Positions 1 through 64,000 of a stretch of 64,000 bases of DNA are shown piece after piece; positions within the stretch are counted from its first letter, which is position 1; each line of letters starts with the position of its first letter. The position numbers and the translations under genes are program-made. A model generated the notes under the pieces. It did not search any database, was not told where the DNA came from, and saw only the letters and a program-made list of their open reading frames with translations. Source of the DNA: a virus; the IMG/VR virus record IMGVR_UViG_3300021963_004264, positions 1 through 64,000 of that record. One strand, 5' to 3'.

Positions 1-4
1 GAAG

Positions 5-32
5 TTGACAGAAACCAGAATCCTGTTATAAT
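5..32 (+). promoter_or_regulatory. sigma70-like promoter (TTGACA-N16-TATAAT, extended TG); late-type TAAATA also at 47-52
   Basis: Consensus hexamers upstream of ORF 80. Confidence 0.75.
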
Positions 33-79
33 GAACAATGTTAAAATAAATATTAACACACAAAACACTTGAGGAACAT

Positions 80-343
80 ATGGCATATAACAGATCTTTT
101 AATGAAGAAGAACGAGCACGTCTTAAGCGCCTAATTGAAGAAGGCATGCAAGTTACCTATGAGATTGAAACTCTCAAGGAAGGTTTGAGCGATACCGTCA
201 AAGCCATTGCTGAAGAAATGGATATCAAGGCTGCTACACTAAACAAAGCTATCAAAATTGCACACAAGGCAAAGTTCGGTGAAGAGCGTGATAAGTTTGA
301 CGAGCTTGAAACTATCCTAGAAGCTGTCGGTAAGACACTTTAA
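80..343 (+). CDS. T4 DsbA / GapR-like double-stranded DNA-binding protein
   Basis: 87 aa helical protein with the IETLKEGLSDTVKAIAEEMDI..TLNKAIK pattern; GAGGA RBS; next to DNA polymerase. Confidence 0.65.
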   Translation: MAYNRSFNEEERARLKRLIEEGMQVTYEIETLKEGLSDTVKAIAEEMDIKAATLNKAIKIAHKAKFGEERDKFDELETILEAVGKTL

Positions 344-404
344 AATTTTAAATATACTTGGTGGTGCGTCAGCCTTAAAATGATGCTTGGAGAAAGATAC
401 ACAC

Positions 405-3086
405 ATGAGTTATGTAGATGCGTTCTACGACAAATCTGCGGATTTGATTCGCGTAGTTGAACGAGTTAGCGGCAAAAGAATACTTGTAGATTACAAGCCT
501 GAATATAATTTTTATATTGCCGATCCACGTGGAAGTCACCGTAGTATTTACGGTGATCCAGTAAGCGAAGTACGATGTAAGAACATCAAAGACTTCCGTA
601 AAAATGTTGCAATTAACAGCCATGTTAAAAAGTTTGAAAGCGACATTAAGCCAATCAACAAAACTATAGCCAAGCATTACGCTGGTGCTGATACGCCTAA
701 ACTGCAAACAGCATTTTTCGATATCGAGGTGGACTTTGATCCAGCTCGTGGTTATGCTGATCCAGAGGAAGCATTCATGCCCATTACTGCTATCGGTGTG
801 TATCTCCAATGGCAAGATGCAATGATTTGTCTTGCTGTACCACCCAAGACTCTTACTTGGGAACAGGCGCAAAGCATCGCTAGTAACATGCCAGAAGTGT
901 TGCTGTTTAAGACAGAAAAAGAAATGCTTGAAGTATTTCTTACTCTTATTGAAGATGCAGACATTCTCAGTGGTTGGAACAGCGAAGGTTATGATATTCC
1001 TTACACGACCAACCGAATCATTAAGACACTAGGTAAGAGTGAGCTACGTAAACTATGCCTGTGGGATCAAATGCCCACAGTGCGTGAATACGAAGCATAC
1101 GGAAGTCAGCGTCAAACTTATGATTTAGTTGGTCGTGTCCACCTAGACTATATGCAGTTATATCGTAAGTATAACTATGAAGAGCGTCACAGTTATCGAC
1201 TAGACTATATCGGTGAGATGGAAATTGGCGAACGTAAGGTTGCGTATGAAGGTTCGTTGGATAGACTTTACAATCACGATTTTGAAAAGTTCTTAGAATA
1301 TAACATTCAAGATACTGTACTACTTAACAAGCTGGATAAGAAACTACAGTTCATTGACCTTGCTAACACTATTGCACACGATAATACTGTGCTGTTGCCT
1401 ACAACAATGGGTGCTGTGGCAACTACTGAGCAAGCTATCATTAACGAAGCCCATCGACGTGGATTTATCGTGCCTGATCGTAATAGAAGCGAGCGCGGCG
1501 ATACGCAAGCCGCAGGTGCATATGTAGCCTTTCCAAAGAAAGGCTATCACGAATGGGTAGGTAGTATGGACATTAACAGTCTATATCCTAGCGTATTCCG
1601 CGCACTAAACATGGCAGCTGAAACTATTGTAGGTCAGTTACGTCCAGACTATACTGATGAAGAAATCAACAATAAAATTAAACTTGAAAAAGCAAGTTTT
1701 GCTGATGCTTGGTTAGGTAAGTTTGGTACCAACGAGTTTGAATTTGTAATTGATAAAGATGTTAATCATACAATGAAGCTGGATATGGAGGATGGTTCTT
1801 CCATTGACGTTACCGGTGCGGATGTTTACAATCTTATTTTCAACAGCGGCCAGCCGTGGAACATCAGTGCTAATGGCACTATCTTTAAAACAGACTTCCA
1901 AGGCATTGTTCCAGGGTTGCTAGAACGCTGGTACAGTGAACGTAAAGAACTACAAGCTAAGAAGAAAGATGCAACAACATCAGAAGAAAAAGCGTTCTGG
2001 GATAAGCGTCAGCTGGTTAAGAAAATTAACTTGAATAGCTTATATGGTGCTATTTTGAATCCGGGCTGTCGTTTCTTCGATAAGCGTATTGGACAGTCAA
2101 CTACACTAACCGGTAGACGTATTACACGATTCATGGCTGGTAAGACAAATGAATTACTTTTAGGTAAATTTGACCACTTAGGTGATTGTATCATTTACGG
2201 TGATACTGACTCTGTGTATTTTACTGCGGTACCTGCATTACCTGAAGGCAGTGAACTTGATCTAGACAGTGCTGTTAAACTGTACGACCATATCAGTGAT
2301 ACAGTAAGTGACGACTTTCCAGAATTCTTAAATAAGGAATTTAATGTTCCTTACGAGAATGGTAAGGTTCTTAAGGCAGGCCGAGAAGTAGTTGGTCGTT
2401 CAGGACTGTTTATTACTAAAAAGCGTTACGCAATCAAGTGTCTTGATATCGAAGGTTATCAACCAGAAGGAGGTAAGCTAAAGATCATGGGCATGGAAAT
2501 TAAGCGCAGTGATACGCCAGAATTTGTACAAGACTTTTTAGAAGAAGTACTCAACGATGCACTAAGCGGTGTGTCTGAAAAGGATGTTATCGATAAGGTT
2601 AAAGGTTTTAAAAAGAATTTCCAAAGTTTAGAATCTTGGAAGAAAGGCATGCCTAAGCGTGTTAATAACCTAACTAACTATACTGAAAAACTTCGTAATA
2701 CCAGAAAAACAGAAAATATGAAGTTGTATAAGTTAGATGCGCTTAAGGAAGAATCTAGCAATAACATGATTCCAGGACATGTAAGAGCAAGTATTAATTG
2801 GAATGATATTAAGAAAGCATTTGGTGACAACTATAGCATGACTATCACAGATGGTATGAAGGTTATCGTTTGTCGCTTAAAAAATAATGCTATGGGTTAT
2901 AGCAGTATTGCATACCCAACTGACGAACTTAATCTACCTCAATGGTTCAAAGATATGCCCTTCGATGACGCTGGCATGGAAGAAGCTGTGTTGGACAAGA
3001 AAATTGAAAACGTTCTAGGACAAATGGGATGGGATTTATCTCAAACAAAAGAAAGTGAAGCACTTCAAGAGTTCTTTACTTTCTAA
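405..3086 (+). CDS. Family B DNA polymerase (T4 gp43-like) with 3'-5' exonuclease
   Basis: ExoI DIEV, ExoII WNSEGYD, ExoIII YNIQD, motif A DINSLYPS, motif B KINLNSLYG, motif C YGDTDS; ATG at 405 follows GGAGA. Confidence 0.97.
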   Translation: MSYVDAFYDKSADLIRVVERVSGKRILVDYKPEYNFYIADPRGSHRSIYGDPVSEVRCKNIKDFRKNVAINSHVKKFESDIKPINKTIAKHYAGADTPKLQTAFFDIEVDFDPARGYADPEEAFMPITAIGVYLQWQDAMICLAVPPKTLTWEQAQSIASNMPEVLLFKTEKEMLEVFLTLIEDADILSGWNSEGYDIPYTTNRIIKTLGKSELRKLCLWDQMPTVREYEAYGSQRQTYDLVGRVHLDYMQLYRKYNYEERHSYRLDYIGEMEIGERKVAYEGSLDRLYNHDFEKFLEYNIQDTVLLNKLDKKLQFIDLANTIAHDNTVLLPTTMGAVATTEQAIINEAHRRGFIVPDRNRSERGDTQAAGAYVAFPKKGYHEWVGSMDINSLYPSVFRALNMAAETIVGQLRPDYTDEEINNKIKLEKASFADAWLGKFGTNEFEFVIDKDVNHTMKLDMEDGSSIDVTGADVYNLIFNSGQPWNISANGTIFKTDFQGIVPGLLERWYSERKELQAKKKDATTSEEKAFWDKRQLVKKINLNSLYGAILNPGCRFFDKRIGQSTTLTGRRITRFMAGKTNELLLGKFDHLGDCIIYGDTDSVYFTAVPALPEGSELDLDSAVKLYDHISDTVSDDFPEFLNKEFNVPYENGKVLKAGREVVGRSGLFITKKRYAIKCLDIEGYQPEGGKLKIMGMEIKRSDTPEFVQDFLEEVLNDALSGVSEKDVIDKVKGFKKNFQSLESWKKGMPKRVNNLTNYTEKLRNTRKTENMKLYKLDALKEESSNNMIPGHVRASINWNDIKKAFGDNYSMTITDGMKVIVCRLKNNAMGYSSIAYPTDELNLPQWFKDMPFDDAGMEEAVLDKKIENVLGQMGWDLSQTKESEALQEFFTF

Positions 3087-3105
3087 AAAAATCAAATAAA
3101 AACAC

Positions 3106-3134
3106 TTGACAAATCTAAATAAACTATGTATACT
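3106..3134 (+). promoter_or_regulatory. sigma70-like promoter TTGACA-N17-TATACT
   Basis: Consensus hexamers upstream of the clamp gene. Confidence 0.7.
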
Positions 3135-3156
3135 ATCATTAACTTAGGAGCATCAT

Positions 3157-3912
3157 ATGGCAAATAATTATATTAAAGACACACTCAAAGACGTTATTAA
3201 ACATACGCACAGTCTGGGTATCTTCGAAATGGTGAAGATTTCCGGCACACTTGAAGAAACAAGAATTGAAACTGTTGACGCAGACAAGACTGTTATCTTT
3301 AAAGGCAAGACAGTTAATCCTGTAGCAGACTTTGTTGATGCTACTGTTGGACTCAGTCGCATGAGCGTACTGGATGGATATTTGAAGTATCCAGGGTTTG
3401 ATGATGAAGCCGCAACTGTAGCTGTTGTTACGCAAAAGCGTAACGAGGTTGACGTTCCGGTTGAGGTTAAGTTTGTTAGTGCTGATGGCACTGATGCAAA
3501 CTATCGCTTTATGCTTGCTGACGTAGTTAATCAGCAACTTAAGGACATTACATTTAAAGGCGCAGAGTTTGATATTAATATTGTACCTACTGCAAAGAAT
3601 CTAAAGGACCTGGGCTACTTTAATAGTGTACTAGGTGCATATGAATCTACATTTATGCCAAAGACAGAAGGCAATAAATTGTTTTTCCATATTGGCGACG
3701 GTGTTAGCGATCGTACAAAGATCCTTATTGCTGAAGGAGTTGACGGAGAAACTAAGAACGAATTCCGTTGGCCACTGGATATTGTACTTAAGATTTTGCG
3801 TTTAGGTGATAATGCAAATGTTGTACTCAGCATTAACAATAAAGGTCTACTTCAAATTAAAGTTGATAGCGGTATCAGCGAATACACATATCTACTTCCG
3901 GCTAAAGGTTAA
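3157..3912 (+). CDS. DNA polymerase sliding clamp (gp45-like)
   Basis: 251 aa, alpha/beta two-domain size, ends in YTYLLPA, directly after the polymerase; AGGAG RBS. Confidence 0.7.
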   Translation: MANNYIKDTLKDVIKHTHSLGIFEMVKISGTLEETRIETVDADKTVIFKGKTVNPVADFVDATVGLSRMSVLDGYLKYPGFDDEAATVAVVTQKRNEVDVPVEVKFVSADGTDANYRFMLADVVNQQLKDITFKGAEFDINIVPTAKNLKDLGYFNSVLGAYESTFMPKTEGNKLFFHIGDGVSDRTKILIAEGVDGETKNEFRWPLDIVLKILRLGDNANVVLSINNKGLLQIKVDSGISEYTYLLPAKG

Positions 3913-3915
3913 TTA

Positions 3916-5481
3916 ATGAAAGACTTAGGAAAACGTCAAAGCGACTATGCGGTATACTTACCTGCTATCAGTAGCTTTTATACAAAACAGCTACACAAGT
4001 TACTATCTAACCCTTCCGACTGGAGAACTCCGCCAGGATTTGAAAGAGGTAATGCCGGTCTAGACTTTTTAGATCCGAGTGTCGGATATTATCATTATCC
4101 ATATGGACTATACTCAGCAGGCCATGCTCATCTAGATCCTGCTAAGAGCGATGCCGAAGAACCTATGGTTCAAAAGCGTAACAGAGGAATTACAACTGTA
4201 CTAGGTGACTCTGGCGGTTTCCAGGTTGCTAAAGGCGTACTAAAACTAGACTGGACTAATGCTAAAGATCCAAATGATCCTAGCAGAATTGAATTATGTG
4301 AAAAGATTCTTCGTTGGCTCGAACATACGTCCGATTGGGCTATGACGCTAGATATCCCAGGCTTTGCGGCTGTTCCACCTTTTAGTAAAAAGACAGGACT
4401 AACTAAGATTCAAGACACTATTGATATCAGTTTACTTAACTTAGATTACTTTGTACGCAATCGTGTACCAGGTGCTACTAAGTTTTTAAATGTTCTTTCT
4501 GGTACCGATCAAAAGAGCGCCGATGACTGGTACGAAAGTGTTAAACATTTTAGTGACCCTAAATTTGTTGCTACTGCCTATGGTGACGCTAATCGCACAC
4601 TGGAAGGTTATGCGTTTGCTGGTATTAACATGCGTAACATGCCTATCGCACTAAAGCGTTTACTTAAACTACGTGAAGATGGTTTGCTTGAAGGCAAAGG
4701 GTGGATTCACTTCCTTGGTACAGGTAAACTTAATTGGGCTTGTTATCTAACTAGTATCCAACGTATGCTACGTAAGCACGATAGTCCAAATATTACACTT
4801 AGCTTTGATGCTGCCAGTCCATTCGTTAATACAGCGTATGGTCAAACATACGCATACAACTATTTTTCTCCTAAGAGATTTGGTTATTTTATGGATCGCG
4901 CTTTTGATAATCAAAAGCTAAAAGGTAGTACAATGCCTATGCCATTTAACAGTCCTATTATGGAGCGTCTAGTTGCAGGTGATCTTTGCTGTATGGAAGA
5001 GGGTGACTTGGATCGTAACGGCAAACCTAAGGGTAAAGATAGTACAAGTTGGGACACACAGAGTTATCTCTACTATATGTCTCACAGCGTTTACAATCAT
5101 ATTACTGCCGTTCAAGAAGCCAATCGATTGGCTGATATTGAAAAGTTTAGAGCACCTGTTCACTACAGTGATTGGATCAATGACAAAACAAGTAAAGGAA
5201 CAAACGAGTTTAGTCCTTATGTTCCTTACAGTGTTGTTTACTTTGATAGCTTTGTAAAAGAAGTACTAGATCCAGCATGTCCGAATCCTTATGAACTTAT
5301 TGACAAGTACAGTAAATTCTTAGAAGAGATCAGTTTTGGTAGCTTTGCTTCCGAGACACATCTAGATGTTAGTTTCTTTGAAGAATCTACTACATCGGTG
5401 CATGACGAATCTGTCAGTCGTGAAGACGAAATGATGGATCCTGCTATGTCTGGTGATTTCGATCCGGAGTCGTTAAATTGA
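3916..5481 (+). CDS. dpdA: TGT/DpdA-family guanine transglycosylase (putative DNA 7-deazaguanine insertase)
   Basis: GDSGGFQ, MTLD, IHFLG and SFDAAS motifs of the TGT fold; clustered with folE, queD and queE. Confidence 0.75.
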   Translation: MKDLGKRQSDYAVYLPAISSFYTKQLHKLLSNPSDWRTPPGFERGNAGLDFLDPSVGYYHYPYGLYSAGHAHLDPAKSDAEEPMVQKRNRGITTVLGDSGGFQVAKGVLKLDWTNAKDPNDPSRIELCEKILRWLEHTSDWAMTLDIPGFAAVPPFSKKTGLTKIQDTIDISLLNLDYFVRNRVPGATKFLNVLSGTDQKSADDWYESVKHFSDPKFVATAYGDANRTLEGYAFAGINMRNMPIALKRLLKLREDGLLEGKGWIHFLGTGKLNWACYLTSIQRMLRKHDSPNITLSFDAASPFVNTAYGQTYAYNYFSPKRFGYFMDRAFDNQKLKGSTMPMPFNSPIMERLVAGDLCCMEEGDLDRNGKPKGKDSTSWDTQSYLYYMSHSVYNHITAVQEANRLADIEKFRAPVHYSDWINDKTSKGTNEFSPYVPYSVVYFDSFVKEVLDPACPNPYELIDKYSKFLEEISFGSFASETHLDVSFFEESTTSVHDESVSREDEMMDPAMSGDFDPESLN

Positions 5482-6359
5482 AAGCACTTATAGTAGGTTT
5501 AGGTTTTGGGCAAGCAGTTTATAAACCTATACTTTCTAAACTTGGTTATGAAATTTGCACTGTTGATTTAAAAGACGGTGCAAATTACACTAATGTTGAT
5601 CATGCAGTTAGAGATCACGGCAAGTTTGATATAGTGCATATTTGTACGCCCAACTACACACACGAAAATCTTGCAAGACAAGTTGCTCCATATGCCGATA
5701 TAATTTTTGTTGAAAAGCCTGGAGTTATTAATCATACTGCCTGGCATAATCTTATTAAAGATTTTGACGCTAGGTTTATGATGGTTAAAAACAACCAATA
5801 TAGAGCAGAAATTGACGAGTTTAAACGACTTGCTAAAGAAAGCAATGCTGTAAACATTCGTTGGGATAGTAAAAATAGAATTCCACAACCGGGCAGTTGG
5901 TTCACAACAAAAAATTTAGCATTTGGCGGTGTGAGTAGGGATCTTATCCCTCATATGTTAAGCTATTTCACAGCATTAACAGACTATATTGCATCTACAA
6001 AAAACTATGTACTTGCACATCAACAATATACCTTAAGTGATATCGGTGATACAGACTATGGTGTTGTTAATAAGGACGGAATTTATAATGTAGATGACTT
6101 TTGTTCATTTGAATTTGTTGATACTGAAAATACAAATTGGACGCTTACAGCAAATTGGAAAAATAATAAAGAAGATGATAGTAGTATTTCTTTTCACTTA
6201 AAAGATGGAAATATTTTAAAGTTTAATCTAGGTTTGTGTCCTGAAGAAGCATACGAAAAAATGATTAAGACTGCTGTCGAACACCTAAATAATGATAAAT
6301 TCTGGAAGTCACAATATGAACAAGATATGTGGATCCATAGACAAATTGAACAAATATGA
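5478..6359 (+). CDS. Gfo/Idh/MocA family NAD(P)-dependent oxidoreductase
   Basis: IVGLGFG Rossmann motif, ICTPNYTH, VEKP, GGVSRDLIPH. Confidence 0.88.
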   Translation: MKALIVGLGFGQAVYKPILSKLGYEICTVDLKDGANYTNVDHAVRDHGKFDIVHICTPNYTHENLARQVAPYADIIFVEKPGVINHTAWHNLIKDFDARFMMVKNNQYRAEIDEFKRLAKESNAVNIRWDSKNRIPQPGSWFTTKNLAFGGVSRDLIPHMLSYFTALTDYIASTKNYVLAHQQYTLSDIGDTDYGVVNKDGIYNVDDFCSFEFVDTENTNWTLTANWKNNKEDDSSISFHLKDGNILKFNLGLCPEEAYEKMIKTAVEHLNNDKFWKSQYEQDMWIHRQIEQI

Positions 6360-7255
6360 TAGTTAAATGCTTACAAACTAACGGACAGGGCTACTTTGAA
6401 GAGGTAGAATACAGAAAACCGAAACTTAATGAATACGAGATTGAGGTCAAAGCACTAATGACTGGCGTATGTCGCAGTGACATTGACATGATGCAAGGTA
6501 ACTTTGGTCCACTACCTTTACACATGCAAGGTCATGAAGGCCTTGGGGTTGTAACCAAAGTAGGTAGTGGCATTGGCACAACACAAGTCGGCGACTTTGT
6601 TGCTACACGTGGCGAGCCTGCATATGCAGATTTTTACAATGTGCGTGTCAATGAATATGTCACTATTCCCGAAGTACACCCTAAGTATATCATCGAGCCA
6701 GTAGCTTGTGGTATTAATATTGTCGACCAAGCAATCAATGAAATCAAAAGTAGACAAGGTGTGGACAGTAATTTGTTAATTATTGGCAGCGGATTTTTAG
6801 CATGGGTTGCATACCATAAACTTATTTTATCAAATTTAAAATTTATTATCGATGTGTTAGGTACAAGCAACCAAGAGTTATGGGGAGATAATTTGTTGTT
6901 ACACACAACTTCCTCATATGATGTTGTTATTGATTTATCAGGCAAATATGAATTAGGAACCGAAATTAATCTCAATAACAATGCATTAATCATCGACGGA
7001 GTCGGAAAAGCGATTTCTAAAAATGAAGCACAAGCGCAGTTGTGGAAGGCATGTACTACAATAAGACCAAGTCCTCGCAGTCACGGATTTCATCAATGCA
7101 TGGAAGATGCTGTTTGGATGATTGAAAACAATCATATTAATGTTGACAGTTTCTGGACAAAAGGTTATAATAGAAAAACCGAATGGCAGCAAGCATTTGC
7201 TGACGGAATTAATCGCCCGCAGGGCTATAGTAGAGGCTATATTAAATGGGACTAA
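6356..7255 (+). CDS. Zn-dependent medium-chain alcohol/sugar dehydrogenase
   Basis: GVCRSD, GHEGLGVV, IEPVAC, IIGSGFL motifs. Confidence 0.88.
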   Translation: MIVKCLQTNGQGYFEEVEYRKPKLNEYEIEVKALMTGVCRSDIDMMQGNFGPLPLHMQGHEGLGVVTKVGSGIGTTQVGDFVATRGEPAYADFYNVRVNEYVTIPEVHPKYIIEPVACGINIVDQAINEIKSRQGVDSNLLIIGSGFLAWVAYHKLILSNLKFIIDVLGTSNQELWGDNLLLHTTSSYDVVIDLSGKYELGTEINLNNNALIIDGVGKAISKNEAQAQLWKACTTIRPSPRSHGFHQCMEDAVWMIENNHINVDSFWTKGYNRKTEWQQAFADGINRPQGYSRGYIKWD

Positions 7256-7773
7256 ATACTGAAGAAAGACAAAACATAGTTTATTTTACAGGCTACGAAG
7301 TTGAGCATACTGTATGCCATGGTATGTTTACGCTCTTTGTTGTTGGTACTCCGCCTTTAGAAGAAATCCTTACAGAGGCTAGAAAACATAATGTACAGCA
7401 AATTTATTTTGGTACTAGCCAAAGTTTCAACCCAACAAACGATGATTGGGATGAATGGGACGAAGTTATTACTGGATGCCTAAAAGAAAAGTTTTGGGTC
7501 ACTTTAGATTTTGATGTTGATTATGCTAATCATCCCTGGTTTCATGACAGCGGTTGGTGCGAACATGATAAATTTGTTCCTATGATTAGTGTGAAGATAC
7601 CATATATTAAATTGTTCAATTATAATACAACCGTAAAGATTGACGATAGAACTTGGGGATTCAGTAACCCGGGTGTATGGACACATCAATTAAATGAGTT
7701 AATGACCAAGGACAAATATACATATTGGGATCAATACACCGAAGATACCGATATTAATACAGAAAATGATTGA
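7246..7773 (+). CDS. hypothetical protein
   Basis: 175 aa ORF overlapping the upstream gene, phage-like codon usage. Confidence 0.75.
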   Translation: MGLNTEERQNIVYFTGYEVEHTVCHGMFTLFVVGTPPLEEILTEARKHNVQQIYFGTSQSFNPTNDDWDEWDEVITGCLKEKFWVTLDFDVDYANHPWFHDSGWCEHDKFVPMISVKIPYIKLFNYNTTVKIDDRTWGFSNPGVWTHQLNELMTKDKYTYWDQYTEDTDINTEND

Positions 7774-7806
7774 CAACCCAGGAGTTATAGTATACTATAA
7801 ACTAGT

Positions 7807-7989
7807 ATGAATATAAAATTAGAATGTGACGATGACGGAGTGGTAGTAAGCACTACACTAAAGATTGATAGCTTGGAAACTGAACAAGAACTACAAGAAG
7901 TTTTTATGAAGTTTATTAAATTCATTCGCAAGTGTGGTGCTAAGTTTCCAGAAGAGTTAGATCAGATTGAAAAGGAGTTTAACAAATGA
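7807..7989 (+). CDS. hypothetical protein
   Basis: 60 aa ORF downstream of TTGACA-N17-TACTAT (7770-7798). Confidence 0.6.
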   Translation: MNIKLECDDDGVVVSTTLKIDSLETEQELQEVFMKFIKFIRKCGAKFPEELDQIEKEFNK

Positions 7990-8177
7990 CCTTATACGAA
8001 GTAGCAACAGCAATTGCAGTGTGTATATTTTGTATTGTGCTAATTTGGTTTATTATTGAATCAAACCAGTATATTTCAGAACGTAATCGCTTAAGAAAAG
8101 AAACAGGTAAGTATTACGAACACGATATTCACGAAGAGCTGTTAAAGCGAGCAAAAGAAAACAAGGAAAATAAATGA
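7986..8177 (+). CDS. small membrane protein
   Basis: N-terminal hydrophobic helix; AAGGAG RBS; ATGA overlaps on both sides. Confidence 0.65.
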   Translation: MTLYEVATAIAVCIFCIVLIWFIIESNQYISERNRLRKETGKYYEHDIHEELLKRAKENKENK

Positions 8178-8548
8178 AAACTATTTGGGTTACATTCCAA
8201 AAAGAAGGCATCCATATGTATCCAGGTGCCGATACTGATCCTAAGTTAGCCACAGGCGGCTGGGATGATGTAAGTTTTCTAGGTGTGCCGCACAGGCACA
8301 TTTTCCATTTTAAAGTCTGGATTGAAGTATTCCACGATGACCGAGACATTGAATTTATTCAGTTCAAGCGTTGGCTAGAACGCCAGTACAGCGAAGGCGT
8401 GCTTGAATTGAATCATAAGAGTTGCGAGATGATCGCAGAAGATTTAGCAGTGGAGATTACTAAGAAGTATCCTAACCGCTGGCTAAAGATTTCTGTAGCC
8501 GAAGATAATGAAAACGGCTGCGAAATTGATTTTCCTGTCAAGCAATAA
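8174..8548 (+). CDS. queD: QueD-like / PTPS-like T-fold enzyme (6-carboxytetrahydropterin synthase)
   Basis: HRH metal motif, DRDIEF, SCEMIA and C-terminal EDNENG; folE/queE context. Confidence 0.7.
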   Translation: MKTIWVTFQKEGIHMYPGADTDPKLATGGWDDVSFLGVPHRHIFHFKVWIEVFHDDRDIEFIQFKRWLERQYSEGVLELNHKSCEMIAEDLAVEITKKYPNRWLKISVAEDNENGCEIDFPVKQ

Positions 8549-8596
8549 GATTGACAGGTAGATGGTCCAATATATTTTAAATAATAGGAGAAAAAC

Positions 8597-8785
8597 ATGA
8601 CCGAGACACACTTAAAATTGAAAGCTCTTTTCGAAGAGTATGTTAAAGAATCAGATGCATTTGAAGTCAAGGGCGTTAAGGCCGCGGCGGCTCGTGCTCG
8701 TAAGGCACTAGGCGAAATTGGCAAGTTGTCAAAGGTTCGTCGCGCCGAGATTCAAGACAAGAAGAATGCTGCCAGCGCAGCCTAA
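8597..8785 (+). CDS. Histone H1-like Hc1-type basic protein
   Basis: KGVKAAAARARKALGEIGKLSKVRRAEI pattern; AGGAG RBS. Confidence 0.65.
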   Translation: MTETHLKLKALFEEYVKESDAFEVKGVKAAAARARKALGEIGKLSKVRRAEIQDKKNAASAA

Positions 8786-8796
8786 GGAGAAGTATA

Positions 8797-9474
8797 ATGT
8801 CGTTTGATACAACCATTAAGACAGCTAGTGATATTAATCTTGCTATGGCTCGTGTGTACAACAATATGTTTTTTGCCGTGCTTACCAGCATGGTAGTAAG
8901 CTACTTTGTTGGTACATCACCTGACCTATTGCAATTTTTCTTTACTGGTATTACCAAGTGGATTGTAATTTTTGCACCGCTAGCATTTATCTTTGCTGTA
9001 CCAGTACTGCTTAACTCAGGTATTGGTCGCTCAGGTAAGCTACTAGTATTGCATAGCTTTGCGGCCTTGATGGGTTTGAGCTTTGCAACTATCTTTGCTG
9101 TGTACGCTATGGGCAGTATTTTTAGTGCTTTTATGGGTGCCGCTGTACTATTTGGTACAATGAGCGTGTACGGTTATTTTACAAAAACTAACCTAGATAG
9201 TATGGGCAAATTTATGTTTGTAGGACTAATTGCAATTATTATTGTAAGTCTTATTAATATCTTTATTGGTAGCACACTTATACAAATGGTTGTAAGTGCA
9301 TTAGCTATCATCATCTTCCTGGGTTTAACTGCATACGATACTCAAAAGATCCGTGAGCAGATTATGTACAGTAACTTTGATGATAGTGCTGAAATTTCAG
9401 GTGCATTAACGTTGTACTTGGATTTCATTAACCTATTCCTTAACTTACTAAATCTTTTTGGTGATAGGAAGTAA
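8797..9474 (+). CDS. Bax inhibitor-1/YccA family membrane protein
   Basis: About 7 TM helices, YDTQKI, GALTLYLDFINLF. Confidence 0.92.
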   Translation: MSFDTTIKTASDINLAMARVYNNMFFAVLTSMVVSYFVGTSPDLLQFFFTGITKWIVIFAPLAFIFAVPVLLNSGIGRSGKLLVLHSFAALMGLSFATIFAVYAMGSIFSAFMGAAVLFGTMSVYGYFTKTNLDSMGKFMFVGLIAIIIVSLINIFIGSTLIQMVVSALAIIIFLGLTAYDTQKIREQIMYSNFDDSAEISGALTLYLDFINLFLNLLNLFGDRK

Positions 9475-9475
9475 A

Positions 9476-9652
9476 ATGAGTACAGCACCAGATAACAGTG
9501 CTGACGACAAAGCAGTAGTCCCTCAACCTGAAAAAGTTGATAGGGCTACTGCTGATAGTCTAAATAACTATGCACAGAGTTTAAATGATCCTATTACACA
9601 CGTAGTAGATTATGGCAATCTTGAACTTGAAGATAGCAAAAAGAAAAAGTAA
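9476..9652 (+). CDS. hypothetical protein
   Basis: 58 aa ORF filling the gap; AGGA RBS before ATG 9476. Confidence 0.55.
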   Translation: MSTAPDNSADDKAVVPQPEKVDRATADSLNNYAQSLNDPITHVVDYGNLELEDSKKKK

Positions 9653-9654
9653 AA

Positions 9655-10737
9655 ATGAAAATATTTCTAGTAGAATTAGAACCAGTTGAAACTCGATATA
9701 CTGCTCAGTGGAAGAAATTTCTACCTGAGCAACTTTGTTCTGCAGGGTTTGATGTTGAGATTATTGCAGGGCCGGCGGATGCGCCGCAAGATACAACGCC
9801 AGGCGCATTTTTGAATTTTAGCGGTACTAACTATTGGAAGAGTGAACAACTTAAAACAATTTCTAAGATGTTTGCCGAAGGTAAGGTCAATGATGGTGAC
9901 TACTTCCTTTACACTGATGCTTGGAATCCAACTGTGTTACAGCTCAAGTATATGGCTGAACTACTAGGTGTTAAGATTAAGATCGGTGGTATGTGGCATG
10001 CCGGCAGTTATGATCCTGCAGACTTTTTAGGTAGATTGATTGGCAAAGCACCTTGGGTGCGTCATGCAGAAATGAGTATGTATGAATGCTTCGACGATAA
10101 TTTTTATGCCACAGATTTCCATATTGATATGTTTACAAATACATTCTGGAACGATGATAGAGATATCGATAGACAACTACTGCACAAGATTCGTAGAGTT
10201 GGTTGGCCTATGGAGTACTTAGAGCACAGTTTAGATGCTTATAAGAATTTAGAAAAGAAAAACTTAATTCTTTTTCCACATAGACTTGCGCCAGAAAAAC
10301 AAGTTGAAATTTTTGAAGATTTAGCAAAACATTTACCGCAGTATGATTTTGTTATTTGTCAAAATAAGAAATTAACAAAGCATGAATATCATACTTTACT
10401 AGGGCAGTCAAAGATGGTATTCTCTGCCAACTTGCAAGAAACATTAGGTATTAGTTGGTATGAGGGGGTGCTTGTAGATGCTATTCCTTTGATACCGGAT
10501 AGATTAAGTTACAGTGAAATGGCTATCGACAGTTTTAAATATCCGGCTGATTGGACTACAAATTACGAATCTTATTTAGAAAATAGAGAACATATTATTA
10601 ATAAAATTATTCAACTAATGGATAATTACGATAGTTTAAAAAATGATTTAACAACACAAAGAGAGAAATTATCTAATGACTTCTTTAGTGGAAATGCGCT
10701 TTACGAAGTCTTAAGGAGTAGGCAACATGGCAAATAA
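9655..10737 (+). CDS. GT-B fold glycosyltransferase (GT4-like)
   Basis: FPHRLAPEK, QETLGISWYEG (E-x7-E type motif), PDRLSYSE. Confidence 0.8.
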   Translation: MKIFLVELEPVETRYTAQWKKFLPEQLCSAGFDVEIIAGPADAPQDTTPGAFLNFSGTNYWKSEQLKTISKMFAEGKVNDGDYFLYTDAWNPTVLQLKYMAELLGVKIKIGGMWHAGSYDPADFLGRLIGKAPWVRHAEMSMYECFDDNFYATDFHIDMFTNTFWNDDRDIDRQLLHKIRRVGWPMEYLEHSLDAYKNLEKKNLILFPHRLAPEKQVEIFEDLAKHLPQYDFVICQNKKLTKHEYHTLLGQSKMVFSANLQETLGISWYEGVLVDAIPLIPDRLSYSEMAIDSFKYPADWTTNYESYLENREHIINKIIQLMDNYDSLKNDLTTQREKLSNDFFSGNALYEVLRSRQHGK

Positions 10738-11707
10738 AGAAACACAAAAAACAGTACTAGTTACAGGCGGCAGCGGATTTGTAGGCGGCATGGTATGTCG
10801 TTTGCTTGTTGATGCAGGTCATAATGTTATCAACGTTGATAGACGTAAAAAAGATATCGATGGTGTAACACAATATCCGTTTGATATTGATAATCATCAA
10901 TTAAAGGGTGTTATTCAATTAACTAAACCTGATACTATTATGCACTTTGCCGCTGATCATGAAGTTGCAAGAAGCGTTGAAGATCCAGGTACATACTATT
11001 GGAACAATGTTGCTAACACAATTGCGTTACTTAACCAAGCTGTTAAGGCTGGAGTAAAGAATTTCGTATTCAGTAGTAGTAGCACAGTTTATGGGTTGGT
11101 TGATGTATTCCCAACTCCAGAACCCACAGATAGAGATCCTGTTTCTCCATATGGTAAAACAAAGAAGATGGTAGAAGACATTCTTGTTGATTATCATAAA
11201 GCATATGGATTAAATTTTGCGGCTTTGAGGTACTTTAACGCCGCAGGTGCTGATCCATCTCTTAAACACGGCTATACACAAGATCCTGCCTCACACCTAG
11301 TACCTATCTTAGCTAGAGCCGCAATTGATAATTCAAAAGTACAAATTTTTGGCGATGATTATCCTACTAACGACGGTACCGCTGAACGAGATTACACCCA
11401 TGTATTTGATATTGCTACAGCACATTTGTCTGCTATGAATTATTTGCAAGATGGTGGCGACAGCGGAGCATTTAACATAGGCGCCGGCAATAGTGCATCT
11501 GTATTAGAAGTTGTTAATACATTTAATGCTGTTAACAATACTGATATTAAGTATGAGGTTGTGTCACGCAGACCGGGAGATGTTGCTAAAACATATGCTG
11601 ATATTACTAAAGCATCTGCGGCATTTGGTTGGTCGCCAATTTATAAATTAGATGACATCGTTAAACATTCGTATGAATGGGAAAAGAAAGTTCAAAAGGT
11701 CAAATAA
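10727..11707 (+). CDS. galE: UDP-glucose 4-epimerase
   Basis: TGGSGFVG, HFAA, FSSSSTVYG, YGKTK, LRYFNAAGA, RRPGD. Confidence 0.92.
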   Translation: MANKETQKTVLVTGGSGFVGGMVCRLLVDAGHNVINVDRRKKDIDGVTQYPFDIDNHQLKGVIQLTKPDTIMHFAADHEVARSVEDPGTYYWNNVANTIALLNQAVKAGVKNFVFSSSSTVYGLVDVFPTPEPTDRDPVSPYGKTKKMVEDILVDYHKAYGLNFAALRYFNAAGADPSLKHGYTQDPASHLVPILARAAIDNSKVQIFGDDYPTNDGTAERDYTHVFDIATAHLSAMNYLQDGGDSGAFNIGAGNSASVLEVVNTFNAVNNTDIKYEVVSRRPGDVAKTYADITKASAAFGWSPIYKLDDIVKHSYEWEKKVQKVK

Positions 11708-12166
11708 ATGCAAAAGTACGAATACCTTTCACACGAAGATATGAATGGTTATTATGCTGATGTAATTCGCAAACTAGCCAAAGACAATATAAAGCCGGAT
11801 GTAGTGTTTGCTCCTATGCGCGGCGGCGCCGATTTTGGAATTAAAGTAAGTAATTACTACGACATTCCATTTGAATCTATACAGTGGCAGACACGCAGTG
11901 GCAATGAACGTAATGTAGAACAGCTACAGTACCTATTCAAAAAATATGATCAACAGTGTATTTTAATTGTCGACGATATTTGTGATTCTGGTGCTACACT
12001 AAAAGAAATAGCAGAAGTAGCATTAACAATGGATCAAACAAATTTAATTTTTGCTGTTGCTATTGAAAACCTAGAAAGCCCATTTAGCTGTGATTACTCG
12101 TCTAGAGAAATTAGTCGTACAGAAGATACACAATGGTTCATTTTTCCATGGGAAAAATGGTGGTAA
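11708..12166 (+). CDS. Type I purine phosphoribosyltransferase (xanthine-guanine PRT-like)
   Basis: PMRGG, LIVDDICDSGATL PRPP motif, WFIFPWE. Confidence 0.88.
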   Translation: MQKYEYLSHEDMNGYYADVIRKLAKDNIKPDVVFAPMRGGADFGIKVSNYYDIPFESIQWQTRSGNERNVEQLQYLFKKYDQQCILIVDDICDSGATLKEIAEVALTMDQTNLIFAVAIENLESPFSCDYSSREISRTEDTQWFIFPWEKWW

Positions 12167-12190
12167 ATTTTATTGTTTGCCTAAATAACA

Positions 12191-12219
12191 TTGACAAAAC
12201 ATATTTTTGTCTATATAAT
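12191..12219 (+). promoter_or_regulatory. sigma70-like promoter TTGACA-N17-TATAAT
   Basis: Perfect consensus upstream of folE. Confidence 0.8.
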
Positions 12220-12261
12220 TAACTTACTAGACATCCACGTCTATAACTCGGAGATTTTAAC

Positions 12262-13071
12262 TTGACACAAAAATTTAAACTTGATAATTTAATAAACGGA
12301 GATCAAAGAGAACCGTTTAGGATAGACGAGCATGTTACATTAGAAAAAGGCGCCGGCGATATGAGCGATAAAAATTACGATGAAGGCTATCTAGCAGATG
12401 CTATTCGCTTTAAAATGAGGCGCGATAACAAACGTTTCTGGGCAGGTGACAATGTCTCAGATTATGTTACAGAAGATATTAAGCATAAACTAATTGACGA
12501 AGCTACTGAAGCTTTCGAGTTAGTATTAGATCGATTACTTATTGACCGTGATACCGATCCTAACAGTAAGGGTACTGCTCGTCGATTAGCTAAAATGTAC
12601 TTTAATGAAATAATGGCAGGAAGATATGAACCAGCACCAGACGCAACAGCGTTTCCAAATGACTCGGCGGACCGTTACGAAGGTATGCTGGTTGTTCGCA
12701 GTGAGCTTCGCAGTATGTGTAGCCATCATCACCAACCCGTTACTGGCGTTGCTTATATTGGTATTATTGCCGCCGAGAAACTTATCGGCCTCAGCAAGTA
12801 CACCCGTATCGCCCAGTGGTGCGCTAGACGTGGAACTCTCCAGGAGGAACTTGCTAATGACATTGCTAGGGAAATCGAAAAGGCCACCGGAGCAAAAAAC
12901 TTAGGTGTATATATTCAAGCAACACACGGTTGTTGTGAGAACCGAGGTATTATGGCACACAGTAGTTTAACACAGACTACTGTGCTTAAAGGTTCCTTCA
13001 AAGAAGATCCCGGCGCAAAGAAAGAGTTCTTTGACAACATTAAACTACAACAAGAATTTGCGCCAAGGTAA
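12262..13071 (+). CDS. folE: GTP cyclohydrolase I
   Basis: SMCSHH, IGLSKYTR, LQEEL, HGCCENRG; TTG start with GGAG upstream (alternative ATG at 12361). Confidence 0.95.
   Translation: MTQKFKLDNLINGDQREPFRIDEHVTLEKGAGDMSDKNYDEGYLADAIRFKMRRDNKRFWAGDNVSDYVTEDIKHKLIDEATEAFELVLDRLLIDRDTDPNSKGTARRLAKMYFNEIMAGRYEPAPDATAFPNDSADRYEGMLVVRSELRSMCSHHHQPVTGVAYIGIIAAEKLIGLSKYTRIAQWCARRGTLQEELANDIAREIEKATGAKNLGVYIQATHGCCENRGIMAHSSLTQTTVLKGSFKEDPGAKKEFFDNIKLQQEFAPR
12626..12904 (+). CDS. putative overprinted small membrane protein in the +1 frame of folE
   Basis: 92 codons with a ~29 aa hydrophobic stretch; AGGA just upstream; folE synonymous codons look atypical over this span. Confidence 0.45.
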   Translation: MNQHQTQQRFQMTRRTVTKVCWLFAVSFAVCVAIITNPLLALLILVLLPPRNLSASASTPVSPSGALDVELSRRNLLMTLLGKSKRPPEQKT

Positions 13072-13074
13072 GTT

Positions 13075-13614
13075 ATGATTAAAACTAAAGGACCACATAA
13101 CATCCACGTTATTGATAGAAATAACGTACCTATATCAGAAGTATGTGATTCAGTAGCTGATCATAAATCTATTGATTGGATTAAGAATAGATTTTTAGTT
13201 ACTGATGACGAAGTGTTTGAATGCCTTGACACATATGTTGATCTAACAGACAAAACACCATTTGTAATTAAGTTAAATTGTACTGCTGATCCCAACGGCT
13301 CAGATATTTACGGCATTGAGACAACTGAAATTAATGATAAAATGTATTTCAGTATATTAAACTATGGCCGTATATTTTTTGAAGCTGACTGTTTGCAAGA
13401 ACTGTTTACTTATTCTTTAAACTTAATTATTATCGAAGCAGTCCTAGATTTGAAGGATAGTACAGATAATGATCCTATGAGTATGCATAGTGTTGTATTA
13501 GATGCTTTTAGAGATTCATATGGTAACATCGATTCATCTAACATTACACATATTCTTGAGCAGTTAGATCATCAATCTTTAATGAGACAAATGAAACATG
13601 CAAAAACCAATTAA
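13075..13614 (+). CDS. hypothetical protein, possible N-terminal DUF433-like HTH
   Basis: 179 aa; VPISEV..SIDWIK..VTDDEVFECLDTY resembles the DUF433 pattern. Confidence 0.6.
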   Translation: MIKTKGPHNIHVIDRNNVPISEVCDSVADHKSIDWIKNRFLVTDDEVFECLDTYVDLTDKTPFVIKLNCTADPNGSDIYGIETTEINDKMYFSILNYGRIFFEADCLQELFTYSLNLIIIEAVLDLKDSTDNDPMSMHSVVLDAFRDSYGNIDSSNITHILEQLDHQSLMRQMKHAKTN

Positions 13615-14488
13615 ATACAGCGAACTATTCTATAGTGCTCAAGGCGAAGGAAAATATGTAGGTATTCCTAGTCTTTGGCTAAGATTTTTCCTTTGCAATT
13701 TACAGTGTAACGGGTTCGGTCAATGCGATCCAACAAATCCTGATACATATGAATTGCCGTTTGAAACAGTTGATATTAGCAATATCAAACGTGTTGAGGA
13801 TTTGCCTGTTTTTGAAAAGGGATGCGATAGCAGTTATACTTGGAGTAAACGCTACAGCCACCTTATTACAGAGCGTAGTGTCGAAGAAACTGTTGATAAT
13901 CTAACAGCACTATTACCAAACGGGACCTTTCAACATCCTAAGAGTTCTCAATGGGCGCATATGGTGTTTACTGGTGGCGAGCCTATGCTTAAGAAGTCTC
14001 AGGAAGGCATGATTGCTATTCTCAATGAGTTTGGTCGTAGACTTAACATGCCTAAGAATATCACAGTTGAAACTAATGGCACACAACCACTTACACCTGA
14101 ATTAGAACAGTTTATCACTGAATACTTTTGGAAGTATGGTGGAGATTGGTACTGGAGCGTAAGTCCTAAACTCTGGAGTACAGCAGGCGAGAAGCACAAC
14201 AGGGCTATCAAGCCAGATGTTCTTGCCTCATATGATCGTGTATCAAAGCACGGACAATTAAAGTTTGTTGTAAATGGTAGCAAGGAGAGCTGGCGGGAAG
14301 TAGAAGAAAATACGAAAATATTTCGTGATGCAGGCTGTAACTTTCCAGTATGGATTATGGGTGTTGGTGGTACGTTAGAAGGCCTCAAAATTACAGAAGC
14401 CATGATTGCAGACGAAGCAATACAGCGTGGGTATAACTATACAAGTCGTGTACATGTACACATTTATGGTAATGCAATTGGAAAATAA
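13598..14488 (+). CDS. queE: 7-carboxy-7-deazaguanine synthase (radical SAM)
   Basis: YSAQGEG..G.PS.WLR, CNLQC...CDS, TGGEP, ETNGT, SVSPK, VHVHIYG. Confidence 0.92.
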   Translation: MQKPIKYSELFYSAQGEGKYVGIPSLWLRFFLCNLQCNGFGQCDPTNPDTYELPFETVDISNIKRVEDLPVFEKGCDSSYTWSKRYSHLITERSVEETVDNLTALLPNGTFQHPKSSQWAHMVFTGGEPMLKKSQEGMIAILNEFGRRLNMPKNITVETNGTQPLTPELEQFITEYFWKYGGDWYWSVSPKLWSTAGEKHNRAIKPDVLASYDRVSKHGQLKFVVNGSKESWREVEENTKIFRDAGCNFPVWIMGVGGTLEGLKITEAMIADEAIQRGYNYTSRVHVHIYGNAIGK

Positions 14489-15050
14489 ACAATATAAAGT
14501 TTTTGAAAATTTATTTTCTAGTAATACTCTTAATATAATAGAGTCTTACGCTAAATTGCTACCAGGTGATAAAAGTAGCTACAATGTATGGCCTTCGGAA
14601 GCAACAAATAATAATACAGCGCCAGAATGTTTTACATGCGATATTTTAGGTAAAGATAGATTAGAAATTATCAATGAATTATATAATAATTCTACATTAC
14701 CATGCTATAAAAAAAGTTGGTTAAAAGATTGCGATATTGCAGTTCAAAAATTACCTATAGGCGGATATATACCTAAGCATACAGATCATTGTATTTTTAG
14801 CTTAACAGTATTTTTGTCAGCGCCGGTTGGCGGAGAGTTTGTTTGGTGGGACGAAAGCAATAACGAGCATGTTGTTACTCCTAAAGTTAACAATGCAGTA
14901 ATTGCATGTTATGAAAATTTTATTAGGGGTGCAAGTCACGAAGTTCGAAAAGTTAAGGATGATGTAAGATTTACATTGCAACTTTTTGTGTTTGATAAAA
15001 AAGAAAGAACAGCAGATAAATCTGTTGTTTGGGATATAGAGGAATCATAA
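14472..15050 (+). CDS. 2OG-Fe(II) oxygenase (prolyl-hydroxylase-like)
   Basis: HTD, GGEF, HEV..V...R.TL motifs; ATG 14472 overlaps the end of queE. Confidence 0.8.
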   Translation: MQLENKQYKVFENLFSSNTLNIIESYAKLLPGDKSSYNVWPSEATNNNTAPECFTCDILGKDRLEIINELYNNSTLPCYKKSWLKDCDIAVQKLPIGGYIPKHTDHCIFSLTVFLSAPVGGEFVWWDESNNEHVVTPKVNNAVIACYENFIRGASHEVRKVKDDVRFTLQLFVFDKKERTADKSVVWDIEES

Positions 15051-15052
15051 AA

Positions 15053-15541
15053 ATGAAAATACCATTTTGGATGCTACCTGCTAGTTGGGGGCTAAAAGGA
15101 AAAACTAGAGAAATTGCCGAAGCTGAATATTATCACGAAGGGCAAGAACTTGAGGAAAAACTAGCAGAAATTAATGCTACTACACCTGAAGAAAAAGAAA
15201 TTGCTAAATTAGCAGTTAAGCTCAAACATGAAGAAATTAGTCAAGATGCTTATGATAAAGCAGTTGCAACAATTAAAAAAGAACCTTGGGTTAATGTAGT
15301 TAAAATGGGTGTAAATCCAACTAATGTTACTCAAGGATTCTTTGAACTTGATTGGAACGAAGAATTTATTGTTATGCTACAAGAAGCAGGCATTGAAGGT
15401 ATGAGTGATGAAGAAATCGTTAACAAATGGTTCAACGGTGTATGCAAAACTGTACTACTGCAAGAAAAAGCAGATTTAGATTTTGGATTGGAAGAGGCGG
15501 CTCGAGAAGATGTCCAGTACACAAGAAAGAGCCAAGATTAA
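15053..15541 (+). CDS. hypothetical phage protein
   Basis: GAGGA RBS; EPWV..GFFELDWN..F block. Confidence 0.75.
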   Translation: MKIPFWMLPASWGLKGKTREIAEAEYYHEGQELEEKLAEINATTPEEKEIAKLAVKLKHEEISQDAYDKAVATIKKEPWVNVVKMGVNPTNVTQGFFELDWNEEFIVMLQEAGIEGMSDEEIVNKWFNGVCKTVLLQEKADLDFGLEEAAREDVQYTRKSQD

Positions 15542-15743
15542 ATTGGCACACCTCATGGCAGAGGTGCAACCAATTATTGATAAACATATCTCCGATTTAA
15601 GTTCTCCGGAGATAGATTATATCTTGACAAATTATCGAAAGTATCTTAAAATAGACATAGAGAGAGACTTAGAAAAGGCAAGAACTACTAAGTTAACTTC
15701 AAGTCCGTTAGATGATATTTTAAATGGTGAGATAAATGGCTAA
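15510..15743 (+). CDS. hypothetical protein
   Basis: 77 aa ORF overlapping both neighbours. Confidence 0.6.
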   Translation: MSSTQERAKIKLAHLMAEVQPIIDKHISDLSSPEIDYILTNYRKYLKIDIERDLEKARTTKLTSSPLDDILNGEING

Positions 15744-16746
15744 TTATATTCTAGTTGATACACTTAATATGTTTTTCCGTGCCAAGCATGTAGGCGGTGG
15801 CAAGGACATTGACATGCGTGTAGGCATGGCGATGCATATTATGTTTAATAGTGTTAAGAAGGCTTGGCGAGACTTTAATGGAGATCACGTCGTGTTCTGC
15901 CTCGAAGGTCGTAGCTGGCGTAAGGACTTTTATCCGCAGTATAAAGCTAACCGTAAAGTAATTGCAGATAAACGTAGTCCTAGAGAAATTGAAGACGATG
16001 CATTGTTCTTTGAAGCATACGAAGACATTGTTAAATACTTTAACGATAAGACTAATTGTAGTGTTATTCGTTGCCCTAACGCAGAAGCCGATGATCTTAT
16101 TGCTACATGGATACAAACACACCCAGATGATAACCATATTATTGTCAGCACAGACAGTGATTTTTACCAGTTATTGGCACATAACGTAAAACAGTATAAC
16201 GGTACTACAGATGAGATTGTTGCGTTAGAAGGTGTCACGAATGCTAAAACTGGTAAAGCTGTGATTGATAAAAAGACTGGCAAGCCTAAGAGTGTAGGTG
16301 ACCCTGCGTTTATTTTGTTTGAGAAATGTGTACGCGGTGATCCTACAGATAACGTCTTTAGTGCGTTTCCTGGTGCACGACTAAAGGGTACTAAGAACAA
16401 GACTGGTATTACAGAAGCGTTTGAAGACCGTGAACGTGGCGGATATAATTTCAACAACTTCATGCTACAGCGTTGGGTTGACCATGAGGATGTAGAGCAT
16501 CGTGTGCGCGATGACTATGACCGTAATCGCATACTCATTGATCTTACTGCACAACCCGATGACGTTAAAGAAGCATGTCGAACTATTATACGCGATGCCG
16601 TCAATAAACCTCATGTAGGGCAAGTCGGTATTCACTTTATGAAGTTTTGTTCAAAGTGGAATATGCAACGACTTAGTGAGAATCCAACCGAGTTTGCAGA
16701 AATACTGGGTAAAGGAATAACTGATTCTAAAATGGTAGATGCATGA
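15736..16746 (+). CDS. rnh: T4 RNase H / 5'-3' flap exonuclease
   Basis: ILVD, SWRKDFYPQYKANR, EADD, STDSDF.QL, GDPTDNV. Confidence 0.92.
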   Translation: MANYILVDTLNMFFRAKHVGGGKDIDMRVGMAMHIMFNSVKKAWRDFNGDHVVFCLEGRSWRKDFYPQYKANRKVIADKRSPREIEDDALFFEAYEDIVKYFNDKTNCSVIRCPNAEADDLIATWIQTHPDDNHIIVSTDSDFYQLLAHNVKQYNGTTDEIVALEGVTNAKTGKAVIDKKTGKPKSVGDPAFILFEKCVRGDPTDNVFSAFPGARLKGTKNKTGITEAFEDRERGGYNFNNFMLQRWVDHEDVEHRVRDDYDRNRILIDLTAQPDDVKEACRTIIRDAVNKPHVGQVGIHFMKFCSKWNMQRLSENPTEFAEILGKGITDSKMVDA

Positions 16747-17789
16747 TAGTCGAACACTACGGCGACCCTTATTCAGCTATTACACAAACCCTTGGCCAAT
16801 TGTCATGTCAAAATATCGACCCTTTGAAAAGAGTTGGTATTATAAATTGGTGGTGGTTAAATAACGATGAAAGTATGTTAGACAATCTAAAATCTTTTGT
16901 CGAACGTCAAGATATATGTTTTTTTCTAAGCGAAGAAATTTTTGGTAAATTTTCTAATATAGATATAAATGATGTTTTTACATTGCTTAATAAGTATAAT
17001 GTTTACTATATTTTATTTTCTGAGGACAATACACTTTCTGTAAAACCTCTAGATAGTAAATCTTTTTACTCTCCGTGGTTCTATAAATCCCCATTGTTTG
17101 TACCATCTACTTTTCGACCGGATATAATTTATAGAGAAAAACCTTACGTATTTAATTTAATGTTAGGATCTAAAAAATCTTATCGAACACTAAGTTTTAA
17201 ATATCTAAAAGACAATAATAAAATTTATTCCTCTTACCTAGGCCATCCTCAATTTAAAAACGATTCTTCAACATTTTTAGACGATGAAGATATACAGCAT
17301 AACTTAATTAATCAAAATGTTGAAGTTGAAAAACTCAATACTATGAATCAAGTGAAAAGAGAAAATCAACAATGTACTATATCACATGTCATCCCAGAAA
17401 GAATATATACAAATACTCATTTTGATATTGTTACCGAAACTTTTGTAAAAAACGATCACAATTTTCTCACTGAAAAAACAGCAAAGCCTCTAGCCACAGG
17501 AAGATTTTTTTGTTGGTATGCATCCCGAGCACTTACATCATATTTAGGACGATATGGGTTTGACTTTACTAACTATCCAGCTGATTATGATAATATATCC
17601 AACGATGTAGATAGATTTGATTCATTTTTAAGTGTTGTTGAGGAGATAACTTCAAGTCAGTCACTGTTAGAAGATATCTATGAAAAGACTATGCAATCTA
17701 GAAGACATAATATGAGTGTTTACTGGAAAGGTAGAAAAAAAATTTATAATAATTTATATAGCTGGATGTTAGAATGCATTCAGACGTAA
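16743..17789 (+). CDS. hypothetical glycosyltransferase-like protein (IVTET..TEKT family)
   Basis: FDIVTET, FLTEKTAKP, GFD..YD motifs shared with 40073 and 43824; AT-rich. Confidence 0.55.
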   Translation: MIVEHYGDPYSAITQTLGQLSCQNIDPLKRVGIINWWWLNNDESMLDNLKSFVERQDICFFLSEEIFGKFSNIDINDVFTLLNKYNVYYILFSEDNTLSVKPLDSKSFYSPWFYKSPLFVPSTFRPDIIYREKPYVFNLMLGSKKSYRTLSFKYLKDNNKIYSSYLGHPQFKNDSSTFLDDEDIQHNLINQNVEVEKLNTMNQVKRENQQCTISHVIPERIYTNTHFDIVTETFVKNDHNFLTEKTAKPLATGRFFCWYASRALTSYLGRYGFDFTNYPADYDNISNDVDRFDSFLSVVEEITSSQSLLEDIYEKTMQSRRHNMSVYWKGRKKIYNNLYSWMLECIQT

Positions 17790-18007
17790 CTAAATGGACC
17801 GAAACTGAAAAAGCGTTTTGGATTTTAGAACACGGCGAGCCTGACTATGCTTGGATATTTGAACGCAACGGTGATATAGTTTATCGCAGACCGTTTGCCG
17901 CACCAGGATCAAAATTGCCTCCATGGGTAAGCACAGAAAGAGAAGAAGTAACTAACAAACTTGTTGGAAAACAAATTGATTTAATTATACTGGATGAAAT
18001 GAAATGA
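17774..18007 (+). CDS. hypothetical protein
   Basis: 77 aa ORF overlapping both neighbours. Confidence 0.6.
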   Translation: MHSDVTKWTETEKAFWILEHGEPDYAWIFERNGDIVYRRPFAAPGSKLPPWVSTEREEVTNKLVGKQIDLIILDEMK

Positions 18008-18306
18008 ATGTAATTACTAAAGAAGAGCACCCGTTTGATACCGAGCAAGGAAAAACTTGGTTACGAGATATGCTACACATGGGTCCTATGACTGTAACAT
18101 TTACCAAAAAGGATGGTGAAGAACGTGTAATGACTTGCACGTTAAAAGAGGTTGATATTCCCATTGAATCGCGCCCTAAAGTGTTAGCTGAAGGCGAAAC
18201 ACCTAAAAAACGTAACGATAACACTATTAGTGTTTGGGATTTGAACGCAAATGGCTGGCGCAGTTTTGTACTAGCTAACGTAAAAAGAGTTGAATTTTCT
18301 CTGTGA
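18004..18306 (+). CDS. WYL-2/Sm-like SH3 beta-barrel protein
   Basis: VTFTKKDGEERVMTCTL ... VWDLNANGWRSF. Confidence 0.8.
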   Translation: MNVITKEEHPFDTEQGKTWLRDMLHMGPMTVTFTKKDGEERVMTCTLKEVDIPIESRPKVLAEGETPKKRNDNTISVWDLNANGWRSFVLANVKRVEFSL

Positions 18307-18329
18307 TAAATAATATCACAGAACAACAC

Positions 18330-18860
18330 ATGGATAACATTATGACACACGAAAAAGCAGTTCTACAACAAATATCAGATGTAGCATGGTTAGTACACCA
18401 AGGGCCTAGCAAACTAGGCATTCTTAACAAAGATGTACAAGAACACTACACATACATCACTGGTAAAGAATTAGTAAAATTTAACGACCAAGATGCAGTA
18501 GTTGAACATTTTGGAAATTTAAAACTATTCACCGAAATTGTTAATGTACCTACTCAGACCTCCGAAAAGATTTTTATTAAAGGTTTTGAAGTAGACCACG
18601 AAAATCCTATTATTATCGACTCTACTCACCCAGATTTCCGAGATGACTTACCTATCTATGCAAAAGTAGAGGGTAAAGGAATTTACTATGCAGCCGGATA
18701 TTATTGCATTCAGTTTGAAAAAGGTTGGAAAAAGTCTCACGGTCCAAAACTAGCAACACTGCTCAGATATGGATACGAAGGCCCATATAAAACAGAAATA
18801 GAAATGCGTCAGCGTCTAAAAGAATTAAACAAGAAAAAGCGAAAGAATGACAGAGCGTGA
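18330..18860 (+). CDS. hypothetical phage protein
   Basis: YAAGYYCI, YEGPYKT; downstream of late promoter TGATAAATA (18304-18312); start uncertain (18303, 18330 or 18342). Confidence 0.7.
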   Translation: MDNIMTHEKAVLQQISDVAWLVHQGPSKLGILNKDVQEHYTYITGKELVKFNDQDAVVEHFGNLKLFTEIVNVPTQTSEKIFIKGFEVDHENPIIIDSTHPDFRDDLPIYAKVEGKGIYYAAGYYCIQFEKGWKKSHGPKLATLLRYGYEGPYKTEIEMRQRLKELNKKKRKNDRA

Positions 18861-19041
18861 AAAGTTAATTTTGCACTTGCAAAATCTTGCTAAATCTAAG
18901 ACAAAGAGTGCAACATTCGATGTTTTGTTTTTACTTGGTGTTTTAAATGCGCTACCTAAAGAACAACCCAAACCAATTGTACCAAGATTTGATAAAATTG
19001 GGCTCGACGTAGACGGCGGCAGTTTTAGCGATGCAGACTGA
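18847..19041 (+). CDS. hypothetical protein
   Basis: 64 aa, ends with DGGSF, overlaps neighbours. Confidence 0.6.
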   Translation: MTEREKLILHLQNLAKSKTKSATFDVLFLLGVLNALPKEQPKPIVPRFDKIGLDVDGGSFSDAD

Positions 19042-19300
19042 ATCGAGTTCGCGCGAAGGATGCGGGTATAACGCAATATTTAGATATCAATGGCATACTA
19101 ATACTAATGCGCTTCCTATGCATGTTATTGGTATGATTGATCGAATAACGGAAAATCGTAGATGGGGTTGGACTTTTAAACCACATAAGAATATGGACTA
19201 CCATAGGACAGATTGGTATAAAGATCAAACACTAATAATAACGTTTGAAGATCAAACTGATCTAATACAAACTAAGTTAGAGCTTGCACACTTGCTTTAA
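19031..19300 (+). CDS. hypothetical protein
   Basis: 89 aa ORF in operon context. Confidence 0.6.
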   Translation: MQTESSSREGCGYNAIFRYQWHTNTNALPMHVIGMIDRITENRRWGWTFKPHKNMDYHRTDWYKDQTLIITFEDQTDLIQTKLELAHLL

Positions 19301-19327
19301 TTAACAGATACTTTAATTGGCTTAAAA

Positions 19328-19357
19328 TGATAAATATGTGTAAGGAGACACACATAT
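19328..19357 (+). promoter_or_regulatory. T4-type late promoter TGATAAATA overlapping an RBS-occluding hairpin
   Basis: ATATGTGT (19334-19341) and ACACATAT (19350-19357) inverted repeat around AAGGAG. Confidence 0.65.
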
Positions 19358-19673
19358 GAGTAGACCAAAGCCAGAAGTGCTGCTAGAAGCATTGAATAAA
19401 ACTACCTATAAAGCTGAGCAGGTTCTTGTTGCCGATGCTATTTACAGCGTGTTTTATTTAGGTAAACCTATTAACTTACGTATTATACATACTTTGGTTA
19501 ATTACCCAGGACCTAAATATAAAAAAGTAAGTTTTAGCAATCCAGGACATGCATTTAATTTAGCTGAAAGATTAAACAAAATTTTTCAAACTAAAGAGTT
19601 TGTTGTGGTGCGTATGACCCATGGTGAAGCTGTCAATGAACAGGATATTTTAGCACTAACGCACAAAGAATAA
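19356..19673 (+). CDS. conserved jumbo-phage hypothetical protein
   Basis: MSRPKP..., GPKYKKVSFSNPGHA; AAGGAG RBS. Confidence 0.8.
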   Translation: MSRPKPEVLLEALNKTTYKAEQVLVADAIYSVFYLGKPINLRIIHTLVNYPGPKYKKVSFSNPGHAFNLAERLNKIFQTKEFVVVRMTHGEAVNEQDILALTHKE

Positions 19674-19696
19674 TAAATATCTATGAGGCTAGATTT

Positions 19697-20092
19697 ATGG
19701 CAACACAAGTTAGTTTTCATGAACAACTGTTAGCTAAAATTGAAAAAGATGTATTAGACTCTTTACAAACAAACAATCTATTTCCTACAAATTACTCAAA
19801 GGACGAAATCTTCAGAACTGTTTTTGCAAATTATCGCGTAGTTTCTGGAAGCCCTGAAGGTCTTCGTCTAACGAATTTTGGCAACAAAGTTCTATCCAAA
19901 CATTTCGACTTTTATAAGTATCCCATTCAAGATGAAATTAATAATTTTGTCTTCGTAACTCTTGACAAATCCATGCGTTGGCCTTATTATTTAGGTACTA
20001 GGAGTAATTATATCGTATTCTACAGCGAAGAGGATGCGGCCTGGTTTAGATTAAACGGAAACAGTATAAAAAGGTATGTAGAAAGCATTTAA
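19697..20092 (+). CDS. hypothetical protein
   Basis: 131 aa, GLRLT..G, WPYY; TAAATA upstream. Confidence 0.7.
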   Translation: MATQVSFHEQLLAKIEKDVLDSLQTNNLFPTNYSKDEIFRTVFANYRVVSGSPEGLRLTNFGNKVLSKHFDFYKYPIQDEINNFVFVTLDKSMRWPYYLGTRSNYIVFYSEEDAAWFRLNGNSIKRYVESI

Positions 20093-20098
20093 GTTATT

Positions 20099-20605
20099 AT
20101 GGACACATTGGTTTTAAACAAAGACGCACAGCCAATCAGCATTCTTCCGCTGAGCGCAGTCGGCTGGCAAGAAGCTATCAAGTATATGTGGCTCGACAGA
20201 GTTCATGTACTCGAATGGTATGACGACTGGATTGTTCGCAGTCCAAGTTGGGAAACTCGTGTGCCTGCCGTAATGATGGTTAAGGATTATGTAAAGAATA
20301 AAAAGTACCCACGTTTCAGCAAGTACAATGTTACTCTACGTGACCGCTTCACATGCCAATATTGCGAAACTCATGTTGGTACAAACACAGTAACAATGGA
20401 TCACGTGTTACCAATTAGCCGAGGCGGTAAGACATGTTGGGAAAACATTGTCGCGGCATGCGGTCCTTGCAACAGTAAAAAAGGTAGTGATATGCATATG
20501 AAACCTATATGTGAGCCGTACAAGCCTAGTTATTACGAATTAGCTAATATTCGTAAGACTCTACCTTTTGATATGCGTCACCCTAGCTGGAAAGACTATC
20601 TATGA
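20099..20605 (+). CDS. HNH endonuclease (McrA-like)
   Basis: RDRFTCQYC, TMDHVLPISRGG, WENIVAACGPCNSKKG. Confidence 0.93.
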   Translation: MDTLVLNKDAQPISILPLSAVGWQEAIKYMWLDRVHVLEWYDDWIVRSPSWETRVPAVMMVKDYVKNKKYPRFSKYNVTLRDRFTCQYCETHVGTNTVTMDHVLPISRGGKTCWENIVAACGPCNSKKGSDMHMKPICEPYKPSYYELANIRKTLPFDMRHPSWKDYL

Positions 20606-20994
20606 ACGACAATGACAACATTGTAAAGTTTCCTACCAAAGAACGTAAGAGTAGTGTTACAAAGGAAAGGACTCAAAAGATTAATGACTTTTCGAGTTCT
20701 TTCACTCCCTCTTATAATCTAAATAGTATGTCAGTTACTATGTCAGGTTTTGATAAATGGATACCGCCTTTGTTCAATGAGGATACAATTAGTTTTGCTA
20801 ATTTAAACAACTCAAATTGGTGTCCTTCTTTTGGACCAACTGACACCAACCTTCTAACATCTATTGTTGATCGTTGCGCGGCAATTCAAAAGCAATGTAT
20901 TACAGCAGGTTCCAATCAGGAAACAATTGCACTACAGCACGTTTTGGATAAACTTGACGAAGCATTATTGCTCTCCAAAATTTCTTCAAAATAA
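20602..20994 (+). CDS. hypothetical protein
   Basis: 130 aa ORF with ATGA overlap. Confidence 0.6.
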   Translation: MNDNDNIVKFPTKERKSSVTKERTQKINDFSSSFTPSYNLNSMSVTMSGFDKWIPPLFNEDTISFANLNNSNWCPSFGPTDTNLLTSIVDRCAAIQKQCITAGSNQETIALQHVLDKLDEALLLSKISSK

Positions 20995-21006
20995 TTTAAA
21001 AAAGAC

Positions 21007-21034
21007 TTGACTTTGTCTTGCATTAGTGTATAAT
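21007..21034 (+). promoter_or_regulatory. sigma70-like promoter TTGACT-N16-TATAAT
   Basis: Near-consensus hexamers. Confidence 0.65.
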
Positions 21035-21091
21035 GTATATATGTTGCAGACTAACAGACTGCACATAACTTTAAAAAGAGGTGACAATAAC

Positions 21092-21361
21092 ATGTCTAAT
21101 ACAAATACTGTAACTAAAGAGAACCGTGTTCTCGAAGCACTTCGTGCTAACTCACGTGGTCTTACCGCCGCTCAGATTGAAAGCCAGTTTGGTGTAGGTA
21201 ACGCTCGTTCAACTGTATCAGCACTTCGCATGAAGGGTTTCGCAATCTATGCAAACCAGCATACTGATACAAAGGGTCGTACTAAGACTTTCTATCGTCT
21301 AGGTACACCAAGCCGCGCAGTTGTTGCTGCCGGTTATCGTGCGCTCGCACAGGGTCTCTAA
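21092..21361 (+). CDS. winged helix-turn-helix DNA-binding protein
   Basis: VLEALR..GLTAAQI...GVGNARSTVSALR.KG; GAGGTG RBS. Confidence 0.75.
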   Translation: MSNTNTVTKENRVLEALRANSRGLTAAQIESQFGVGNARSTVSALRMKGFAIYANQHTDTKGRTKTFYRLGTPSRAVVAAGYRALAQGL

Positions 21362-21400
21362 GACCTACTAAACCTTAGTTCTCCTAATAACAAAAGGTTT

Positions 21401-21430
21401 GAAAAGGCACGGCAACGTGCCTTTTCTTTT
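21401..21430 (+). terminator. Rho-independent terminator
   Basis: GAAAAGGCACG-GCAA-CGTGCCTTTTC followed by TTTT. Confidence 0.9.
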
Positions 21431-21462
21431 GACTTTAATATCTGTAACTATTAAATAGTTGT

Positions 21463-22302
21463 ATGAAAAGACTTTTTGCATTTGGTTGTAGTTTAACATA
21501 TTATTCGTGGCCTACTTGGGCTGATTTAATCGGTGCCAACTTCGATGATTATTATAATTTTGGTGTAATGGGAATGGGTAATCAGTTTATCCAGCATACT
21601 ATTTACGAAGCTAACAGTATTTTTGATTTTACCGAAGATGATACTGTGCTTGTTATGTTTACTAATCCTTTTAGAAATGATTCGTTCATTGCAGATACTC
21701 AGGATAATCAGTTACGTTGGCAATCGCGAGGCTTTATATATCAACCTTCTAATGAAGGCATTTATACGGAACAATGGCAACAACAATTTTGGTCTCCGGA
21801 GCAAAGCTATATGAATATGTGGCTCGCAATGAAATCTGTTAAACAATTACTTGACGCTAAAAAAGTTGCTTATAAGTTTTTGCCAGGTATTAGTTTTCAA
21901 AACACAGAAGAAACTGGCCCGTTAGATGTTACAAATCACAGTTTTATTACTCCATACTTTGAACAAATTAAAGCTATGTTTAATGTTGATATACCTTTGT
22001 TAGAGTGGTCAAGGAAAAACTTCAATGATAATGACTTCTATACATTTAATGATGTAGGCACAGACCAGCATCCTACCATTAAAATGCATGGATTGTATGC
22101 TTTAAAATATCTACATGAATTTTGCAACGAAAACACGCTAAAATACATTGATCTTCTACATAACAGTATTGATCTTTCCAGTCAAGAAGCAAATTGGCAA
22201 AATGACGAGTTTTCACGTATTAGAGGCAAAAAAGCAGGTTCCGTGTGTAACTGGCAATATATGGTAACAAACAAAGTGGGTAGCGAGTCATTTAAAACCT
22301 GA
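21463..22302 (+). CDS. SGNH/GDSL-like protein (GCS variant)
   Basis: FGCSLTY block I, GMGN, C-terminal DQHP. Confidence 0.65.
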   Translation: MKRLFAFGCSLTYYSWPTWADLIGANFDDYYNFGVMGMGNQFIQHTIYEANSIFDFTEDDTVLVMFTNPFRNDSFIADTQDNQLRWQSRGFIYQPSNEGIYTEQWQQQFWSPEQSYMNMWLAMKSVKQLLDAKKVAYKFLPGISFQNTEETGPLDVTNHSFITPYFEQIKAMFNVDIPLLEWSRKNFNDNDFYTFNDVGTDQHPTIKMHGLYALKYLHEFCNENTLKYIDLLHNSIDLSSQEANWQNDEFSRIRGKKAGSVCNWQYMVTNKVGSESFKT

Positions 22303-22346
22303 TAAATATTAGTACAGACCCAAAAGCACACTTACAGGAGAGCGTG

Positions 22347-22808
22347 ATGTTTGAAGTAACAATCGTTGGTAAGGTGGAACACAAACGCTACTTGAAACGG
22401 TACGCTAAGGACATTCTGTATCATTTTTTTAAGGACAGAATAAAGCGTACAGTACCTATTACAATTAAAGTAGTCGATTATTTAGACGGAGATTGGGGAT
22501 GGTGTTATGGGACCAGATCCGAAGTCACAATAGAATTAGCTAGGGCTGTTAAAGGCAAGAAAAACAGAAAGCGACGAACACGTCGAGACCAGCTAATAGA
22601 AACATTAGCACACGAACTCATACATGCTAAACAATTTATTAGGGGCGAAATAAATCAACGTAACCTTATTTGGCGAGGTCAACGTGGTCCATATGATTGT
22701 AGACGTTTAGCATATCGTAAAACACCTTGGGAAAAGGAAGCCTTTGGCCAGGAAAAAGAATTAAAACAAATCTACTGGGATAAACATTATAAACACTTTA
22801 TAAAGTAG
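22347..22808 (+). CDS. zincin-like metallopeptidase
   Basis: TLAHELIHAKQ (HEXXH), PWEKEAF; late promoter TGATAAATA at 22300-22308. Confidence 0.8.
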   Translation: MFEVTIVGKVEHKRYLKRYAKDILYHFFKDRIKRTVPITIKVVDYLDGDWGWCYGTRSEVTIELARAVKGKKNRKRRTRRDQLIETLAHELIHAKQFIRGEINQRNLIWRGQRGPYDCRRLAYRKTPWEKEAFGQEKELKQIYWDKHYKHFIK

Positions 22809-22815
22809 GTATTTA

Positions 22816-23514
22816 ATGAACGCTCAAGGTTGGTTCCCCACATTGATATGTGATTTTGAAAGCCAGACACACGATCAATTCAAAACTGCATTTTACAATA
22901 ATATGTCAAAATATGTTCATCCCGAAGGACTAGATGGAGAACATGCTGATCTTTTTTTCCACCATAATCCTGAACTTGAATTTTTCTTTAAGGAAATAAC
23001 CGATTTTGCAAAACAATATTTGGTTGCTATGGAACTTGATCCAGAAGAATGGGATTTTAATTTAGTTAAGTGTTGGTGGCAAAGTGTTAAAAATAATAAT
23101 ATTCCTATGCACAATCACAGTGATGCACATTTATCATTTGTGTATTATGCAAATGTACCACCCGAATCAGGTAATCTAATTTTTCAAACACCTACCGATT
23201 ACATAAACGATTTAACAAAAGGTTTATTTCTAGATGATTATGAAAAAAAATTACCAATAAAAAAATACAATCTTTTTAATTCAATGTCTGTTGCGTATGA
23301 AGCAAAAGAAGGTAAGGTAATTATATTTCCTGCAAGATTAGATCATATGACTACACCTATGATGGTTAATACTGCCGACAAACAAACAACAGATGTTGAC
23401 GTTATCAAAAAACGTCGAATTAGTATAGCAGGCGATTTTTTACTAACATTTAAAAAACCAAAACATACTGCTATGGGTCTACAACCAGTAAATTGCTGGC
23501 GAAATTTTGGCTAA
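22816..23514 (+). CDS. putative 2OG-Fe(II) oxygenase (TIGR02466-like)
   Basis: FPT, HNH..HLSFVYY, EG.VIIFPARLDH, RISIA. Confidence 0.82.
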   Translation: MNAQGWFPTLICDFESQTHDQFKTAFYNNMSKYVHPEGLDGEHADLFFHHNPELEFFFKEITDFAKQYLVAMELDPEEWDFNLVKCWWQSVKNNNIPMHNHSDAHLSFVYYANVPPESGNLIFQTPTDYINDLTKGLFLDDYEKKLPIKKYNLFNSMSVAYEAKEGKVIIFPARLDHMTTPMMVNTADKQTTDVDVIKKRRISIAGDFLLTFKKPKHTAMGLQPVNCWRNFG

Positions 23515-23520
23515 AAACAC

Positions 23521-23541
23521 TGTAAGTTGTTGATTTACAAC
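23521..23541. repeat. 21 bp motif TGTAAGTTGTTGATTTACAAC, copy 1
   Basis: Identical to 25216-25236; both copies lie upstream of TTGACA promoters. Confidence 0.85.
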
Positions 23542-23576
23542 AGCTTTTTTGTAGCAAAAAAACAACAAAAAAGTGG

Positions 23577-23605
23577 TTGACAAACGGGTATGTTTAACGT
23601 ATACT
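23577..23605 (+). promoter_or_regulatory. sigma70-like early promoter TTGACA-N17-TATACT with A-tract UP element
   Basis: AAAAAAGTGGTTGACAA is shared with the promoter at 23956. Confidence 0.75.
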
Positions 23606-23637
23606 CATATATGTAGTTAGGAAAAAGTAACGCATAT

Positions 23638-23946
23638 ATGTCCTCAAAACAAAACATGACTGCAATTATCTACGATAAGCGTGGTAAAGTTGTTTCTATT
23701 GGACAAAACAGTTATGTAAAAACTCATCCTCTACAAGCGAAGTATGCTGCCTTAGCCGGTATGCCCGACAGGCAATTTCTTCATGCAGAGATCCATGCTA
23801 TTGTAAAATGTAAGGATCTTACTAAGGCCCACAAGATTTTTGTGTCACGCTGGGATCGTAAGGGTCAACCTGCTCTTGCTAAACCTTGTCCGGTTTGCAT
23901 AAGCGCCATTGAAGCCGCAGGCATCGAAATTATTGAACATACCTAA
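23638..23946 (+). CDS. minimal cytidine/deoxycytidylate deaminase-fold protein
   Basis: LHAE ... AKPCPVC zinc motif. Confidence 0.85.
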   Translation: MSSKQNMTAIIYDKRGKVVSIGQNSYVKTHPLQAKYAALAGMPDRQFLHAEIHAIVKCKDLTKAHKIFVSRWDRKGQPALAKPCPVCISAIEAAGIEIIEHT

Positions 23947-23955
23947 AAAAAGTGG

Positions 23956-23983
23956 TTGACAATAGTGCTAAAGATGCTATTAT
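23956..23983 (+). promoter_or_regulatory. sigma70-like early promoter TTGACA-N16-TATTAT (extended TG)
   Basis: Upstream of the AAA ATPase. Confidence 0.7.
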
Positions 23984-24019
23984 TAATATGTAGGTAATAG
24001 AAATAAGGAGTAACTTACA

Positions 24020-25126
24020 ATGGATACACTAACTGTAAAGCCCAGTCAAGTTAAGAGTGTTGCGCTTCGTGCAATGCTTGCAAATCGTCCTCTGTTTATT
24101 TGGGGTCCTCCCGGTATTGGTAAGAGTGAACTTGTTCAAGGTATCGCCGCTAGCGGCTCGCTAGGTAATGCCCTAGTAATTGACCTTCGTCTTGCTCTGC
24201 TTGAGCCCACAGACTTGCGTGGCTACCCCTTCCGTAATCCAGAGACTAATACAATGGATTGGTCTCCGCCGCAGGATCTTCCCAGCGAAGAACTTGCCGC
24301 ACAATACGATACAATTATCCTGTTCCTAGACGAGCTTAACAGTGCTCCGCCTAGTGTGCAGGCCGCGGCATATCAGCTTGTACTTAACCGCCGCATCGGC
24401 CAGTATGTTCTTCCTAAGAACGTTAAGATTATTGCCGCAGGTAACCGTGAAACTGACCGCGGTGTTACGTTCCGTATGCCTGCTCCGTTGGCTAACCGCT
24501 TCCGTCACATTAACATGGCAGTAGACTTTGGTGACTGGCAACGTTGGGCTATTAATAACGATATCCACCCGGACGTTATTGGTTACCTTTCCTATGCCAA
24601 GCAGGACTTGTTTGACTTCGATCCTAAGACCAGTAGCCAAGCATTTGCTACTCCTCGTTCGTGGTCATACGTTAGCGAGATCCTTTCTACGCTAGGTTTT
24701 GAAGGTGCAGAAATTTTTGAACAGAAGGCAGAAATTGCCGGTGCTGTTGGTGAAGGTATGGCGGGTAAGTTTGTTGAACACCGCCGTATTGCTAGCCACT
24801 TGCCTAAGCCAGAAGACATCCTTGCCGGTAAGGTTAAGAAGTTGGACAATAAGTTGAGCCAAGAAATTTCCGCTAAGTACAGTCTTGTTGTTGGTATGAC
24901 ATATGAGATCAACCAGCTCTATAAGGAAAATGGTACTGGTGGAGACTTTAAGAAGTGCTTCAACAATGCCGTAGCATTTTCCTACGATAACTTTGAACCT
25001 GAAATGGTAGTGTTGTTTTTCAAAACTATTATGACAGACTATGGAATTAAGTTCAATATCCGCACAGATTTGGATAAAGAACTTTACAAAATCTTCTCTG
25101 AGCGTTATACCAAGTATATCGCTTGA
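24020..25126 (+). CDS. MoxR/dynein-related AAA+ ATPase
   Basis: GPPGIGKS, LFLDELN, AAGNR, LANRF, ATPRSW. Confidence 0.92.
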   Translation: MDTLTVKPSQVKSVALRAMLANRPLFIWGPPGIGKSELVQGIAASGSLGNALVIDLRLALLEPTDLRGYPFRNPETNTMDWSPPQDLPSEELAAQYDTIILFLDELNSAPPSVQAAAYQLVLNRRIGQYVLPKNVKIIAAGNRETDRGVTFRMPAPLANRFRHINMAVDFGDWQRWAINNDIHPDVIGYLSYAKQDLFDFDPKTSSQAFATPRSWSYVSEILSTLGFEGAEIFEQKAEIAGAVGEGMAGKFVEHRRIASHLPKPEDILAGKVKKLDNKLSQEISAKYSLVVGMTYEINQLYKENGTGGDFKKCFNNAVAFSYDNFEPEMVVLFFKTIMTDYGIKFNIRTDLDKELYKIFSERYTKYIA

Positions 25127-25132
25127 GGAAGA

Positions 25133-25181
25133 TAGGGTTGAGCCATCCTACCTTGTTACTCCCTACCTACAGCTCAATCCT
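25133..25181 (+). other. 3'UTR stem-loop with pyrimidine-rich anti-RBS loop
   Basis: AGGGTTGAGC...GCTCAATCCT stem; loop contains GTTACTCC-C-TACCTACA. Confidence 0.45.
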
Positions 25182-25185
25182 TAAC

Positions 25186-25209
25186 GAACCCCCCGGAAAC
25201 GGGGGGTTC
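25186..25209 (+). terminator. GC-rich hairpin, terminator-like
   Basis: GAACCCCCCG-GAAA-CGGGGGGTTC; weak U tail. Confidence 0.75.
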
Positions 25210-25215
25210 ACCTTA

Positions 25216-25236
25216 TGTAAGTTGTTGATTTACAAC
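25216..25236. repeat. 21 bp motif TGTAAGTTGTTGATTTACAAC, copy 2
   Basis: Identical to 23521-23541. Confidence 0.85.
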
Positions 25237-25259
25237 GGAAAAATAGGTAGTTTTTCCAG

Positions 25260-25287
25260 TTGACAAACCCTCTATTTCGTGTATAAT
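25260..25287 (+). promoter_or_regulatory. sigma70-like early promoter TTGACA-N16-TATAAT
   Basis: Consensus hexamers. Confidence 0.75.
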
Positions 25288-25317
25288 ATAAGTATAGTAA
25301 GAAGGATGGAGTAACAG

Positions 25318-26601
25318 ATGAGTACCGATACAGCAAAGCGTCAAAGCAAGACTAACAAGCCTATCCCAGAGACCAAAAAAACTTCTGCTCAAGTAGAAGA
25401 TGTGCTCATTAAGGCTCGTATTCAAATGCTAATTAGTGCTCCGTTTTTTGGCAACCTAGCTACTCGTTTGCGTTTTAAGGACGCAACAGAGTGGCTTTCC
25501 ACACTTGCCACAGACGGACGTTATTTTTATTACAACCGCAACTTTGTTGACGCAATGGCGTTTGATGAGGTTGTGTTCGGCATGGGTCACGAAGTTCTCC
25601 ATTGTGTTTACGACCACATGGATAAGAAGCGTTTAGGCAATCGTGATCCACGTCTTTGGAACATTGCTAACGATTACGTTATCAACGCAGACCTAGTTGA
25701 AGCTAAGATTGGTGAGCAGATTAAGCTCGTTGACATTTGCTTTGATTGGAAGTATCGCGGTAAGATGTCAGAAGAGATTTATGACGATCTATTCCAGAAG
25801 GCAGTTAACGAAGGTCGTGTTATTACAGTAGAAGCATTTGATGAGCATATCTACCGTGATGATGACGGCGACGACGAAGGTACGGGCGAAGGCGAGGGTA
25901 ACGATGGATCTAAAGGTCCTGTGCGTTACACTAAGGCAGAGAAGGATCAGATCAAGCAGGACTTCCAGAATGCTGTGATTCAGAGTGCTAAGGCAGCAGG
26001 CGCCGGTAACTTGCCAGGTGGTGTAAAGCGTCTTGTAGACAAGTTGCTTAACCCACAGTTGAGCTGGCGTGAACTGTTGCCAATGCAGATCCAAAGTGTT
26101 ATTAAGAGCGACTATACTTACATGCGTCCAAGCCGCAAGGGTTTAGATGCTGGCTTCTACTTGCCAGGTATGGATCGCGAACAGACTATTGATGTTGCTA
26201 TTGCTATTGACACGTCAGGTTCTATTAGCAACGATATGCTAGTAGACTTCCTTAGCGAAGTACACGGCATTATGAGTCAGTACAATGATTTTAAGATTCA
26301 TATTTGGTGTTTTGATACCGCAGTACATAACCCTGTGCTAATTACTGCTGACACTGCTAATGATCTACTTACGTATGAAATTGGTGGCGGTGGCGGTACC
26401 GACTTTGACGTAAACTTTGAATACATGAAGGAGCAAGGTATTGTTCCTAAGAAGTTTATTATGTTTACAGATGGTTATCCTTGGAACAGTTGGGGTGATG
26501 AGAACTACTGTGACAGCCTGTTTATTGTGCATGGTGGTGACGGTGGCAATACACCAACCGCACCATTCGGTATTACAGTCCCGTATACAAGGGCCGCTTA
26601 A
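25318..26601 (+). CDS. DUF2201-type metallopeptidase plus VWA domain protein (MoxR partner)
   Basis: ATDG, HEVLH, WNIANDY.IN, DTSGS MIDAS, GGGGTDF, FTDG. Confidence 0.9.
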   Translation: MSTDTAKRQSKTNKPIPETKKTSAQVEDVLIKARIQMLISAPFFGNLATRLRFKDATEWLSTLATDGRYFYYNRNFVDAMAFDEVVFGMGHEVLHCVYDHMDKKRLGNRDPRLWNIANDYVINADLVEAKIGEQIKLVDICFDWKYRGKMSEEIYDDLFQKAVNEGRVITVEAFDEHIYRDDDGDDEGTGEGEGNDGSKGPVRYTKAEKDQIKQDFQNAVIQSAKAAGAGNLPGGVKRLVDKLLNPQLSWRELLPMQIQSVIKSDYTYMRPSRKGLDAGFYLPGMDREQTIDVAIAIDTSGSISNDMLVDFLSEVHGIMSQYNDFKIHIWCFDTAVHNPVLITADTANDLLTYEIGGGGGTDFDVNFEYMKEQGIVPKKFIMFTDGYPWNSWGDENYCDSLFIVHGGDGGNTPTAPFGITVPYTRAA

Positions 26602-26606
26602 GGAGT

Positions 26607-26876
26607 ATGAAAGTGTCTAGGAAGTTAGATCAAATTGAGTTTGAGCTATTAGGTAGCACCGATTTCATGGTCCACCTAGTTAGAAATAGTCGCAAAGTAA
26701 TTGGTATCTCAACAGATATCCTTGAACAGCTCTATGACTATTTGGATACACATGCTAAAGGTCTATACTATGTACGGGCTGATGAAAATAAAGTTATAGT
26801 CTATTTTGAAGATGTGATAGACAGAGAAAATGTAGATAATTTTTTGCGCCAGTTTTCTGACGAAGAAATTTATTAA
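26607..26876 (+). CDS. hypothetical protein
   Basis: 89 aa ORF. Confidence 0.6.
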   Translation: MKVSRKLDQIEFELLGSTDFMVHLVRNSRKVIGISTDILEQLYDYLDTHAKGLYYVRADENKVIVYFEDVIDRENVDNFLRQFSDEEIY

Positions 26877-26923
26877 GAATTAAATATACATATAATATAC
26901 CACATAATCAAGGAGTCTATTAT

Positions 26924-27184
26924 ATGGCAAAACAAAAGGTAAAAGAAATGTCAGAACAAGTACAAGAGACTCAGGCTGATTCAGTACCCGAGTCAATCAG
27001 TCTGCAGGATCTTCAAGTCCTACTACAGATTGTTGACCTTGCAAGTAGTCGCGGTGCTTTCCGAGGTGCAGAGTTAACACAAGTAGGTGCAATTTTTGAT
27101 AAGCTCAATGCGTTCCTATCATTTATTGCAGAACAGCAAAAAGCTCGCGACGAAGAAGCAGCCAAACAGGCTGTCGAGGAGTAA
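26924..27184 (+). CDS. hypothetical phage protein
   Basis: IVDLASSRGAFRGAEL..VG motif; AAGGAG RBS; TAAATA at 26881. Confidence 0.75.
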   Translation: MAKQKVKEMSEQVQETQADSVPESISLQDLQVLLQIVDLASSRGAFRGAELTQVGAIFDKLNAFLSFIAEQQKARDEEAAKQAVEE

Positions 27185-27188
27185 CACT

Positions 27189-27797
27189 ATGGCACAGTTA
27201 ATGAAACACGTTGGTAAGTTTGGCGAAAAACCATGCATTGTTGTATTCCGTGAACTACCAGGTGAACAAGACAATTGCTTGATTGTACAAACAGATAACT
27301 TAGAAAGCAGACAACACGACGACTTGATGAATGTTATTCAAAGTTCTGAAGCACAGCAAGCAAACGATATCAGCGAAGTATTGTTTAGACGTCAATTCAC
27401 TGACGGTAGCAATATGCTAAACACACTTCACTATGGTAAGAAGTTGCAGAAGGTTCCGGTTGGTTTAGTTCAACTAACACCTGCGCCTAACCAATCACTA
27501 CCATTAGATCAAGTTAATGCAGAAATTCGTAAACTAAAGGGAGGCTATACTCCCCCAGTTAATGATCCTTCGCATCTAGGCGAAACCTCTACCAAACCAG
27601 TAAGCACAACCGAAGCAACTTCAGATACTAACGCTGAAAGCGATGTATCAGGTATTGCAAAAACACTTCTTGCACAAGCTACTCTTATGGAAGAAGATGG
27701 TCAACGTATGCTTACAGAAGCAGAAGCTAAAAAGCAAGAAGCGTTTAGACTTGACCCGTCTTTGAGACCACCAGGTCGTCCTAAGAAAGTTAGATAA
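27189..27797 (+). CDS. conserved jumbo-phage hypothetical protein
   Basis: MKHVG..IVVFRELPG; GAGGAG RBS; basic C-terminal GRPKK. Confidence 0.78.
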   Translation: MAQLMKHVGKFGEKPCIVVFRELPGEQDNCLIVQTDNLESRQHDDLMNVIQSSEAQQANDISEVLFRRQFTDGSNMLNTLHYGKKLQKVPVGLVQLTPAPNQSLPLDQVNAEIRKLKGGYTPPVNDPSHLGETSTKPVSTTEATSDTNAESDVSGIAKTLLAQATLMEEDGQRMLTEAEAKKQEAFRLDPSLRPPGRPKKVR

Positions 27798-27831
27798 ATA
27801 ATAACAATAAGTTTTTAATAGGATTATATGC

Positions 27832-28170
27832 GTGTCTCATGCACCTAGCGTTGTAATTTTAGGTAGATCAAGCAATAAAATCGATAACGAATATATCAAA
27901 AATTTAATTTCTTCAATTGACCCTGAAGGTGTTCCAGAAGAATTTATTTACAGAGTATTCGTTATCGATGAGCAAGATAACAGGTTTTTAATGCCTGAAA
28001 ATTTTTATACAAAAGGTATAAAATATAACAATCTGTTTAAAACAATGAGTCGTTTCAAAACAGAACATCCAATTAAAACAGTCGAAATTGTTATCGATTT
28101 ACTATCTGTAAAAGATAAGTTAGAATCTGAAGCAAACGAAATTTTTTCCCAATTACCAAATTCAAATTAG
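27832..28170 (+). CDS. hypothetical protein
   Basis: 112 aa; GATAAATA upstream. Confidence 0.6.
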   Translation: MSHAPSVVILGRSSNKIDNEYIKNLISSIDPEGVPEEFIYRVFVIDEQDNRFLMPENFYTKGIKYNNLFKTMSRFKTEHPIKTVEIVIDLLSVKDKLESEANEIFSQLPNSN

Positions 28171-28198
28171 TTGACAATATATAACTTTGTGTTATTAT
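28171..28198 (+). promoter_or_regulatory. sigma70-like promoter TTGACA-N16-TATTAT
   Basis: Upstream of the lipoprotein gene. Confidence 0.6.
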
Positions 28199-28231
28199 AG
28201 TTATATGTTCAATTAACTGTACGGTATTTTG

Positions 28232-29977
28232 ATGACTCGTAATCTAGTATCATTGGTAGCAATGTCAATACTCCTCGCTTCTTGCGGAGGAGGTGGCAGC
28301 GAAACCCCCCCAGTGTTGGTATCATCTCCACAAGTATACACACCAACTACTACTACTGCCTTAGACAATCGATATAAGTTTGAACCTTTTGCATATACAC
28401 TTATGCTACCAACAGGCGAAACTACAGTAAGCTATCGATTGGGTGACTTCAAGTCATCGGATCAGTTTGCAAAAACATACAAATATAAAATTGAAGATTA
28501 CGGTTTTTTTGAAGTCTCGGTAAAAGGTCTTAACAACGGTTGTCCTAGAAGTGAGTGTGGCGAAGAATATGCACCGCCTGGGCCATGGAATCATAGACCA
28601 TATCAAATTATTGAATCTGATATTAATCGTGACGGCTACAAAGATTTCTATTTGTTTGAAACTATTCACGGATCTAGGGACCAATCTCCTAATGACTTAG
28701 TTCATGCTTTTATTAATGATGGACGAGGTCATTTTCAACTTTCAAATACTACAGTATTTGCAACAGGTACCGCTTGTACTAGACAAGGTGGTATTGGCCC
28801 ACAAGCACTAACAGCCAAAAATAAAAACAGCAATTGCGGGTATTCTACCGGCTCTACAAGACATGCACTTGTTGCAGACTTTAATAATGATGGCATGGAT
28901 GACATATTTGGTTCTATGACCTTACACCTTAGCGACAAAGGTGTACTACATAATAAAACACTAAGCAATATTCCAGATTATTTTCGCAGTAGTCATATGG
29001 GTGCGTTGTTTACGCATGACCAGTATGCAGGAGATGCAACCGGTGATAAACATATAGACATTTTTATTCCTTCTATCCATACCGCAGAGAAAGGATTTTG
29101 GGGTGATGGAACAAAAATCGATGGCTGTAGTGAATGTATTGCTACAGTACCTTGGTCTTTATTAGTTAATGATGGGACTGGAAAGTTTTCATTAAATCAA
29201 AACTTTCCTATTATGGGTGTAGGCAAAGATCATCCGTTAGTAAGACAGTACATGCCGCATAACGATCCAAATAAGGGTATCCTATGGGGAGGTAATGTGG
29301 AAAAAATGTGGGCAACAACTACGGCGATTGCTGATTTTGACAAGGACGGTCATCCTGATGTTGTAGTAGGTTGGTTCAATCCTAGAGCAACTGAAACTTG
29401 GGGATTAGGTAAGAACAGTGCCGGAGCAGTCTACTATAACGATGGTAAAAATGATTGGCGTAACCGTCCTATTATGTCATTACCTGCCAGCTTCTATAAC
29501 AATAATGGTAATGCAAACGATATTGAAGTAATGGATTTTGACGAAGACGGGTGGATTGATATTATAGTAGCATCTACTAAACACTCACCCTATTACGAAG
29601 GCAGAATACTTCAGTTTTTTAGAAATAATAAAGATGGTACATTTAGCGATGTAACTAATACTGTTCATCCGGCTCCTGAAAAGTATGCCAACGGAACAGG
29701 TACACCATTGTGGAACGGTGAAGGTCAAATCATCTTACGTGATTTCAACGGTGACGGTAGATTAGACATAGTTGATAGTAACACGTATACTTACGTACTG
29801 CTTAATAATGGTTATGGAAAATTTACAATGTACGACTCACACAATTTTCCTAGAGTTACAGGAAGTGACGGTACATATTTTCCTATAAAAATTGATTTAA
29901 ACTATGGATTTATTGGTTACGGAACTACTTGTGCCGCAGACAAATGCACAACTTCATATTTTCAAGTTAAACAATAG
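28232..29977 (+). CDS. lipoprotein with FG-GAP/VCBS-like Ca-binding repeats (beta-propeller)
   Basis: Lipobox LLASC-GGGGS; repeats DINRDGYKD, DFNNDGMDD, DATGDKHID, DFDKDGHPD, DFDEDGWID, DFNGDGRLD. Confidence 0.85.
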   Translation: MTRNLVSLVAMSILLASCGGGGSETPPVLVSSPQVYTPTTTTALDNRYKFEPFAYTLMLPTGETTVSYRLGDFKSSDQFAKTYKYKIEDYGFFEVSVKGLNNGCPRSECGEEYAPPGPWNHRPYQIIESDINRDGYKDFYLFETIHGSRDQSPNDLVHAFINDGRGHFQLSNTTVFATGTACTRQGGIGPQALTAKNKNSNCGYSTGSTRHALVADFNNDGMDDIFGSMTLHLSDKGVLHNKTLSNIPDYFRSSHMGALFTHDQYAGDATGDKHIDIFIPSIHTAEKGFWGDGTKIDGCSECIATVPWSLLVNDGTGKFSLNQNFPIMGVGKDHPLVRQYMPHNDPNKGILWGGNVEKMWATTTAIADFDKDGHPDVVVGWFNPRATETWGLGKNSAGAVYYNDGKNDWRNRPIMSLPASFYNNNGNANDIEVMDFDEDGWIDIIVASTKHSPYYEGRILQFFRNNKDGTFSDVTNTVHPAPEKYANGTGTPLWNGEGQIILRDFNGDGRLDIVDSNTYTYVLLNNGYGKFTMYDSHNFPRVTGSDGTYFPIKIDLNYGFIGYGTTCAADKCTTSYFQVKQ

Positions 29978-29979
29978 GT

Positions 29980-30672
29980 TTACTTAAAACCAATTTGCAT
30001 GAATCTTGTGTACGCAGGTGTTTTCATAATGCCTGCGTACAACCTTTTCTGCATTGGGTACTTGGCAAACATTTCTTCAATACTTGTGCAAGTATTAATG
30101 TGACCAATGTAGCCTTCGCTGTCGTTGGTTTGCATAGCAATTAATTGACTGCTGTCAGCAGTATCAAACCAATGTGTGTCCATGTGTTCACAACTGGTAT
30201 TAATAACAACATCGGGTGTGGTCTGAATAAGTTCACCACCAGTTTCAAATAGCATGTTACTGGTACATAATGTACTTGCATCAGCAACAACACCTTTGAA
30301 CTTCCAACTATCTTGTACATAACGTTGATTGAAACGTTCTGCTAATTCAATTGCACCAGCATCAACATCAATGCCGTATACTCGCTTAACATCAGCAATG
30401 TTAAACAAAGGCTGTACAATACTGCCTACCCAACAACCTAGCAGTGCAACTGTATACTCATGAGTGTATACCATGTTGCGGAATAGTTTTTCTAATAACC
30501 AACTCTTGCTTGCCAACTGACCTTTGCTGAATGCATCTCTAGGATAACCACCGTATATGGCTCGTTCAAAGTAACTAGGAGGCATAGCAACAAAACTGCT
30601 TTCGCTGTCAATGTATGCTTCTACTTTTGCCCAGGTATTAATGTTGATTGTATCTATTTCGCAGCCACTCAT
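29980..30672 (-). CDS. class I SAM-dependent methyltransferase-like protein
   Basis: LLGCWVG, GIDVD, VINTSCEHM. Confidence 0.72.
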   Translation of the reverse strand: MSGCEIDTININTWAKVEAYIDSESSFVAMPPSYFERAIYGGYPRDAFSKGQLASKSWLLEKLFRNMVYTHEYTVALLGCWVGSIVQPLFNIADVKRVYGIDVDAGAIELAERFNQRYVQDSWKFKGVVADASTLCTSNMLFETGGELIQTTPDVVINTSCEHMDTHWFDTADSSQLIAMQTNDSEGYIGHINTCTSIEEMFAKYPMQKRLYAGIMKTPAYTRFMQIGFK

Positions 30673-33600
30673 AATCATTTATCCTTGCTAATGCTTCTAC
30701 ATCATTGCGGTTAGCTTGTGCATATGCACGACCTTCTTCGGCACCACGCTTTGCTTCTTTGCTAAAGTCTGCGTCTTGTACAGGATGCAACCAACCTTCT
30801 AATCTTTCTCGACTATCAGCATCATCCTTTAGTGCTAACTTAACACACTCACGGAATGCGCTACGCCATGTGCTATACTCATCGCTGTTAAACTTTGTTA
30901 CACAACTCACTTCAGGCATTGCTTTGAACCTAGTACTTAGTCCTGTTGTAAAGTCTAGTCCCCAGCTTGTGGCATTGATTACTTGTTCACGATTGAATAG
31001 CTTAACACCACCGTATCCATATTCTTGCCCAGTTACTGGGTTACGGCTTGCCCAAACGTGTACTACTTCTTGGTCATATACATCGGGTATATACCCAAAA
31101 TCGAATGTATCCAAAATTTCTGCATCGGCGTCTACTACCCAAAACATCTTGCTTTTAACGCTTCTAGCAGCCTCTTTGTGTGCATTAAATATTCCTGCTA
31201 TATCTTTGACCCAGGTAGCGTTAAAACGTGCTGTAAGACGCTTATATGCGCTTGTAGCACCCTGTTCTTTGTATGATAAGAACACAATATCGTAAGGTTG
31301 ATAGGTACTACCCAATTCTTTAACATATTGGATATCCTTTAGCTTATTTAATCGGATACTATCTGTGGTTAATTGGGAATAGTCTTTTTGGGTAGGCCAT
31401 AATCGGAGACCACCATAACTATGAACCTTTTGGGTATGAGGATTCTGTCTTTGCCAAACATGTATTTTATTAATGCTCAAAATGTCTGGTAGGTAGCCTG
31501 CGTCCAATACACTTTGTTCAACACTAACATCAGGATCAATAGTCCACAGGAAAGGAACTTCCTGATTAGCAAATTCCTGTAGAGCAGTAACCAACTCTGA
31601 TTTTGTAACATCTTTTAGATGTACCACTGGCCACTGAGGACGCAGACTACCAACAGTATTTATTTGTTTTAGATTACTAAAGCTGTTGTTAGCTACATCT
31701 TTATCTGTAAGTGTGGTCGAGAATGTACCTTTAGGATACAATCTAATGTTTCTATACTTACCATCTTCGTCTGCAAAAACGTGTACGTTCTTTTCGTCCC
31801 ATTGTGTAGGATAATAATCAAACTTAAAATCGGGATGCACTCTAGTGAAAGGATCCACAACCCAATACATAGAATTCTCTACAGTACTGTCTATGTGTGT
31901 AAGTTGTTCAATAATATCGAGCTGTGGATCCAGTTTTAAAATAGGAAATTCTTTTTGTGTACATGCAGGTTCTCGAATGTACTTAGGTCTTCCTTTAGCT
32001 TGTGGTACTTTAGGACATAGCATAACGCCAGAATAATCATATTGACGACCTGTAACAGGATTTAATTTTTGCCAGACATGTGTTTTTCCTTCATCCCACG
32101 TTTCAGGAATAAAGTCAAAGTCAAAATTTTCTAGTACAGTAACGTTAGGATCTATGACCCAAAACCAGTTATTAGTAGATTTTTCTCGGCCCAATTCTTC
32201 ACTATTAAATTTTTCAAATTCTAAATCTTTAAAAGGGCTAATAAAATGTATCACAAGTTCAACATTGTTCCACGTTTTAGGAACCCAACGAATACCACCC
32301 ATGCTTTCAGGATACTTGTGTTTTAGTTGTTCACCTAAATGAAAGCTGTGTATCATATTGCGTTGAAAATCAGGTGGCACCCAAGATACTTCTCTAGCTA
32401 ATTTATATTCTTTGTCGATAAGCCAACAGTCTTGTGTTACTACTCTATAATCATTTGGATCTTCTACATAAAGAATAGGGTACTGCTTGTTTCCTGTAGG
32501 AGAAGACGAAATGTATTTTGCGTCGTCTTTATTATATTTAACAGGAACTAGTTTAGCACCGCCGCAACGATTATCGCTAACATTAGTAACACTTAAAGGA
32601 TACTTATGTTGTAATTGATCTGGTATTTTAAAAATATGAATATACTTTTGATCGTACTTGTGTGGGACATAGTTGAATACATCATTTAACTCGTGCTCAC
32701 TGTCAACAAGCCAAAACATTTTAGTTCTACTTTTTCTAGCATAAGTTTCATAATTGTTTATATCGGTTGAATAAAAAATATCATAACGAACAGGTACAAT
32801 TCCTAATTGATATTTGTGTTTAGTCATATCAAATTTCTTATGTACAAGTCGTACACCGCCACAGCGAATATCCCAAGGTTCATTTACTGATTCAGGATAA
32901 CGTTCGTCTAAATGTCCAGGTATTTTAAACACATGTATATATTCAACTTCGTGTGTCGCAGGCACATAATAGAGCTTACCGTTAAATGTAAAATCTCTGT
33001 CTACTATCCAAAACCAATCAGTTTTACTGCGTTCTGCATATTCATTATATGTTTCTACATTGAATTCGTCGCTGTCTATAAAGAATATATCATATTCTTT
33101 ATCAGCAATAGGACAAGCAGGATGTATTTTTAGTTCAGCATTTTGCCAACACTTAGGTACTAATCTTATACCACCCATCGCTTGAGGATATTTTTCTGTG
33201 AGCTGATAAGGCATACGGAAGCAGTGTATGTAATCTTGTTCGAAAGGATTAGGGACCCAGTCTAATGTACTTGTGTCGATGCTATGATCATTATCTATAA
33301 GCCAAACATAATCATCTTTAAATTTATCACGCTGTGCATAGTTGTTTACATCAGTTACATATAATACAGGATACTCTAATCCTGCATCTAGGAAGCTATG
33401 ATATTTTATTTGTGCGCTAGCCCAATTATTAGGATATAGCTTGATACCGCCTTCTCGCTCAGGATACTTATGTTCTAACTGTCCGCGTAAATGAAAGCTA
33501 TGAATAAAAGTAGGCTCAAAATTATCTGGAGCCCAGTCAATATCATTGTTTAACTTATATTCAGGATCTACACACCACACATGACTAGCATATGGATGAA

Positions 33601-33937
33601 CATCAAAATAATCTTCTGGTGTTGTTGTATATACTATATCAAATGCTTTACGGCATACAATATGATTAACTTGTTTTGTTCCGAGCGGTGTAGTGCGAGG
33701 TAATAATTTTACACCGCCATAATTGTTACTGTTCCATTTCCAAATGTGTTCATATACTTGGTCATGGTCTGGTGGTCTAAATTCAAATACTTGTGTATCA
33801 ACAACTTCAATGTTTGGTTCAACAACCCAATACATTTTTGTTTTGGATGAAATTTGTTCGTAAGATTCTACTTGCTTTGCAAAAGGCAAAACATCTTTTA
33901 GTTTTTTATTTTCACCTATGTAGAATATATCAAACAC
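30638..33937 (-). CDS. giant glycosyltransferase-like protein with ~10 tandem GT-A-like repeats
   Basis: Recurrent W(V/L)VD..., H.(W/F), GG(V/I)(K/R)L.P units; complete C-terminal domain (DIVFLSY, VVDAD, AFREC) similar to 53084. Confidence 0.75.
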   Translation of the reverse strand: MFDIFYIGENKKLKDVLPFAKQVESYEQISSKTKMYWVVEPNIEVVDTQVFEFRPPDHDQVYEHIWKWNSNNYGGVKLLPRTTPLGTKQVNHIVCRKAFDIVYTTTPEDYFDVHPYASHVWCVDPEYKLNNDIDWAPDNFEPTFIHSFHLRGQLEHKYPEREGGIKLYPNNWASAQIKYHSFLDAGLEYPVLYVTDVNNYAQRDKFKDDYVWLIDNDHSIDTSTLDWVPNPFEQDYIHCFRMPYQLTEKYPQAMGGIRLVPKCWQNAELKIHPACPIADKEYDIFFIDSDEFNVETYNEYAERSKTDWFWIVDRDFTFNGKLYYVPATHEVEYIHVFKIPGHLDERYPESVNEPWDIRCGGVRLVHKKFDMTKHKYQLGIVPVRYDIFYSTDINNYETYARKSRTKMFWLVDSEHELNDVFNYVPHKYDQKYIHIFKIPDQLQHKYPLSVTNVSDNRCGGAKLVPVKYNKDDAKYISSSPTGNKQYPILYVEDPNDYRVVTQDCWLIDKEYKLAREVSWVPPDFQRNMIHSFHLGEQLKHKYPESMGGIRWVPKTWNNVELVIHFISPFKDLEFEKFNSEELGREKSTNNWFWVIDPNVTVLENFDFDFIPETWDEGKTHVWQKLNPVTGRQYDYSGVMLCPKVPQAKGRPKYIREPACTQKEFPILKLDPQLDIIEQLTHIDSTVENSMYWVVDPFTRVHPDFKFDYYPTQWDEKNVHVFADEDGKYRNIRLYPKGTFSTTLTDKDVANNSFSNLKQINTVGSLRPQWPVVHLKDVTKSELVTALQEFANQEVPFLWTIDPDVSVEQSVLDAGYLPDILSINKIHVWQRQNPHTQKVHSYGGLRLWPTQKDYSQLTTDSIRLNKLKDIQYVKELGSTYQPYDIVFLSYKEQGATSAYKRLTARFNATWVKDIAGIFNAHKEAARSVKSKMFWVVDADAEILDTFDFGYIPDVYDQEVVHVWASRNPVTGQEYGYGGVKLFNREQVINATSWGLDFTTGLSTRFKAMPEVSCVTKFNSDEYSTWRSAFRECVKLALKDDADSRERLEGWLHPVQDADFSKEAKRGAEEGRAYAQANRNDVEALARINDYEWLRNRYNQH

Positions 33938-33938
33938 T

Positions 33939-34106
33939 TTATTTTTTCTCTGTTTTTTTAATCTGTTGTGATTTTAATTTGTTTAGCGCACTAAGTACAG
34001 TTCTCCAAGGATGCTGACTACAATCTTTAGTATGCTTAGGTAAAAGTTCTTTACATTCTACGCATCGGCCTTCTAAAATAAGTTGTGCCTTATCAATCTT
34101 GTCCAT
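33939..34106 (-). CDS. 55 aa putative zinc-binding microprotein (not in ORF track)
   Basis: MDKIDKAQLILEGRCVECKELLPKHTKDCSQHPW...; Cx2C-x6-H-x3-C; fills the gap between neighbours. Confidence 0.6.
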   Translation of the reverse strand: MDKIDKAQLILEGRCVECKELLPKHTKDCSQHPWRTVLSALNKLKSQQIKKTEKK

Positions 34107-35616
34107 CACTTGTATGAACCTTTACTCCATAGTATTTTTCAAATTCTTTAGCATCGTTTTCATCGTTAACAATTGGCTGACCTTTAATATTTAAGCTAGT
34201 ATTAACTAACATAGGACAGCCTGTCTTTTTATGAAATGCCTTAAGTAATTTATAAAGTCCAGGATGCTGATTTTTGTTTACTGTTTGTACACGACTAGTG
34301 CCATCAGCATGTATAATTGCAGGAAACTCTTCTGGCTTTTTACACTTAGCAACAAATTGCATATAAGGACTTGTTAATCCGTTAACAGGCATTTCAAAAT
34401 ATTCGTCGCAATGTTCTTCTAAAATAACGGGAGCAAATGGGCGAAACTTTTGACGCTTTTTAATTGCGTTCATCTTGTTTTTAATGTCACCTCCTCGTGG
34501 ATCAGCTAGCAGACTCCGGTTCCCGAGTGCTCGAGGACCATACTCAGCTCGCCCATTTGCTATCCCAAAGATCTCACCACGCTCTAATGATTGTAGTGCT
34601 TTCTTTACAGGGTAGGCACCAGGGATATTAAACCCTAGATATGGACCCTGCCATTCTACTCTTTTAGAGGTTAAGTTATAGTAATGTAGTGCGGCAGCGC
34701 CTAAGCTACTGCCAGCATCACCGGGGTTAGGCATAATATGTACATTATCATATAACTTGAATAAGTGTCTGTTTGCAACACAGTTGAGAGCGACTCCGCC
34801 CATAAAAACTAAATTTTTGCTGCCGGTTATTTGTTGTGCCTTTAGTGCATATTGAAAAATTCGTTGTTCTACAATAGATTGAGCACTGGCAGCAATATCG
34901 TAATCAGTTTGATAGTGACCTGATTCGTCTTTGTCGCCTGTACGAATAATAAAGTCTTTCTCAAAGCCACGTTGTAGATTAACTTTCATTGCTATAGGAT
35001 TAGAAGATTTTTTAAAAAGTTCTTCTTCCATATATTTTTTAAACATAGGTTCGCCGTATGCCGACATACCCATAAGAATATATTCATCTTCGTTGGGTTT
35101 TAATCCTACAAGATGTGTTGCCGCACTGTAAAATAGACCTAAGCTGCTCGGAAACCATGTGCTATGTTTCTTTTTTAGTTTACCTGATTCCCAATGCCAA
35201 ATACTTGATGTATCAAACTCGCCGATAGCATCTAGAACAATAACAGCACATTCGTTAAAGTCGCTGGTAAGCACGCCGGCTGCGGCATGCGTTTCGTGAT
35301 GCATGTATTGTTTAGAGGGAATGTTACTTAGTTCAGGATAAAAGTTTGCAACCCAGCCCTGCTGAGTAGGTTCTTTAACTGCACTCCAGTTACCTGCTCG
35401 CATTAAACGAAGTTGTTTTAATGTTGCATTTTCATGATAAACAACGTAGTCGGGCTTGCCATATGTAAGAGCTTCAGCCACAAGTTTACGATTTAAGAAT
35501 CTATCGTTTTTAATTTTGCTGTAACGTTCTGCGTGTGCGGCAAAAACTATCTTACCGTCATCTACTACAGTAACGCTAGCATCATGAAACATACTGCTGA
35601 TGCCAAGAATTCTCAT
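34093..35616 (-). CDS. O-carbamoyltransferase, NodU/CmcH family
   Basis: HDAS, ER.SKIK, HHETHAA, DAIGE, MGMSAYG, GGVALNC, GDAG, GPRALGNRS, RPFAP, NTSLN. Confidence 0.95.
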   Translation of the reverse strand: MRILGISSMFHDASVTVVDDGKIVFAAHAERYSKIKNDRFLNRKLVAEALTYGKPDYVVYHENATLKQLRLMRAGNWSAVKEPTQQGWVANFYPELSNIPSKQYMHHETHAAAGVLTSDFNECAVIVLDAIGEFDTSSIWHWESGKLKKKHSTWFPSSLGLFYSAATHLVGLKPNEDEYILMGMSAYGEPMFKKYMEEELFKKSSNPIAMKVNLQRGFEKDFIIRTGDKDESGHYQTDYDIAASAQSIVEQRIFQYALKAQQITGSKNLVFMGGVALNCVANRHLFKLYDNVHIMPNPGDAGSSLGAAALHYYNLTSKRVEWQGPYLGFNIPGAYPVKKALQSLERGEIFGIANGRAEYGPRALGNRSLLADPRGGDIKNKMNAIKKRQKFRPFAPVILEEHCDEYFEMPVNGLTSPYMQFVAKCKKPEEFPAIIHADGTSRVQTVNKNQHPGLYKLLKAFHKKTGCPMLVNTSLNIKGQPIVNDENDAKEFEKYYGVKVHTSDGQD

Positions 35617-35619
35617 ATC

Positions 35620-35763
35620 TTACCTGTAAATGAAAGGATCCATTTTGCGAAGTTCTTCTAACTTCTTTTTTAACTGCTCCTCTTCTTCAGCAGTTAGCTC
35701 TAACTCAGGAGCGTCTTTTTCGTTTTGCTCTTTTTTATTTTCTTGATCTAATGGCTTGTTCAT
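35620..35763 (-). CDS. small protein ending LRKMDPFIYR
   Basis: 47 aa; GAGGA RBS; immediately upstream of the carbamoyltransferase. Confidence 0.6.
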   Translation of the reverse strand: MNKPLDQENKKEQNEKDAPELELTAEEEEQLKKKLEELRKMDPFIYR

Positions 35764-36376
35764 ATAATTCCTCTGCGATTGAATTGTGTACCTGCTCATT
35801 ACCATGATGTAGTTCGCTGTAATGATCAGGCATCAGTTCTTCGTAATCCTCAAATATAGCATTGAACGGCTTATAATACTTATCGTTGAATAATTCATTA
35901 AATGCTGGATGCTGGACATCTTCATAAAATTTATTCCATGCATTAAAAAACAAATAGTCTATACCCTTGTTTTCAAGGAACGATTTTAATGCAAGTTGAT
36001 TGATCAGCGTTCTTTCTAGTCCTAATGTGTTCCAATTACAACAATAAAGACTCATAAAATCAAATAATTTTTGAAGCTGTTCTTTATTGTTAATGTTATC
36101 AGGTACTTGTCTACCCAGTCCAAAATGATGCCATTCTTCGTTAAAAATAACTTCTTGTCTTTCGTATGTAGTCCAGCCAATAACAACAAAATCAACAGGA
36201 TTATTTAAACAATAGTTAATTGTTGTTCTTAGAATACGGTCGTTGCCGCCGCCGGGCATAGCTAAGTTAACAGATTTCATGCCTAGTTTTTCTGCAAGCG
36301 GTTGAACAAAACTTATAGACGATTCAGATCCTGCAACATGACTACAACCGTTAGCAAGCAATACTTTATTTGTCAT
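35735..36376 (-). CDS. SGNH/GDSL-like protein (GCS variant)
   Basis: ANGCSH, NLAMPGGGNDRI, IGWT..R, LHHG. Confidence 0.65.
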   Translation of the reverse strand: MTNKVLLANGCSHVAGSESSISFVQPLAEKLGMKSVNLAMPGGGNDRILRTTINYCLNNPVDFVVIGWTTYERQEVIFNEEWHHFGLGRQVPDNINNKEQLQKLFDFMSLYCCNWNTLGLERTLINQLALKSFLENKGIDYLFFNAWNKFYEDVQHPAFNELFNDKYYKPFNAIFEDYEELMPDHYSELHHGNEQVHNSIAEELYEQAIRSRK

Positions 36377-37664
36377 ACATTAAATTCCACAGCTCAGGAA
36401 TGGCATTGCTCATACTTTCATTACGCTGTCGATCAAGCAGGCTGGTATACTTCTTAAAAATAGCTAACTGTTTTTCCCAATCATCGTGACGATTTTCTTT
36501 AAGTGCTTTAATAAGAGCATTGATAGCTTGTAGATTATTTTCTCGTTTAACTAAAATTTTACTTGTAGGAATCCATGCTTCTAATCGTTCTACTGCTACT
36601 GCACGGACACTATCAGGTAAATTTCTAAAATCTAAACTGCGAGGATAGTCACAAATTAAAAATGTTAAATGTATTTCTCTGTTATACTCTTGCTCTAATG
36701 TTTCACAATAGTCTAGTAATTTGGTTATGTCTAAGATGTTATATATTTGAATAACAGGACTAAACAGTAGGCTACCTACTACTTTACTAGCACAGTAGCG
36801 ACGAACGTTTTCGTCTGTTTGTGTCCAGTGGCTAGCACCACGAATATATTCGTTTAATTCTCCATATGCATCTACACTAAAGCACATCAACACTTTCTTA
36901 AATTGCTCTACAAGATTAATAAAGCGAGGCTTAATATTAGTCATATTGCTATTAAAAACTAATTCAATATTTTTAGCAATACCTAGTTCAACGCATTTTT
37001 CTAAGATCCAGTATGTACGTTCAATTAGCGTAGGTTCGCCTCCAGTGAAATATAACTTATTAACACCCGGTAGCCATTCTTCGACCTGACGCAAAAATTC
37101 AGGATCATCTTGCCAAGGAGTAATGTGATCAGCAAATTGACCCCAAGTAAAATGATCTTTAATAAACTGTCCCGACATAGGATCAATTTCTTCGATACGT
37201 TTGTATTCTTTTTGTATCTGACTACTGTTTTGTGGTTGACACATACGGCACTTTAGGTTACATAAGTTACCTAAACGGAAGTCCAAATACATTGGTGCTT
37301 CCTCTACTACATAGTCGTTGTCAATACTGCGCTCAATGCGTTGCATAATGCTTTCGCCGTGTCCACTGTATTCAAACCAGTCTCGAATATAGTTAGTGCG
37401 ATAGCTAGGGAAGCCCATCTTTTCTAAATCGTAGCAATGTTCGCAACCCTTAACTGTTTCGCCTTCAATCATTTGTTTGCGTATCTTACGCATGTGATTA
37501 TTGTTCCACACACTTTCAATACGATCACCTTTGTTAAGGTCGAACATAGTACCGTCGTCGTTTTTAAAGTTGTCGCGAGCAACACAGCACCAGCTTACTG
37601 TTCCAGTAGGCTGAGTCATTACATGTATCCATGGATAAGGACAAAATGTTTTACTATATTCCAT
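36366..37664 (-). CDS. radical SAM protein with N-terminal twitch/SPASM-like domain
   Basis: FCPYPW.H..WCC..CEHC; CNLKCRMC; GGEP; YIR. Confidence 0.9.
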   Translation of the reverse strand: MEYSKTFCPYPWIHVMTQPTGTVSWCCVARDNFKNDDGTMFDLNKGDRIESVWNNNHMRKIRKQMIEGETVKGCEHCYDLEKMGFPSYRTNYIRDWFEYSGHGESIMQRIERSIDNDYVVEEAPMYLDFRLGNLCNLKCRMCQPQNSSQIQKEYKRIEEIDPMSGQFIKDHFTWGQFADHITPWQDDPEFLRQVEEWLPGVNKLYFTGGEPTLIERTYWILEKCVELGIAKNIELVFNSNMTNIKPRFINLVEQFKKVLMCFSVDAYGELNEYIRGASHWTQTDENVRRYCASKVVGSLLFSPVIQIYNILDITKLLDYCETLEQEYNREIHLTFLICDYPRSLDFRNLPDSVRAVAVERLEAWIPTSKILVKRENNLQAINALIKALKENRHDDWEKQLAIFKKYTSLLDRQRNESMSNAIPELWNLMYDK

Positions 37665-38860
37665 TAAAATTCCTCTGGTGCATTACCATGCTCTTTTAGG
37701 ATTTTATAAAATTCAGGGAAAGTGTCCTTAAACTTTTCGTCCCTGTATTGATCACTAAACATTGTATGCTTATAGAAAATGTGCATTTTTGATGTATCAT
37801 AATCTACATCAGTGCAATATTTAACTGAGCTAACAATATCTGGATGTGTATTGTTAGCAAATTTTTCAAATACTTTCATCTTAACACGCTTAGGCAATAC
37901 TTTACAACTTAAATGTTCTGGTGTATACACATGATTAAAGTATATAGGTGTATCAGGAAACTCTTTATCTCGCCAAGCAATAATTTCATCTAGATAGAAT
38001 ATGTTGAATATACTAACAGTATAACATATGTCAGGAAATAGTACAGGAATTTTTTGATCTAACAACTTTCTTAAGTTATCTCTAACCTGATCCCACTTAG
38101 TAGGATTTCTTATGTATTCAAAATGAGAACCAATGCCGTCAATACTAAAACTTACCATAACACGTTTAAAGTGTGGCCACAATTCAACACCTCGTTCAGG
38201 ATAAATGCTGCCGTTCGTATTATAGTTTAGTGTAATGTCTTTACTGCGGCCAGTATCAACTAAGTTTTGTAAAATGTCATAGTGGTCGGTAATTAGTAAT
38301 GGCTCGCCACCATAAAATTCTAGTACTTCTAAGTCAGTACTAATCTCTTTAAAATCCTCCCAGAAAGCAGGATTGCGCTCTGGCCAACGGCCTGCTACTC
38401 GCATCTGATCCCAAAAACGATTGCCTTCGCCGTCGCGTTTCTTTTCTTCAGGTACCCACAAGCTACTAGCAAAGCTGTTGCAAATTCTACATCTATTGTT
38501 ACATATATTTCCTAGCTTTAGATCCATAGCAATAGGCTTTTGTAACTCTTTAGCTTCCTGTGCATTTTTTAATGCATCTGGAAAGTCTTTTAGCGCACGT
38601 TGACGCTTACTATGCACGCCAGCGTCTTCAGCAGTCCAACAACTATAACAAGAGGCTGGCTTTTCACCATTTAAGAAATCCTGCCTTAACTTATCAAGCC
38701 ACTCACTGTTCCATCCGTCGCTTAGTGTATTCTCTGCAAGATTTAGTTTCTTACCATCAGGGCCTTTAATCAATTCGTCCATTTGACAGCAAACACTCAT
38801 GTGTCCATCAGTACGTGCTTCAATGTTTACGAAAGGCATTGGACAAAAATGTTTGCTCAT
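37664..38860 (-). CDS. radical SAM protein with N-terminal twitch/SPASM-like domain
   Basis: FCPMPF..VCC..CYSC; CNNRCRIC; GGEP; NTNG. Confidence 0.9.
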   Translation of the reverse strand: MSKHFCPMPFVNIEARTDGHMSVCCQMDELIKGPDGKKLNLAENTLSDGWNSEWLDKLRQDFLNGEKPASCYSCWTAEDAGVHSKRQRALKDFPDALKNAQEAKELQKPIAMDLKLGNICNNRCRICNSFASSLWVPEEKKRDGEGNRFWDQMRVAGRWPERNPAFWEDFKEISTDLEVLEFYGGEPLLITDHYDILQNLVDTGRSKDITLNYNTNGSIYPERGVELWPHFKRVMVSFSIDGIGSHFEYIRNPTKWDQVRDNLRKLLDQKIPVLFPDICYTVSIFNIFYLDEIIAWRDKEFPDTPIYFNHVYTPEHLSCKVLPKRVKMKVFEKFANNTHPDIVSSVKYCTDVDYDTSKMHIFYKHTMFSDQYRDEKFKDTFPEFYKILKEHGNAPEEF

Positions 38861-40071
38861 ATGTTCTTTAACTCCGGGAATGTTTCTGCAAAGTTATCGC
38901 CTCTTAGGTCGTCAAATTCTGCATTAAATTTTTTAAATTCTTCTAATAAATGGGTATGGTCATCATCTAAAAATTTCATAGCACTGCGGTAGCCTTCTGT
39001 AGCTCTACCAATGTGATCCTGCGGTTCTAACCAACGCAAATGTTTATTCCATTTATATTTTATTTCTTCTTTTAAACTTTGTGGCAATACACTCATACGA
39101 AAACGTGGATTATTTAACAGTACATTAACATACCAATCACCTGCTTTGATGTAACCTTTTTCTACCCAACTACGATGAAAGTCTGTAATATGCCATGCAT
39201 TGTATGCGCTAACTGTAGAACTAACATAAAAATCTATTTCAGGTGCTCTTGTTCTAAGTTCTTCTATGTTAGCAATAACATCATTCCATATTGTGCCTTT
39301 ACGTTGATACTCTCCTCGAGCACCTTCTGCATCTAAACTAGCACCAACACTAATATGCTTAAAGTTTTTCCACAAGTCAATGACATTATGTTGCTTATAT
39401 TTAAGTTTTGTAAAGTTTGTATTGTAGAATATTCGGATATCTGTCTTGCCTAACTCAACAAGACGATTCATAATGTGCCAGTGTTCGTCCATAATAATAG
39501 GTTCGCCACCAGCCCAATATATTTGTTCGATATGTGGTAGCATAGTTTCGAACTCTTCCATAAAGCCTTCGACGTCTTTACGGATTTGAATTACGCTTTC
39601 TGTGGGTGTTTGGTTAAAACTGCTCTTTACAGCATCTTGAAACCAGTTACTGCTTAGTTCTGGGCCGCAGTAGCGACAGCGTAGGTTACATACGTTACTG
39701 AAGCGGAAGTCTAAGTATACAATATGCAGGTCATCTAAGCTGCCATCAGGATTAGTTTTTGCAACTTTATCCCAATGCGGCTCTAACCAGTCTTTGTTAC
39801 TGCGAACACGTAAGCTGTCGTGACCATACTTTTCCTTTTCGTAACAGCGAACACACTCTTTGCAACTTTTGCCCTGTAGCATGTTAAGGCGAACCTGACG
39901 CATAGCAGGACTGTTCCATACTTCGCGTAAGCTGTTCTCTCGCAAATCGCCTATGTTTGTTTCCCAAGGGCTGTCACAGCACAGCATAGTTTTGCCATTG
40001 GGCCATGGGTGCATGTGAATCCATGGCAATATACACATGGTCTTACTATTCTTATGATCATCTATGTTCAT
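38857..40071 (-). CDS. radical SAM protein with N-terminal twitch/SPASM-like domain
   Basis: CILPW.H..LCC..CVRC; CNLRCRYC; GGEP. Confidence 0.9.
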   Translation of the reverse strand: MNIDDHKNSKTMCILPWIHMHPWPNGKTMLCCDSPWETNIGDLRENSLREVWNSPAMRQVRLNMLQGKSCKECVRCYEKEKYGHDSLRVRSNKDWLEPHWDKVAKTNPDGSLDDLHIVYLDFRFSNVCNLRCRYCGPELSSNWFQDAVKSSFNQTPTESVIQIRKDVEGFMEEFETMLPHIEQIYWAGGEPIIMDEHWHIMNRLVELGKTDIRIFYNTNFTKLKYKQHNVIDLWKNFKHISVGASLDAEGARGEYQRKGTIWNDVIANIEELRTRAPEIDFYVSSTVSAYNAWHITDFHRSWVEKGYIKAGDWYVNVLLNNPRFRMSVLPQSLKEEIKYKWNKHLRWLEPQDHIGRATEGYRSAMKFLDDDHTHLLEEFKKFNAEFDDLRGDNFAETFPELKNI

Positions 40072-40072
40072 T

Positions 40073-41275
40073 TTAAAAATTACTATCTACCCAAGCTTCT
40101 ATATCATTTGATTGTGCTAGTGTTTTTACTCTATAAAAATTATTTGCTAATCTCACAGACATATTTCTTTGTTTTAATATCTCACACCAACCGTTTATTG
40201 TATACATATTTACTAAACGTTTTAATTCATCAAACACTAAATCACATCGTTTATAAATGTTATCTTCTTTATCATAATTATGATTCACTATATCGTCAAA
40301 CATATCAAAACCTAGCTCTCGTAGCACTTGTACCATTCCTGGTGCAGCGATGAATAAAGGAATTTGATTCATTAAAAATGCTTTAGCAGTTTTTTCTGTA
40401 AAAAATACTCTATCAGACGAAACTGTTTGCCAATTATATGGCACAGGACTATAATATTTAACATGACTTCTAACATCACTACCAACAGACGACTCTTGAA
40501 CAACATTAAAAATTGCTGATTCAAATTCTTTGAAAAAATGATGTTGATCATTGTCTGCGTGATTAACAGATACAGGAAATTTAGCAAGCTCGTCGTCACT
40601 AAGCATTAATTTTAAATAATTTATGCTGTTCGGATCTTTCCAAACATTTAATGTGTCATTGCCCCAACCACAAGTTACTATACCCTTATTTAATAAGTCG
40701 GCCTCATTTAAAATTTTGTTAGTAAAATAGATACGTTCTTGTCTAACTAATCTACCTAAGCTAACAAAATGTTTATTTTTACAACCTATGTCGCCAGCAG
40801 TTGGAATTTTATCTACCACTAAAGGTCTAAAAAGAGATTTAAAAAATGTTGGTGCAGTAAAGTGTGTTATTTTTAATTTTTCTAGGTGTCTAAGGACAGG
40901 GCCTTTAGTGAGGGCGCCATCAATCCATAAAATATTTTTATAACCATCGCTCTGCAACATATCAAACACAATGTTCCAATATGTTGAGTTTAATGCTTCG
41001 GTTGTATAACCAACAATAATATTTTCTTTCTTAGGAAGGCAAGAAAGCGCATATTTTGTATAAAGACTAATATCAAATTCGGAGATACTTTGATAATCTA
41101 TGATGTTAAATGAATTACTTTTATTTGTTAGGCTATCATATAGTGCATCGTACTGGTCGTTAAGGTGTACAATATCTGCATGACAGATAGTTTTTGTCTT
41201 AGTAATTTCTAGATTTTTATTAGGATCTAGATAACTAGGATGATAAAACTTTTCAATATGTGTGGTTGTATCCAT
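40073..41275 (-). CDS. hypothetical glycosyltransferase-like protein (TEKT family)
   Basis: FNVVQES, FFTEKTAKAF, LRELGFDMFDD..YD; AT-rich. Confidence 0.55.
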   Translation of the reverse strand: MDTTTHIEKFYHPSYLDPNKNLEITKTKTICHADIVHLNDQYDALYDSLTNKSNSFNIIDYQSISEFDISLYTKYALSCLPKKENIIVGYTTEALNSTYWNIVFDMLQSDGYKNILWIDGALTKGPVLRHLEKLKITHFTAPTFFKSLFRPLVVDKIPTAGDIGCKNKHFVSLGRLVRQERIYFTNKILNEADLLNKGIVTCGWGNDTLNVWKDPNSINYLKLMLSDDELAKFPVSVNHADNDQHHFFKEFESAIFNVVQESSVGSDVRSHVKYYSPVPYNWQTVSSDRVFFTEKTAKAFLMNQIPLFIAAPGMVQVLRELGFDMFDDIVNHNYDKEDNIYKRCDLVFDELKRLVNMYTINGWCEILKQRNMSVRLANNFYRVKTLAQSNDIEAWVDSNF

Positions 41276-42497
41276 ACTTCTCTATCATTTCTATTAGTTC
41301 AGGGAACACAGCACGCCAAGTTAAACTAGCTGGGTGTTGACGTTGCTTATCTAGTTGATCATTGTAGCGACAAAACTGTTCCCATTTATTTGAATCCCAG
41401 TCATCGTTTTCAAATAAACCTGTAATATTTGAAAAATGTACGCCATTACCGTACTTACCAACTCTATATTTGTGAATAATTTCTTTTCTTACCTCCGGAG
41501 GTAGAACCGCAGGACTTAAAAAGTCAGGATCATATACAAAATTCATATCTACTGGTACAGGAGCCCAATCTAAAAATTCTTCCAAGTAAGCAAAATTATA
41601 AGCACTAACAGTTTGTGTGATGCGTATAGTTAAATCTGTTTCCATAAGTCTATTAAGATTATCTCTAACATCAGCCCAGTATGTTGGAAAACGTATATAA
41701 TGATTACGTACATGCAAATCGTCGATGCTCGGGCATACACGAGTCTCTTTGAATTCTTTCCATAAAGGAATAGCCTGTTCGGGTAAGTTAGTCATATTAA
41801 TGTTATACCACAATGTAATATTTTTACTACGGCCACCGTCTACTAACTTACGTAGATACTTCCAATGTGCTTTAATAAGTGTTGGTTCGCCTCCATTGAT
41901 ATACAATACTTCCATGTTAGGCGCACTATTGTACAAATCTTCATAGAAGCTTTCATCCTCAGGCCATTTAAAATCGTTTTTATGATCTAGCCAACTATAT
42001 CCGTCGTTTACAAACTCTAATTTTTCCACCAATTCTTGATAATCTCGGCGCCACTGACTGCTACTTGCTGGATTGCAAGTACGACAGCGAACATTGCATA
42101 CATTACCAAGACGGAGCTCGACAAAACGAAGGTCAAGAGGAATGCCACCGTTAGTGTCAGTAATGCTGCTAGCCCAAGTAAGGTCTCGATGAGGATACTG
42201 GCCCATTTCATGTTTTCTTTTGCTAACAATTTTTTTATCTTCTTCATCATAACACCTCATACATGCAACAGGTTTTTCACCATTTAACATTTGTTGCCTT
42301 ATTTGCTTAAAGTAATCACTGTTCATGTGGGTGTTAATATCGTGATTATTTAATGTAAAGAATTGATCTCCATCTGGGCCAAAATTTCTAGCACGATTTT
42401 TACCTGCTGTGTGATCGCTGATACAGCAAGGTGTAACACCACCATGCGGGTGTGTACCTAAATGAATCCACGGTAGTGGACAGAATGTATTACTCAT
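41253..42497 (-). CDS. radical SAM protein with N-terminal twitch/SPASM-like domain
   Basis: FCPLPW.H..PCC..CMRC; CNVRCRTC; GGEP. Confidence 0.9.
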   Translation of the reverse strand: MSNTFCPLPWIHLGTHPHGGVTPCCISDHTAGKNRARNFGPDGDQFFTLNNHDINTHMNSDYFKQIRQQMLNGEKPVACMRCYDEEDKKIVSKRKHEMGQYPHRDLTWASSITDTNGGIPLDLRFVELRLGNVCNVRCRTCNPASSSQWRRDYQELVEKLEFVNDGYSWLDHKNDFKWPEDESFYEDLYNSAPNMEVLYINGGEPTLIKAHWKYLRKLVDGGRSKNITLWYNINMTNLPEQAIPLWKEFKETRVCPSIDDLHVRNHYIRFPTYWADVRDNLNRLMETDLTIRITQTVSAYNFAYLEEFLDWAPVPVDMNFVYDPDFLSPAVLPPEVRKEIIHKYRVGKYGNGVHFSNITGLFENDDWDSNKWEQFCRYNDQLDKQRQHPASLTWRAVFPELIEMIEKYGYNHTY

Positions 42498-43831
42498 ATA
42501 AATGCGCCTTTCGCTACAGCGCCGTAACGTGGATCTTCTACAGCTTTAGCGTAGTGAAAATCATAATCAAAATATGGTTTGATTATTTCATACAGTTCAG
42601 GAAATACTTTTCTAAAATCTTCGCCTCTATATCTATCACCTGCAACCAGTTGTTGCATAAACATTCTACGTCTAACAGCCATTTCTGTTTCAACAGTAAT
42701 ATTAGGATCAGGAACATCGCTCCAATCACGCATGGGTATTACTACTTGCTCCAGTGGTGTTAGTACATGATTAATAATACCTTTGATTTGCCCTTCAACG
42801 GAAGCATTAGGAAAAGTCATGTTTTGTAAAGGCGCAACTACTTTGGTTTTTACAAATTCCTCAAACACATTACTATTAAACCAGCTGGGGAAATGAACCA
42901 TATTAAAGAAAATTTCAAAATTAGGCCAACGTTCAGCAAATACTTCTACATATTCTTTTAAGTACATCACATTCATTGCTGATACCGTACATGTAATACT
43001 TACATAAATTTCTTTGTTAGTATGTAATGTATGGAAATGGTCTAAATTTTTACTTACTACATCCCAATCAGCACCATGTCTTAAATATTCAAATCTTTCT
43101 TTACTGGCAGCATCAACACTAATACCGAAACCAACATCCTTAAAGTTCTTAATAAGTTTACCTACCAAGTCAGTGTGTAATTGTGTTCCGTTAGTGCTAA
43201 AGTTAAGAGCAATATCTTTTGCAAGATCACGTTCAATAAGTTTTTCAGCAAATGATTTAAACTCTTTCATATACAGCGGCTCGCCGCCCATAATTTCTAG
43301 ATACTTAATATCCTTGATCCAGTCATCCATCTCAGTCCAAAACTTTGCATTTTCCATGTCGTCCATTTGAATAGCAACTGTTTCTTTTAGATAGGGCAGA
43401 CCTCTATCTTCAGACTCTTTAACCCACTTACTGCTATAGTTAGGATTACACGTTCTGCATTTAATATTACAAGTTGTTCCTAAAATAAGTTGGAAGTCTT
43501 GCGGCATTTCTGGTTCTTGAGAATAGTCTATTTCTTCGTAGCGCCATTTAGCATACTCGTTATAAATTTCACGTTTAGACTGTTTACCATTAGCTTCGTC
43601 TTGCCAACAATGCTTACAGTTTTTTGGTAAACCACCTTCTCTAATTTCTTGGCGGACATTTTTATAAAATTCACTGTGGAAGATGTCACGAACACTAGTT
43701 TCACCAAGTGTATAAAATTCTCCATTAGGCTTTGTTACACGTTGTTGTGCAATACAACATGTTCTAACAAATCCACCTGGTTCGTTACTCATGTGCTTCC
43801 AAAGCAAACTGCAATATCTAGGTTCAGACAT
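42494..43831 (-). CDS. radical SAM protein with N-terminal twitch/SPASM-like domain
   Basis: YCSLLW.H..TCC..CKHC; CNIKCRTC; GGEP; STNG. Confidence 0.9.
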   Translation of the reverse strand: MSEPRYCSLLWKHMSNEPGGFVRTCCIAQQRVTKPNGEFYTLGETSVRDIFHSEFYKNVRQEIREGGLPKNCKHCWQDEANGKQSKREIYNEYAKWRYEEIDYSQEPEMPQDFQLILGTTCNIKCRTCNPNYSSKWVKESEDRGLPYLKETVAIQMDDMENAKFWTEMDDWIKDIKYLEIMGGEPLYMKEFKSFAEKLIERDLAKDIALNFSTNGTQLHTDLVGKLIKNFKDVGFGISVDAASKERFEYLRHGADWDVVSKNLDHFHTLHTNKEIYVSITCTVSAMNVMYLKEYVEVFAERWPNFEIFFNMVHFPSWFNSNVFEEFVKTKVVAPLQNMTFPNASVEGQIKGIINHVLTPLEQVVIPMRDWSDVPDPNITVETEMAVRRRMFMQQLVAGDRYRGEDFRKVFPELYEIIKPYFDYDFHYAKAVEDPRYGAVAKGAFI

Positions 43832-44963
43832 TTACTACTTCCTCTTTTTCGTTATAAATCTTATATGCTAGGTTATAGTTATGATCTAAAACTTCTTGAA
43901 CTTCTTCACTATAAACTTTTTCTTTTAAACTGTTAAAAGGCATATCTAAGTATGTTGTTACTTGATTTAAAATATGATCTATTCTTTCAAAACTGTCGTC
44001 TATATCATCATAGCTTTCATCAAATAAAATACCATCAAATGTTTTGAAGCCCCATGACCGTAAAACTTTTAATCCGTTTGGCATGCCAAACCTAATAAAA
44101 GGTCTTTTATATATTATTGATCTAAAAAGTTTTTCGGATAACACATCTTCTTTCCACCAATCATTCTTATTTTTAAATTCTTTATAATCTTCAAAACTAT
44201 AAAAATCCTCTGCTTCATGATAGTCAATATTAAAATTAAATAAACACGAAGAAAAAGAATTTTTAAATTCGTCAGTTTCGCCAAGCCATATATTTGAAGT
44301 CCTAACAATGTTCTCAACATTTTTTGTTAACGAATTAAAGTAATTTTTTTGTTCGTTAGTTAAATTCCAATCGTCGGGTACATCAAAATTTTCGTAAAAA
44401 AACGATGTTATCATCTTTTCTATTCTTGGTGTATTAACAATATTTTTTAAATACCATTGTAACACAAAATTTCTATGTAGTGTAGGTCTACCTACAAACA
44501 TACTTACATGCTTAGTTTCTTCTTTTTCTAAATAGCTACAACCATTTAAAAATAATCGCTCTAACCAAAGACTCTTAGGTTGATTGTATACTTTTATTTT
44601 TTTATCTATTAGATTTTTGTTACACCATTTATTGTAGCTGTCAGTACTATAAATGTTTGATGTTAAAAAAACAATATTTTCTTCGGGAATTTGAAAATGT
44701 TTAGATAGGTCATGTAATATATCAAACCATAATTTACTTTTATCGCGAGAACCAAACAACATAGGCTCTTCTACACAATCTATTATGAGTTGTTTATCTT
44801 TATTTTCTAATGCGGCTTTTTCAAAAACTTGTTTAATTTTAAAAAGTTTATTGTCGTTAGATGATAAAGGGAACCCGCCATGAATAGTTATATAGTAAGA
44901 AGTTAGAGGAGAATGAACTCCCCTAACTTCCATTTTACCTGTTATTGTTTTTTGCAATAACAT
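43824..44963 (-). CDS. hypothetical glycosyltransferase-like protein (SEK family)
   Basis: LSEKLFRSI..RPFI, LRSWGFKTF..FDESYD, HNY; very AT-rich. Confidence 0.55.
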   Translation of the reverse strand: MLLQKTITGKMEVRGVHSPLTSYYITIHGGFPLSSNDNKLFKIKQVFEKAALENKDKQLIIDCVEEPMLFGSRDKSKLWFDILHDLSKHFQIPEENIVFLTSNIYSTDSYNKWCNKNLIDKKIKVYNQPKSLWLERLFLNGCSYLEKEETKHVSMFVGRPTLHRNFVLQWYLKNIVNTPRIEKMITSFFYENFDVPDDWNLTNEQKNYFNSLTKNVENIVRTSNIWLGETDEFKNSFSSCLFNFNIDYHEAEDFYSFEDYKEFKNKNDWWKEDVLSEKLFRSIIYKRPFIRFGMPNGLKVLRSWGFKTFDGILFDESYDDIDDSFERIDHILNQVTTYLDMPFNSLKEKVYSEEVQEVLDHNYNLAYKIYNEKEEVVNV

Positions 44964-46246
44964 TACCTAGTATTGCCGTAATGAACTACTTCTACACCAG
45001 TTAAATCAGGTGTTTTACGCCACGGATCAACTACAACACTTCCTTCGGCAAAGCTAAGGGTAGTACCATTAGCTGTTGCTACTGTTAATGCTTCATCTGC
45101 ACCTGTAACTCTGTGATCATTATACCAACCTTTTACAAAGTCTAGCTGTTCACCGTAAGTAATCTGCGGATTGTGTGCTAGCAAGTAAACAGCTGGGCTA
45201 GATAGAACATCAGCTGGCGGTACTTCTCCCATTACTTCGTCTAAGTAATAAAGTTTAGCACCAAGTTGTTCTACATAATGCCCAACCAACATACTGCTAC
45301 TACCGGCATCATATGGCACTAATGGCTTATATGCTTTACCTACAATAACTACAGGCTTGCCGGATGCAAGTTCAACTAACTTTTTAGCCATGTTTTCTGC
45401 TTGTACTTCACGTGAACGCATTACAGCATCAAATAAGTCATAGCCTAAGTCTAGGCGCTCTGCTAGAAAGCGTAGAGCAATATTATCGCGTGGGTGACAT
45501 GCACCGCCATCGCCCATGCCAGGCTTCATGTAACCTGGTCCCATAATGCGTCTGTCGCTTGTTGCTAGTGCATCGCAAACTACTTCAGCATTAACATGAC
45601 CTAGCTTTTCAGCTACGTCCTGAATCATGTTTACTAGGCTTACTTTAGCACTAATGAATGTATTATAGAATACTTTGATACATTCTGTTTCTTCCCAAGT
45701 ACCTACAATGTAACGTGGGCTGTTCTGCATAATGGTCTTGTAGAAGTCTACAAGTTCTTTTGCATCACCAGTTTCGCTGCCATCCTCTGTACCAATCATA
45801 ACCATTTCTGGGTTAACCATGTCCCACTTAACAGTACCCATAGCAATTAAGTATGGATTATAAATGAAACGTGCATTAGTTATTAATGGTTGTAACTGAC
45901 TACGAACTGTACCTGGTAGTACAGTTGAGATTAGAACAATTAACTGAGACGGTGTTGCAACCGCATTTACTTCACGCAGAACGTTCTTGACTACAGTGTA
46001 ATCAAAGTCTTTGTTAGGTAAATGACTGGTTGGTGCTTTGCCATCATATTTTGGATCGTGCGGTGTTTCAACTGCGATAAACACAATATCTTGACCGCGT
46101 ACTGCATCAGCGAGTGTAGGAACCATTTTAAAGTTCTCTGGCTCGCGTGGTGAAATATCATATCCAACAACATCATGGACTTCAGCGACCATCTCGGCGC
46201 AGGCTTGTCCTAGCTTGCCAACTCCGATAAATCCGATTGAGGCCAT
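44963..46246 (-). CDS. UDP-glucose/GDP-mannose dehydrogenase family protein
   Basis: IGVGKLG, IAVETP, STVLPGT, YNP, K.FYN, GGACHPRD, AYKP, DPW. Confidence 0.92.
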   Translation of the reverse strand: MASIGFIGVGKLGQACAEMVAEVHDVVGYDISPREPENFKMVPTLADAVRGQDIVFIAVETPHDPKYDGKAPTSHLPNKDFDYTVVKNVLREVNAVATPSQLIVLISTVLPGTVRSQLQPLITNARFIYNPYLIAMGTVKWDMVNPEMVMIGTEDGSETGDAKELVDFYKTIMQNSPRYIVGTWEETECIKVFYNTFISAKVSLVNMIQDVAEKLGHVNAEVVCDALATSDRRIMGPGYMKPGMGDGGACHPRDNIALRFLAERLDLGYDLFDAVMRSREVQAENMAKKLVELASGKPVVIVGKAYKPLVPYDAGSSSMLVGHYVEQLGAKLYYLDEVMGEVPPADVLSSPAVYLLAHNPQITYGEQLDFVKGWYNDHRVTGADEALTVATANGTTLSFAEGSVVVDPWRKTPDLTGVEVVHYGNTR

Positions 46247-46290
46247 TTTCTTCTCCTAAGTTGTTAAGTACAGTTTTAACTGTACCTACA

Positions 46291-46299
46291 TATTTATCA
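46291..46299 (-). promoter_or_regulatory. T4-type late promoter TGATAAATA, followed by a 5' stem-loop GTACAGTT-AA-AACTGTAC
   Basis: Motif in the intergenic gap upstream of the dehydrogenase. Confidence 0.65.
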
Positions 46300-46317
46300 G
46301 GTAATTTTACTTGATTA

Positions 46318-47712
46318 TCAAGTATTTGGCTTTCTCATCCACCAATCGTATAGTTCGTTGTCGGCTTTGTATATGTCTTCGATGCGTAAAGGCTGTTCTG
46401 GACGAATATCAGCAATCTTATCCTGCCAGTTGCGTCCTTTGAAGAAACTGGCTTCAGCTTGATCTGGCCACTGTTCTTGGAACGTAGGTGTTACTAACAT
46501 ATTCTCTAGTTCACGTATTAGTGTTTGTTGTTTATGTGTAGCACGTGGTACAATATAATCTAAATTTTCTTTAATGATACGATCTAAAATGTGTCTCGGC
46601 CAAGCCATAGGACTAAACACAATGTCGGAATGAAATGCAAACATACGTTTAGTTTCAATTTTAACATCTAATTCTAATGCATAATTAAAGAAAGTTTTTA
46701 AATCAAACATACCTGGGCCAGTTAATGTAAGATCCATGAGCATACGATCTTTACCTCCTGGTAGTGCTACACCTTCACGGAAGTTACGATCCCATTCATT
46801 CCACTTTAACCCAGTACGGATAAATTCACCAATAGTACCAGTACCATCAATACTAGCGCACATAGTCCAGTCCTTGGCTTGTGGTAACCAATCATACAAA
46901 TAGTGATTATTAAATCTTACTCTGCTTAAGTTACTGTTATAACGTAAATGTACTTTTTTAAGATTGTCGTCTTGCGATAAACGATCCATTGCACGCCAGT
47001 GAATATCATACATCAATGGTTCACCGCCGACCCAATAAATTTCCTCTACAATACCTCGACAGATGGCATCCCAAAATTCTTCTTCTACAACTTCTTTTTG
47101 GAATTTCTCAATGATCTTTTTATTTTCGGGGACCATGAAAGGTTGGTTTTCTGGACTCCAGAGACCGTGCTTTTTCTTTTCTGCTTCCCAGCTTGAAGAA
47201 AGAGGTTCACCACACATACGACACTTAAAATTGCATAAATTACTGACCCTATAGTCAAAGCTAATAGGCTCCATACGAGTAGTTCCATCATCATCTGTCT
47301 CCTCGAACGCTTGTTCGATCTTGTCCTTAAATAAAAATCCTGTAAACCACTGGCGATAAGTGCTTTGACTTAAAATGCTATCATTACATACTGCACATTG
47401 TGGTATTGTTTCCCCGGACATTAGCTTCTTGCGAATGTCCTTCATATAATCACTATTCCAGTGTTCGTGTAAACTTACTGGTTTATAATCGTCAATAGTG
47501 CCTACTTCTTTATACTTGCCGGTGCTCTTGTCGTTGCTAGCGTCAATGTATTGACGCTGCATCATATGTTCTTCGCGACTAGCACAGCACATGCGTCGCT
47601 CGCTTTGAGGACTAATGTACGTATGCGTCCATGGCGCCATACAAAATGTTTTGTTAGGAGATTCTGGACTCATTTGCCCATGTTCCCAAATTGGTTTAAT
47701 TCTTTTTGTCAT
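46318..47712 (-). CDS. radical SAM protein with N-terminal twitch/SPASM-like domain
   Basis: FCMAPWTH..MCC..CAVC; CNFKCRMC; GGEP. Confidence 0.9.
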   Translation of the reverse strand: MTKRIKPIWEHGQMSPESPNKTFCMAPWTHTYISPQSERRMCCASREEHMMQRQYIDASNDKSTGKYKEVGTIDDYKPVSLHEHWNSDYMKDIRKKLMSGETIPQCAVCNDSILSQSTYRQWFTGFLFKDKIEQAFEETDDDGTTRMEPISFDYRVSNLCNFKCRMCGEPLSSSWEAEKKKHGLWSPENQPFMVPENKKIIEKFQKEVVEEEFWDAICRGIVEEIYWVGGEPLMYDIHWRAMDRLSQDDNLKKVHLRYNSNLSRVRFNNHYLYDWLPQAKDWTMCASIDGTGTIGEFIRTGLKWNEWDRNFREGVALPGGKDRMLMDLTLTGPGMFDLKTFFNYALELDVKIETKRMFAFHSDIVFSPMAWPRHILDRIIKENLDYIVPRATHKQQTLIRELENMLVTPTFQEQWPDQAEASFFKGRNWQDKIADIRPEQPLRIEDIYKADNELYDWWMRKPNT

Positions 47713-47930
47713 AGTTTTTGTATATCTATTACGCCGTAGTGATCCATTGTGGCTACTGTTATGTTATGTCGCTTAATTACTGCAAATACTAAATCAATCA
47801 TTACCTGACTGTTGCCGCAAATTATTTTTAAAGGCACTAATTTTTGATTCATGAAAATAAAGTTTTCCACTATGCGATCAACGTCATGATGTCTTACTCC
47901 GTGTAAATCTAATGTATTATTTTTACCCAT
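47709..47930 (-). CDS. stand-alone minimal Smr-like domain protein
   Basis: TLDLHGVRH, IICG. Confidence 0.6.
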   Translation of the reverse strand: MGKNNTLDLHGVRHHDVDRIVENFIFMNQKLVPLKIICGNSQVMIDLVFAVIKRHNITVATMDHYGVIDIQKL

Positions 47931-48663
47931 TTGCAATCTCTAGTATTTCTAAATTTTTAAAGTAATCATAAAATTGTTGAGGTGTTAACAAGGCTGCATT
48001 ATCACTATCTTCATCGCCCAGATACTTTTCAATAAATTCTACACCTTTATATGCAACTGCAACACTAGGGAATATGCCTACATCTTTACTTTCGTACCCT
48101 ACAGTATAACCTTGCTGTATTAATTTATCTAGTTCGTTTAAATGAATTTCATTGATCTCAGGCGGAAAATTTTCTGTAGTGTAATATACTTGCAGATTCT
48201 TTCTACCTTTACCATATAGTGTTTGGTAGTCTTCATTGTGTTTGTAACTAAAGATAACTTCTGTAAAATTATTTTTGCAAAATCTAGATAGTTCGTAAAT
48301 GTTGACAGCACTGTTATGAAGCTTAATAACTTTAGCATCACAATACTCTTTTACAAATTCTGCCGCATTACTGTCAGTAACACTCCATATAACGGGTATA
48401 CCTATTCTATTTGCTAAATTGCTAATATGTTCAGCTGAATTTATATCTATCTCACTACGTTTAGCAACTTCAATATATGGTAAATGCCCCCAGCGACTTG
48501 GTATAGAAACATATTTCTTTTCTTCCGGTATAAGCAAACTAGGTGTGCTTTTGCTAATTACAACTGCATCAGCATTACACTGTGCAGCCGCAATTAGTCT
48601 TGCTTCTAAGACACTAATTTTATTTTCGTGTCCTACACCTATGTTAGCATATAGTTTAGCCAT
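47923..48663 (-). CDS. NeuB/SpsE-like nonulosonate synthase family protein (degenerate)
   Basis: ANIGVGH (cf. AEIGxNH), ADAV, IEKY, D..ALLTP. Confidence 0.7.
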   Translation of the reverse strand: MAKLYANIGVGHENKISVLEARLIAAAQCNADAVVISKSTPSLLIPEEKKYVSIPSRWGHLPYIEVAKRSEIDINSAEHISNLANRIGIPVIWSVTDSNAAEFVKEYCDAKVIKLHNSAVNIYELSRFCKNNFTEVIFSYKHNEDYQTLYGKGRKNLQVYYTTENFPPEINEIHLNELDKLIQQGYTVGYESKDVGIFPSVAVAYKGVEFIEKYLGDEDSDNAALLTPQQFYDYFKNLEILEIANG

Positions 48664-50332
48664 TGCCTTCTACACCACCTAAACCATCTAATTCTGTATC
48701 CCAGCCAATGCTACTGCCACCAATTTTTTTCATCATTTCAGCACGAGCTTCAGGGTCTAATGGATTGTCGTACCAGTCTGCACTTTCACCTGTCTTACGA
48801 TCACGCTTACGAACTTCCTCTACAACAACTTCACCATCTTCGCTTACTGTACGATGTGCATAAACAGCACCGTCTTTAGCTAATGTCTTTGGTTGCTGGA
48901 TATCCATTTCTTTTTTCACTAGTGGCAGAACTTTGATGTTATCATAGAACTCTACTAGATTAGGAAATGTTTTGCGGAAGTCTTTGCCGCGACGTGCATC
49001 ATACTGCTCATGGAATACTTTAAAGTCATGCTCTAGTAGTTCACGGTCAGCAGTATTACGATGCGGTGTTTTAACAACGTCTAGATACTCAATAAGACGA
49101 CTTAGCTGATCCTGCTCCCAAGGTTGCACCAACTGTAGTCCATTAGCATCACGCTCGTCCTTTTCACGTACTTCTTTAAGCCAGTTAAAGATTTGGTCGT
49201 GATACTTTTTACGTAACTCATCTGGTAGTGTTAATGGACTTTGGAAACTAGGGAAGCGTAGAATGTTGCAAGTAAAGCCTGGACGATTATGTCCGTACTT
49301 GCGCTTCATTGACAGCATCCAGTTTAAAAAGTCTACAATACTATCTAAGCACAGCGCATTAATGGTCATCATCATGTGCAAGCCTTCGATACGTGCTTCA
49401 CTACACATACGTTCAAAGTTATGTGTCCATTCTTCCCAGTTTAGTCCGTCGCGAATATATTCAGCTTGTGGGCCGTATGCTTCGCAACTAGTATACAAGT
49501 GGAAACGATTAATATACTGTGTACCGGCAATTAACTTGTCAATAAGGTCTTTCTTAGAACCTAAGTTACTGTTAATAGCTAAACGCATTTTTTGTGCTTG
49601 CGGTGTATCAGCGTTTTCTTTAAACCAATCAAACAGTTTATAGATGTCAGGAGTCATTGTAGGTTCACCACCAGTAACACGAATTTCTTCTAGCTCTTGG
49701 CTAAGTTCAGGCCACCAACGCCAGAACGCATCTACATATGGATTAAAGTCATCTCTGTCAAATGGTTCTGCATAAGGTGCATCGTCAATAAAATGCCCAC
49801 GTGCATCGCTACGGATATTATGGTAACCGCCATTATTTCGAATGTCTTTTACCCATGTAGTACTGAAAGCAGGATTACAATAGCTACATGCGAACTGACA
49901 AGTTCTATTAAAGGAAATTTCTAAAGTCTTAAGACCAACGTCTGCATCTGGATTTAGTTTAGCAATCTTCATCAAGTCTTCATCTTCATAGATAACAGTC
50001 TTGTATGTACGATCACTTACAGGCTCGTTGCCGTCAGCATCCTTGCCCATATCCTCAATCTTCCAGCAGTATTCACATTCTTTGGGACGCTTGCCTTCCT
50101 GCATCATTTGACGCATTTTCTTTTTGTGCTTGGTATTGTGAATAGCAGTAGGATTAGTTTTGATTTCTTCTAAATCAATTTGGTGTGCGGGAGGGTGATG
50201 GCAACTAGTAGTGCCACCATGCCCTAGCCAAATAGTAGCATTAAGCCACTTAGCCGCACAGAATGATTCCGAAACCGGATCAATCATTCTCTTCTTAAAC
50301 TCTCTGTGGCTTTCGCCTTGCTTACGTCCCAT
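48656..50332 (-). CDS. radical SAM protein with N-terminal twitch-like domain (CHH subgroup)
   Basis: FCAAKW..SCHHPP..CEYCW; CQFACSYC; GGEP. Confidence 0.9.
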   Translation of the reverse strand: MGRKQGESHREFKKRMIDPVSESFCAAKWLNATIWLGHGGTTSCHHPPAHQIDLEEIKTNPTAIHNTKHKKKMRQMMQEGKRPKECEYCWKIEDMGKDADGNEPVSDRTYKTVIYEDEDLMKIAKLNPDADVGLKTLEISFNRTCQFACSYCNPAFSTTWVKDIRNNGGYHNIRSDARGHFIDDAPYAEPFDRDDFNPYVDAFWRWWPELSQELEEIRVTGGEPTMTPDIYKLFDWFKENADTPQAQKMRLAINSNLGSKKDLIDKLIAGTQYINRFHLYTSCEAYGPQAEYIRDGLNWEEWTHNFERMCSEARIEGLHMMMTINALCLDSIVDFLNWMLSMKRKYGHNRPGFTCNILRFPSFQSPLTLPDELRKKYHDQIFNWLKEVREKDERDANGLQLVQPWEQDQLSRLIEYLDVVKTPHRNTADRELLEHDFKVFHEQYDARRGKDFRKTFPNLVEFYDNIKVLPLVKKEMDIQQPKTLAKDGAVYAHRTVSEDGEVVVEEVRKRDRKTGESADWYDNPLDPEARAEMMKKIGGSSIGWDTELDGLGGVEGNG

Positions 50333-50342
50333 TGTGTGTCCT

Positions 50343-51878
50343 CTAAATCATTGCATTTGCTTCTTGGCAAATTTGCCACCAGTCTTCCATTTCCGGGAAC
50401 ACTGATAAAAAGTCTGTGTCTCTACGCTGATCATGTTGCGTAAAGAATTTATAAAAATTAGCTCGCGCTTTTAATACTTCTTCTTCACTTAACTTACTGC
50501 CCGCTTTCATCCATTCTAGATTACGACGAGCCTTATCAATTTCAAAATCCTTAAAGCCTCTATAGTCTATGTACTGCTCGTTGGCAGCATTAAGTTCCAT
50601 AAAAGCAATTGCTTCTTCTAAGTAGTCCTGGTACCATTCTGGCATTACTTGTATGCACTGCCAGTGTGGTGCTCGCAATAACGGAATATCAAACCAAATA
50701 CGTTGCTTAGGACGTATTTCGTAGTCAGGGTGTTTGTGTCCACCATTATCCGGTACTGGTATGTATTTAATGCCTTGGCGATCTTTAGCGAACTCTTCGC
50801 GGAGCTCTAGAATAAACTGTAGCCATTCTCGGAAGCTGGTTAAGCTAAGTGCATTAAATGTGTTAATAAATGTTATAGTGGTATTGTCTGTTTCACGTAG
50901 TACACGCAATACATTCTTCTTTAGCACTTCAAAGTCCATGCCGTTACGCATGTACTCTGCTTGCTTACCATAACCGTCACAGCTAACAAACACAGCGAAG
51001 TTCTTACAAGCCGGTGCTACATACCAGTTGTTTCCACTGTTTGGATTAAACTTCTGTGGATCTTCCCAAATTTGAATCTGTTCTAAACGCTGTAGCGATT
51101 CAATAAACTTGTCCATTAGCTGTGGCTTTGGTGGAACCATGTTTGATGTTACACTCATTTCTAGCCATGCGTTAGGATTTTTATACACATAGTCTAGTAC
51201 TTTAAAAGTATTTACGTCCATCAGTGGTTCACCACCTGTCATACGGAACACTTCTAGATTCTTGTATAACTCTGGCCACCATTTCCAGAACGCTTCTACA
51301 TATGGATTCTCATCCTGTGCTACACGCAAAGGCATTAGGCCTGCGCGAGCTAAACTTTCTGTGTTGTTATGCTCGCCACCCACAATTTGATATGGACCGT
51401 GATCTTTAATCTCTTGATGCCAGCTGGTGCTTAGATGCGGACTGCAATAACTGCATTTGAAGTTGCAGGCTTGGTTAAAGTTTACTTCTACATAGCGTGG
51501 GTTGATGTTGCCTTCCCAACCTGCTGTCTTAATATCTTCTTTAGCGTTCTGTGCCCAGTATTCGCCACTGCGGTAAACACGATCACTGCGGCCACCTACA
51601 TCTTCGATGCGCCAGCAGTAGCTACAACCAGCTGGGCGTTTTCCTTCCAGCATGTCTTTACGCTGTTCTTTTTTCTCAGATGTATTGTGTAGCGCACTGG
51701 GATTAGCCTTTAGTTCTTCTAGGTCAATTTTGTGCGTAGGCGGATGATAACAACTGTGTGTCATGCCGTTAGTCAAGTGCATAGATACCTGCGCCCACTT
51801 TGCATAACACATAGTAGGGCTAATAGCATCTAGTTCTTTTTGGGCGGCATCTGCTGCCTGTTCATAAATACTAGTCAT
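50343..51878 (-). CDS. radical SAM protein with N-terminal twitch-like domain (CYH subgroup)
   Basis: MCYAKW..SCYHPP..CSYCW; CNFKCSYC; GGEP. Confidence 0.9.
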   Translation of the reverse strand: MTSIYEQAADAAQKELDAISPTMCYAKWAQVSMHLTNGMTHSCYHPPTHKIDLEELKANPSALHNTSEKKEQRKDMLEGKRPAGCSYCWRIEDVGGRSDRVYRSGEYWAQNAKEDIKTAGWEGNINPRYVEVNFNQACNFKCSYCSPHLSTSWHQEIKDHGPYQIVGGEHNNTESLARAGLMPLRVAQDENPYVEAFWKWWPELYKNLEVFRMTGGEPLMDVNTFKVLDYVYKNPNAWLEMSVTSNMVPPKPQLMDKFIESLQRLEQIQIWEDPQKFNPNSGNNWYVAPACKNFAVFVSCDGYGKQAEYMRNGMDFEVLKKNVLRVLRETDNTTITFINTFNALSLTSFREWLQFILELREEFAKDRQGIKYIPVPDNGGHKHPDYEIRPKQRIWFDIPLLRAPHWQCIQVMPEWYQDYLEEAIAFMELNAANEQYIDYRGFKDFEIDKARRNLEWMKAGSKLSEEEVLKARANFYKFFTQHDQRRDTDFLSVFPEMEDWWQICQEANAMI

Positions 51879-52530
51879 AAATTTTAGTATAGTCCCAACC
51901 TTGATCCATAAATTTACTGTGTTGTTTCCAACGCATAATAACTCTATGCATATGTTCCCCGCCGGCTACCGACCAAATGTCGTTATTATTAAAGCCGTCA
52001 TTTAATAAATGGTCACTGATTAGTTTGGCATATTTTTGCTTTTTTTCTTGTGTCATATCACTTATACATGCGCCTGCAACTATTAAGCCTTTATCTTTTC
52101 CGCCTATTGTAAAAATAAGCTGTTGTTCAGAACTTCTTAATAATCTATATAGTATACAATCAGGAAAGTCTTTTTCGTAAGCGATAGTACTTGTAGAAAA
52201 AATAAACGTGCCTTTCATTTTATTTTCTAAGTATTTTAACAACGTTAGTTTAAACCAAAAACCTATTCTCCAAGAGTTTATAAAATTATCATACGTGTCT
52301 TTTTGTTCTATCAAAGGTCTAGTATAATCAAAATCGGCACCCTGAATATTTGCATTAAAAAATATTCTATCTGGAAGCTCTTTATTTTTTATAGATTCTA
52401 TGAATTCTTCTGGTTTACTATAATCAACATTATGTCGGCCGAATTTAATAACTTCGTGACCGGCGGCTTCTAAATCGGCAATAATGTATTTTGCATACTC
52501 TGAAGATGCACCAAAAAACCAATATTTCAT
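51871..52530 (-). CDS. degenerate short-chain dehydrogenase/reductase-like protein
   Basis: FGASS..A..L...GHEV..GR, FNA, FSTS, Y; catalytic K absent. Confidence 0.55.
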   Translation of the reverse strand: MKYWFFGASSEYAKYIIADLEAAGHEVIKFGRHNVDYSKPEEFIESIKNKELPDRIFFNANIQGADFDYTRPLIEQKDTYDNFINSWRIGFWFKLTLLKYLENKMKGTFIFSTSTIAYEKDFPDCILYRLLRSSEQQLIFTIGGKDKGLIVAGACISDMTQEKKQKYAKLISDHLLNDGFNNNDIWSVAGGEHMHRVIMRWKQHSKFMDQGWDYTKIYD

Positions 52531-53084
52531 TTTTTCTCTTCTTTGGTTCGGTCAAGCATCATTGAAATAGTAAATCTATCTACTGCGTTGTGATCTAGTA
52601 GTCCTACACTATGAAAACTTTTATCCAAAACTTTAAATAATAAAAGTTGATTAGGTTTCCCACCTATGTCAATCGGATCGTTGCCATACGTATCTGAATG
52701 AAATGTTGTACCACAAGCGTTGTTTAAATATAAAACACCTCTAATCGGCACATGTATCCAATGTGTATCATTATGAATATGTAATTTATTTCCAGCTGGA
52801 AGTAAGTTAACAGAAGACTTGTTTTCTATGCAGTTTTCTTGCCAAACCAGATTAATAGCATTTAACATTTCACTTTCATATTTTAATAATACTTCCATTA
52901 GTGGGTGGCCTGATAAAGACATAAAGCCTTCTAATTTATCATTAGTTACAAAATAATCCAATAAGTATTTTTTATGTGCTGCATCAAATAATTGAGGATC
53001 AAAAAAGTTGTCAATGAGTATGTACTCTGTGCCATGACAGACTTTTATATTTTCTCGACATATTTGATCAATGTTTAACAGCAT
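52527..53084 (-). CDS. 2OG-Fe(II) oxygenase
   Basis: IDNFF, HND, VLYLN, GT.F, FHSV, RFT. Confidence 0.75.
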   Translation of the reverse strand: MLLNIDQICRENIKVCHGTEYILIDNFFDPQLFDAAHKKYLLDYFVTNDKLEGFMSLSGHPLMEVLLKYESEMLNAINLVWQENCIENKSSVNLLPAGNKLHIHNDTHWIHVPIRGVLYLNNACGTTFHSDTYGNDPIDIGGKPNQLLLFKVLDKSFHSVGLLDHNAVDRFTISMMLDRTKEEKK

Positions 53085-54079
53085 TATAACAAGCCTTTTT
53101 CCAGCAGTTCTTGGATCTGTTTTTCTCGAATCATTACACCCCAACGGCGTGGATTTACATAAGTTTTTTTAAAGAACTCACACATTTTTGGATTAGGATC
53201 AAACAACATCATTTTGTTGATATCTTCATTTAGTTCTTGTCCTAGAGTACATATTGCATTATACAACATTTCTTTGTTCCACGCAACCTTTGTATAGCGG
53301 CAAACTGTGTCGCCTGCAAACTGTGGAGCGATTTCTTTATTAAAATAATCTTTAAACCACTCATAGTCTGAAATTTGATTAGTGTCCCAATCTGTTAATA
53401 CAGTTTTTTGACAGCCTAACCTAGCGCCGTAGATTGCCCACAACCCATTTTCAACATCGCTACCGATATTGCACCACGTTTGTAATCTGTTATAATTTTG
53501 CCACCAAATTTTATCTGCAAACTCATCTGCACGTACTTTTCGTCCTTGGTCTAGACTCATCTTTACGCCTTCACGGAAGCCTGCACGAAAAGCCTGGAAC
53601 GGACTGGCTGTTTGATGTACTTCACTAAATGTGTCGTTGAGCTGAATATAGTTTAACTTCCAGCAGAACTCCATGCCTTCGCCATCGCCTGCTGACTCGT
53701 GTGTTTGCATCTGTAGTGCATACTCTTTGGGCCAACACTTAAGACCACCGTTGCCATATACTAATCCGTTTAGTAGGTTCTTAGCGTTCCAGCTAAAGAT
53801 GCTTTCGCTAATGTTGTTGCCGTCATGGTCTGTATCGGGTACATCTAGCACCTGTTCAAAGAAATCATCCATTACGATATTATCACCGTCTACAGTAATA
53901 AAACGTTCAGTTTCACTTTGTGCGGCAGCGGCTTTGTGCGCGGCATCGAACCCTTTAACACCGTGAACTCGTTTTGCCCAAGGTACCTTGTTAAGCAAGT
54001 CTGCCCAATTTTCTTCCGCATTGGGTTCATCGTAAGAGATATAAAAGATGTCTAGTTCAGTAACATCAATTTTGGCCAT
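53084..54079 (-). CDS. GT-A-like glycosyltransferase
   Basis: DIFYISYDE, VHGVKGFDAAH, TVDGD (DxD), YGNGGLK, GFREGVK. Confidence 0.7.
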   Translation of the reverse strand: MAKIDVTELDIFYISYDEPNAEENWADLLNKVPWAKRVHGVKGFDAAHKAAAAQSETERFITVDGDNIVMDDFFEQVLDVPDTDHDGNNISESIFSWNAKNLLNGLVYGNGGLKCWPKEYALQMQTHESAGDGEGMEFCWKLNYIQLNDTFSEVHQTASPFQAFRAGFREGVKMSLDQGRKVRADEFADKIWWQNYNRLQTWCNIGSDVENGLWAIYGARLGCQKTVLTDWDTNQISDYEWFKDYFNKEIAPQFAGDTVCRYTKVAWNKEMLYNAICTLGQELNEDINKMMLFDPNPKMCEFFKKTYVNPRRWGVMIREKQIQELLEKGLL

Positions 54080-54115
54080 ATGTGTGTCCTATATTAAGTA
54101 CACACATATTTATCA
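54078..54115 (-). promoter_or_regulatory. late promoter TGATAAATA overlapping a 10 bp RBS/AUG-occluding hairpin
   Basis: ATATGTGTGT/ACACACATAT inverted repeat at 54078-54087 and 54100-54109. Confidence 0.65.
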
Positions 54116-54161
54116 TGTTATTTGAAGGTATCTATCAAAGGCTGGCCCATATACGCCTAAT

Positions 54162-54818
54162 CTAAACTTCTCTTGAATATTTTTCGAATGCTTTAACAGT
54201 ATAAATGCTACATTCTAATGGGATGTCTTTGATTTTAATGGTTAGCAGTTTATTAGTTAATAGTTGACGTAACGACACATATTCACTGTGTAACATTATG
54301 TGTGGATCGTTTTTTGCTGTAAAATAAAATTTTAAAATTTTATGTCCATTTGCGGTTGCAGTAAAAGGATCTATATCTTTATATTTTTGTAAAATATTAT
54401 CGTTAAGCTCAATGATAAATTGATTTTTTGTTAATGTACATTTACAGTCAAAATCATCGTTATGGTCAATAAGCATAAGCGAATTATTTTCAGCTGATAC
54501 TATAGTACTCTCTAAAGGCCTAGATTCTATACTATAAAGATTGTCAACTAGCAAATCCTTTTTTACAAAGAAAAGATTCCAATTTTTACCTTCGAGAATT
54601 TGTAGTTGGTTATCGTCGAATTCTCGAAACTGCCACTCTGGGTTTGCTTCTATTTCTTCTTTAGTAATAGAAACAATTGTTCCATCATTTAAAAAATATA
54701 CTTTTGGCTTTTTTGAAAGTTCTTGCTTCATCAAGGCAGCAAAACTTCCGCCAGCAGATTCTTTTGACGCTAAAAACCTTAATCTTCGTTCTTCAGCTTC
54801 TTTAGATACCATAATCAT
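54162..54818 (-). CDS. hypothetical protein
   Basis: 218 aa, FYFTAKNDPH. Confidence 0.7.
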   Translation of the reverse strand: MIMVSKEAEERRLRFLASKESAGGSFAALMKQELSKKPKVYFLNDGTIVSITKEEIEANPEWQFREFDDNQLQILEGKNWNLFFVKKDLLVDNLYSIESRPLESTIVSAENNSLMLIDHNDDFDCKCTLTKNQFIIELNDNILQKYKDIDPFTATANGHKILKFYFTAKNDPHIMLHSEYVSLRQLLTNKLLTIKIKDIPLECSIYTVKAFEKYSREV

Positions 54819-55665
54819 TTTCCATTTGTTTAATCATTTTTAGTGTTAGCCAGTCCTTTTCAACATAATGAAATGGCAACAACTGTTGGAAGTTTCCTAC
54901 TTTGAAATCAGTATAAGTGTTATAGTAAGTAGGTATAGTTTCAGTCCAGTTATGGCTTATTATCGATGTTGGTACGTTTTGTACATGGCTTTTCATATGT
55001 ACAAAGGTAGGAACGGCGTCAATGTTTTCTCTAGTACATTCATGTTCAATGCCCAATAGTTGCATAGCTAGTGCAAATGCAACATCGCCACTCAGCCTGT
55101 CTGGTTTACCTTCGGGCATATACTTGTAAAAGAAACGCTGCCAATGCTGGAACACAATTTCTGTCATAGCAAATAATTCACTAGCCAGTTCGCTTTTCTT
55201 AAAATAAAAGAAAGCTGTATACACATTAGGTAAATTATTTTTTACAAAATATTCTCTATAATAATTACTGCTAACAATTTCACCGCGAAAAGTACGTACT
55301 TTGGTAGTAGCCCACACATCACGTTGTGATAATATATCCCACCAATGGCTGACATCTGTTGGAAATAACATATCAGTATCTAATACAACTGTTTCATCGT
55401 ATGGCGTCATATGTAGATATTTCCATTTATTGTTAATTTTCCAATCTTCGCCTTGTGCATCATCTTGCCAAGGAATGTCAACAATATAGTCAAATACCTG
55501 TTTGTGTTTGTTGGTGATTTTTTTCTTTGTTTCGGCATCAACACAAACGGTTAAATTATTAACACTGCTTTGTGTTAGTTTTAAATTTAACGCAAGAGCA
55601 TATGCCTGTTGAAGATAATCAACAGATGCATTATTTTGTGCTATTACAATATAGCCCTTACTCAT
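54802..55665 (-). CDS. GT-A (GT8-like) glycosyltransferase
   Basis: TPYDETVVLDTDML (DxD), YFKKS, D.AFALA, FVHMK. Confidence 0.75.
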   Translation of the reverse strand: MSKGYIVIAQNNASVDYLQQAYALALNLKLTQSSVNNLTVCVDAETKKKITNKHKQVFDYIVDIPWQDDAQGEDWKINNKWKYLHMTPYDETVVLDTDMLFPTDVSHWWDILSQRDVWATTKVRTFRGEIVSSNYYREYFVKNNLPNVYTAFFYFKKSELASELFAMTEIVFQHWQRFFYKYMPEGKPDRLSGDVAFALAMQLLGIEHECTRENIDAVPTFVHMKSHVQNVPTSIISHNWTETIPTYYNTYTDFKVGNFQQLLPFHYVEKDWLTLKMIKQMENDYGI

Positions 55666-56477
55666 TAAACACCTTCTTTAAATTCTGGACAGTAGTAGTC
55701 AACGAATCTGTTTTTAATATGTGGCAATATTATTTCTTTAGTAAAATATTCATGCATAATTCGTGTAGGATGATTATCAGGCCACTTTATTGTTTCTCCG
55801 TGTTCTTCAATTTTCACGTCAATTTGAGGGAAATCATTATCAGTCCAGTGTGTGTAGCACCATTCGTGCATACTGCCTACTGGTAACCAATGGCTCCAAT
55901 CAATAAGATCTCGCATCCAAATGACATTTGGATTTTTATAAAAATCTGTATCTTTAAAAACTTCTGATGTAAATGTAGTCATAAAATATTTAATACCTGC
56001 CAATTTTAAGTACGATTGTACCCAAAGAATTTTTTCATAGGTATTAACTCTATGATTAACAAAATCATGCAAATGCGAATAATAAATTTTAGATGTCTTT
56101 TCTTTCCAATGAGGATTCATAATTAACCAGCCGCCGGGATCGTCGTCGACATATGTTGTAGGATTAATAAACATACTATCTAAACTTTTAACATCATCAC
56201 TAAGCTGTCCTTTAATATTAGAAATATATGTGTCGTGCCTATCTGGTCCGCTCCACATAATACCTACTAGAATTTCGTCTGGCTTTGCACCTTGATCTAA
56301 TAATTGCTGTACAGCAAATATTGCTTTTCTAGCAATTAAACTATTACCTTGACTTGATAAACCCATGTGAACACAGTTAACATCGTACGATGCTTCTAAA
56401 TGTATTGGCCAGGTATAACGTGTGATAGCATCGCTAAAACTACAACCCGATGTAACTATATGTTTAAAGTTTTTCAT
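55665..56477 (-). CDS. SGNH/GDSL-like protein (GCS variant)
   Basis: SGCSFS, SQGN, MWSGPDR, DNHP. Confidence 0.65.
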   Translation of the reverse strand: MKNFKHIVTSGCSFSDAITRYTWPIHLEASYDVNCVHMGLSSQGNSLIARKAIFAVQQLLDQGAKPDEILVGIMWSGPDRHDTYISNIKGQLSDDVKSLDSMFINPTTYVDDDPGGWLIMNPHWKEKTSKIYYSHLHDFVNHRVNTYEKILWVQSYLKLAGIKYFMTTFTSEVFKDTDFYKNPNVIWMRDLIDWSHWLPVGSMHEWCYTHWTDNDFPQIDVKIEEHGETIKWPDNHPTRIMHEYFTKEIILPHIKNRFVDYYCPEFKEGV

Positions 56478-56479
56478 TT

Positions 56480-57130
56480 TTACTTTACACCACTAGATAA
56501 CACAATTTTACAAATATGTTCTAGGCGTTCAATGTGTTCCATAGCACGCCATGGACTAGTATCTATTGCTACAACCCCATGACCTTTAATGCCAACAATG
56601 TCATATGCAATGTTACCCTCACTGTCAAGCTGTAAATTTTCGTGACACTTTACAGCTAGTTCTTCGCTGATAGGTGGAACATCTGGCACATTAGGTGCTA
56701 CTCGTGTATAGCGTCCTAGTTCAGGAAAGTCTTTCACTAACTCAGCTAGTTCTATTCCGGCGTGCATGGCTGCTACACAATAAGTCGGATGCAGATGCAT
56801 AACTACTCGCACGTCATTTTTGTGCTGACCCATTTCTTTTTGTAAGCCGAAGTGTAGAGGAATTTCGCCGCTGGGCTTTAGATTAGCACTAATGTCTGTA
56901 TAAAACTCTTCTACCCAACCGTATTGTACGAAAGGAGGTGCGGCATATGGCACACGATTAATTTGAATCTTTTTAAACTGATCAGGTTGCATTGTCTGCT
57001 TACGCACACCACTAGGCGTAATATAAAAATGATTACGGTCGTGGTGACGAATACTTACATTGCCGTCACGACTGGTAATCCAGTTGCGCTTATACGCTTC
57101 TACTAATGTATCACAGATTGTTTCTAACAT
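56480..57130 (-). CDS. class II aldolase/adducin family protein
   Basis: DGNVS, ITPSG, PSGE..H, HLHP, GHG. Confidence 0.9.
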   Translation of the reverse strand: MLETICDTLVEAYKRNWITSRDGNVSIRHHDRNHFYITPSGVRKQTMQPDQFKKIQINRVPYAAPPFVQYGWVEEFYTDISANLKPSGEIPLHFGLQKEMGQHKNDVRVVMHLHPTYCVAAMHAGIELAELVKDFPELGRYTRVAPNVPDVPPISEELAVKCHENLQLDSEGNIAYDIVGIKGHGVVAIDTSPWRAMEHIERLEHICKIVLSSGVK

Positions 57131-58019
57131 GATTGATTAATTCCTCACTTATTCTATTTATTGCCCATTTATTCATAACGTGTAAATCAACATTACTCCA
57201 TTTAGTAAGCATAAAGTCGCCCGGGCTACGTGGCTTTTCTAAATACATTATCAGAGTATGATCGTTAACTGCACTGTGTATATCGTCAGTGTCAAATGTT
57301 TTATACAGTGTGGTAGGAAGTTGTGGTATTCCTCTATCTTTAAATCCGCTCATCATATGAGCCGCTATACTGAAACTGTAATCATTTCTGTATAAACTGC
57401 CTTTCCATTTGTAAACGTCTTGATAATATTGTTTATTATTTTTAACATGTTTAACACAATTAAAAAAACTTTCTGTTAAAGGCGTTTTACGAAAGTACAC
57501 AACAGTAGCCCAATACATTGTAATGCCAAAATCGTTTAATCTATTAAGTGTAAGATCTTTACGTTCATACATGATGTCCTGGTAACGCCAATTCATCATT
57601 AGTTCTTCGTTGTGTCCCCAGCACTGATTAAGTGTATCACTTAGTATTAGGTAGTCTACATCTAGTAATATAGTTTCTTCATACGGACTTAGATCATATG
57701 CATCACAACGATTAACATTATAAAAACTTAATGGCTTTGCAGTATGGCTGGTGTCTTTAAATGTTCGTATGTTTTGTTCTTTAAACTTTTTATCTTTTTC
57801 AACAACAATAAGATTGTTTATTGCATTATCTATAACGTCTTTACCCAAAGATTTTTCAGCATATTCTAAACTAGCAGGATCGGTAACTACTGTAATATTC
57901 TTAATACCTAAATGCTTTTGTATTAAAAGACTGTTTACAACAGCTAGTTTAAAATAATCAATTTCTGCGTTGTTGTGGGCAAACATAATGATGCCACGAT
58001 CATTATTTGCCTTCATCAT
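57111..58019 (-). CDS. GT-A (GT8-like) glycosyltransferase
   Basis: SPYEETILLDVDY (DxD), WATVVYFRK, RNDYSFSIA, HVMNK; paralog of 54802. Confidence 0.75.
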   Translation of the reverse strand: MMKANNDRGIIMFAHNNAEIDYFKLAVVNSLLIQKHLGIKNITVVTDPASLEYAEKSLGKDVIDNAINNLIVVEKDKKFKEQNIRTFKDTSHTAKPLSFYNVNRCDAYDLSPYEETILLDVDYLILSDTLNQCWGHNEELMMNWRYQDIMYERKDLTLNRLNDFGITMYWATVVYFRKTPLTESFFNCVKHVKNNKQYYQDVYKWKGSLYRNDYSFSIAAHMMSGFKDRGIPQLPTTLYKTFDTDDIHSAVNDHTLIMYLEKPRSPGDFMLTKWSNVDLHVMNKWAINRISEELINHVRNNL

Positions 58020-58362
58020 TGAGATCTAATACCTTATGTACTTTGCGTGACTTACGTAGTTTTTCGTACTCTGCATAATAGTCGTTGGTTACTTCAAAGT
58101 AACGACTGAGTACTTCATCATAAAAACTTTCAATATCAACTTTAATAGGATTTTGGTATATGTCTAAAAGAACTGCTTCAGTTTGCTTTTCTTCTAGCAA
58201 TAATTTACAAAAATTAAGTAGCGAACGATCAATTGTAAACGTGCCACCATTAATGCTGTAACTTAATAAACTTTGAGTTTTGGCTCGTAGTGCGGCTTGC
58301 TGATTATTAAGTGTAACTCGATAATTAGCAAATTCAAGTGCGTCAGTTAGTCTAGTGCTCAT
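58003..58362 (-). CDS. conserved phage hypothetical protein
   Basis: 119 aa, NGGTF.I, LLDI..NPI; TAAATA-N5-ATG. Confidence 0.75.
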   Translation of the reverse strand: MSTRLTDALEFANYRVTLNNQQAALRAKTQSLLSYSINGGTFTIDRSLLNFCKLLLEEKQTEAVLLDIYQNPIKVDIESFYDEVLSRYFEVTNDYYAEYEKLRKSRKVHKVLDLNDEGK

Positions 58363-58377
58363 GCAAGTATTTAAGAC

Positions 58378-58411
58378 AAAAAAAAGCCAGTATCCGTAAA
58401 TACTGGCTTTT
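58378..58411 (-). terminator. Rho-independent terminator (copy 1 of a duplicated hairpin)
   Basis: Minus strand AAAAGCCAGTATT-TACG-GATACTGGCTTTTTTTT. Confidence 0.88.
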
Positions 58412-58447
58412 GTTCGACACTATTTAAAAACAGACTAGTCTGTTATA

Positions 58448-58645
58448 TTACTTAGGCTGTACTGCGCCCGCATCTGCTGGTGCCGCAACTGGAGCAGGTG
58501 TTGCTGGTGCTGTGGCATTATCAGCTGGTGCTACTACTGCGGCAGCTGGTGCTGCTTCAGTTGGTGCTGGTGCTGGCTCGGTCTTTGAGCAAGCTGTTAG
58601 GCCTAGTAGTGCAGTAGATACTGCGATTGTTGTGAACATCTTCAT
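58448..58645 (-). CDS. small Ala/Pro-rich lipoprotein
   Basis: Signal peptide with lipobox LTAC; AAGGAG RBS; TATAAGTA upstream. Confidence 0.78.
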   Translation of the reverse strand: MKMFTTIAVSTALLGLTACSKTEPAPAPTEAAPAAAVVAPADNATAPATPAPVAAPADAGAVQPK

Positions 58646-58689
58646 AAGTTTATTTCTCCTTGTGTTCTTCACGTTTATACTTATACATT

Positions 58690-58722
58690 AAAAAAGCCAG
58701 TATCCTTAAATACTGGCTTTTT
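58690..58722 (-). terminator. Rho-independent terminator (copy 2 of a duplicated hairpin)
   Basis: 31 bp identical to copy 1 except one loop base. Confidence 0.88.
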
Positions 58723-58806
58723 AGTGTAGTTTACTCTACTCTTTAAGTAACCCGCATAGTGTGCATTGCTAAGAGGCAGTTTGGGTGTTGTTAACTATAT
58801 GTATTA

Positions 58807-59841
58807 TTAGCTGATTGCAGCCATGCTTATTGTTGGAGCAGTAATAGTAATACTCGAACCGTTTGCATTTGGTTGTTTGCGTCGACCATTAAGTGTTAGT
58901 GTACCGTCAATACTGTCAGTATATCCACTAGTCTCATCGCCTGAACTTGGTACGCCGTCTGGACCAATAGCACCATCAGCGGATGCTGCGGCTGCTGCGG
59001 TATAAGGATCGCTCCAAGTTGCTTTTAATGTAATTACAGTTGGATCAGTGATACTGTTAACCTTACCTTCTAACTTAAAGAAGTTAGAAGCATAAGCACC
59101 TGAACCGTATTTGATAAACAACTGCTGATAAGAGGCTGTTAATTCATAAAAACCAATACCTGCACTTGTACCTGAACTTGCACTTGTATCGTTGTAATTC
59201 ATTAATACATCGCCCATAGCACTTAACAAACTGGCCCAGTCACTGTTTTGTGTAGTAGCTGAACCACCAGTTCTCGATGAACTTACACCTAGTGCGCCTC
59301 CTGCATTAAAAAATGCACGGGCTGCGCTTTCGCTAGCAAATGTCCATGTTGTTTCTTCAGTTAATGTACTAGTCCAAGCTGTTGTTCTTGTAACATTGCT
59401 AACGCTAGACATTGTTGTACTTGCTGGACTAAATCTGTTATCCCAACAATCCTTAATGTTTAGCATTAAGTTATTCCAAGTAGTTGCAGCGATCGTTGTA
59501 GCAGTTGTTACGTCAGTTCCTACGCCTGTTCGTACCGTCTGACCTAAAAATGCACACAATGACTGAACGTCATCTTGTAAACGTTTAAAGCCGCCTGTGG
59601 CATTATCTGCATAAACTAAACCGCCTGTACTGGCAGCACTTACGGATGAACCACCTTGTGTGTATCCGTATGTACTTGCGGCTGTATATGTACCTAATGT
59701 TACATCTGCCGCAGTACCAAGTAGTAAGTTTACGTTTGTTCTTGCATTGTTGAAGTCAGCCGGAACAACAGTATCAGTTCCTGCGACAACTTGTGTCATT
59801 GTTGTCATTCCCGACGATGTGATTGTTGCACCTGATGGCAT
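58807..59841 (-). CDS. virion structural protein (tail/baseplate-associated), Ser/Thr-rich
   Basis: TFAS..AAR.FFNAGG motif; late promoter TATAAATA at 59863-59870; AGGAG RBS. Confidence 0.65.
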   Translation of the reverse strand: MPSGATITSSGMTTMTQVVAGTDTVVPADFNNARTNVNLLLGTAADVTLGTYTAASTYGYTQGGSSVSAASTGGLVYADNATGGFKRLQDDVQSLCAFLGQTVRTGVGTDVTTATTIAATTWNNLMLNIKDCWDNRFSPASTTMSSVSNVTRTTAWTSTLTEETTWTFASESAARAFFNAGGALGVSSSRTGGSATTQNSDWASLLSAMGDVLMNYNDTSASSGTSAGIGFYELTASYQQLFIKYGSGAYASNFFKLEGKVNSITDPTVITLKATWSDPYTAAAAASADGAIGPDGVPSSGDETSGYTDSIDGTLTLNGRRKQPNANGSSITITAPTISMAAIS

Positions 59842-59862
59842 GTTATCTCCTAATTATTACAA

Positions 59863-59870
59863 TATTTATA
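59863..59870 (-). promoter_or_regulatory. T4-consensus late promoter TATAAATA
   Basis: Exact T4 gp55 consensus upstream of a structural gene. Confidence 0.7.
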
Positions 59871-61436
59871 TTACTTAACGCCTATTACAGCTTCAACAAC
59901 ACCTAAATTGTCCGTTGTTTTCTGTTCAAGACTTCTACCAATAACCTTACGTGGATCATATTCGTTAAATCCTAGCGCCATTGCTACGCCTGGTAAATGG
60001 CTGCTAATTAATCGTTCACCTTTTAGTACTTTACCAAATACTTTAACTGGTACACGACCTTTTAATGCAACAGGCAAACCTTCTGCTTCACTGTTCATTA
60101 AATAAGCAGGGTCAGTTGAAATAACACCAAATACATTCATATCTTCGATACTTGTTGTTTGTGTAATTTCTGCGCTGCCGCCTAGTTTTACAACTGTGCC
60201 CGGCTCGTAAGTTTCGTCGCTGGCATAAATTTCTGCCAAGTCAGCGTAACGTGCCGCTGTTGCAACGGCTGTTACTACGTTAGCCGAGAAGCTACCTGCA
60301 CTATCTCTTAGTACAAGTGTATTGGCCGTGTTTGTTGTAACTGCATCTGTTGCAGTACCTGTAGCAAAACTTACGTTTCCGCTTACGTTAAATTGAGTAG
60401 TATGAATAGTACTGATTCGTGTTGTGCTATTACCAATAGCTACGTTACCTGCACCAAGTATTGCACCTGATGTGCCGTTACCTACATACACTGTACCAGT
60501 GTGGAGGTCTGCAAATCTATAACTTGCACTACCAATGTTATAGGTATTTGTTGCATCAGGAACATAATTTCTTCCTGTATGAATAATTTCACTTGCATTG
60601 ACGTTTGCACCGTCTGAGCCAACGCTACCTAAGTTTATTTTATATGAAGCATCTGAGCGATATGATCTTTCGCTTAACGCTAGTGAAGTTGTGTTATATT
60701 CAGTACGTAAATTTAGACCAGGACGAATAATAGCACCGATGCCGCCTGAACCAACAAGTTCAGTGTACCAGTTGCGACTCTCGCCTTCTGTACTACTGTT
60801 CGAGTTAGCGGCAGTAAATTGTGCATGGTCACTGAAAATAGCCATGATTGTTTCTGCACCAAAGGCTGTAGTAGTACTACCATAATTTACCGAAGGACTA
60901 GATGAATCGTTAACATAAGTTAATGCAAGTACTGCGCGGTCAACACCTGTACTATCACGTAAGAAAATGTTACGTAGTTTAGTACCATAGTTAGAGGGAT
61001 TACCTATGTTACTTGTACTTGCAAACGCACTAGAAACTTCACCTGCATAACCTGCAAATTTAAAACTGCTACCATCATGTACACGAAGTTTATCATCTGT
61101 AGTATCAAACCACGCTGTACCTGCTACTAAGTTAGTTGATGGCGCTGAAGAACTAACTACAATATTAGTAGCTCTTTTCCATCTTGTGCCGTCATAAACC
61201 CTTAGTAGATTCTCTGTTTTATCATACCAAAGCTGACCTGTTAGTGTTGTACTTGCACTAGGTGCAGTTGCACTTGCAAAGTTTTCTAATTGACGTACAG
61301 CATTTTGTGCAAAGTATAGACCGTAGTTAGATACGTTACGTCCAACCAATGCTATTGCATAGGTACTGGTATCTATCGTACTGTCAGCAACTGTTGTCGA
61401 AACACTTCCGTCACTGTTATTAAATGTATATGGCAT
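59871..61436 (-). CDS. tail fibre/baseplate protein with C-terminal peptidase-G2/chaperone-like domain
   Basis: LVGRN..YG, LENFA, GQLWYD repeats; C-terminal ARYADLAE.Y..EPGTVV..GVISTDP..GRVPVKV. Confidence 0.72.
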   Translation of the reverse strand: MPYTFNNSDGSVSTTVADSTIDTSTYAIALVGRNVSNYGLYFAQNAVRQLENFASATAPSASTTLTGQLWYDKTENLLRVYDGTRWKRATNIVVSSSAPSTNLVAGTAWFDTTDDKLRVHDGSSFKFAGYAGEVSSAFASTSNIGNPSNYGTKLRNIFLRDSTGVDRAVLALTYVNDSSSPSVNYGSTTTAFGAETIMAIFSDHAQFTAANSNSSTEGESRNWYTELVGSGGIGAIIRPGLNLRTEYNTTSLALSERSYRSDASYKINLGSVGSDGANVNASEIIHTGRNYVPDATNTYNIGSASYRFADLHTGTVYVGNGTSGAILGAGNVAIGNSTTRISTIHTTQFNVSGNVSFATGTATDAVTTNTANTLVLRDSAGSFSANVVTAVATAARYADLAEIYASDETYEPGTVVKLGGSAEITQTTSIEDMNVFGVISTDPAYLMNSEAEGLPVALKGRVPVKVFGKVLKGERLISSHLPGVAMALGFNEYDPRKVIGRSLEQKTTDNLGVVEAVIGVK

Positions 61437-61457
61437 CTCTTATTCCCTCAAATAATT

Positions 61458-62117
61458 TTAGCTCAACTGTACTCTGACAGTATAGATTACCTCAATAATT
61501 CTGTTTTGTGACTTTTGTACAGGATGAAAAACTACATGAGTAAGCATTGTACTTGTATTAATTGGATCAGCATCTGTTGGATCACTAGGATAACTAAACA
61601 GTGCTAATTCATCAAAAATATAATCACCTTCATTTGTAGTACTACTGTCAAACAAATCCTGATCGCTAGGTTCTGCATAACCTAGTGTACAAGTTACTTT
61701 AATGTCTGTGTAACTTGAACCTGGAATTATTTGTATTTTGTCCGTTTCTGTATCAGCTGAGATAATCTTATAATAAGTTCTACTGTACAGACTTGCGCCG
61801 GTTTCATATGCTTCACTTACACGCGGTGACTTGTAGATTACTCTACCAGCGGTATCAACACTAGTTGCACCGTTACCAAAAGCCATGTAATGAACATATG
61901 CACCTTGAGCATTGTTTAAAGCGTTAGCGATTAAATTAGCCATATTGCCATAATGAATAGCATTACGCTTATTGATGAGTTCTTCGCCCGTTTCTTTATC
62001 GCGGATCAATATATGACCGCTAATATTGATACCGGCAACTTCATCTGGCTTCTTTTGAGGAGTAGCATTTTCTTGCATTTTCTCTGCGCCTTCGTCTTTT
62101 TTGTCAATGTCTAACAT
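61458..62117 (-). CDS. baseplate/virion structural protein
   Basis: GHILIRD, NAIHY, FGNG, FDELAL, HPVQKS.NR.I.V.YT; probable leaderless ATG at 62117. Confidence 0.7.
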   Translation of the reverse strand: MLDIDKKDEGAEKMQENATPQKKPDEVAGINISGHILIRDKETGEELINKRNAIHYGNMANLIANALNNAQGAYVHYMAFGNGATSVDTAGRVIYKSPRVSEAYETGASLYSRTYYKIISADTETDKIQIIPGSSYTDIKVTCTLGYAEPSDQDLFDSSTTNEGDYIFDELALFSYPSDPTDADPINTSTMLTHVVFHPVQKSQNRIIEVIYTVRVQLS

Positions 62118-62155
62118 ACGTTTATTTATCACTTTTTTTAAACTAGCAGTTAATT

Positions 62156-64000
62156 TTAAATTCCATGGATGAATTTCATCAAACTTTCAACGTTAGCATA
62201 GTCTGCGTTAGCTACGTCTGCCAAGCTCAGTGCTGAATTTGAACCAGTGTTTAGTGTTGGAATTTCTAGTGTAATTGTGGTATTTCCGTTAATAAATTCG
62301 GATATATCATCGTCATACTCTTCGGAATCAAAACCATAGTAGTCCCATAACCCATCCTGTAAGAATAAATCATCCTCTACTGTAATTGTTAAGTTTGCAT
62401 TATCAATATCTGTAATGTAGAAGAATGTTACATTGCTTGTATAAGATGTGCTGTAATGTGTACCATTAGCAGTTAACATAGTGCCGTTAGCTGACATAGA
62501 TACCACACCACCTGCATTTAACAATGCAATAGCATTTGCTGTTGTTACAATAGACAACTGATTTGGTGCAACATAAGCAACATTAGAACCTGCGTAAGAC
62601 TGATATGTGTAGAATTGAGAACCAACTTCTAACCATATTGCACGATTAGTATCTAATCTGTTAAATGTTTCTTCTTCAGAACCTTCGATAACGTCTACTG
62701 TTACAGGATTTCCATAGATGTCTATAATCAAGTGATCCTGTATACTTGTGCCGGCGCTGCCTCTGGTTAGTTGACTAATAACATTTCCGTCAAGTCTGTC
62801 GTAAAGAATACGCTCTGTTCCTACCCATATAATACCAGGATCTCCTGGGCGTGGGGTCTGGAATACACTACCATCAACTACTGTAATTTCTGTTGAATAT
62901 GAATATACGTTAGCTGAAAGTGTAGTACTCTTATTAGTTGTAATTCTAACATATTCAGTATCACCGAATAAGTTTTGGTGCATTCTATACTTAACTGCAA
63001 TCGCATCTGGTGATACAGGTGTAGTACTTGTATTACCTCCAGCATATGGACTTGTGTAAACGTCAATGATTAGTGATTCTAGTGGGTCCAGGAACACCAT
63101 TTCTTCTGGACGCTCTTCACCGTATAGAATTTTCTTAAATGTTGCGCCGTCAAAACCTTCGTAAGTATCATTATTACGTCTTAGCGTAATATTACCTTGC
63201 GCTAATTCACTAAAGATACCTTCGTAGTTAACAACTTCAACTGTTCTATCTAATGCATACATATCCCAAGGATCTGTATCCCAACCAAAGCTACTTAAGA
63301 AATCAACGGTTGAGTCTAAACCTGCTACTGCATTAGTAAACAAGTTAGCATCTAATAGTTCGCCTCTCCAGCCACCACCAACTTTTTCTTTTACAAGAGT
63401 TAGTGTTGTGCTTAAGTTTCCTGCATTAATAATATCATGCAATACACTAGCATTTGTGATAATACTTGTATTTGTTCCTGCTGATGAATTATTAAAGTGT
63501 GAATTAACTTCCGCAACAAACGATGCACGAACAATTGGATCAAACTTAAATATTCTATCAATTGCTCTCATTTGTGAACTTGCAGTAATGTTTGCTTCGT
63601 TCATTTGGTTGATATTAGCAATATTTCTAGCAATACTTACGTTAACAGTAGTGTTACTTCTATTATGGCCAAATTGTGTTAATTCGTAGTTGGTTCTATC
63701 AAACACAAGTGTAGTATTGTTATGTCTAAATACATTATCGCCCTTGTTTGTAATGCTGAAATAATTCTTATAAGCATTATCAAAGAACATGATATTAGCA
63801 TCATTTTCGCTAAAGTCATCTAGGACACGAACAACACCTAAACCTCTGTCGATGTAAGGAGGCTTATCAAAGTCACTAACCATTGTTGGACCAACAACTT
63901 CAATTGGTGCTCTCTTACCATCTCTATATTCACGAATCTTAGCAGTGAATGGTTTAACTTCGTTCATGTATTCAATAATACGTGCAAAGTTATCAGGTTT
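62156..64000 (-). CDS. C-terminal part of a very large baseplate wedge/structural protein (5' truncated by window edge)
   Basis: Frame is open to 64000 (KPDNFARIIEYMNEVKPFTAKIREY); PEEM, IWVGTERI.Y, LTRGSAGT. Confidence 0.7.
   Translation of the reverse strand, partial: KPDNFARIIEYMNEVKPFTAKIREYRDGKRAPIEVVGPTMVSDFDKPPYIDRGLGVVRVLDDFSENDANIMFFDNAYKNYFSITNKGDNVFRHNNTTLVFDRTNYELTQFGHNRSNTTVNVSIARNIANINQMNEANITASSQMRAIDRIFKFDPIVRASFVAEVNSHFNNSSAGTNTSIITNASVLHDIINAGNLSTTLTLVKEKVGGGWRGELLDANLFTNAVAGLDSTVDFLSSFGWDTDPWDMYALDRTVEVVNYEGIFSELAQGNITLRRNNDTYEGFDGATFKKILYGEERPEEMVFLDPLESLIIDVYTSPYAGGNTSTTPVSPDAIAVKYRMHQNLFGDTEYVRITTNKSTTLSANVYSYSTEITVVDGSVFQTPRPGDPGIIWVGTERILYDRLDGNVISQLTRGSAGTSIQDHLIIDIYGNPVTVDVIEGSEEETFNRLDTNRAIWLEVGSQFYTYQSYAGSNVAYVAPNQLSIVTTANAIALLNAGGVVSMSANGTMLTANGTHYSTSYTSNVTFFYITDIDNANLTITVEDDLFLQDGLWDYYGFDSEEYDDDISEFINGNTTITLEIPTLNTGSNSALSLADVANADYANVESLMKFIHGI

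Follow-up and report, generated by a model that had tools for sequence, protein, structure and literature searches.

A 92-codon open reading frame (ORF) in the +1 frame of folE, in the genome of an uncultured giant aquatic phage, is very probably a previously unannotated gene. We regard it as very probably real because selection has kept it intact in one clade of relatives. From the pattern of variation among homologues, we consider it likely to be an overprinted gene that is read by internal initiation and encodes a small single-pass membrane protein. Comparison of homologues shows selection maintaining the open frame, the ATG with its context and the polarity of two leading segments of the peptide; from it we infer the translation of the product, its membrane insertion, its topology and its role. 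A preliminary description, made from the letters of this DNA, had proposed that this region is dual-coding and that its +1 frame encodes a membrane protein, and the homologue comparison strongly supports that proposal.

The DNA analysed (the window) is a 64,000-nucleotide stretch of the phage genome, which measures roughly 370 kb when scaled from the 73,954-base record at a CheckV completeness of 20%. The host gene encodes GTP cyclohydrolase I, and its TTG start is backed by homologues that begin MTEKFKLD at the same place (Table 1). The embedded ORF lies wholly within folE, on the same strand and offset by +1, and its peptide has the layout first described: a polar and basic N-terminus (including TRRTVTK), a 29-residue hydrophobic stretch with a central NP and a tail that is Ser/Pro-rich and then basic. 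Two database proteins of 92 residues each (P0001 and P0002) match the peptide, and their sequences are plainly those of the embedded ORF.

Table 1. Positions in the window of folE, the embedded ORF and associated features.
Feature	Position	Strand	Description
Sigma-70-type promoter	12191..12219	+	TTGACA-17-TATAAT, 12/12 consensus, upstream of folE
folE host gene	12262..13071	+	269 aa, TTG start; Pfam PF01227 GTP_cyclohydroI, 4e-38
+1-frame TAA	12611..12613	+	Within folE Ile117-Met118 (ATA ATG); shuts the frame 4 codons before the ATG
Shine-Dalgarno (SD)-like AGGAAGA	12618..12624	+	Purine-rich; folE Ala-Gly-Arg (GCA GGA AGA); ends 1 nt before the ATG
Embedded ORF	12626..12904	+	ATG to TAG, 92 codons/aa; +1 frame of folE
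N-terminal polar/basic segment	12626..12682	+	Residues 1-19, MNQHQTQQRFQMTRRTVTK; probably cytoplasmic
Hydrophobic transmembrane-type helix	12683..12769	+	Residues 20-48; overlies the folE CSHHH-motif segment
Variable C-terminal tail	12770..12901	+	Residues 49-92; Ser/Pro-rich, then basic; often shortened in relatives
ORF stop TAG	12902..12904	+	Spelled by folE Leu214-Gly215 (TTA GGT)

Composition sets the ORF apart from the rest of folE. The shift toward C/G-ending codons already noticed across its polar parts is borne out by a GC3 of 0.45 within the ORF, as compared with 0.26 upstream and 0.33 downstream, and by a local GC peak of 0.51-0.52 against about 0.35. TTA, CTA, GTA and ATA codons of folE number zero inside the ORF, while window-wide TTA and CTA make up 60% of leucine codons, GTA 40% of valine codons and ATA 20% of isoleucine codons. 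The gene is visibly recoded, using the rare codons GAG and CCC and avoiding TTA, GTA and ATA. Recent import of a high-GC folE core was rejected as a cause because the GC3 of the stretch averages 0.38 vs 0.31-0.33 over relatives that have nearly reached synonymous saturation. An antisense ORF was likewise rejected as the cause of TTA/CTA avoidance, since these codons are common at Leu193 and Leu149 (next base C) and minus-strand ORFs span only 44-49 codons. Length by itself is no outlier: at 92 codons the ORF tops a continuous distribution of off-frame ORF lengths in the window (next 77, 69 and 68), and stop-free +1 stretches elsewhere in the window reach 96, 94, 94 and 81 codons. It is the comparative data of relatives, not ORF lengths in the window, by which this ORF exceeds chance.

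We assembled 160 related folE genes from IMG/VR. Set 1 consisted of the 80 closest relatives, chosen by FolE similarity only, which with the window gave 81 sequences; set 2 held 80 further folE genes of similar GC whose products are 53-81% identical to the FolE of the window. Of the 81 set-1 sequences, 53 keep the +1 frame open across all 92 codons and 79 keep it open for at least 52, as compared with 1.1 fully open frames expected from gene codon usage and 10.2 expected when codons are permuted within the stretch. Close homologues do not carry the +1 stops that would have counted against the preliminary description: over the first 51 codons of the ORF (folE codons 122-172) we counted 4 stops where 200 are expected (ratio 0.02), and over folE codons 173-213 there are 38 against 172 (0.22). 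The corresponding ratios are 0.93 upstream and 0.64 downstream in folE and 0.96-1.03 throughout folE in the +2 frame. Flanking genes give a ratio of 0.96, and only 0.1% of their 92-codon windows are stop-free. Stop depletion is specific to the +1 frame and to the ORF stretch. At the position of the terminal TAG, by contrast, 66 of 75 close homologues have a stop vs 29.9 expected.

Shared ancestry does not account for this openness. Synonymous divergence in the folE flanks is 0.45, compared with 0.57 at saturation. Neutral simulations on the gene tree, started from an open ancestor and run 300 times with a single rate for all sites, left a mean of 3.2 and a maximum of 13 open leaves among 81, and a conservative version using the codon usage of the stretch itself gave a mean of 21.5 and a maximum of 43, so that the observed 53 was never reached. 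Because these tree-based simulations never attain the observed counts, openness is not explained by inheritance; diverged relatives keep the frame open more often than codon usage and ancestry would predict. As controls, a 94-codon +1 stretch in the gene at 3916-5481 is open in 1 of 22 homologues (stop ratio 1.23), and a 51-codon +1 ORF in queE is broken in its closest relative.

The ORF is confined to one branch of the folE tree. A single 97-leaf clade (support 0.86) contains 87 of the 92 ORF-bearing sequences, and the set-2 genes mostly have 2-9 stops at the sites of the ORF. The conserved open +1 frame with its ATG, which the preliminary description had proposed looking for by alignment, is accordingly present in one clade and absent from the outgroup. 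Within the clade, the ORF as defined is absent from 10 of the 97 leaves, and it ends early, at codon 52-90, in 29 of 82 members. Among cultured phages, a nucleotide search returned a single match, Sinorhizobium phage Phosso, which lacks the ORF. The ORF very probably originated as an overprinted gene within folE, in the common ancestor of this single clade of aquatic giant phages, all uncultured.

The stops are avoided site by site. GTA occurs at Val144, where the next base is G, in 1 of 75 sequences, and at neighbouring Val145, where the next base is C, in 21 of 75. Similarly, TTG and CTG together are found in 45 of 75 sequences at Leu143 and in 2 of 75 at Leu174, where the next base is A. 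Risky codons at Leu177 pair with TCN and not AGY serine codons (Fisher 3e-7), and the same pairing pattern is seen at Val160 (3e-8). Relatedness was corrected for in the simulations only; these covariation tests and the per-site ratios are uncorrected. Such observations bear on the view that the ORF is a non-functional by-product, its frame held open and hydrophobic by a local bias toward T- or C-ending codons at conserved residues of the catalytic core of folE, together with shared ancestry. The genome does lean that way: T-ending codons give hydrophobic +1 frames, +1 frames are its poorest in stops, its longest off-frame ORFs are all +1, NTA codons in the stretch fall to about half their expected frequency even at harmless sites, and a mild depletion (0.6-0.8) is also seen in the outgroup and in downstream folE. 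Yet depletion in the ORF is 50-fold rather than 1.5-fold and depends on the next base, neither codon permutation within the stretch nor tree simulation with its own usage produces the observed counts, and the outgroup shares the protein motifs and flank codon usage and nevertheless has 2-9 stops. Nor can a uniform bias yield the A-ending N-terminal segment plus T/C-ending helix segment described below, and we judge a by-product to be unlikely.

Selection acts on properties of the peptide. Over residues 1-19 the mean hydropathy is -1.23 in the clade, compared with +0.28 in the outgroup and +0.07 in a no-stop null, whereas over residues 20-48 the clade averages 2.32, as against 1.25 for the outgroup and 1.34 for the null. 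The two leading segments are therefore shifted in opposite directions, each by about 2 SD from both outgroup and null, and polar residues in the helix segment number 1.07 vs 5.46. The hydropathy of the tail does not differ from the null. Third-base preferences in folE are correspondingly opposed. Over residues 1-19 the gene prefers A-ending codons (CCA, GCA and ACA), favouring Gln over Leu in the +1 product, and over the helix it prefers T or C, yielding Leu, Val and Ala in place of Gln, His, Arg and Glu. For example, folE Glu148 is GAG in 75 of 82 clade members vs GAA in 45 of 54 outgroup sequences, and Pro159 is CCC or CCT in the clade and CCA in the outgroup. Codon choice in the host gene thus favours a polar N-terminus and a hydrophobic helix. 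The early caveat that T-ending codons make +1 frames hydrophobic by default is correct as far as it goes; as an explanation it is insufficient, the outgroup and the no-stop null being much less hydrophobic.

Modelling with AlphaFold2 from 53 sequences predicts that residues 3-47 form one long helix, kinked at N37-P38, with block-mean pLDDT of 67-85 over residues 1-50 and below 50 over residues 52-71 and 83-92. Position 38 is Pro in 40, Leu in 39 and Gln in 3 clade members. Mean column identity of the peptide is 69%, and the invariant columns number only 4; both invariant cysteines are uninformative because they are dictated by folE Met codons. Synonymous variation, whose suppression the preliminary description had proposed as a test, is reduced over the start region and transmembrane segment relative to the flanks: distances are 0.93 over the N-terminal segment (the lowest), 1.22 over the transmembrane segment and 1.55-1.71 in the flanks. 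Over the tail the distance is 2.41, which is saturated. As the reduction is moderate over the first 50 codons and nil in the tail, the exact peptide sequence is weakly constrained.

This loose conservation, with a tail that is often shortened and saturated at synonymous sites, is what would be expected if only the act of translation mattered, for instance by tuning folE or downstream expression through ribosome traffic, and the peptide had no function. A purely regulatory ORF, however, requires no particular composition, and in the clade the N-terminus has stayed polar and the helix hydrophobic, unlike in both outgroup and null. Moreover, clade members with shortened ORFs also have weaker hydrophobic peaks (2.51 vs 2.80, p=0.003). 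We therefore hold a functionless peptide to be improbable. A constraint on RNA or DNA, such as a structure or binding site, fits the minimum of synonymous variation over folE codons 119-140. Such an element, on the other hand, does not predict frame-specific stop avoidance or a bias in amino acid type, third bases are free to vary among permitted codons, and folding of the start region gives no more stable a structure than shuffled sequence does (z = 0.02, from a single fold); this account is very unlikely.

The start region carries signals of its own. The embedded ATG is kept in 78 of 81 sequences, with folE Tyr122 spelled TAT in 73 of 75. Immediately upstream, as the preliminary description had pointed out, the folE Ala-Gly-Arg codons create an SD-like AGGA with short spacing; we find that 4 nt separate its core from the ATG, where 5-9 nt are usual in the window. 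At Arg121 most clade members have AGA (61 of 82 with A as the first base, 73 of 82 with A as the third), whereas 48 of 54 outgroup sequences have CGN. SD-like 4-mers occur in 65 of 75 set-1 sequences vs 43 of 73 in set 2, so that about 10 of 75 close relatives are without it. The ORF therefore has its own conserved start codon and ribosome-binding context, albeit at short spacing. The frame is also closed shortly before the ATG: folE codon 117, which supplies the TAA in the window, is ATA in 53 of 82 clade members vs 14 of 54 outgroup sequences, 54 of 82 members have their closest upstream +1 stop at a distance of 2-4 codons from the ATG, and no alternative in-frame start exists in 53 of 82. 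These stops leave hardly any space for a shift site and weigh against a programmed frameshift that would fuse the N-terminal third of FolE to a membrane anchor. Phage frameshift products are known, tail assembly chaperones being an example, and a frameshift would likewise call for an open, selected +1 frame. The conserved features, though, are an ATG and a purine-rich SD-like context, and no slippery motif is evident at 12611-12626; we give a frameshift very little credence.

The consensus promoter upstream of folE is likely the source of the mRNA bearing both frames. A search inside folE upstream of the embedded ORF found no promoter-like site. Metatranscriptome contigs from four studies cover parts of folE, although such contigs cannot show translation. 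Contigs of two of these studies begin at 12607, 19 nt before the ATG, where contig ends may be breaks due to strain variation rather than transcript ends.

With overprinting and internal initiation as the favoured reading, the following sequence of events can be proposed. The folE mRNA would be made early from the promoter at 12191-12219, and ribosomes would initiate internally at the AUG at 12626, aided by AGGAAGA and an A-rich, unstructured start region. Reading of the +1 frame would give a protein of about 92 residues in which a short, polar and basic N-terminus leads into a single long hydrophobic helix, followed by about 44 residues of tail under loose constraint. Being positively charged, the N-terminus probably stays in the cytoplasm, and the tail would then face outward. 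The product may then serve as an early-made accessory protein at the host inner membrane. Our best guess, which is speculation by analogy, is an accessory role of the kind that small early membrane proteins play in T4-like phages when they exclude superinfecting phages or set the time of lysis; it is a guess because the peptide has no homologue or family.

Searches of the peptide against Pfam, PHROGs (even at permissive thresholds) and a PDB sequence profile came back empty or at chance level, as did a search of the ESM Atlas (best score 0.81). These results bear on the suggestion, also made at the outset, of a holin-, antiholin- or E-like lysis effector, for which we find no support. The peptide belongs neither to the Microviridae lysis protein family (Pfam, PHROG) nor to a known holin family (Pfam, PHROG, PDB-sequence and Atlas searches). 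Its helix starts at residue 20, in place of the N-terminal transmembrane helix with conserved proline of E-type proteins. There is no lysis cassette nearby and no sign of late expression: the neighbours are a PRTase gene, folE itself, an unknown gene and queE, folE sits in a 7-deazaguanine cluster, and the sole promoter-like site is the consensus sigma-70 one upstream of folE. A holin or E-type lysis protein is accordingly not favoured. A lipoprotein or o-spanin was rejected, there being no lipobox ([LVI][ASTVI][GAS]C); the residues preceding the two cysteines are V-C and, at Cys31, [F/C/Y][A/V][V/L]-C.

Comparison with known systems is nonetheless instructive. Imm, Sp and the RI antiholin of T4-like phages are small membrane proteins (80-100 aa) made early and active at the host envelope, each with a single anchor or helix at its N-terminus and a short portion outside the cytoplasm. 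The folE peptide resembles them in size, architecture and inferred timing only; they are encoded by free-standing genes and share no sequence similarity with it. A close parallel is the lysis gene of phiX174, E, which lies within gene D in its +1 frame (Barrell et al. 1976; Bernhardt et al. 2000, both cited in PMC8227390). Both ORFs have about 91-92 codons and are wholly embedded at +1 with their own ATG; in the reading favoured here for the folE ORF, both also use the mRNA of the host gene, encode a single-pass membrane protein with a helix proline and a basic tail, and have a de novo origin. The two differ in that no sequence or family match links them, and the E helix is extreme N-terminal with an essential Pro21, whereas here a 19-residue polar lead precedes the helix and the proline occurs in about half of the clade. 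Furthermore, the host gene here is a metabolic enzyme gene in a dsDNA phage of about 370 kb with no obvious genome-size pressure.

The o-spanin genes Rz1 of lambda, inside Rz, and 18.7 of T7, inside 18.5 (PMC5295617, PMC6139136), are similarly fully embedded at +1 in tailed dsDNA phages and encode small envelope proteins, as predicted here. Rz1-type products, however, are lipoproteins with a lipobox, encoded in a lysis cassette inside their functional partner, while the folE peptide is encoded in a DNA-modification gene and has a tail too short and variable for a spanin. Overprinted orphan genes have been shown experimentally in E. coli (PMC4683798), and de novo genes are known in viruses (PMC3494269, PMC8227390). 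With these the folE case has in common that its probable origin by overprinting is limited to one clade, that its product is an orphan and that its sequence is weakly constrained. The E. coli cases are mostly antisense and come with expression data, whereas the folE case is same-strand, +1 and argued from comparison, with about 160 natural variants and a clear outgroup without the gene.

In the literature that we searched, no gene within folE is described. Genes embedded on the same strand are textbook cases in tiny phages and spanin pairs; in large dsDNA phages, which have no need to compress their genomes, they are to our knowledge almost never annotated. The present case offers a datable gene birth in an ancient host gene, with ORF-less relatives displaying the ancestral state, about 90 natural variants revealing tolerated changes and several lineages that lost the ORF. 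It should be useful for following how a new membrane protein comes into being and how one sequence can serve two frames. If the second gene is real, recoding or codon-optimising such phage enzymes would unknowingly wreck it. The window also adds signs of small membrane proteins overlooked by gene callers in giant-phage genomes. We regard as doubtful, though worth stating, the idea that this lineage systematically overprints +1 membrane-protein genes on metal-site cores (folE CSHHH and radical-SAM CxxxCxxC). Such hidden genes, taken as a set, would supply a layer of membrane microproteins that act on the host envelope and are missing from annotation; among them there could be an effector of a new family, for single-gene lysis or for superinfection exclusion.

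A second hidden +1 ORF in the window lies at 42017-42250 on the minus strand, over the radical-SAM CxxxCxxC motif, and there is probably another at 47085-47294, also on the minus strand.

The open reading frame (ORF) that the preliminary description had read as a probable overprinted gene hidden in folE is found exactly as described, running from ATG to TAG. Its host gene is preceded by a phosphoribosyltransferase gene and followed by an unknown gene and one for a QueE-like radical SAM enzyme, and these neighbours make it part of the 7-deazaguanine cluster of a phage. The source IMG/VR record reaches only 20% CheckV completeness at 73,954 bases, which points to a giant phage, and many studies of lakes, estuaries and other aquatic habitats have yielded metagenomes with near-identical DNA. 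The codon shift reported earlier is also real: folE GC3 is 0.45 within the ORF versus 0.26 before and 0.33 after it, and TTA, CTA, GTA and ATA, although common codons, are not used once by folE there. This is the longest off-frame ORF of the window, the next ones having 77, 69 and 68 codons; stop-free +1 stretches of 94 codons occur in two other genes. Length within the window alone is no more than chance would give, and the decision falls to the relatives.

Features of the window considered in this analysis
Feature	Position	Strand	Remarks
Gene with control +1 stretch	3916-5481		stretch of 94 codons
Sigma-70 consensus promoter	12191-12219	+	TTGACA-17-TATAAT (perfect), 43 nt upstream of folE TTG start
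folE (GTP cyclohydrolase I)	12262-13071	+	profile match to GTP cyclohydrolase I, 4e-38
Embedded ORF	12626-12904	+	92 codons, one base out of step within folE
queE	13598-14488		control gene
queE +1 ORF	13749-13904	+	51 codons, hydrophobic look
Radical SAM gene	41253-42497	-	
+1 ORF in radical SAM gene	42017-42250	-	77 codons, over CxxxCxxC motif
Paralogous radical SAM-like gene	46318-47712	-	
+1 ORF in radical SAM-like gene	47085-47294	-	69 codons, over CxxxCxxC motif (SNLCNFKCRMCG)

A FolE scan of IMG/VR yielded 80 loci with 75-90% protein identity, which were codon-aligned to the window. Of the 81 sequences, 53 keep the +1 frame open through all 92 codons, and 79 have an ATG at the same position from which it stays open for at least 52. 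Sampling codons from each gene's own usage predicts 1.1 fully open frames, and permuting codons among same-residue sites inside the stretch predicts 10.2. Stops were then counted in 75 unique sequences against codon usage pooled over 219 flanking ORFs. Upstream (folE codons 41-121) 401 +1 stops are observed and 431 expected (ratio 0.93), falling to 4 versus 200 over codons 122-172 (0.02) and 38 versus 172 over codons 173-213 (0.22), with 98 versus 153 downstream (codons 215-268; 0.64). The conserved open frame that the preliminary description proposed to seek in related folE genes is thus present in these close relatives. The +2 frame of folE has a stop ratio of 0.96-1.03 everywhere, flanking genes have a +1 ratio of 0.96 with just 0.1% of their 92-codon windows free of +1 stops, and the position of the terminal TAG is enriched for stops (66 versus 30 expected). 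For a control, the 94-codon +1 stretch in another gene of the window, 1 of 22 homologues keeps the frame open, with a stop ratio of 1.23. The +1 ORF of queE is broken by stops at codons 10 and 16 even in the closest relative (QueE 86% identical), and is a chance ORF.

Codon choice within the stretch depends on the base that follows. GTA is used by 1 of 75 sequences at Val144 (next base G) versus 21 of 75 at Val145 (next base C), and TTG and CTG together 45 times at Leu143 (next base G) versus twice at Leu174 (next base A; n = 75). Where the Leu177 codon ends in TA or TG, its partner serine is TCN 23 times and AGY once; where it is a safe one, the partner is AGY 33 times and TCN 18 times (Fisher 3e-7, in a test that ignores relatedness); Val160 shows the same pairing pattern (3e-8, relatedness again ignored). 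Such dependence is the mark of stop avoidance, not of plain codon bias.

Shared ancestry was addressed by simulating neutral synonymous turnover on the gene tree, with the rate fitted to the flanks and the window's open ORF at the root (300 runs). The sequence set is well diverged: the mean synonymous codon difference of the flanks is 0.45, where saturation would give 0.57. With flank-pooled codon usage, the simulated fully open leaves average 3.2 (maximum 13) and those open for 52 codons 16.6 (maximum 32), versus 53 and 79 observed; even the stretch's own codon usage, already moulded by stop avoidance, gives means of 21.5 (maximum 43) and 42 (maximum 60).

The sole cultured relative, Sinorhizobium phage Phosso (469 kb; FolE 60% identical by tblastn), has a +1 stop 36 codons past the equivalent ATG. 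A second scan, seeded with Phosso FolE, added 80 loci with 53-81% FolE identity to the window and a GC of 34-52%. Most of them carry 2-9 +1 stops at exactly those sites that the first set avoids; taken unselected, these loci have +1 stop ratios of 0.66 and 0.59, resembling the 0.64 of their own downstream region. In a FolE tree of all 162 sequences, with the ORF scored as ATG-led and at least 52 codons long, one 97-leaf clade (support 0.86) contains 87 of the 92 ORF-bearing sequences; 10 of its leaves lack the ORF. Flank codon usage is equal inside and outside the clade. With the stops in the outgroup (the more distant folE genes), this means that an open frame is not inherent to FolE of AT-rich phages. 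The open frame originated in one lineage and has been maintained there since. In folE genes without the ORF, +1 stops stand at about 0.6 of expectation in the second half (codons 173-268 in all sets) versus 0.9 in the first, a mild depletion in the background. A small separate folE clade (L112, L123, L126, L128 and L157; GC 0.39-0.46) has a +1 frame open for 108-142 codons despite synonymous divergence of 0.3-0.55. This frame begins about 9-13 codons further upstream, extends beyond the usual stop and contains Arg within the hydrophobic part, and in three of the five the usual site has no ATG. It may represent an earlier or variant version of the overprinted gene, or an accident of the higher GC.

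Selection also acts on the encoded peptide. Each folE third base falls in the middle of a +1 codon and so decides the +1 residue. Over the N-terminal 19 residues the clade favours A-ending CCA, GCA and ACA, giving Gln where the outgroup often has Leu, and over the next 29 it favours T- or C-ending codons, so that Leu, Val, Ala or Phe stand in place of the outgroup's Gln, His, Arg, Glu or Asn. Some choices run counter to usage across the genome: at folE Glu148, 75 of 82 clade members have GAG, a codon with a genome-wide share of 19%, and 45 of 54 outgroup sequences have GAA; Pro159 is spelled CCC or CCT versus CCA, and Ala164 GCT versus GCA. These opposite preferences in adjoining segments cannot stem from a single codon bias. 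Mean hydropathy of the N-terminus is -1.23 in the clade, +0.28 in the outgroup and +0.07 under a codon null without +1 stops; for the helix the values are 2.32, 1.25 and 1.34, with a mean of 1.07 polar residues in the clade versus 5.46 in the outgroup, and for the tail the three do not differ. The suppression of synonymous variation anticipated earlier holds for part of the ORF: within-clade synonymous distance is 0.93 in the start region and N-terminus and 1.22 in the helix, versus 1.55-1.71 in the flanks, but 2.41 (saturated) in the tail, which places the constrained unit at approximately the first 50 residues. Constraint on the tail is loose, and truncation is frequent (29 of 82 clade members); the truncated forms also have weaker hydrophobic peaks (p = 0.003). 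Taken comparatively, the evidence strongly supports a dual-coding, +1-frame reading of folE and the embedded ORF.

In 73 of 75 sequences folE Tyr122 is spelled TAT, which creates the embedded ATG. Clade members encode Arg121 as AGA, where sequences outside have CGN, and so carry AGGAAGA or AGGTAGA right before the ATG, and 65 of 75 close relatives carry a Shine-Dalgarno (SD)-like 4-mer upstream of it. The SD core lies merely 4 nt from the ATG versus the 5-9 nt common in the window, which we count as a weak point; the start region is A-rich, and its RNA folding is no better than that of shuffled sequence. A +1 stop lies 2-4 codons ahead of the ATG in 54 of 82 sequences and another in-frame start is absent in 53 of 82, which argues against a frameshift fusion with FolE. 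The sole promoter-like site is the perfect consensus at 12191-12219, ahead of folE, and one mRNA from that promoter, probably an early one, would serve both frames. The weak TTG start of folE is confirmed by homologues with ATG at the same residue. In two independent metatranscriptome studies, contigs from RNA libraries start at 12607, 19 nt before the embedded ATG; this may be an assembly-graph break at strain variation, not an RNA end.

AlphaFold2, supplied with 53 natural variants, predicts one long helix (residues 3-47) kinked at Asn37-Pro38, with block-mean pLDDT of 67-85 for the first 50 residues and a low-confidence tail. The peptide has no relatives in Pfam, PHROGs, PDB sequences or the ESM Atlas, and its only two matches among 5.8 billion proteins, both of 92 residues, are gene-finder calls of this very ORF; it is an orphan, fitting birth by overprinting. 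The lysis-type function initially suggested (holin, E-like) finds no support. An early-type promoter, a DNA-modification neighbourhood and the lack of a lysis cassette count against a holin, a phiX174 E-type protein and an Rz1-type spanin, as do the non-terminal helix, the half-conserved proline and the absence of a lipobox. We weakly favour an accessory protein that is made early and active at the inner membrane. The ORF belongs to the known class of overprinted, embedded phage genes; it stands out because its host gene, in a giant phage, encodes a metabolic enzyme and because the gene's birth can be dated by a clear outgroup.

The +1 ORF at 42017-42250 was picked as a negative control. It has 4 +1 stops versus 91 expected in 28 nearer homologues, with the remainder of the gene at 1.3, and a stop ratio of 1.12 in more distant homologues. 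Its product looks like a two-helix membrane peptide (MMKKIKKLLAKEN...), and the ORF is probably a second hidden gene. The similar ORF in the paralogous gene would encode a TM helix with a basic tail behind it and is a possible third. The minus-strand gene block 40073-48663 holds seven of the ten longest off-frame ORFs of the window.

Follow-up and report, generated by a model that had tools for sequence, protein, structure and literature searches.

A putative glycan-building and tailoring island rich in radical SAM enzymes behind the tail genes of a jumbo phage

The analysed window is a 64,000-nucleotide stretch of the IMG/VR record IMGVR_UViG_3300021963_004264, in which 25 co-oriented ORFs, all on the minus strand, fill positions 29980-58362 (ORF listing of the 64-kb window). 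This block may be described as a glycan-assembly and tailoring island, linked to the tail-gene module, in an uncultured aquatic jumbo myophage of the T4 superfamily. Our preferred, tentative explanation is that it encodes a cytoplasmic pathway which builds and tailors a glycan and acts on virion proteins. The initial annotation had proposed a large phage glycosyltransferase (GT) and sugar-tailoring pathway beside the tail genes, a description that holds under HMM, profile and fold tests. Three small ORFs of the block, additional to the 25, had been overlooked. Genes are named below by their first coordinate.

Position and regulation of the block

The block lies directly 3′ of virion genes, in agreement with its first description as a co-oriented locus of about 28 kb directly downstream of baseplate and tail genes. 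Upstream of it, a 3844-aa ORF matches phrog_10938 'virion structural protein' (E 2e-75). Another upstream protein, 521 aa long, gives PHROG matches to tail fibres and has a PA5oct homologue annotated as baseplate wedge/tail pin. A lipoprotein moron adjoins the block as well. The upstream tail and lipoprotein genes are closed by a terminator-like hairpin (58382..58411, minus strand; a 13-bp stem, then a T run), which marks the block start and has a near-identical copy at 58691-58722.

T4-type late promoters had been annotated at 58368, 54107 and 46291. Two of these sites share the promoter-like GATAAATA: the one at 54107..54114 (minus strand) precedes a leader hairpin whose end coincides with the 53084 start codon, and the one at 46291..46298 (minus strand), also with a hairpin, precedes the dehydrogenase gene 44963. 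The site at 58368, which reads CTTAAATA and lies 5 nt before the ATG and after the strong terminator hairpin, is a poor match to a late promoter. Exact TATAAATA occurs once in the window (59870), compared with 9.3 occurrences expected by chance. Both GATAAATA sites lie within a common motif, TGATAAATATGT, which is found not only at 54107(-) and 46298(-) but also at 19329(+) and 22301(+); the plus-strand genes that it precedes are of unknown function or encode HNH or 2OG proteins. Since the motif thus also stands before non-structural genes, we infer late expression of the block rather than read it from the promoters. For the same reason, and because of the strong terminator between the tail genes and the block, co-regulation with the virion genes is at most a possibility. 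Several block genes have 99-100% identical fragments in contigs from freshwater metatranscriptome libraries, a faint sign of transcription.

A conserved core and an exchangeable interior

A synteny survey recovered the same gene order in 16 loci with a radical SAM query and in 80 loci with 54802 as the query; the block-bearing relatives are more than 90 IMG/VR contigs of aquatic phages, up to 340 kb. In the cultured Ralstonia jumbo phage RsoM2USA, ORF354-347 reproduce both block ends in identical order, directly after the MS-confirmed structural genes ORF356, 359 and 361. This RsoM2USA core comprises GTs and a single radical SAM gene, which is located between its two GT-A-like genes, and has neither the small peptide nor the carbamoyltransferase of the block. 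Sequence comparison suggests that the two block ends are an ancestral core of 7-8 genes and that the interior is a mosaic, fast-changing expansion common to the more than 90 aquatic phage contigs. Between phage pairs with ~90% identical flanks, 40073, 37664 and 30638 are 29%, 46% and 53% identical, respectively, and 55665 and 52527 are absent. In surface-glycan loci, interior genes are replaced or missing in the same manner.

As many as 12 radical SAM genes have already been noted in an environmental T4-like genome (PMC5332604), and the "host recognition clusters" of pelagimyophages, the closest published analogue of the block, contain cassettes in which radical SAM genes accompany those for GT8 and UDP-glucose dehydrogenase (PMC7029224); both are uncharacterised. 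These reports soften the novelty first claimed for so many radical SAM enzymes in a phage pathway.

Radical SAM enzymes

All eight annotated radical SAM genes match NCBIfam NF033640 N_Twi_rSAM at 298-402 bits (cut-off 170 bits), and all eight proteins are of the N-terminal-twitch type, a family that has never been studied. The CxxxCxxC motif, GGEP and four N-terminal Cys are intact in 8/8 proteins, i.e., the catalytic and auxiliary-cluster cysteines are kept throughout. Three of the genes are core genes, namely 50343..51878 (323 bits) and 48656..50332 (313 bits), which form a subtype pair with 31% identity, and 46318..47712 (301 bits). The others are 42494..43831 (298 bits), 41253..42497 (355 bits), 38857..40071 (402 bits), 37664..38860 (358 bits) and 36366..37664 (364 bits). 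The paralogues share 19-33% identity, whereas orthologues in related contigs share about 65-95%, which indicates eight old functions, each maintained separately. For single genes, orthologue identity is 47-98% across the clade (48656), 63-91% (46318) and 75-93% in 16 loci (38857), and RsoM2USA ORF349 is 34% identical to 50343.

Tandem N_Twi radical SAM arrays also occur in Vibrio phage K566 and on Bdellovibrionota chromosomes, in both cases without any GT genes, so that the family is not intrinsically sugar-editing. The Bdellovibrionota arrays have as neighbours a carbamoyltransferase, a class V aminotransferase, an Asp/Asn hydroxylase and proteins without known function. In the block, the radical SAM enzymes would act on the sugar product.

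Glycosyltransferase-like proteins

The two core genes first annotated as GT8-like, 57111..58019 and 54802..55665, are paralogues, and both give glycogenin profile matches that support the assignment; 54802 also falls in phrog_1903. Their merged profile (A4) matched only glycogenin-1/2 in the PDB (E 0.002-0.006), with alignments spanning the DxD motif. The homologues in RsoM2USA are ORF353 (35%, to 57111) and ORF352 (40%, to 54802). More than 92 related viral contigs carry 54802; in the ESM Atlas, the named clusters closest to it are Nucleotid_trans/GT8 (score 0.95), which is no more than a lead.

Conservation within the block is highest for 53084..54079, with at least 8000 database clusters and a homologue in RsoM2USA ORF350 (44%). 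Its AF2 model (pLDDT 86.6) has a GT-A fold, like that of nucleotide-sugar transferases, and a helical domain at the C-terminus; the best Foldseek matches of the model in the PDB are WrtF, SunS and PBCV-1 A64R (E 5e-4; VIA Z 8-10 in structural alignment). Its BFVD matches are viral GTs, among them the Che8 glycosyltransferase, and D64-G-D66 is invariant. Thus, the model resembles viral protein-glycosylating GT-A enzymes, including PBCV-1 A64R and the mycobacteriophage Che8 glycosyltransferase. The second protein annotated as GT-A-like, 30638..33937 (1099 aa), consists by repeat alignment of ten tandem 53084-type modules, and the nucleotide-binding segment, a DAD motif and the C-terminal helical domain are kept in the tenth module only. 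Its residues 883-1099 are paralogous to 53084 (25% identity, E 3e-9). Homologues are 997-1358 aa long, the best BFVD matches are phage proteins of 804 and 1076 aa (E 4e-15), and RsoM2USA ORF348 is a single-module homologue (38%).

Two further GT-like proteins had been annotated, and the assignment stands for one of them. The model of 40073..41275 (AF2 pLDDT 89.5) has a GT-B fold, so that modelling yielded GT folds for both 53084 (GT-A) and 40073. The best Foldseek matches of 40073 are glycogen synthase, TarM and OtsA (probability 0.97-0.99), all 50 of its best 50 structural matches are GT-B glycosyltransferases, and E294-K295 is invariant. Over 250-290 residues it aligns with EXTL3, the T4 beta-/alpha-glucosyltransferases and alpha-1,3-fucosyltransferases (VIA Z 9-11.5). 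The other protein, 43824..44963 (379 aa), is rare among related loci, has no family match in Pfam, PHROG or NCBIfam searches, and is a weak local relative of the 40073 C-terminus (BLASTP E 1.5e-4), so that it may be a second GT-B-like protein. The GT-like proteins of the block are presumably enzymatically active.

Predicted enzymes of sugar supply and decoration

Four annotated sugar enzymes have firm Pfam matches, and all of them score under the equivalog cut-offs, so that the sugars are not nameable. The first is the NodU/CmcH/TobZ-type carbamoyltransferase 34093..35616 (Carbam_trans_C E 3e-55, Carbam_trans_N E 7e-42; 149 bits against the NodU equivalog, cut-off 1000). The second, 44963..46246, is of the NDP-sugar 6-dehydrogenase family (UDPG/MGDP central domain E 1e-17, N-terminal E 9e-15; 147.9 bits against TIGR03026, cut-off 189.8). 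A NeuB-like, PEP-condensing TIM barrel, 47923..48663 (NeuB E 3.5e-14), scores 38.7 bits against NeuB_NnaB (cut-off 400), and a SAF domain was not detected in it. The class II aldolase/epimerase-family gene 56480..57130 (Aldolase_II E 7e-28) is a variable accessory, found in the closest relatives only and under every NCBIfam equivalog cut-off.

Two proteins first called SGNH-like, the variable accessory 55665..56477 (E 1.6e-9, above cut-off; patchy among relatives) and 35735..36376 (E 6e-9), are both DUF6071 by Pfam; the SGNH likeness was read from motifs only. The last block gene, 29980..30678, is a core gene for a 232-aa protein that may be a class-I methyltransferase, as annotated (Pfam Methyltransf_11/12/25 E 0.014-0.05; plantazolicin methyltransferases in a profile search of the PDB, E 0.024; RsoM2USA ORF347, 32%). 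The annotated SDR, 51871..52530 (219 aa), has no Pfam match and is possibly Rossmann/SDR-like from its profile against the PDB (E 0.02-0.14; GDP-fucose synthase E 0.02, SDRs E 0.13). The adjoining 52527..53144 (205 aa) occurs in three related loci only and matched nothing in any library searched, including Pfam, PHROG and NCBIfam; its annotation as a 2OG-Fe oxygenase, which came from an HxD...H pattern seen by eye, found no support from any tool.

The first block gene, 58003..58362, encodes a 119-aa helical core protein with a weak PHROG match, conserved in 78 related loci (32-91% identity) and in RsoM2USA ORF354 (32%). The fast-evolving 218-aa protein 54162..54818 has homologues in 35 loci (25-63%) and no Pfam, PHROG or NCBIfam match. 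One overlooked ORF, 47709..47930 (73 aa), fills a 210-nt 'gap' and is kept in nine related loci (55-88%); by its LDLHG motif it would be Smr-like.

Candidate products and acceptors

Another overlooked ORF, 35623..35763 (47 aa; 59 aa from 35799), bears on the nature of the product. Its peptide has an invariant C-terminus, ...LRK(R/M)DPF(I/V)Y(R/K), and is kept by 14 close loci as well as by L103, L105, L107 and L111; variable columns number 12/6/22 by codon position. Its stop overlaps the carbamoyltransferase ATG in many loci, and the ORF is predicted to be translationally coupled to 34093. This conserved, coupled peptide hints at a peptide-borne product. The product may then be a small molecule or a peptide-derived glycoconjugate in the infected cell rather than a decoration of the virion: either a ribosomal peptide or a scaffold of the cyclitol/sugar kind would be the substrate of both the carbamoyltransferase and the twitch radical SAM enzymes, and would receive sugars from the GTs. 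In mycofactocin, a core derived from a peptide is subsequently given sugars and methyl groups, and GT-B enzymes, a twitch radical SAM enzyme (BtrN) and a carbamoyltransferase (TobZ) occur together in aminoglycoside clusters. Peptide maturation is common for SPASM/twitch radical SAM enzymes, the eight proteins give weak NCBIfam side-matches to SPASM/twitch peptide maturases, and radical SAM and carbamoyltransferase pairs recur in Bdellovibrionota without GTs. However, Pfam and NCBIfam searches found no RRE/PqqD-like domain, peptidase or aminotransferase in the block, and tblastn did not find the peptide in the cellular loci. In addition, the RsoM2USA core has GTs and a radical SAM gene but no peptide or carbamoyltransferase, and a diffusible metabolite leaves the fixed position behind the tail genes unexplained. 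Such a product is therefore unlikely.

The host surface, named beside the virion as a target in the initial annotation, has lost ground. The pelagimyophage GT8/UDP-glucose dehydrogenase/radical SAM cassettes beside tail fibres have been read as O-chain modification (PMC7029224), the mosaic gene content is like that of O-antigen loci, and the lipoprotein moron is adjacent, all of which would suit a change of the host envelope or sugar-nucleotide pool, i.e., serotype conversion or superinfection exclusion. However, no block protein has a transmembrane-grade hydrophobic segment (the 19-residue hydropathy peak never exceeds 1.62), and the 28 kb therefore encode no flippase, polymerase or polyprenyl-phosphate transferase, nor a transporter or any other membrane protein. 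A lytic jumbo phage would also gain little from a late surface change, and the core is kept across very different hosts including Ralstonia, which calls for a host-independent acceptor. We consider a role at the host surface rather improbable; the virion glycan is what we infer.

Direct modification of virion or other proteins by the radical SAM enzymes (cross-linking, epimerisation, hydroxyl or methyl chemistry), which would then only be neighbours of a simpler, separate glycosylation module, is also quite doubtful. The N_Twi arrays without GT genes, the Asp/Asn beta-hydroxylase that adjoins a nine-copy array on a Bdellovibrionia chromosome, and the abundance of protein and peptide modifiers in the twitch/SPASM class would fit such a role; in the clade, however, radical SAM and sugar-enzyme genes are intermixed rather than grouped apart, and the one radical SAM gene of RsoM2USA lies between two GT-A-like genes.

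Radical SAM enzymes and carbamoyl/sugar chemistry can take part in pathways that hypermodify phage DNA. Glycosylation or hypermodification of the phage DNA is nevertheless very unlikely here: 40073 aligns with the T4 beta-/alpha-glucosyltransferases as well as with any GT-B enzyme (Z 10-11.4), but its GT-B matches, fucosyltransferases being equally close, lie less than one Z unit apart and favour none of these enzymes, the block lies in the virion rather than the replication module, Pfam/PHROG/NCBIfam searches found no kinase, DpdA/TGT, dNMP hydroxymethylase or nuclease-type genes in it, and a separate plus-strand cluster adjoining the DNA polymerase already has sugar and nucleotide enzymes (GFO/IDH/MocA, ADH, GalE-like epimerase, PRTase).

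Proposed pathway

Since all block proteins are soluble and the block follows virion genes, virion proteins are the most likely acceptor of the glycan. In this pathway, the basic job would be done by the core, i.e., the small helical protein, two GT8-like and one GT-A-like transferase, one N-terminal-twitch radical SAM enzyme, the second GT-A-like protein and the methyltransferase-like protein. In the aquatic clade, the core would have gained some 20 kb of exchangeable genes, which encode seven further radical SAM paralogues, one or two GT-B-like transferases, the NDP-sugar dehydrogenase, the NeuB-like synthase, the aldolase/epimerase-type enzyme, two DUF6071 proteins and the carbamoyltransferase with its coupled small peptide. 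Activated sugars would be made, transferred and then edited by radical chemistry and carbamoylation, probably also by methylation or acylation, and one or more virion (tail/fibre) proteins would receive the glycan, probably an unusual one, within the infected cell, either ahead of assembly or in the course of it. The presence of the core genes in the cultured phage RsoM2USA makes this pathway experimentally testable.

Genomic setting and source phage

The block comprises 25 co-oriented minus-strand ORFs between 29980 and 58362 (each designated here by its lower coordinate), most of them abutting or overlapping, on a 73,954-bp viral contig whose first 64 kb form the window. The DNA polymerase (387–3086) is closest, at 42–46% identity, to those of Phosso, Atu_ph07, XaC1, CBB and Rak2-like jumbo phages, and related contigs reach 250–340 kb, making the source phage a jumbo myophage of the T4 superfamily. 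Marine, estuarine and lake metagenomes from 18 studies contain near-identical DNA, and a megablast search with 20 kb of the block found no match among GenBank phages.

Four virion-type genes lie upstream of the block on the same strand. The largest encodes a 3844-aa protein (62156–73690, minus strand) with an E 2e-75 match to phrog_10938, "virion structural protein"; this protein is the counterpart of ORF361 of the cultured Ralstonia jumbo phage RsoM2USA (MG752970), a structural protein of >288 kDa. The others encode a 224-aa protein assigned to phrog_11259, a 344-aa protein, and a 521-aa protein that has tail-fibre PHROG matches and a PA5oct homologue carrying the annotation baseplate wedge/tail pin or virion structural protein. 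The 3844-aa gene is cut by the window edge. Separately, a plus-strand cluster beside the DNA polymerase (3916–12166) encodes GFO/IDH/MocA and Zn-ADH-type oxidoreductases, a Bax1-I membrane protein, a GalE-like epimerase and a phosphoribosyltransferase. This cluster is a separate sugar/nucleotide pathway, and its link to 7-deazaguanine is that of the initial annotation.

Radical SAM enzymes

The initial annotation counted eight radical SAM enzymes in the block, and all eight are borne out by NCBIfam NF033640 (N_Twi_rSAM), which they match with 298–402 bits over model positions 1–398, above the curated cut-off of 170 bits. All keep the CxxxCxxC and GGEP motifs and the four N-terminal cysteines of the twitch domain, with C13, C32, C73, C76, C128, C132, C135 and G188–P191 (GGEP) invariant, and Pfam places the SPASM/twitch domain N-terminal to the Radical_SAM core in six of them. 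Pairwise identity among the eight is only 19–33%, and 48656 and 50343 form a distinct pair. They thus resemble the NF033640 family in full-length score, four-cysteine twitch domain, CxxxCxxC and GGEP, and differ in that here eight old paralogues are interleaved with sugar enzymes. In the literature searched, no reaction or substrate is described for NF033640, and no paper treats the family or this module.

Glycosyltransferase-like proteins

Neither Pfam nor PHROGs matched the glycosyltransferase (GT)-like proteins of the block to a GT family, and PHROGs assigned no function to nine of ten unknown block proteins. Because these collections were blind to the GT-like proteins, alignments were built from related loci. 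The earlier expectation that the proteins would model as GT folds holds for two predicted structures, 53084 (GT-A) and 40073 (GT-B).

The model of 53084 (pLDDT 86.6) was matched by Foldseek to PDB entries with E 5e-4 and probability 0.96–1.0, and gave VIA Z scores of 8–10 over residues 2–160, which nucleotidyltransferases (MobA, IspD) almost equal. Its GT-A matches include WrtF, SunS/ThuS, PBCV-1 A64R, B4GALNT1, STIV A197 and Mimivirus R699; among the viral models of BFVD, two long uncharacterised phage proteins came first, followed mostly by viral GTs, including the Che8 glycosyltransferase. D64-G-D66 is invariant, and 53084 is modelled as a GT-A fold with a DxD motif. The family comprises at least 8000 clusters at 90% identity, and homologue searches with 53084 and 40073 yielded environmental proteins only, all of them unannotated and without Pfam domains. 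The 1099-aa protein 30638 (30638–33937, minus strand) consists of ten tandem 53084-type GT-A-like modules, of which modules 1–9 lack the nucleotide-binding segment; the tenth retains it, together with a DAD motif and the helical domain at the C-terminus. Its homologues are 997–1358 aa long with a varying number of modules, down to one in RsoM2USA.

The GT8-like proteins 54802 and 57111 are paralogues. When their alignments were merged into one profile (A4) and searched against PDB sequences, 19 of 20 matches were glycogenin-1/2 (E 0.002–0.05), over the N-terminal 110 residues only; these 19 were all of the matches with E < 0.1. An invariant D96-x-D98, following a hydrophobic strand, is shared by 25 sequences and coincides in the alignment with the DAD motif of glycogenin. 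Pfam Glyco_transf_8 did not match either protein at E values up to 5, and the single-family profiles (A1, A2, A6) found nothing significant among PDB sequences, matches being given by the merged GT8 profile alone.

For 40073, the model (pLDDT 89.5) gave VIA Z scores of 9–11.5 over 250–290 aligned residues, and all 50 of the matches listed are GT-B glycosyltransferases, among them EXTL3, the T4 beta- and alpha-glucosyltransferases and alpha-1,3-fucosyltransferases, so that a GT-B fold with two Rossmann domains is predicted. In a check for GT10, the alpha-1,3-fucosyltransferases showed the highest identity (13–16%) but their Z scores were tied with those of other GT-B families; an ESM Atlas lead toward GT10 scored only 0.80, and Pfam Glyco_transf_10 matched neither 40073 nor 43824. 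The latter is a weak local relative of 40073 and nothing more.

Sugar-tailoring enzymes

Four of the sugar enzymes named in the initial annotation are recovered as superfamily-level Pfam matches, namely the NodU/CmcH carbamoyltransferase, the nucleotide-sugar dehydrogenase, the NeuB-like protein and the class II aldolase (56480), and their superfamily-level identity is firm, as is that of the two DUF6071 proteins (35735 and 55665). The carbamoyltransferase (34093) matches Carbam_trans_N with 144.6 bits and Carbam_trans_C with 186.7 bits (cut-offs 24 and 27), and reaches 149 bits against the NodU equivalog, whose cut-off is 1000. The dehydrogenase (44963) has its N-terminal NAD-binding and central Pfam domains above the cut-offs (55 and 64 bits), with no C-terminal domain reported, and scores 147.9 bits against TIGR03026 (cut-off 189.8). 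The 246-aa NeuB-like protein (47923) matches the NeuB domain with 53 bits (cut-off 22), the NeuB_NnaB and PseI equivalogs with 38.7 and 22.8 bits (cut-offs 400 and 340), and SAF not at all. Since these sugar enzymes fall below every NCBIfam equivalog cut-off, the sugars cannot be named. Three further claims fared less well: the methyltransferase (29980) and the SDR (51871) each drew weak support, the SDR profile search being contaminated by designer-PPR artefacts, and the proposed 2OG-Fe oxygenase (52527) was supported by none of the searches.

Small ORFs

A small unannotated minus-strand ORF of 47–59 aa (35623–35763, possibly from 35799) ends 3 nt before the start of the carbamoyltransferase. 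The encoded peptide is kept in 18 loci with an invariant C-terminus, ...LKKKLEELRK(R/M)DPF(I/V)Y(R/K), its variable columns fall preferentially at the third codon position (12/6/22), and in many relatives its stop codon overlaps the carbamoyltransferase ATG, indicating translational coupling. The coupled peptide may be a substrate, a carrier or a subunit; by RiPP-type criteria, no RRE or peptidase family that would accompany it was found in the block.

Three other small minus-strand ORFs were noted. A 73-aa ORF (47709–47930) with a LDLHG...IICGNS Smr-like motif fills a 210-nt gap and is 55–88% identical in nine related loci. A 65-aa lipoprotein gene (58448–58645), encoding a signal peptide, an LGLTAC lipobox and an Ala/Pro-rich mature part, occurs in seven close relatives; the gene separates the tail genes from the block, is flanked by two near-identical terminator hairpins (58691–58722 and 58382–58411), and looks like a moron. 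A 55-aa ORF (33939–34106) with a CxxC...C..H pattern lies between the carbamoyltransferase and the 1099-aa gene and may not be a gene, its match being confined to one relative at 45% identity.

Promoters and transcription

T4-type late promoters had been proposed at 58368, 54107 and 46291. The T4 late-promoter octamer TATAAATA has a single exact copy in the window, before the 58807 gene, and is strongly under-represented (1 against 9.3 ± 3.0 expected from dinucleotide shuffles of the whole window). Sites 54107 and 46291 share a motif: both read GATAAATA inside TGATAAATATGT, followed by leader hairpins. The spans of motif and hairpin are 54075–54114 (minus), 46255–46298 (minus) and 19329–19360 (plus), and the hairpin ATGTGTGT...ACACACAT at 54114 and 19329 carries a Shine–Dalgarno sequence in or beside its loop, with its end at the start codon. 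TGATAAATATGT also precedes plus-strand genes at 19329 and 22301, and the plus-strand genes behind the motif are assigned by PHROGs to unknown function, HNH endonuclease or 2OG oxygenase; as none behind GATAAATA is shown by PHROGs to be structural, the motif is not tied to late genes. Site 58368, which reads CTTAAATA 5 nt before an ATG and directly after a strong terminator, is a poor match. Late timing of the block is plausible by analogy with T4. Fragments 99–100% identical to several block genes are present in freshwater metatranscriptome libraries; they are weak evidence of transcription and uninformative on timing, level and strand, and block stretches left uncovered carry no meaning.

Conserved core and expansion

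Comparison of 96 related loci from >90 IMG/VR contigs separates three groups of genes. Found across the clade are 58003 (119 aa), the GT8-like 57111 and 54802, the GT-A-like 53084, radical SAM 50343, 48656 and 46318. The aldolase, one DUF6071 gene, 54162, 52527, 51871, 43824 and 40073 are patchy, and a third group is swapped for distant alleles even where the phage flanks are ~90% identical. No clean co-variation of particular radical SAM paralogues with particular sugar genes was seen across the relatives.

In RsoM2USA, ORF354–347 directly follow structural genes confirmed by mass spectrometry and comprise, in order, homologues of 58003, 57111 and 54802, an unrelated ORF, a homologue of 53084, a single N_Twi radical SAM gene, a gene for a 53084/30638-like protein of one module, and a homologue of 29980. 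Gene order is the same as in the window and identity to the window's homologues is 31–44%, and all of these homologues are annotated as hypothetical. RsoM2USA differs in having one radical SAM gene against eight and a single module against the ten-module protein, and in lacking the carbamoyltransferase, dehydrogenase, NeuB-like, GT-B-like and DUF6071 genes. The RsoM2USA homologues match both block ends, so the two ends of the 28-kb block are an ancestral core and the inner 20 kb is an expansion.

The N_Twi family outside this phage clade

Vibrio phage K566 has four N_Twi copies among hypothetical genes and lacks the GT and carbamoyltransferase genes altogether. When one genome was scanned for each prokaryote species, 137 stretches were found to encode N_Twi relatives, mostly in the predatory Bdellovibrionota, where tandem arrays of 2–9 copies stand on megabase contigs without the phage GT genes (L137, L115, L119, L162 and others). 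Of the 80 loci kept, 17 contain a NodU-type carbamoyltransferase, and a class V aminotransferase and an Asp/Asn hydroxylase are also among the neighbours; by Pfam, the neighbours of the cellular arrays are mostly unknowns.

The cellular loci with the GT core are found on short contigs or in metagenome-assembled genomes (MAGs) that also hold phage DNA, assigned to Haliscomenobacter (L105/L107), Legionellales (L111), Rickettsiales (L147) and Gammaproteobacteria (L176). A DNA polymerase 56% identical to that of the phage was present in all three MAGs tested, on the contig of the block in Haliscomenobacter and on other contigs in Legionellales and Rickettsiales, and L176 has homologues of tail genes. 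A cellular origin of these loci was therefore rejected; with a phage-like polymerase in the same MAGs, they fit binned phage contigs, and jumbo-phage contigs binned in this way could mislead inference of host or gene origin. Because the K566 and Bdellovibrionota arrays lack the phage GT genes and the GT-core "cellular" loci fit phage DNA, the association of N_Twi enzymes with sugars is a feature of this phage clade specifically and is not intrinsic to the family.

Comparison with published systems

The closest published description is the hypervariable host recognition cluster of pelagimyophages (Zaragoza-Solas et al. 2020, PMC7029224), in which cassettes of GT8, UDP-glucose 6-dehydrogenase and radical SAM genes lie beside tail fibres; close relatives differ by cassette gain and loss, and the cluster was read as modifying the host O-chain. 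The block shares its hypervariability, its position by tail-fibre genes and the combination of GT8, dehydrogenase and radical SAM genes, but the phage, whose polymerase is nearest those of Phosso, Atu_ph07, XaC1, CBB and Rak2-like phages, is not a pelagimyophage. In addition, Nishimura et al. (2017, PMC5332604) remark on 12 radical SAM genes in a T4-like environmental genome. Neither paper dissected the module, a conserved core or the radical SAM family (PMC7029224, PMC5332604).

Virion glycosylation has been described for mycobacteriophages of the Che8 type (Freeman et al. 2023, as cited in PMC12801897). In the Che8-type system and in the capsid glycosylation of chlorovirus PBCV-1 by A64R, virus-encoded soluble GT-A enzymes glycosylate structural proteins in the cytoplasm, and in both systems the glycans are demonstrated. 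The 53084 model matches the Che8 glycosyltransferase in BFVD (probability 1.00, E 4e-4) and A64R (PDB 2p6w, probability 1.00), a likeness at the level of fold only, at 10–14% identity. The Che8 and PBCV-1 systems have one to a few GTs and lack radical SAM, carbamoyltransferase and NeuB-like enzymes; established virion glycosylation in mycobacteriophages and chloroviruses uses far simpler gene sets, and the block would be a phage glycosylation/host-recognition island of unprecedented enzymatic depth.

Proposed acceptor of the pathway

That the block encodes some sugar-transfer and tailoring pathway is probable. None of the 25 block proteins has a transmembrane-grade segment (highest 19-residue Kyte–Doolittle mean 1.62), and no flippase, polymerase, initiating polyprenyl-phosphate transferase or transporter family was detected in the block. 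From this lack of membrane proteins and export families, the pathway would be cytoplasmic and would need a cytoplasmic acceptor. Virion proteins, one of the two targets put forward in the initial annotation, are the favoured acceptor, at somewhat short of an even chance, because of the fixed position of the block behind virion genes in phages of unrelated hosts, its O-antigen-like mosaicism and the resemblance of the 53084 fold to viral protein-glycosylating GT-A enzymes.

Among the rivals, a small-molecule or peptide-borne glycoconjugate draws on the mycofactocin- and aminoglycoside-type pathways, which likewise combine SPASM/twitch radical SAM enzymes, GTs and tailoring enzymes such as methyl- and carbamoyltransferases, and the block adds a small conserved peptide. 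The block departs from these types in that its radical SAM proteins stay far under the cut-offs of MftC, BtrN and similar models and carry the twitch domain at the N-terminus, and no RRE, peptidase or aminotransferase was found among its families. Modification of the host envelope, the other proposed target, is how the pelagimyophage cluster was read; against it, the block, having no integral membrane proteins, does not resemble a Wzx/Wzy- or ABC-dependent surface polysaccharide locus. Direct modification of proteins by the radical SAM enzymes has in its favour the N_Twi arrays that lack phage GT genes; against it, the eight paralogues here stand interleaved with sugar enzymes. DNA hypermodification has in its favour the match of the 40073 model to the T4 glucosyltransferases; against it are the position of the block behind virion genes and the separate plus-strand cluster beside the DNA polymerase.

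Under the virion-glycan reading or its peptide-borne rival, it is conceivable, though rather unlikely in this specific form, that the eight N_Twi enzymes carry out distinct, undescribed radical edits of a GT-built sugar chain, with either virion proteins or the C-terminal end of the coupled peptide as its carrier. Candidate reactions on the chain would be C-methylation, epimerisation, deoxygenation, and C–C or ether bond formation. Were the chain edited in this way, these phages would make a glycan without a cellular counterpart, and carbohydrate chemistry would supply the first function for a large radical SAM family that is so far unstudied. Because the core is present in cultured RsoM2USA, the question is open to direct bench tests. 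If the virion-glycan reading holds, a very abundant group of aquatic jumbo phages would put ~8% of a roughly 350-kb genome into sugar chemistry, much of it by a radical SAM family without a known reaction. Phage virion glycosylation would then extend from one or two transferases to a pathway of natural-product scale, with a first functional handle on NF033640, which is also present in the large arrays of predatory Bdellovibrionota.
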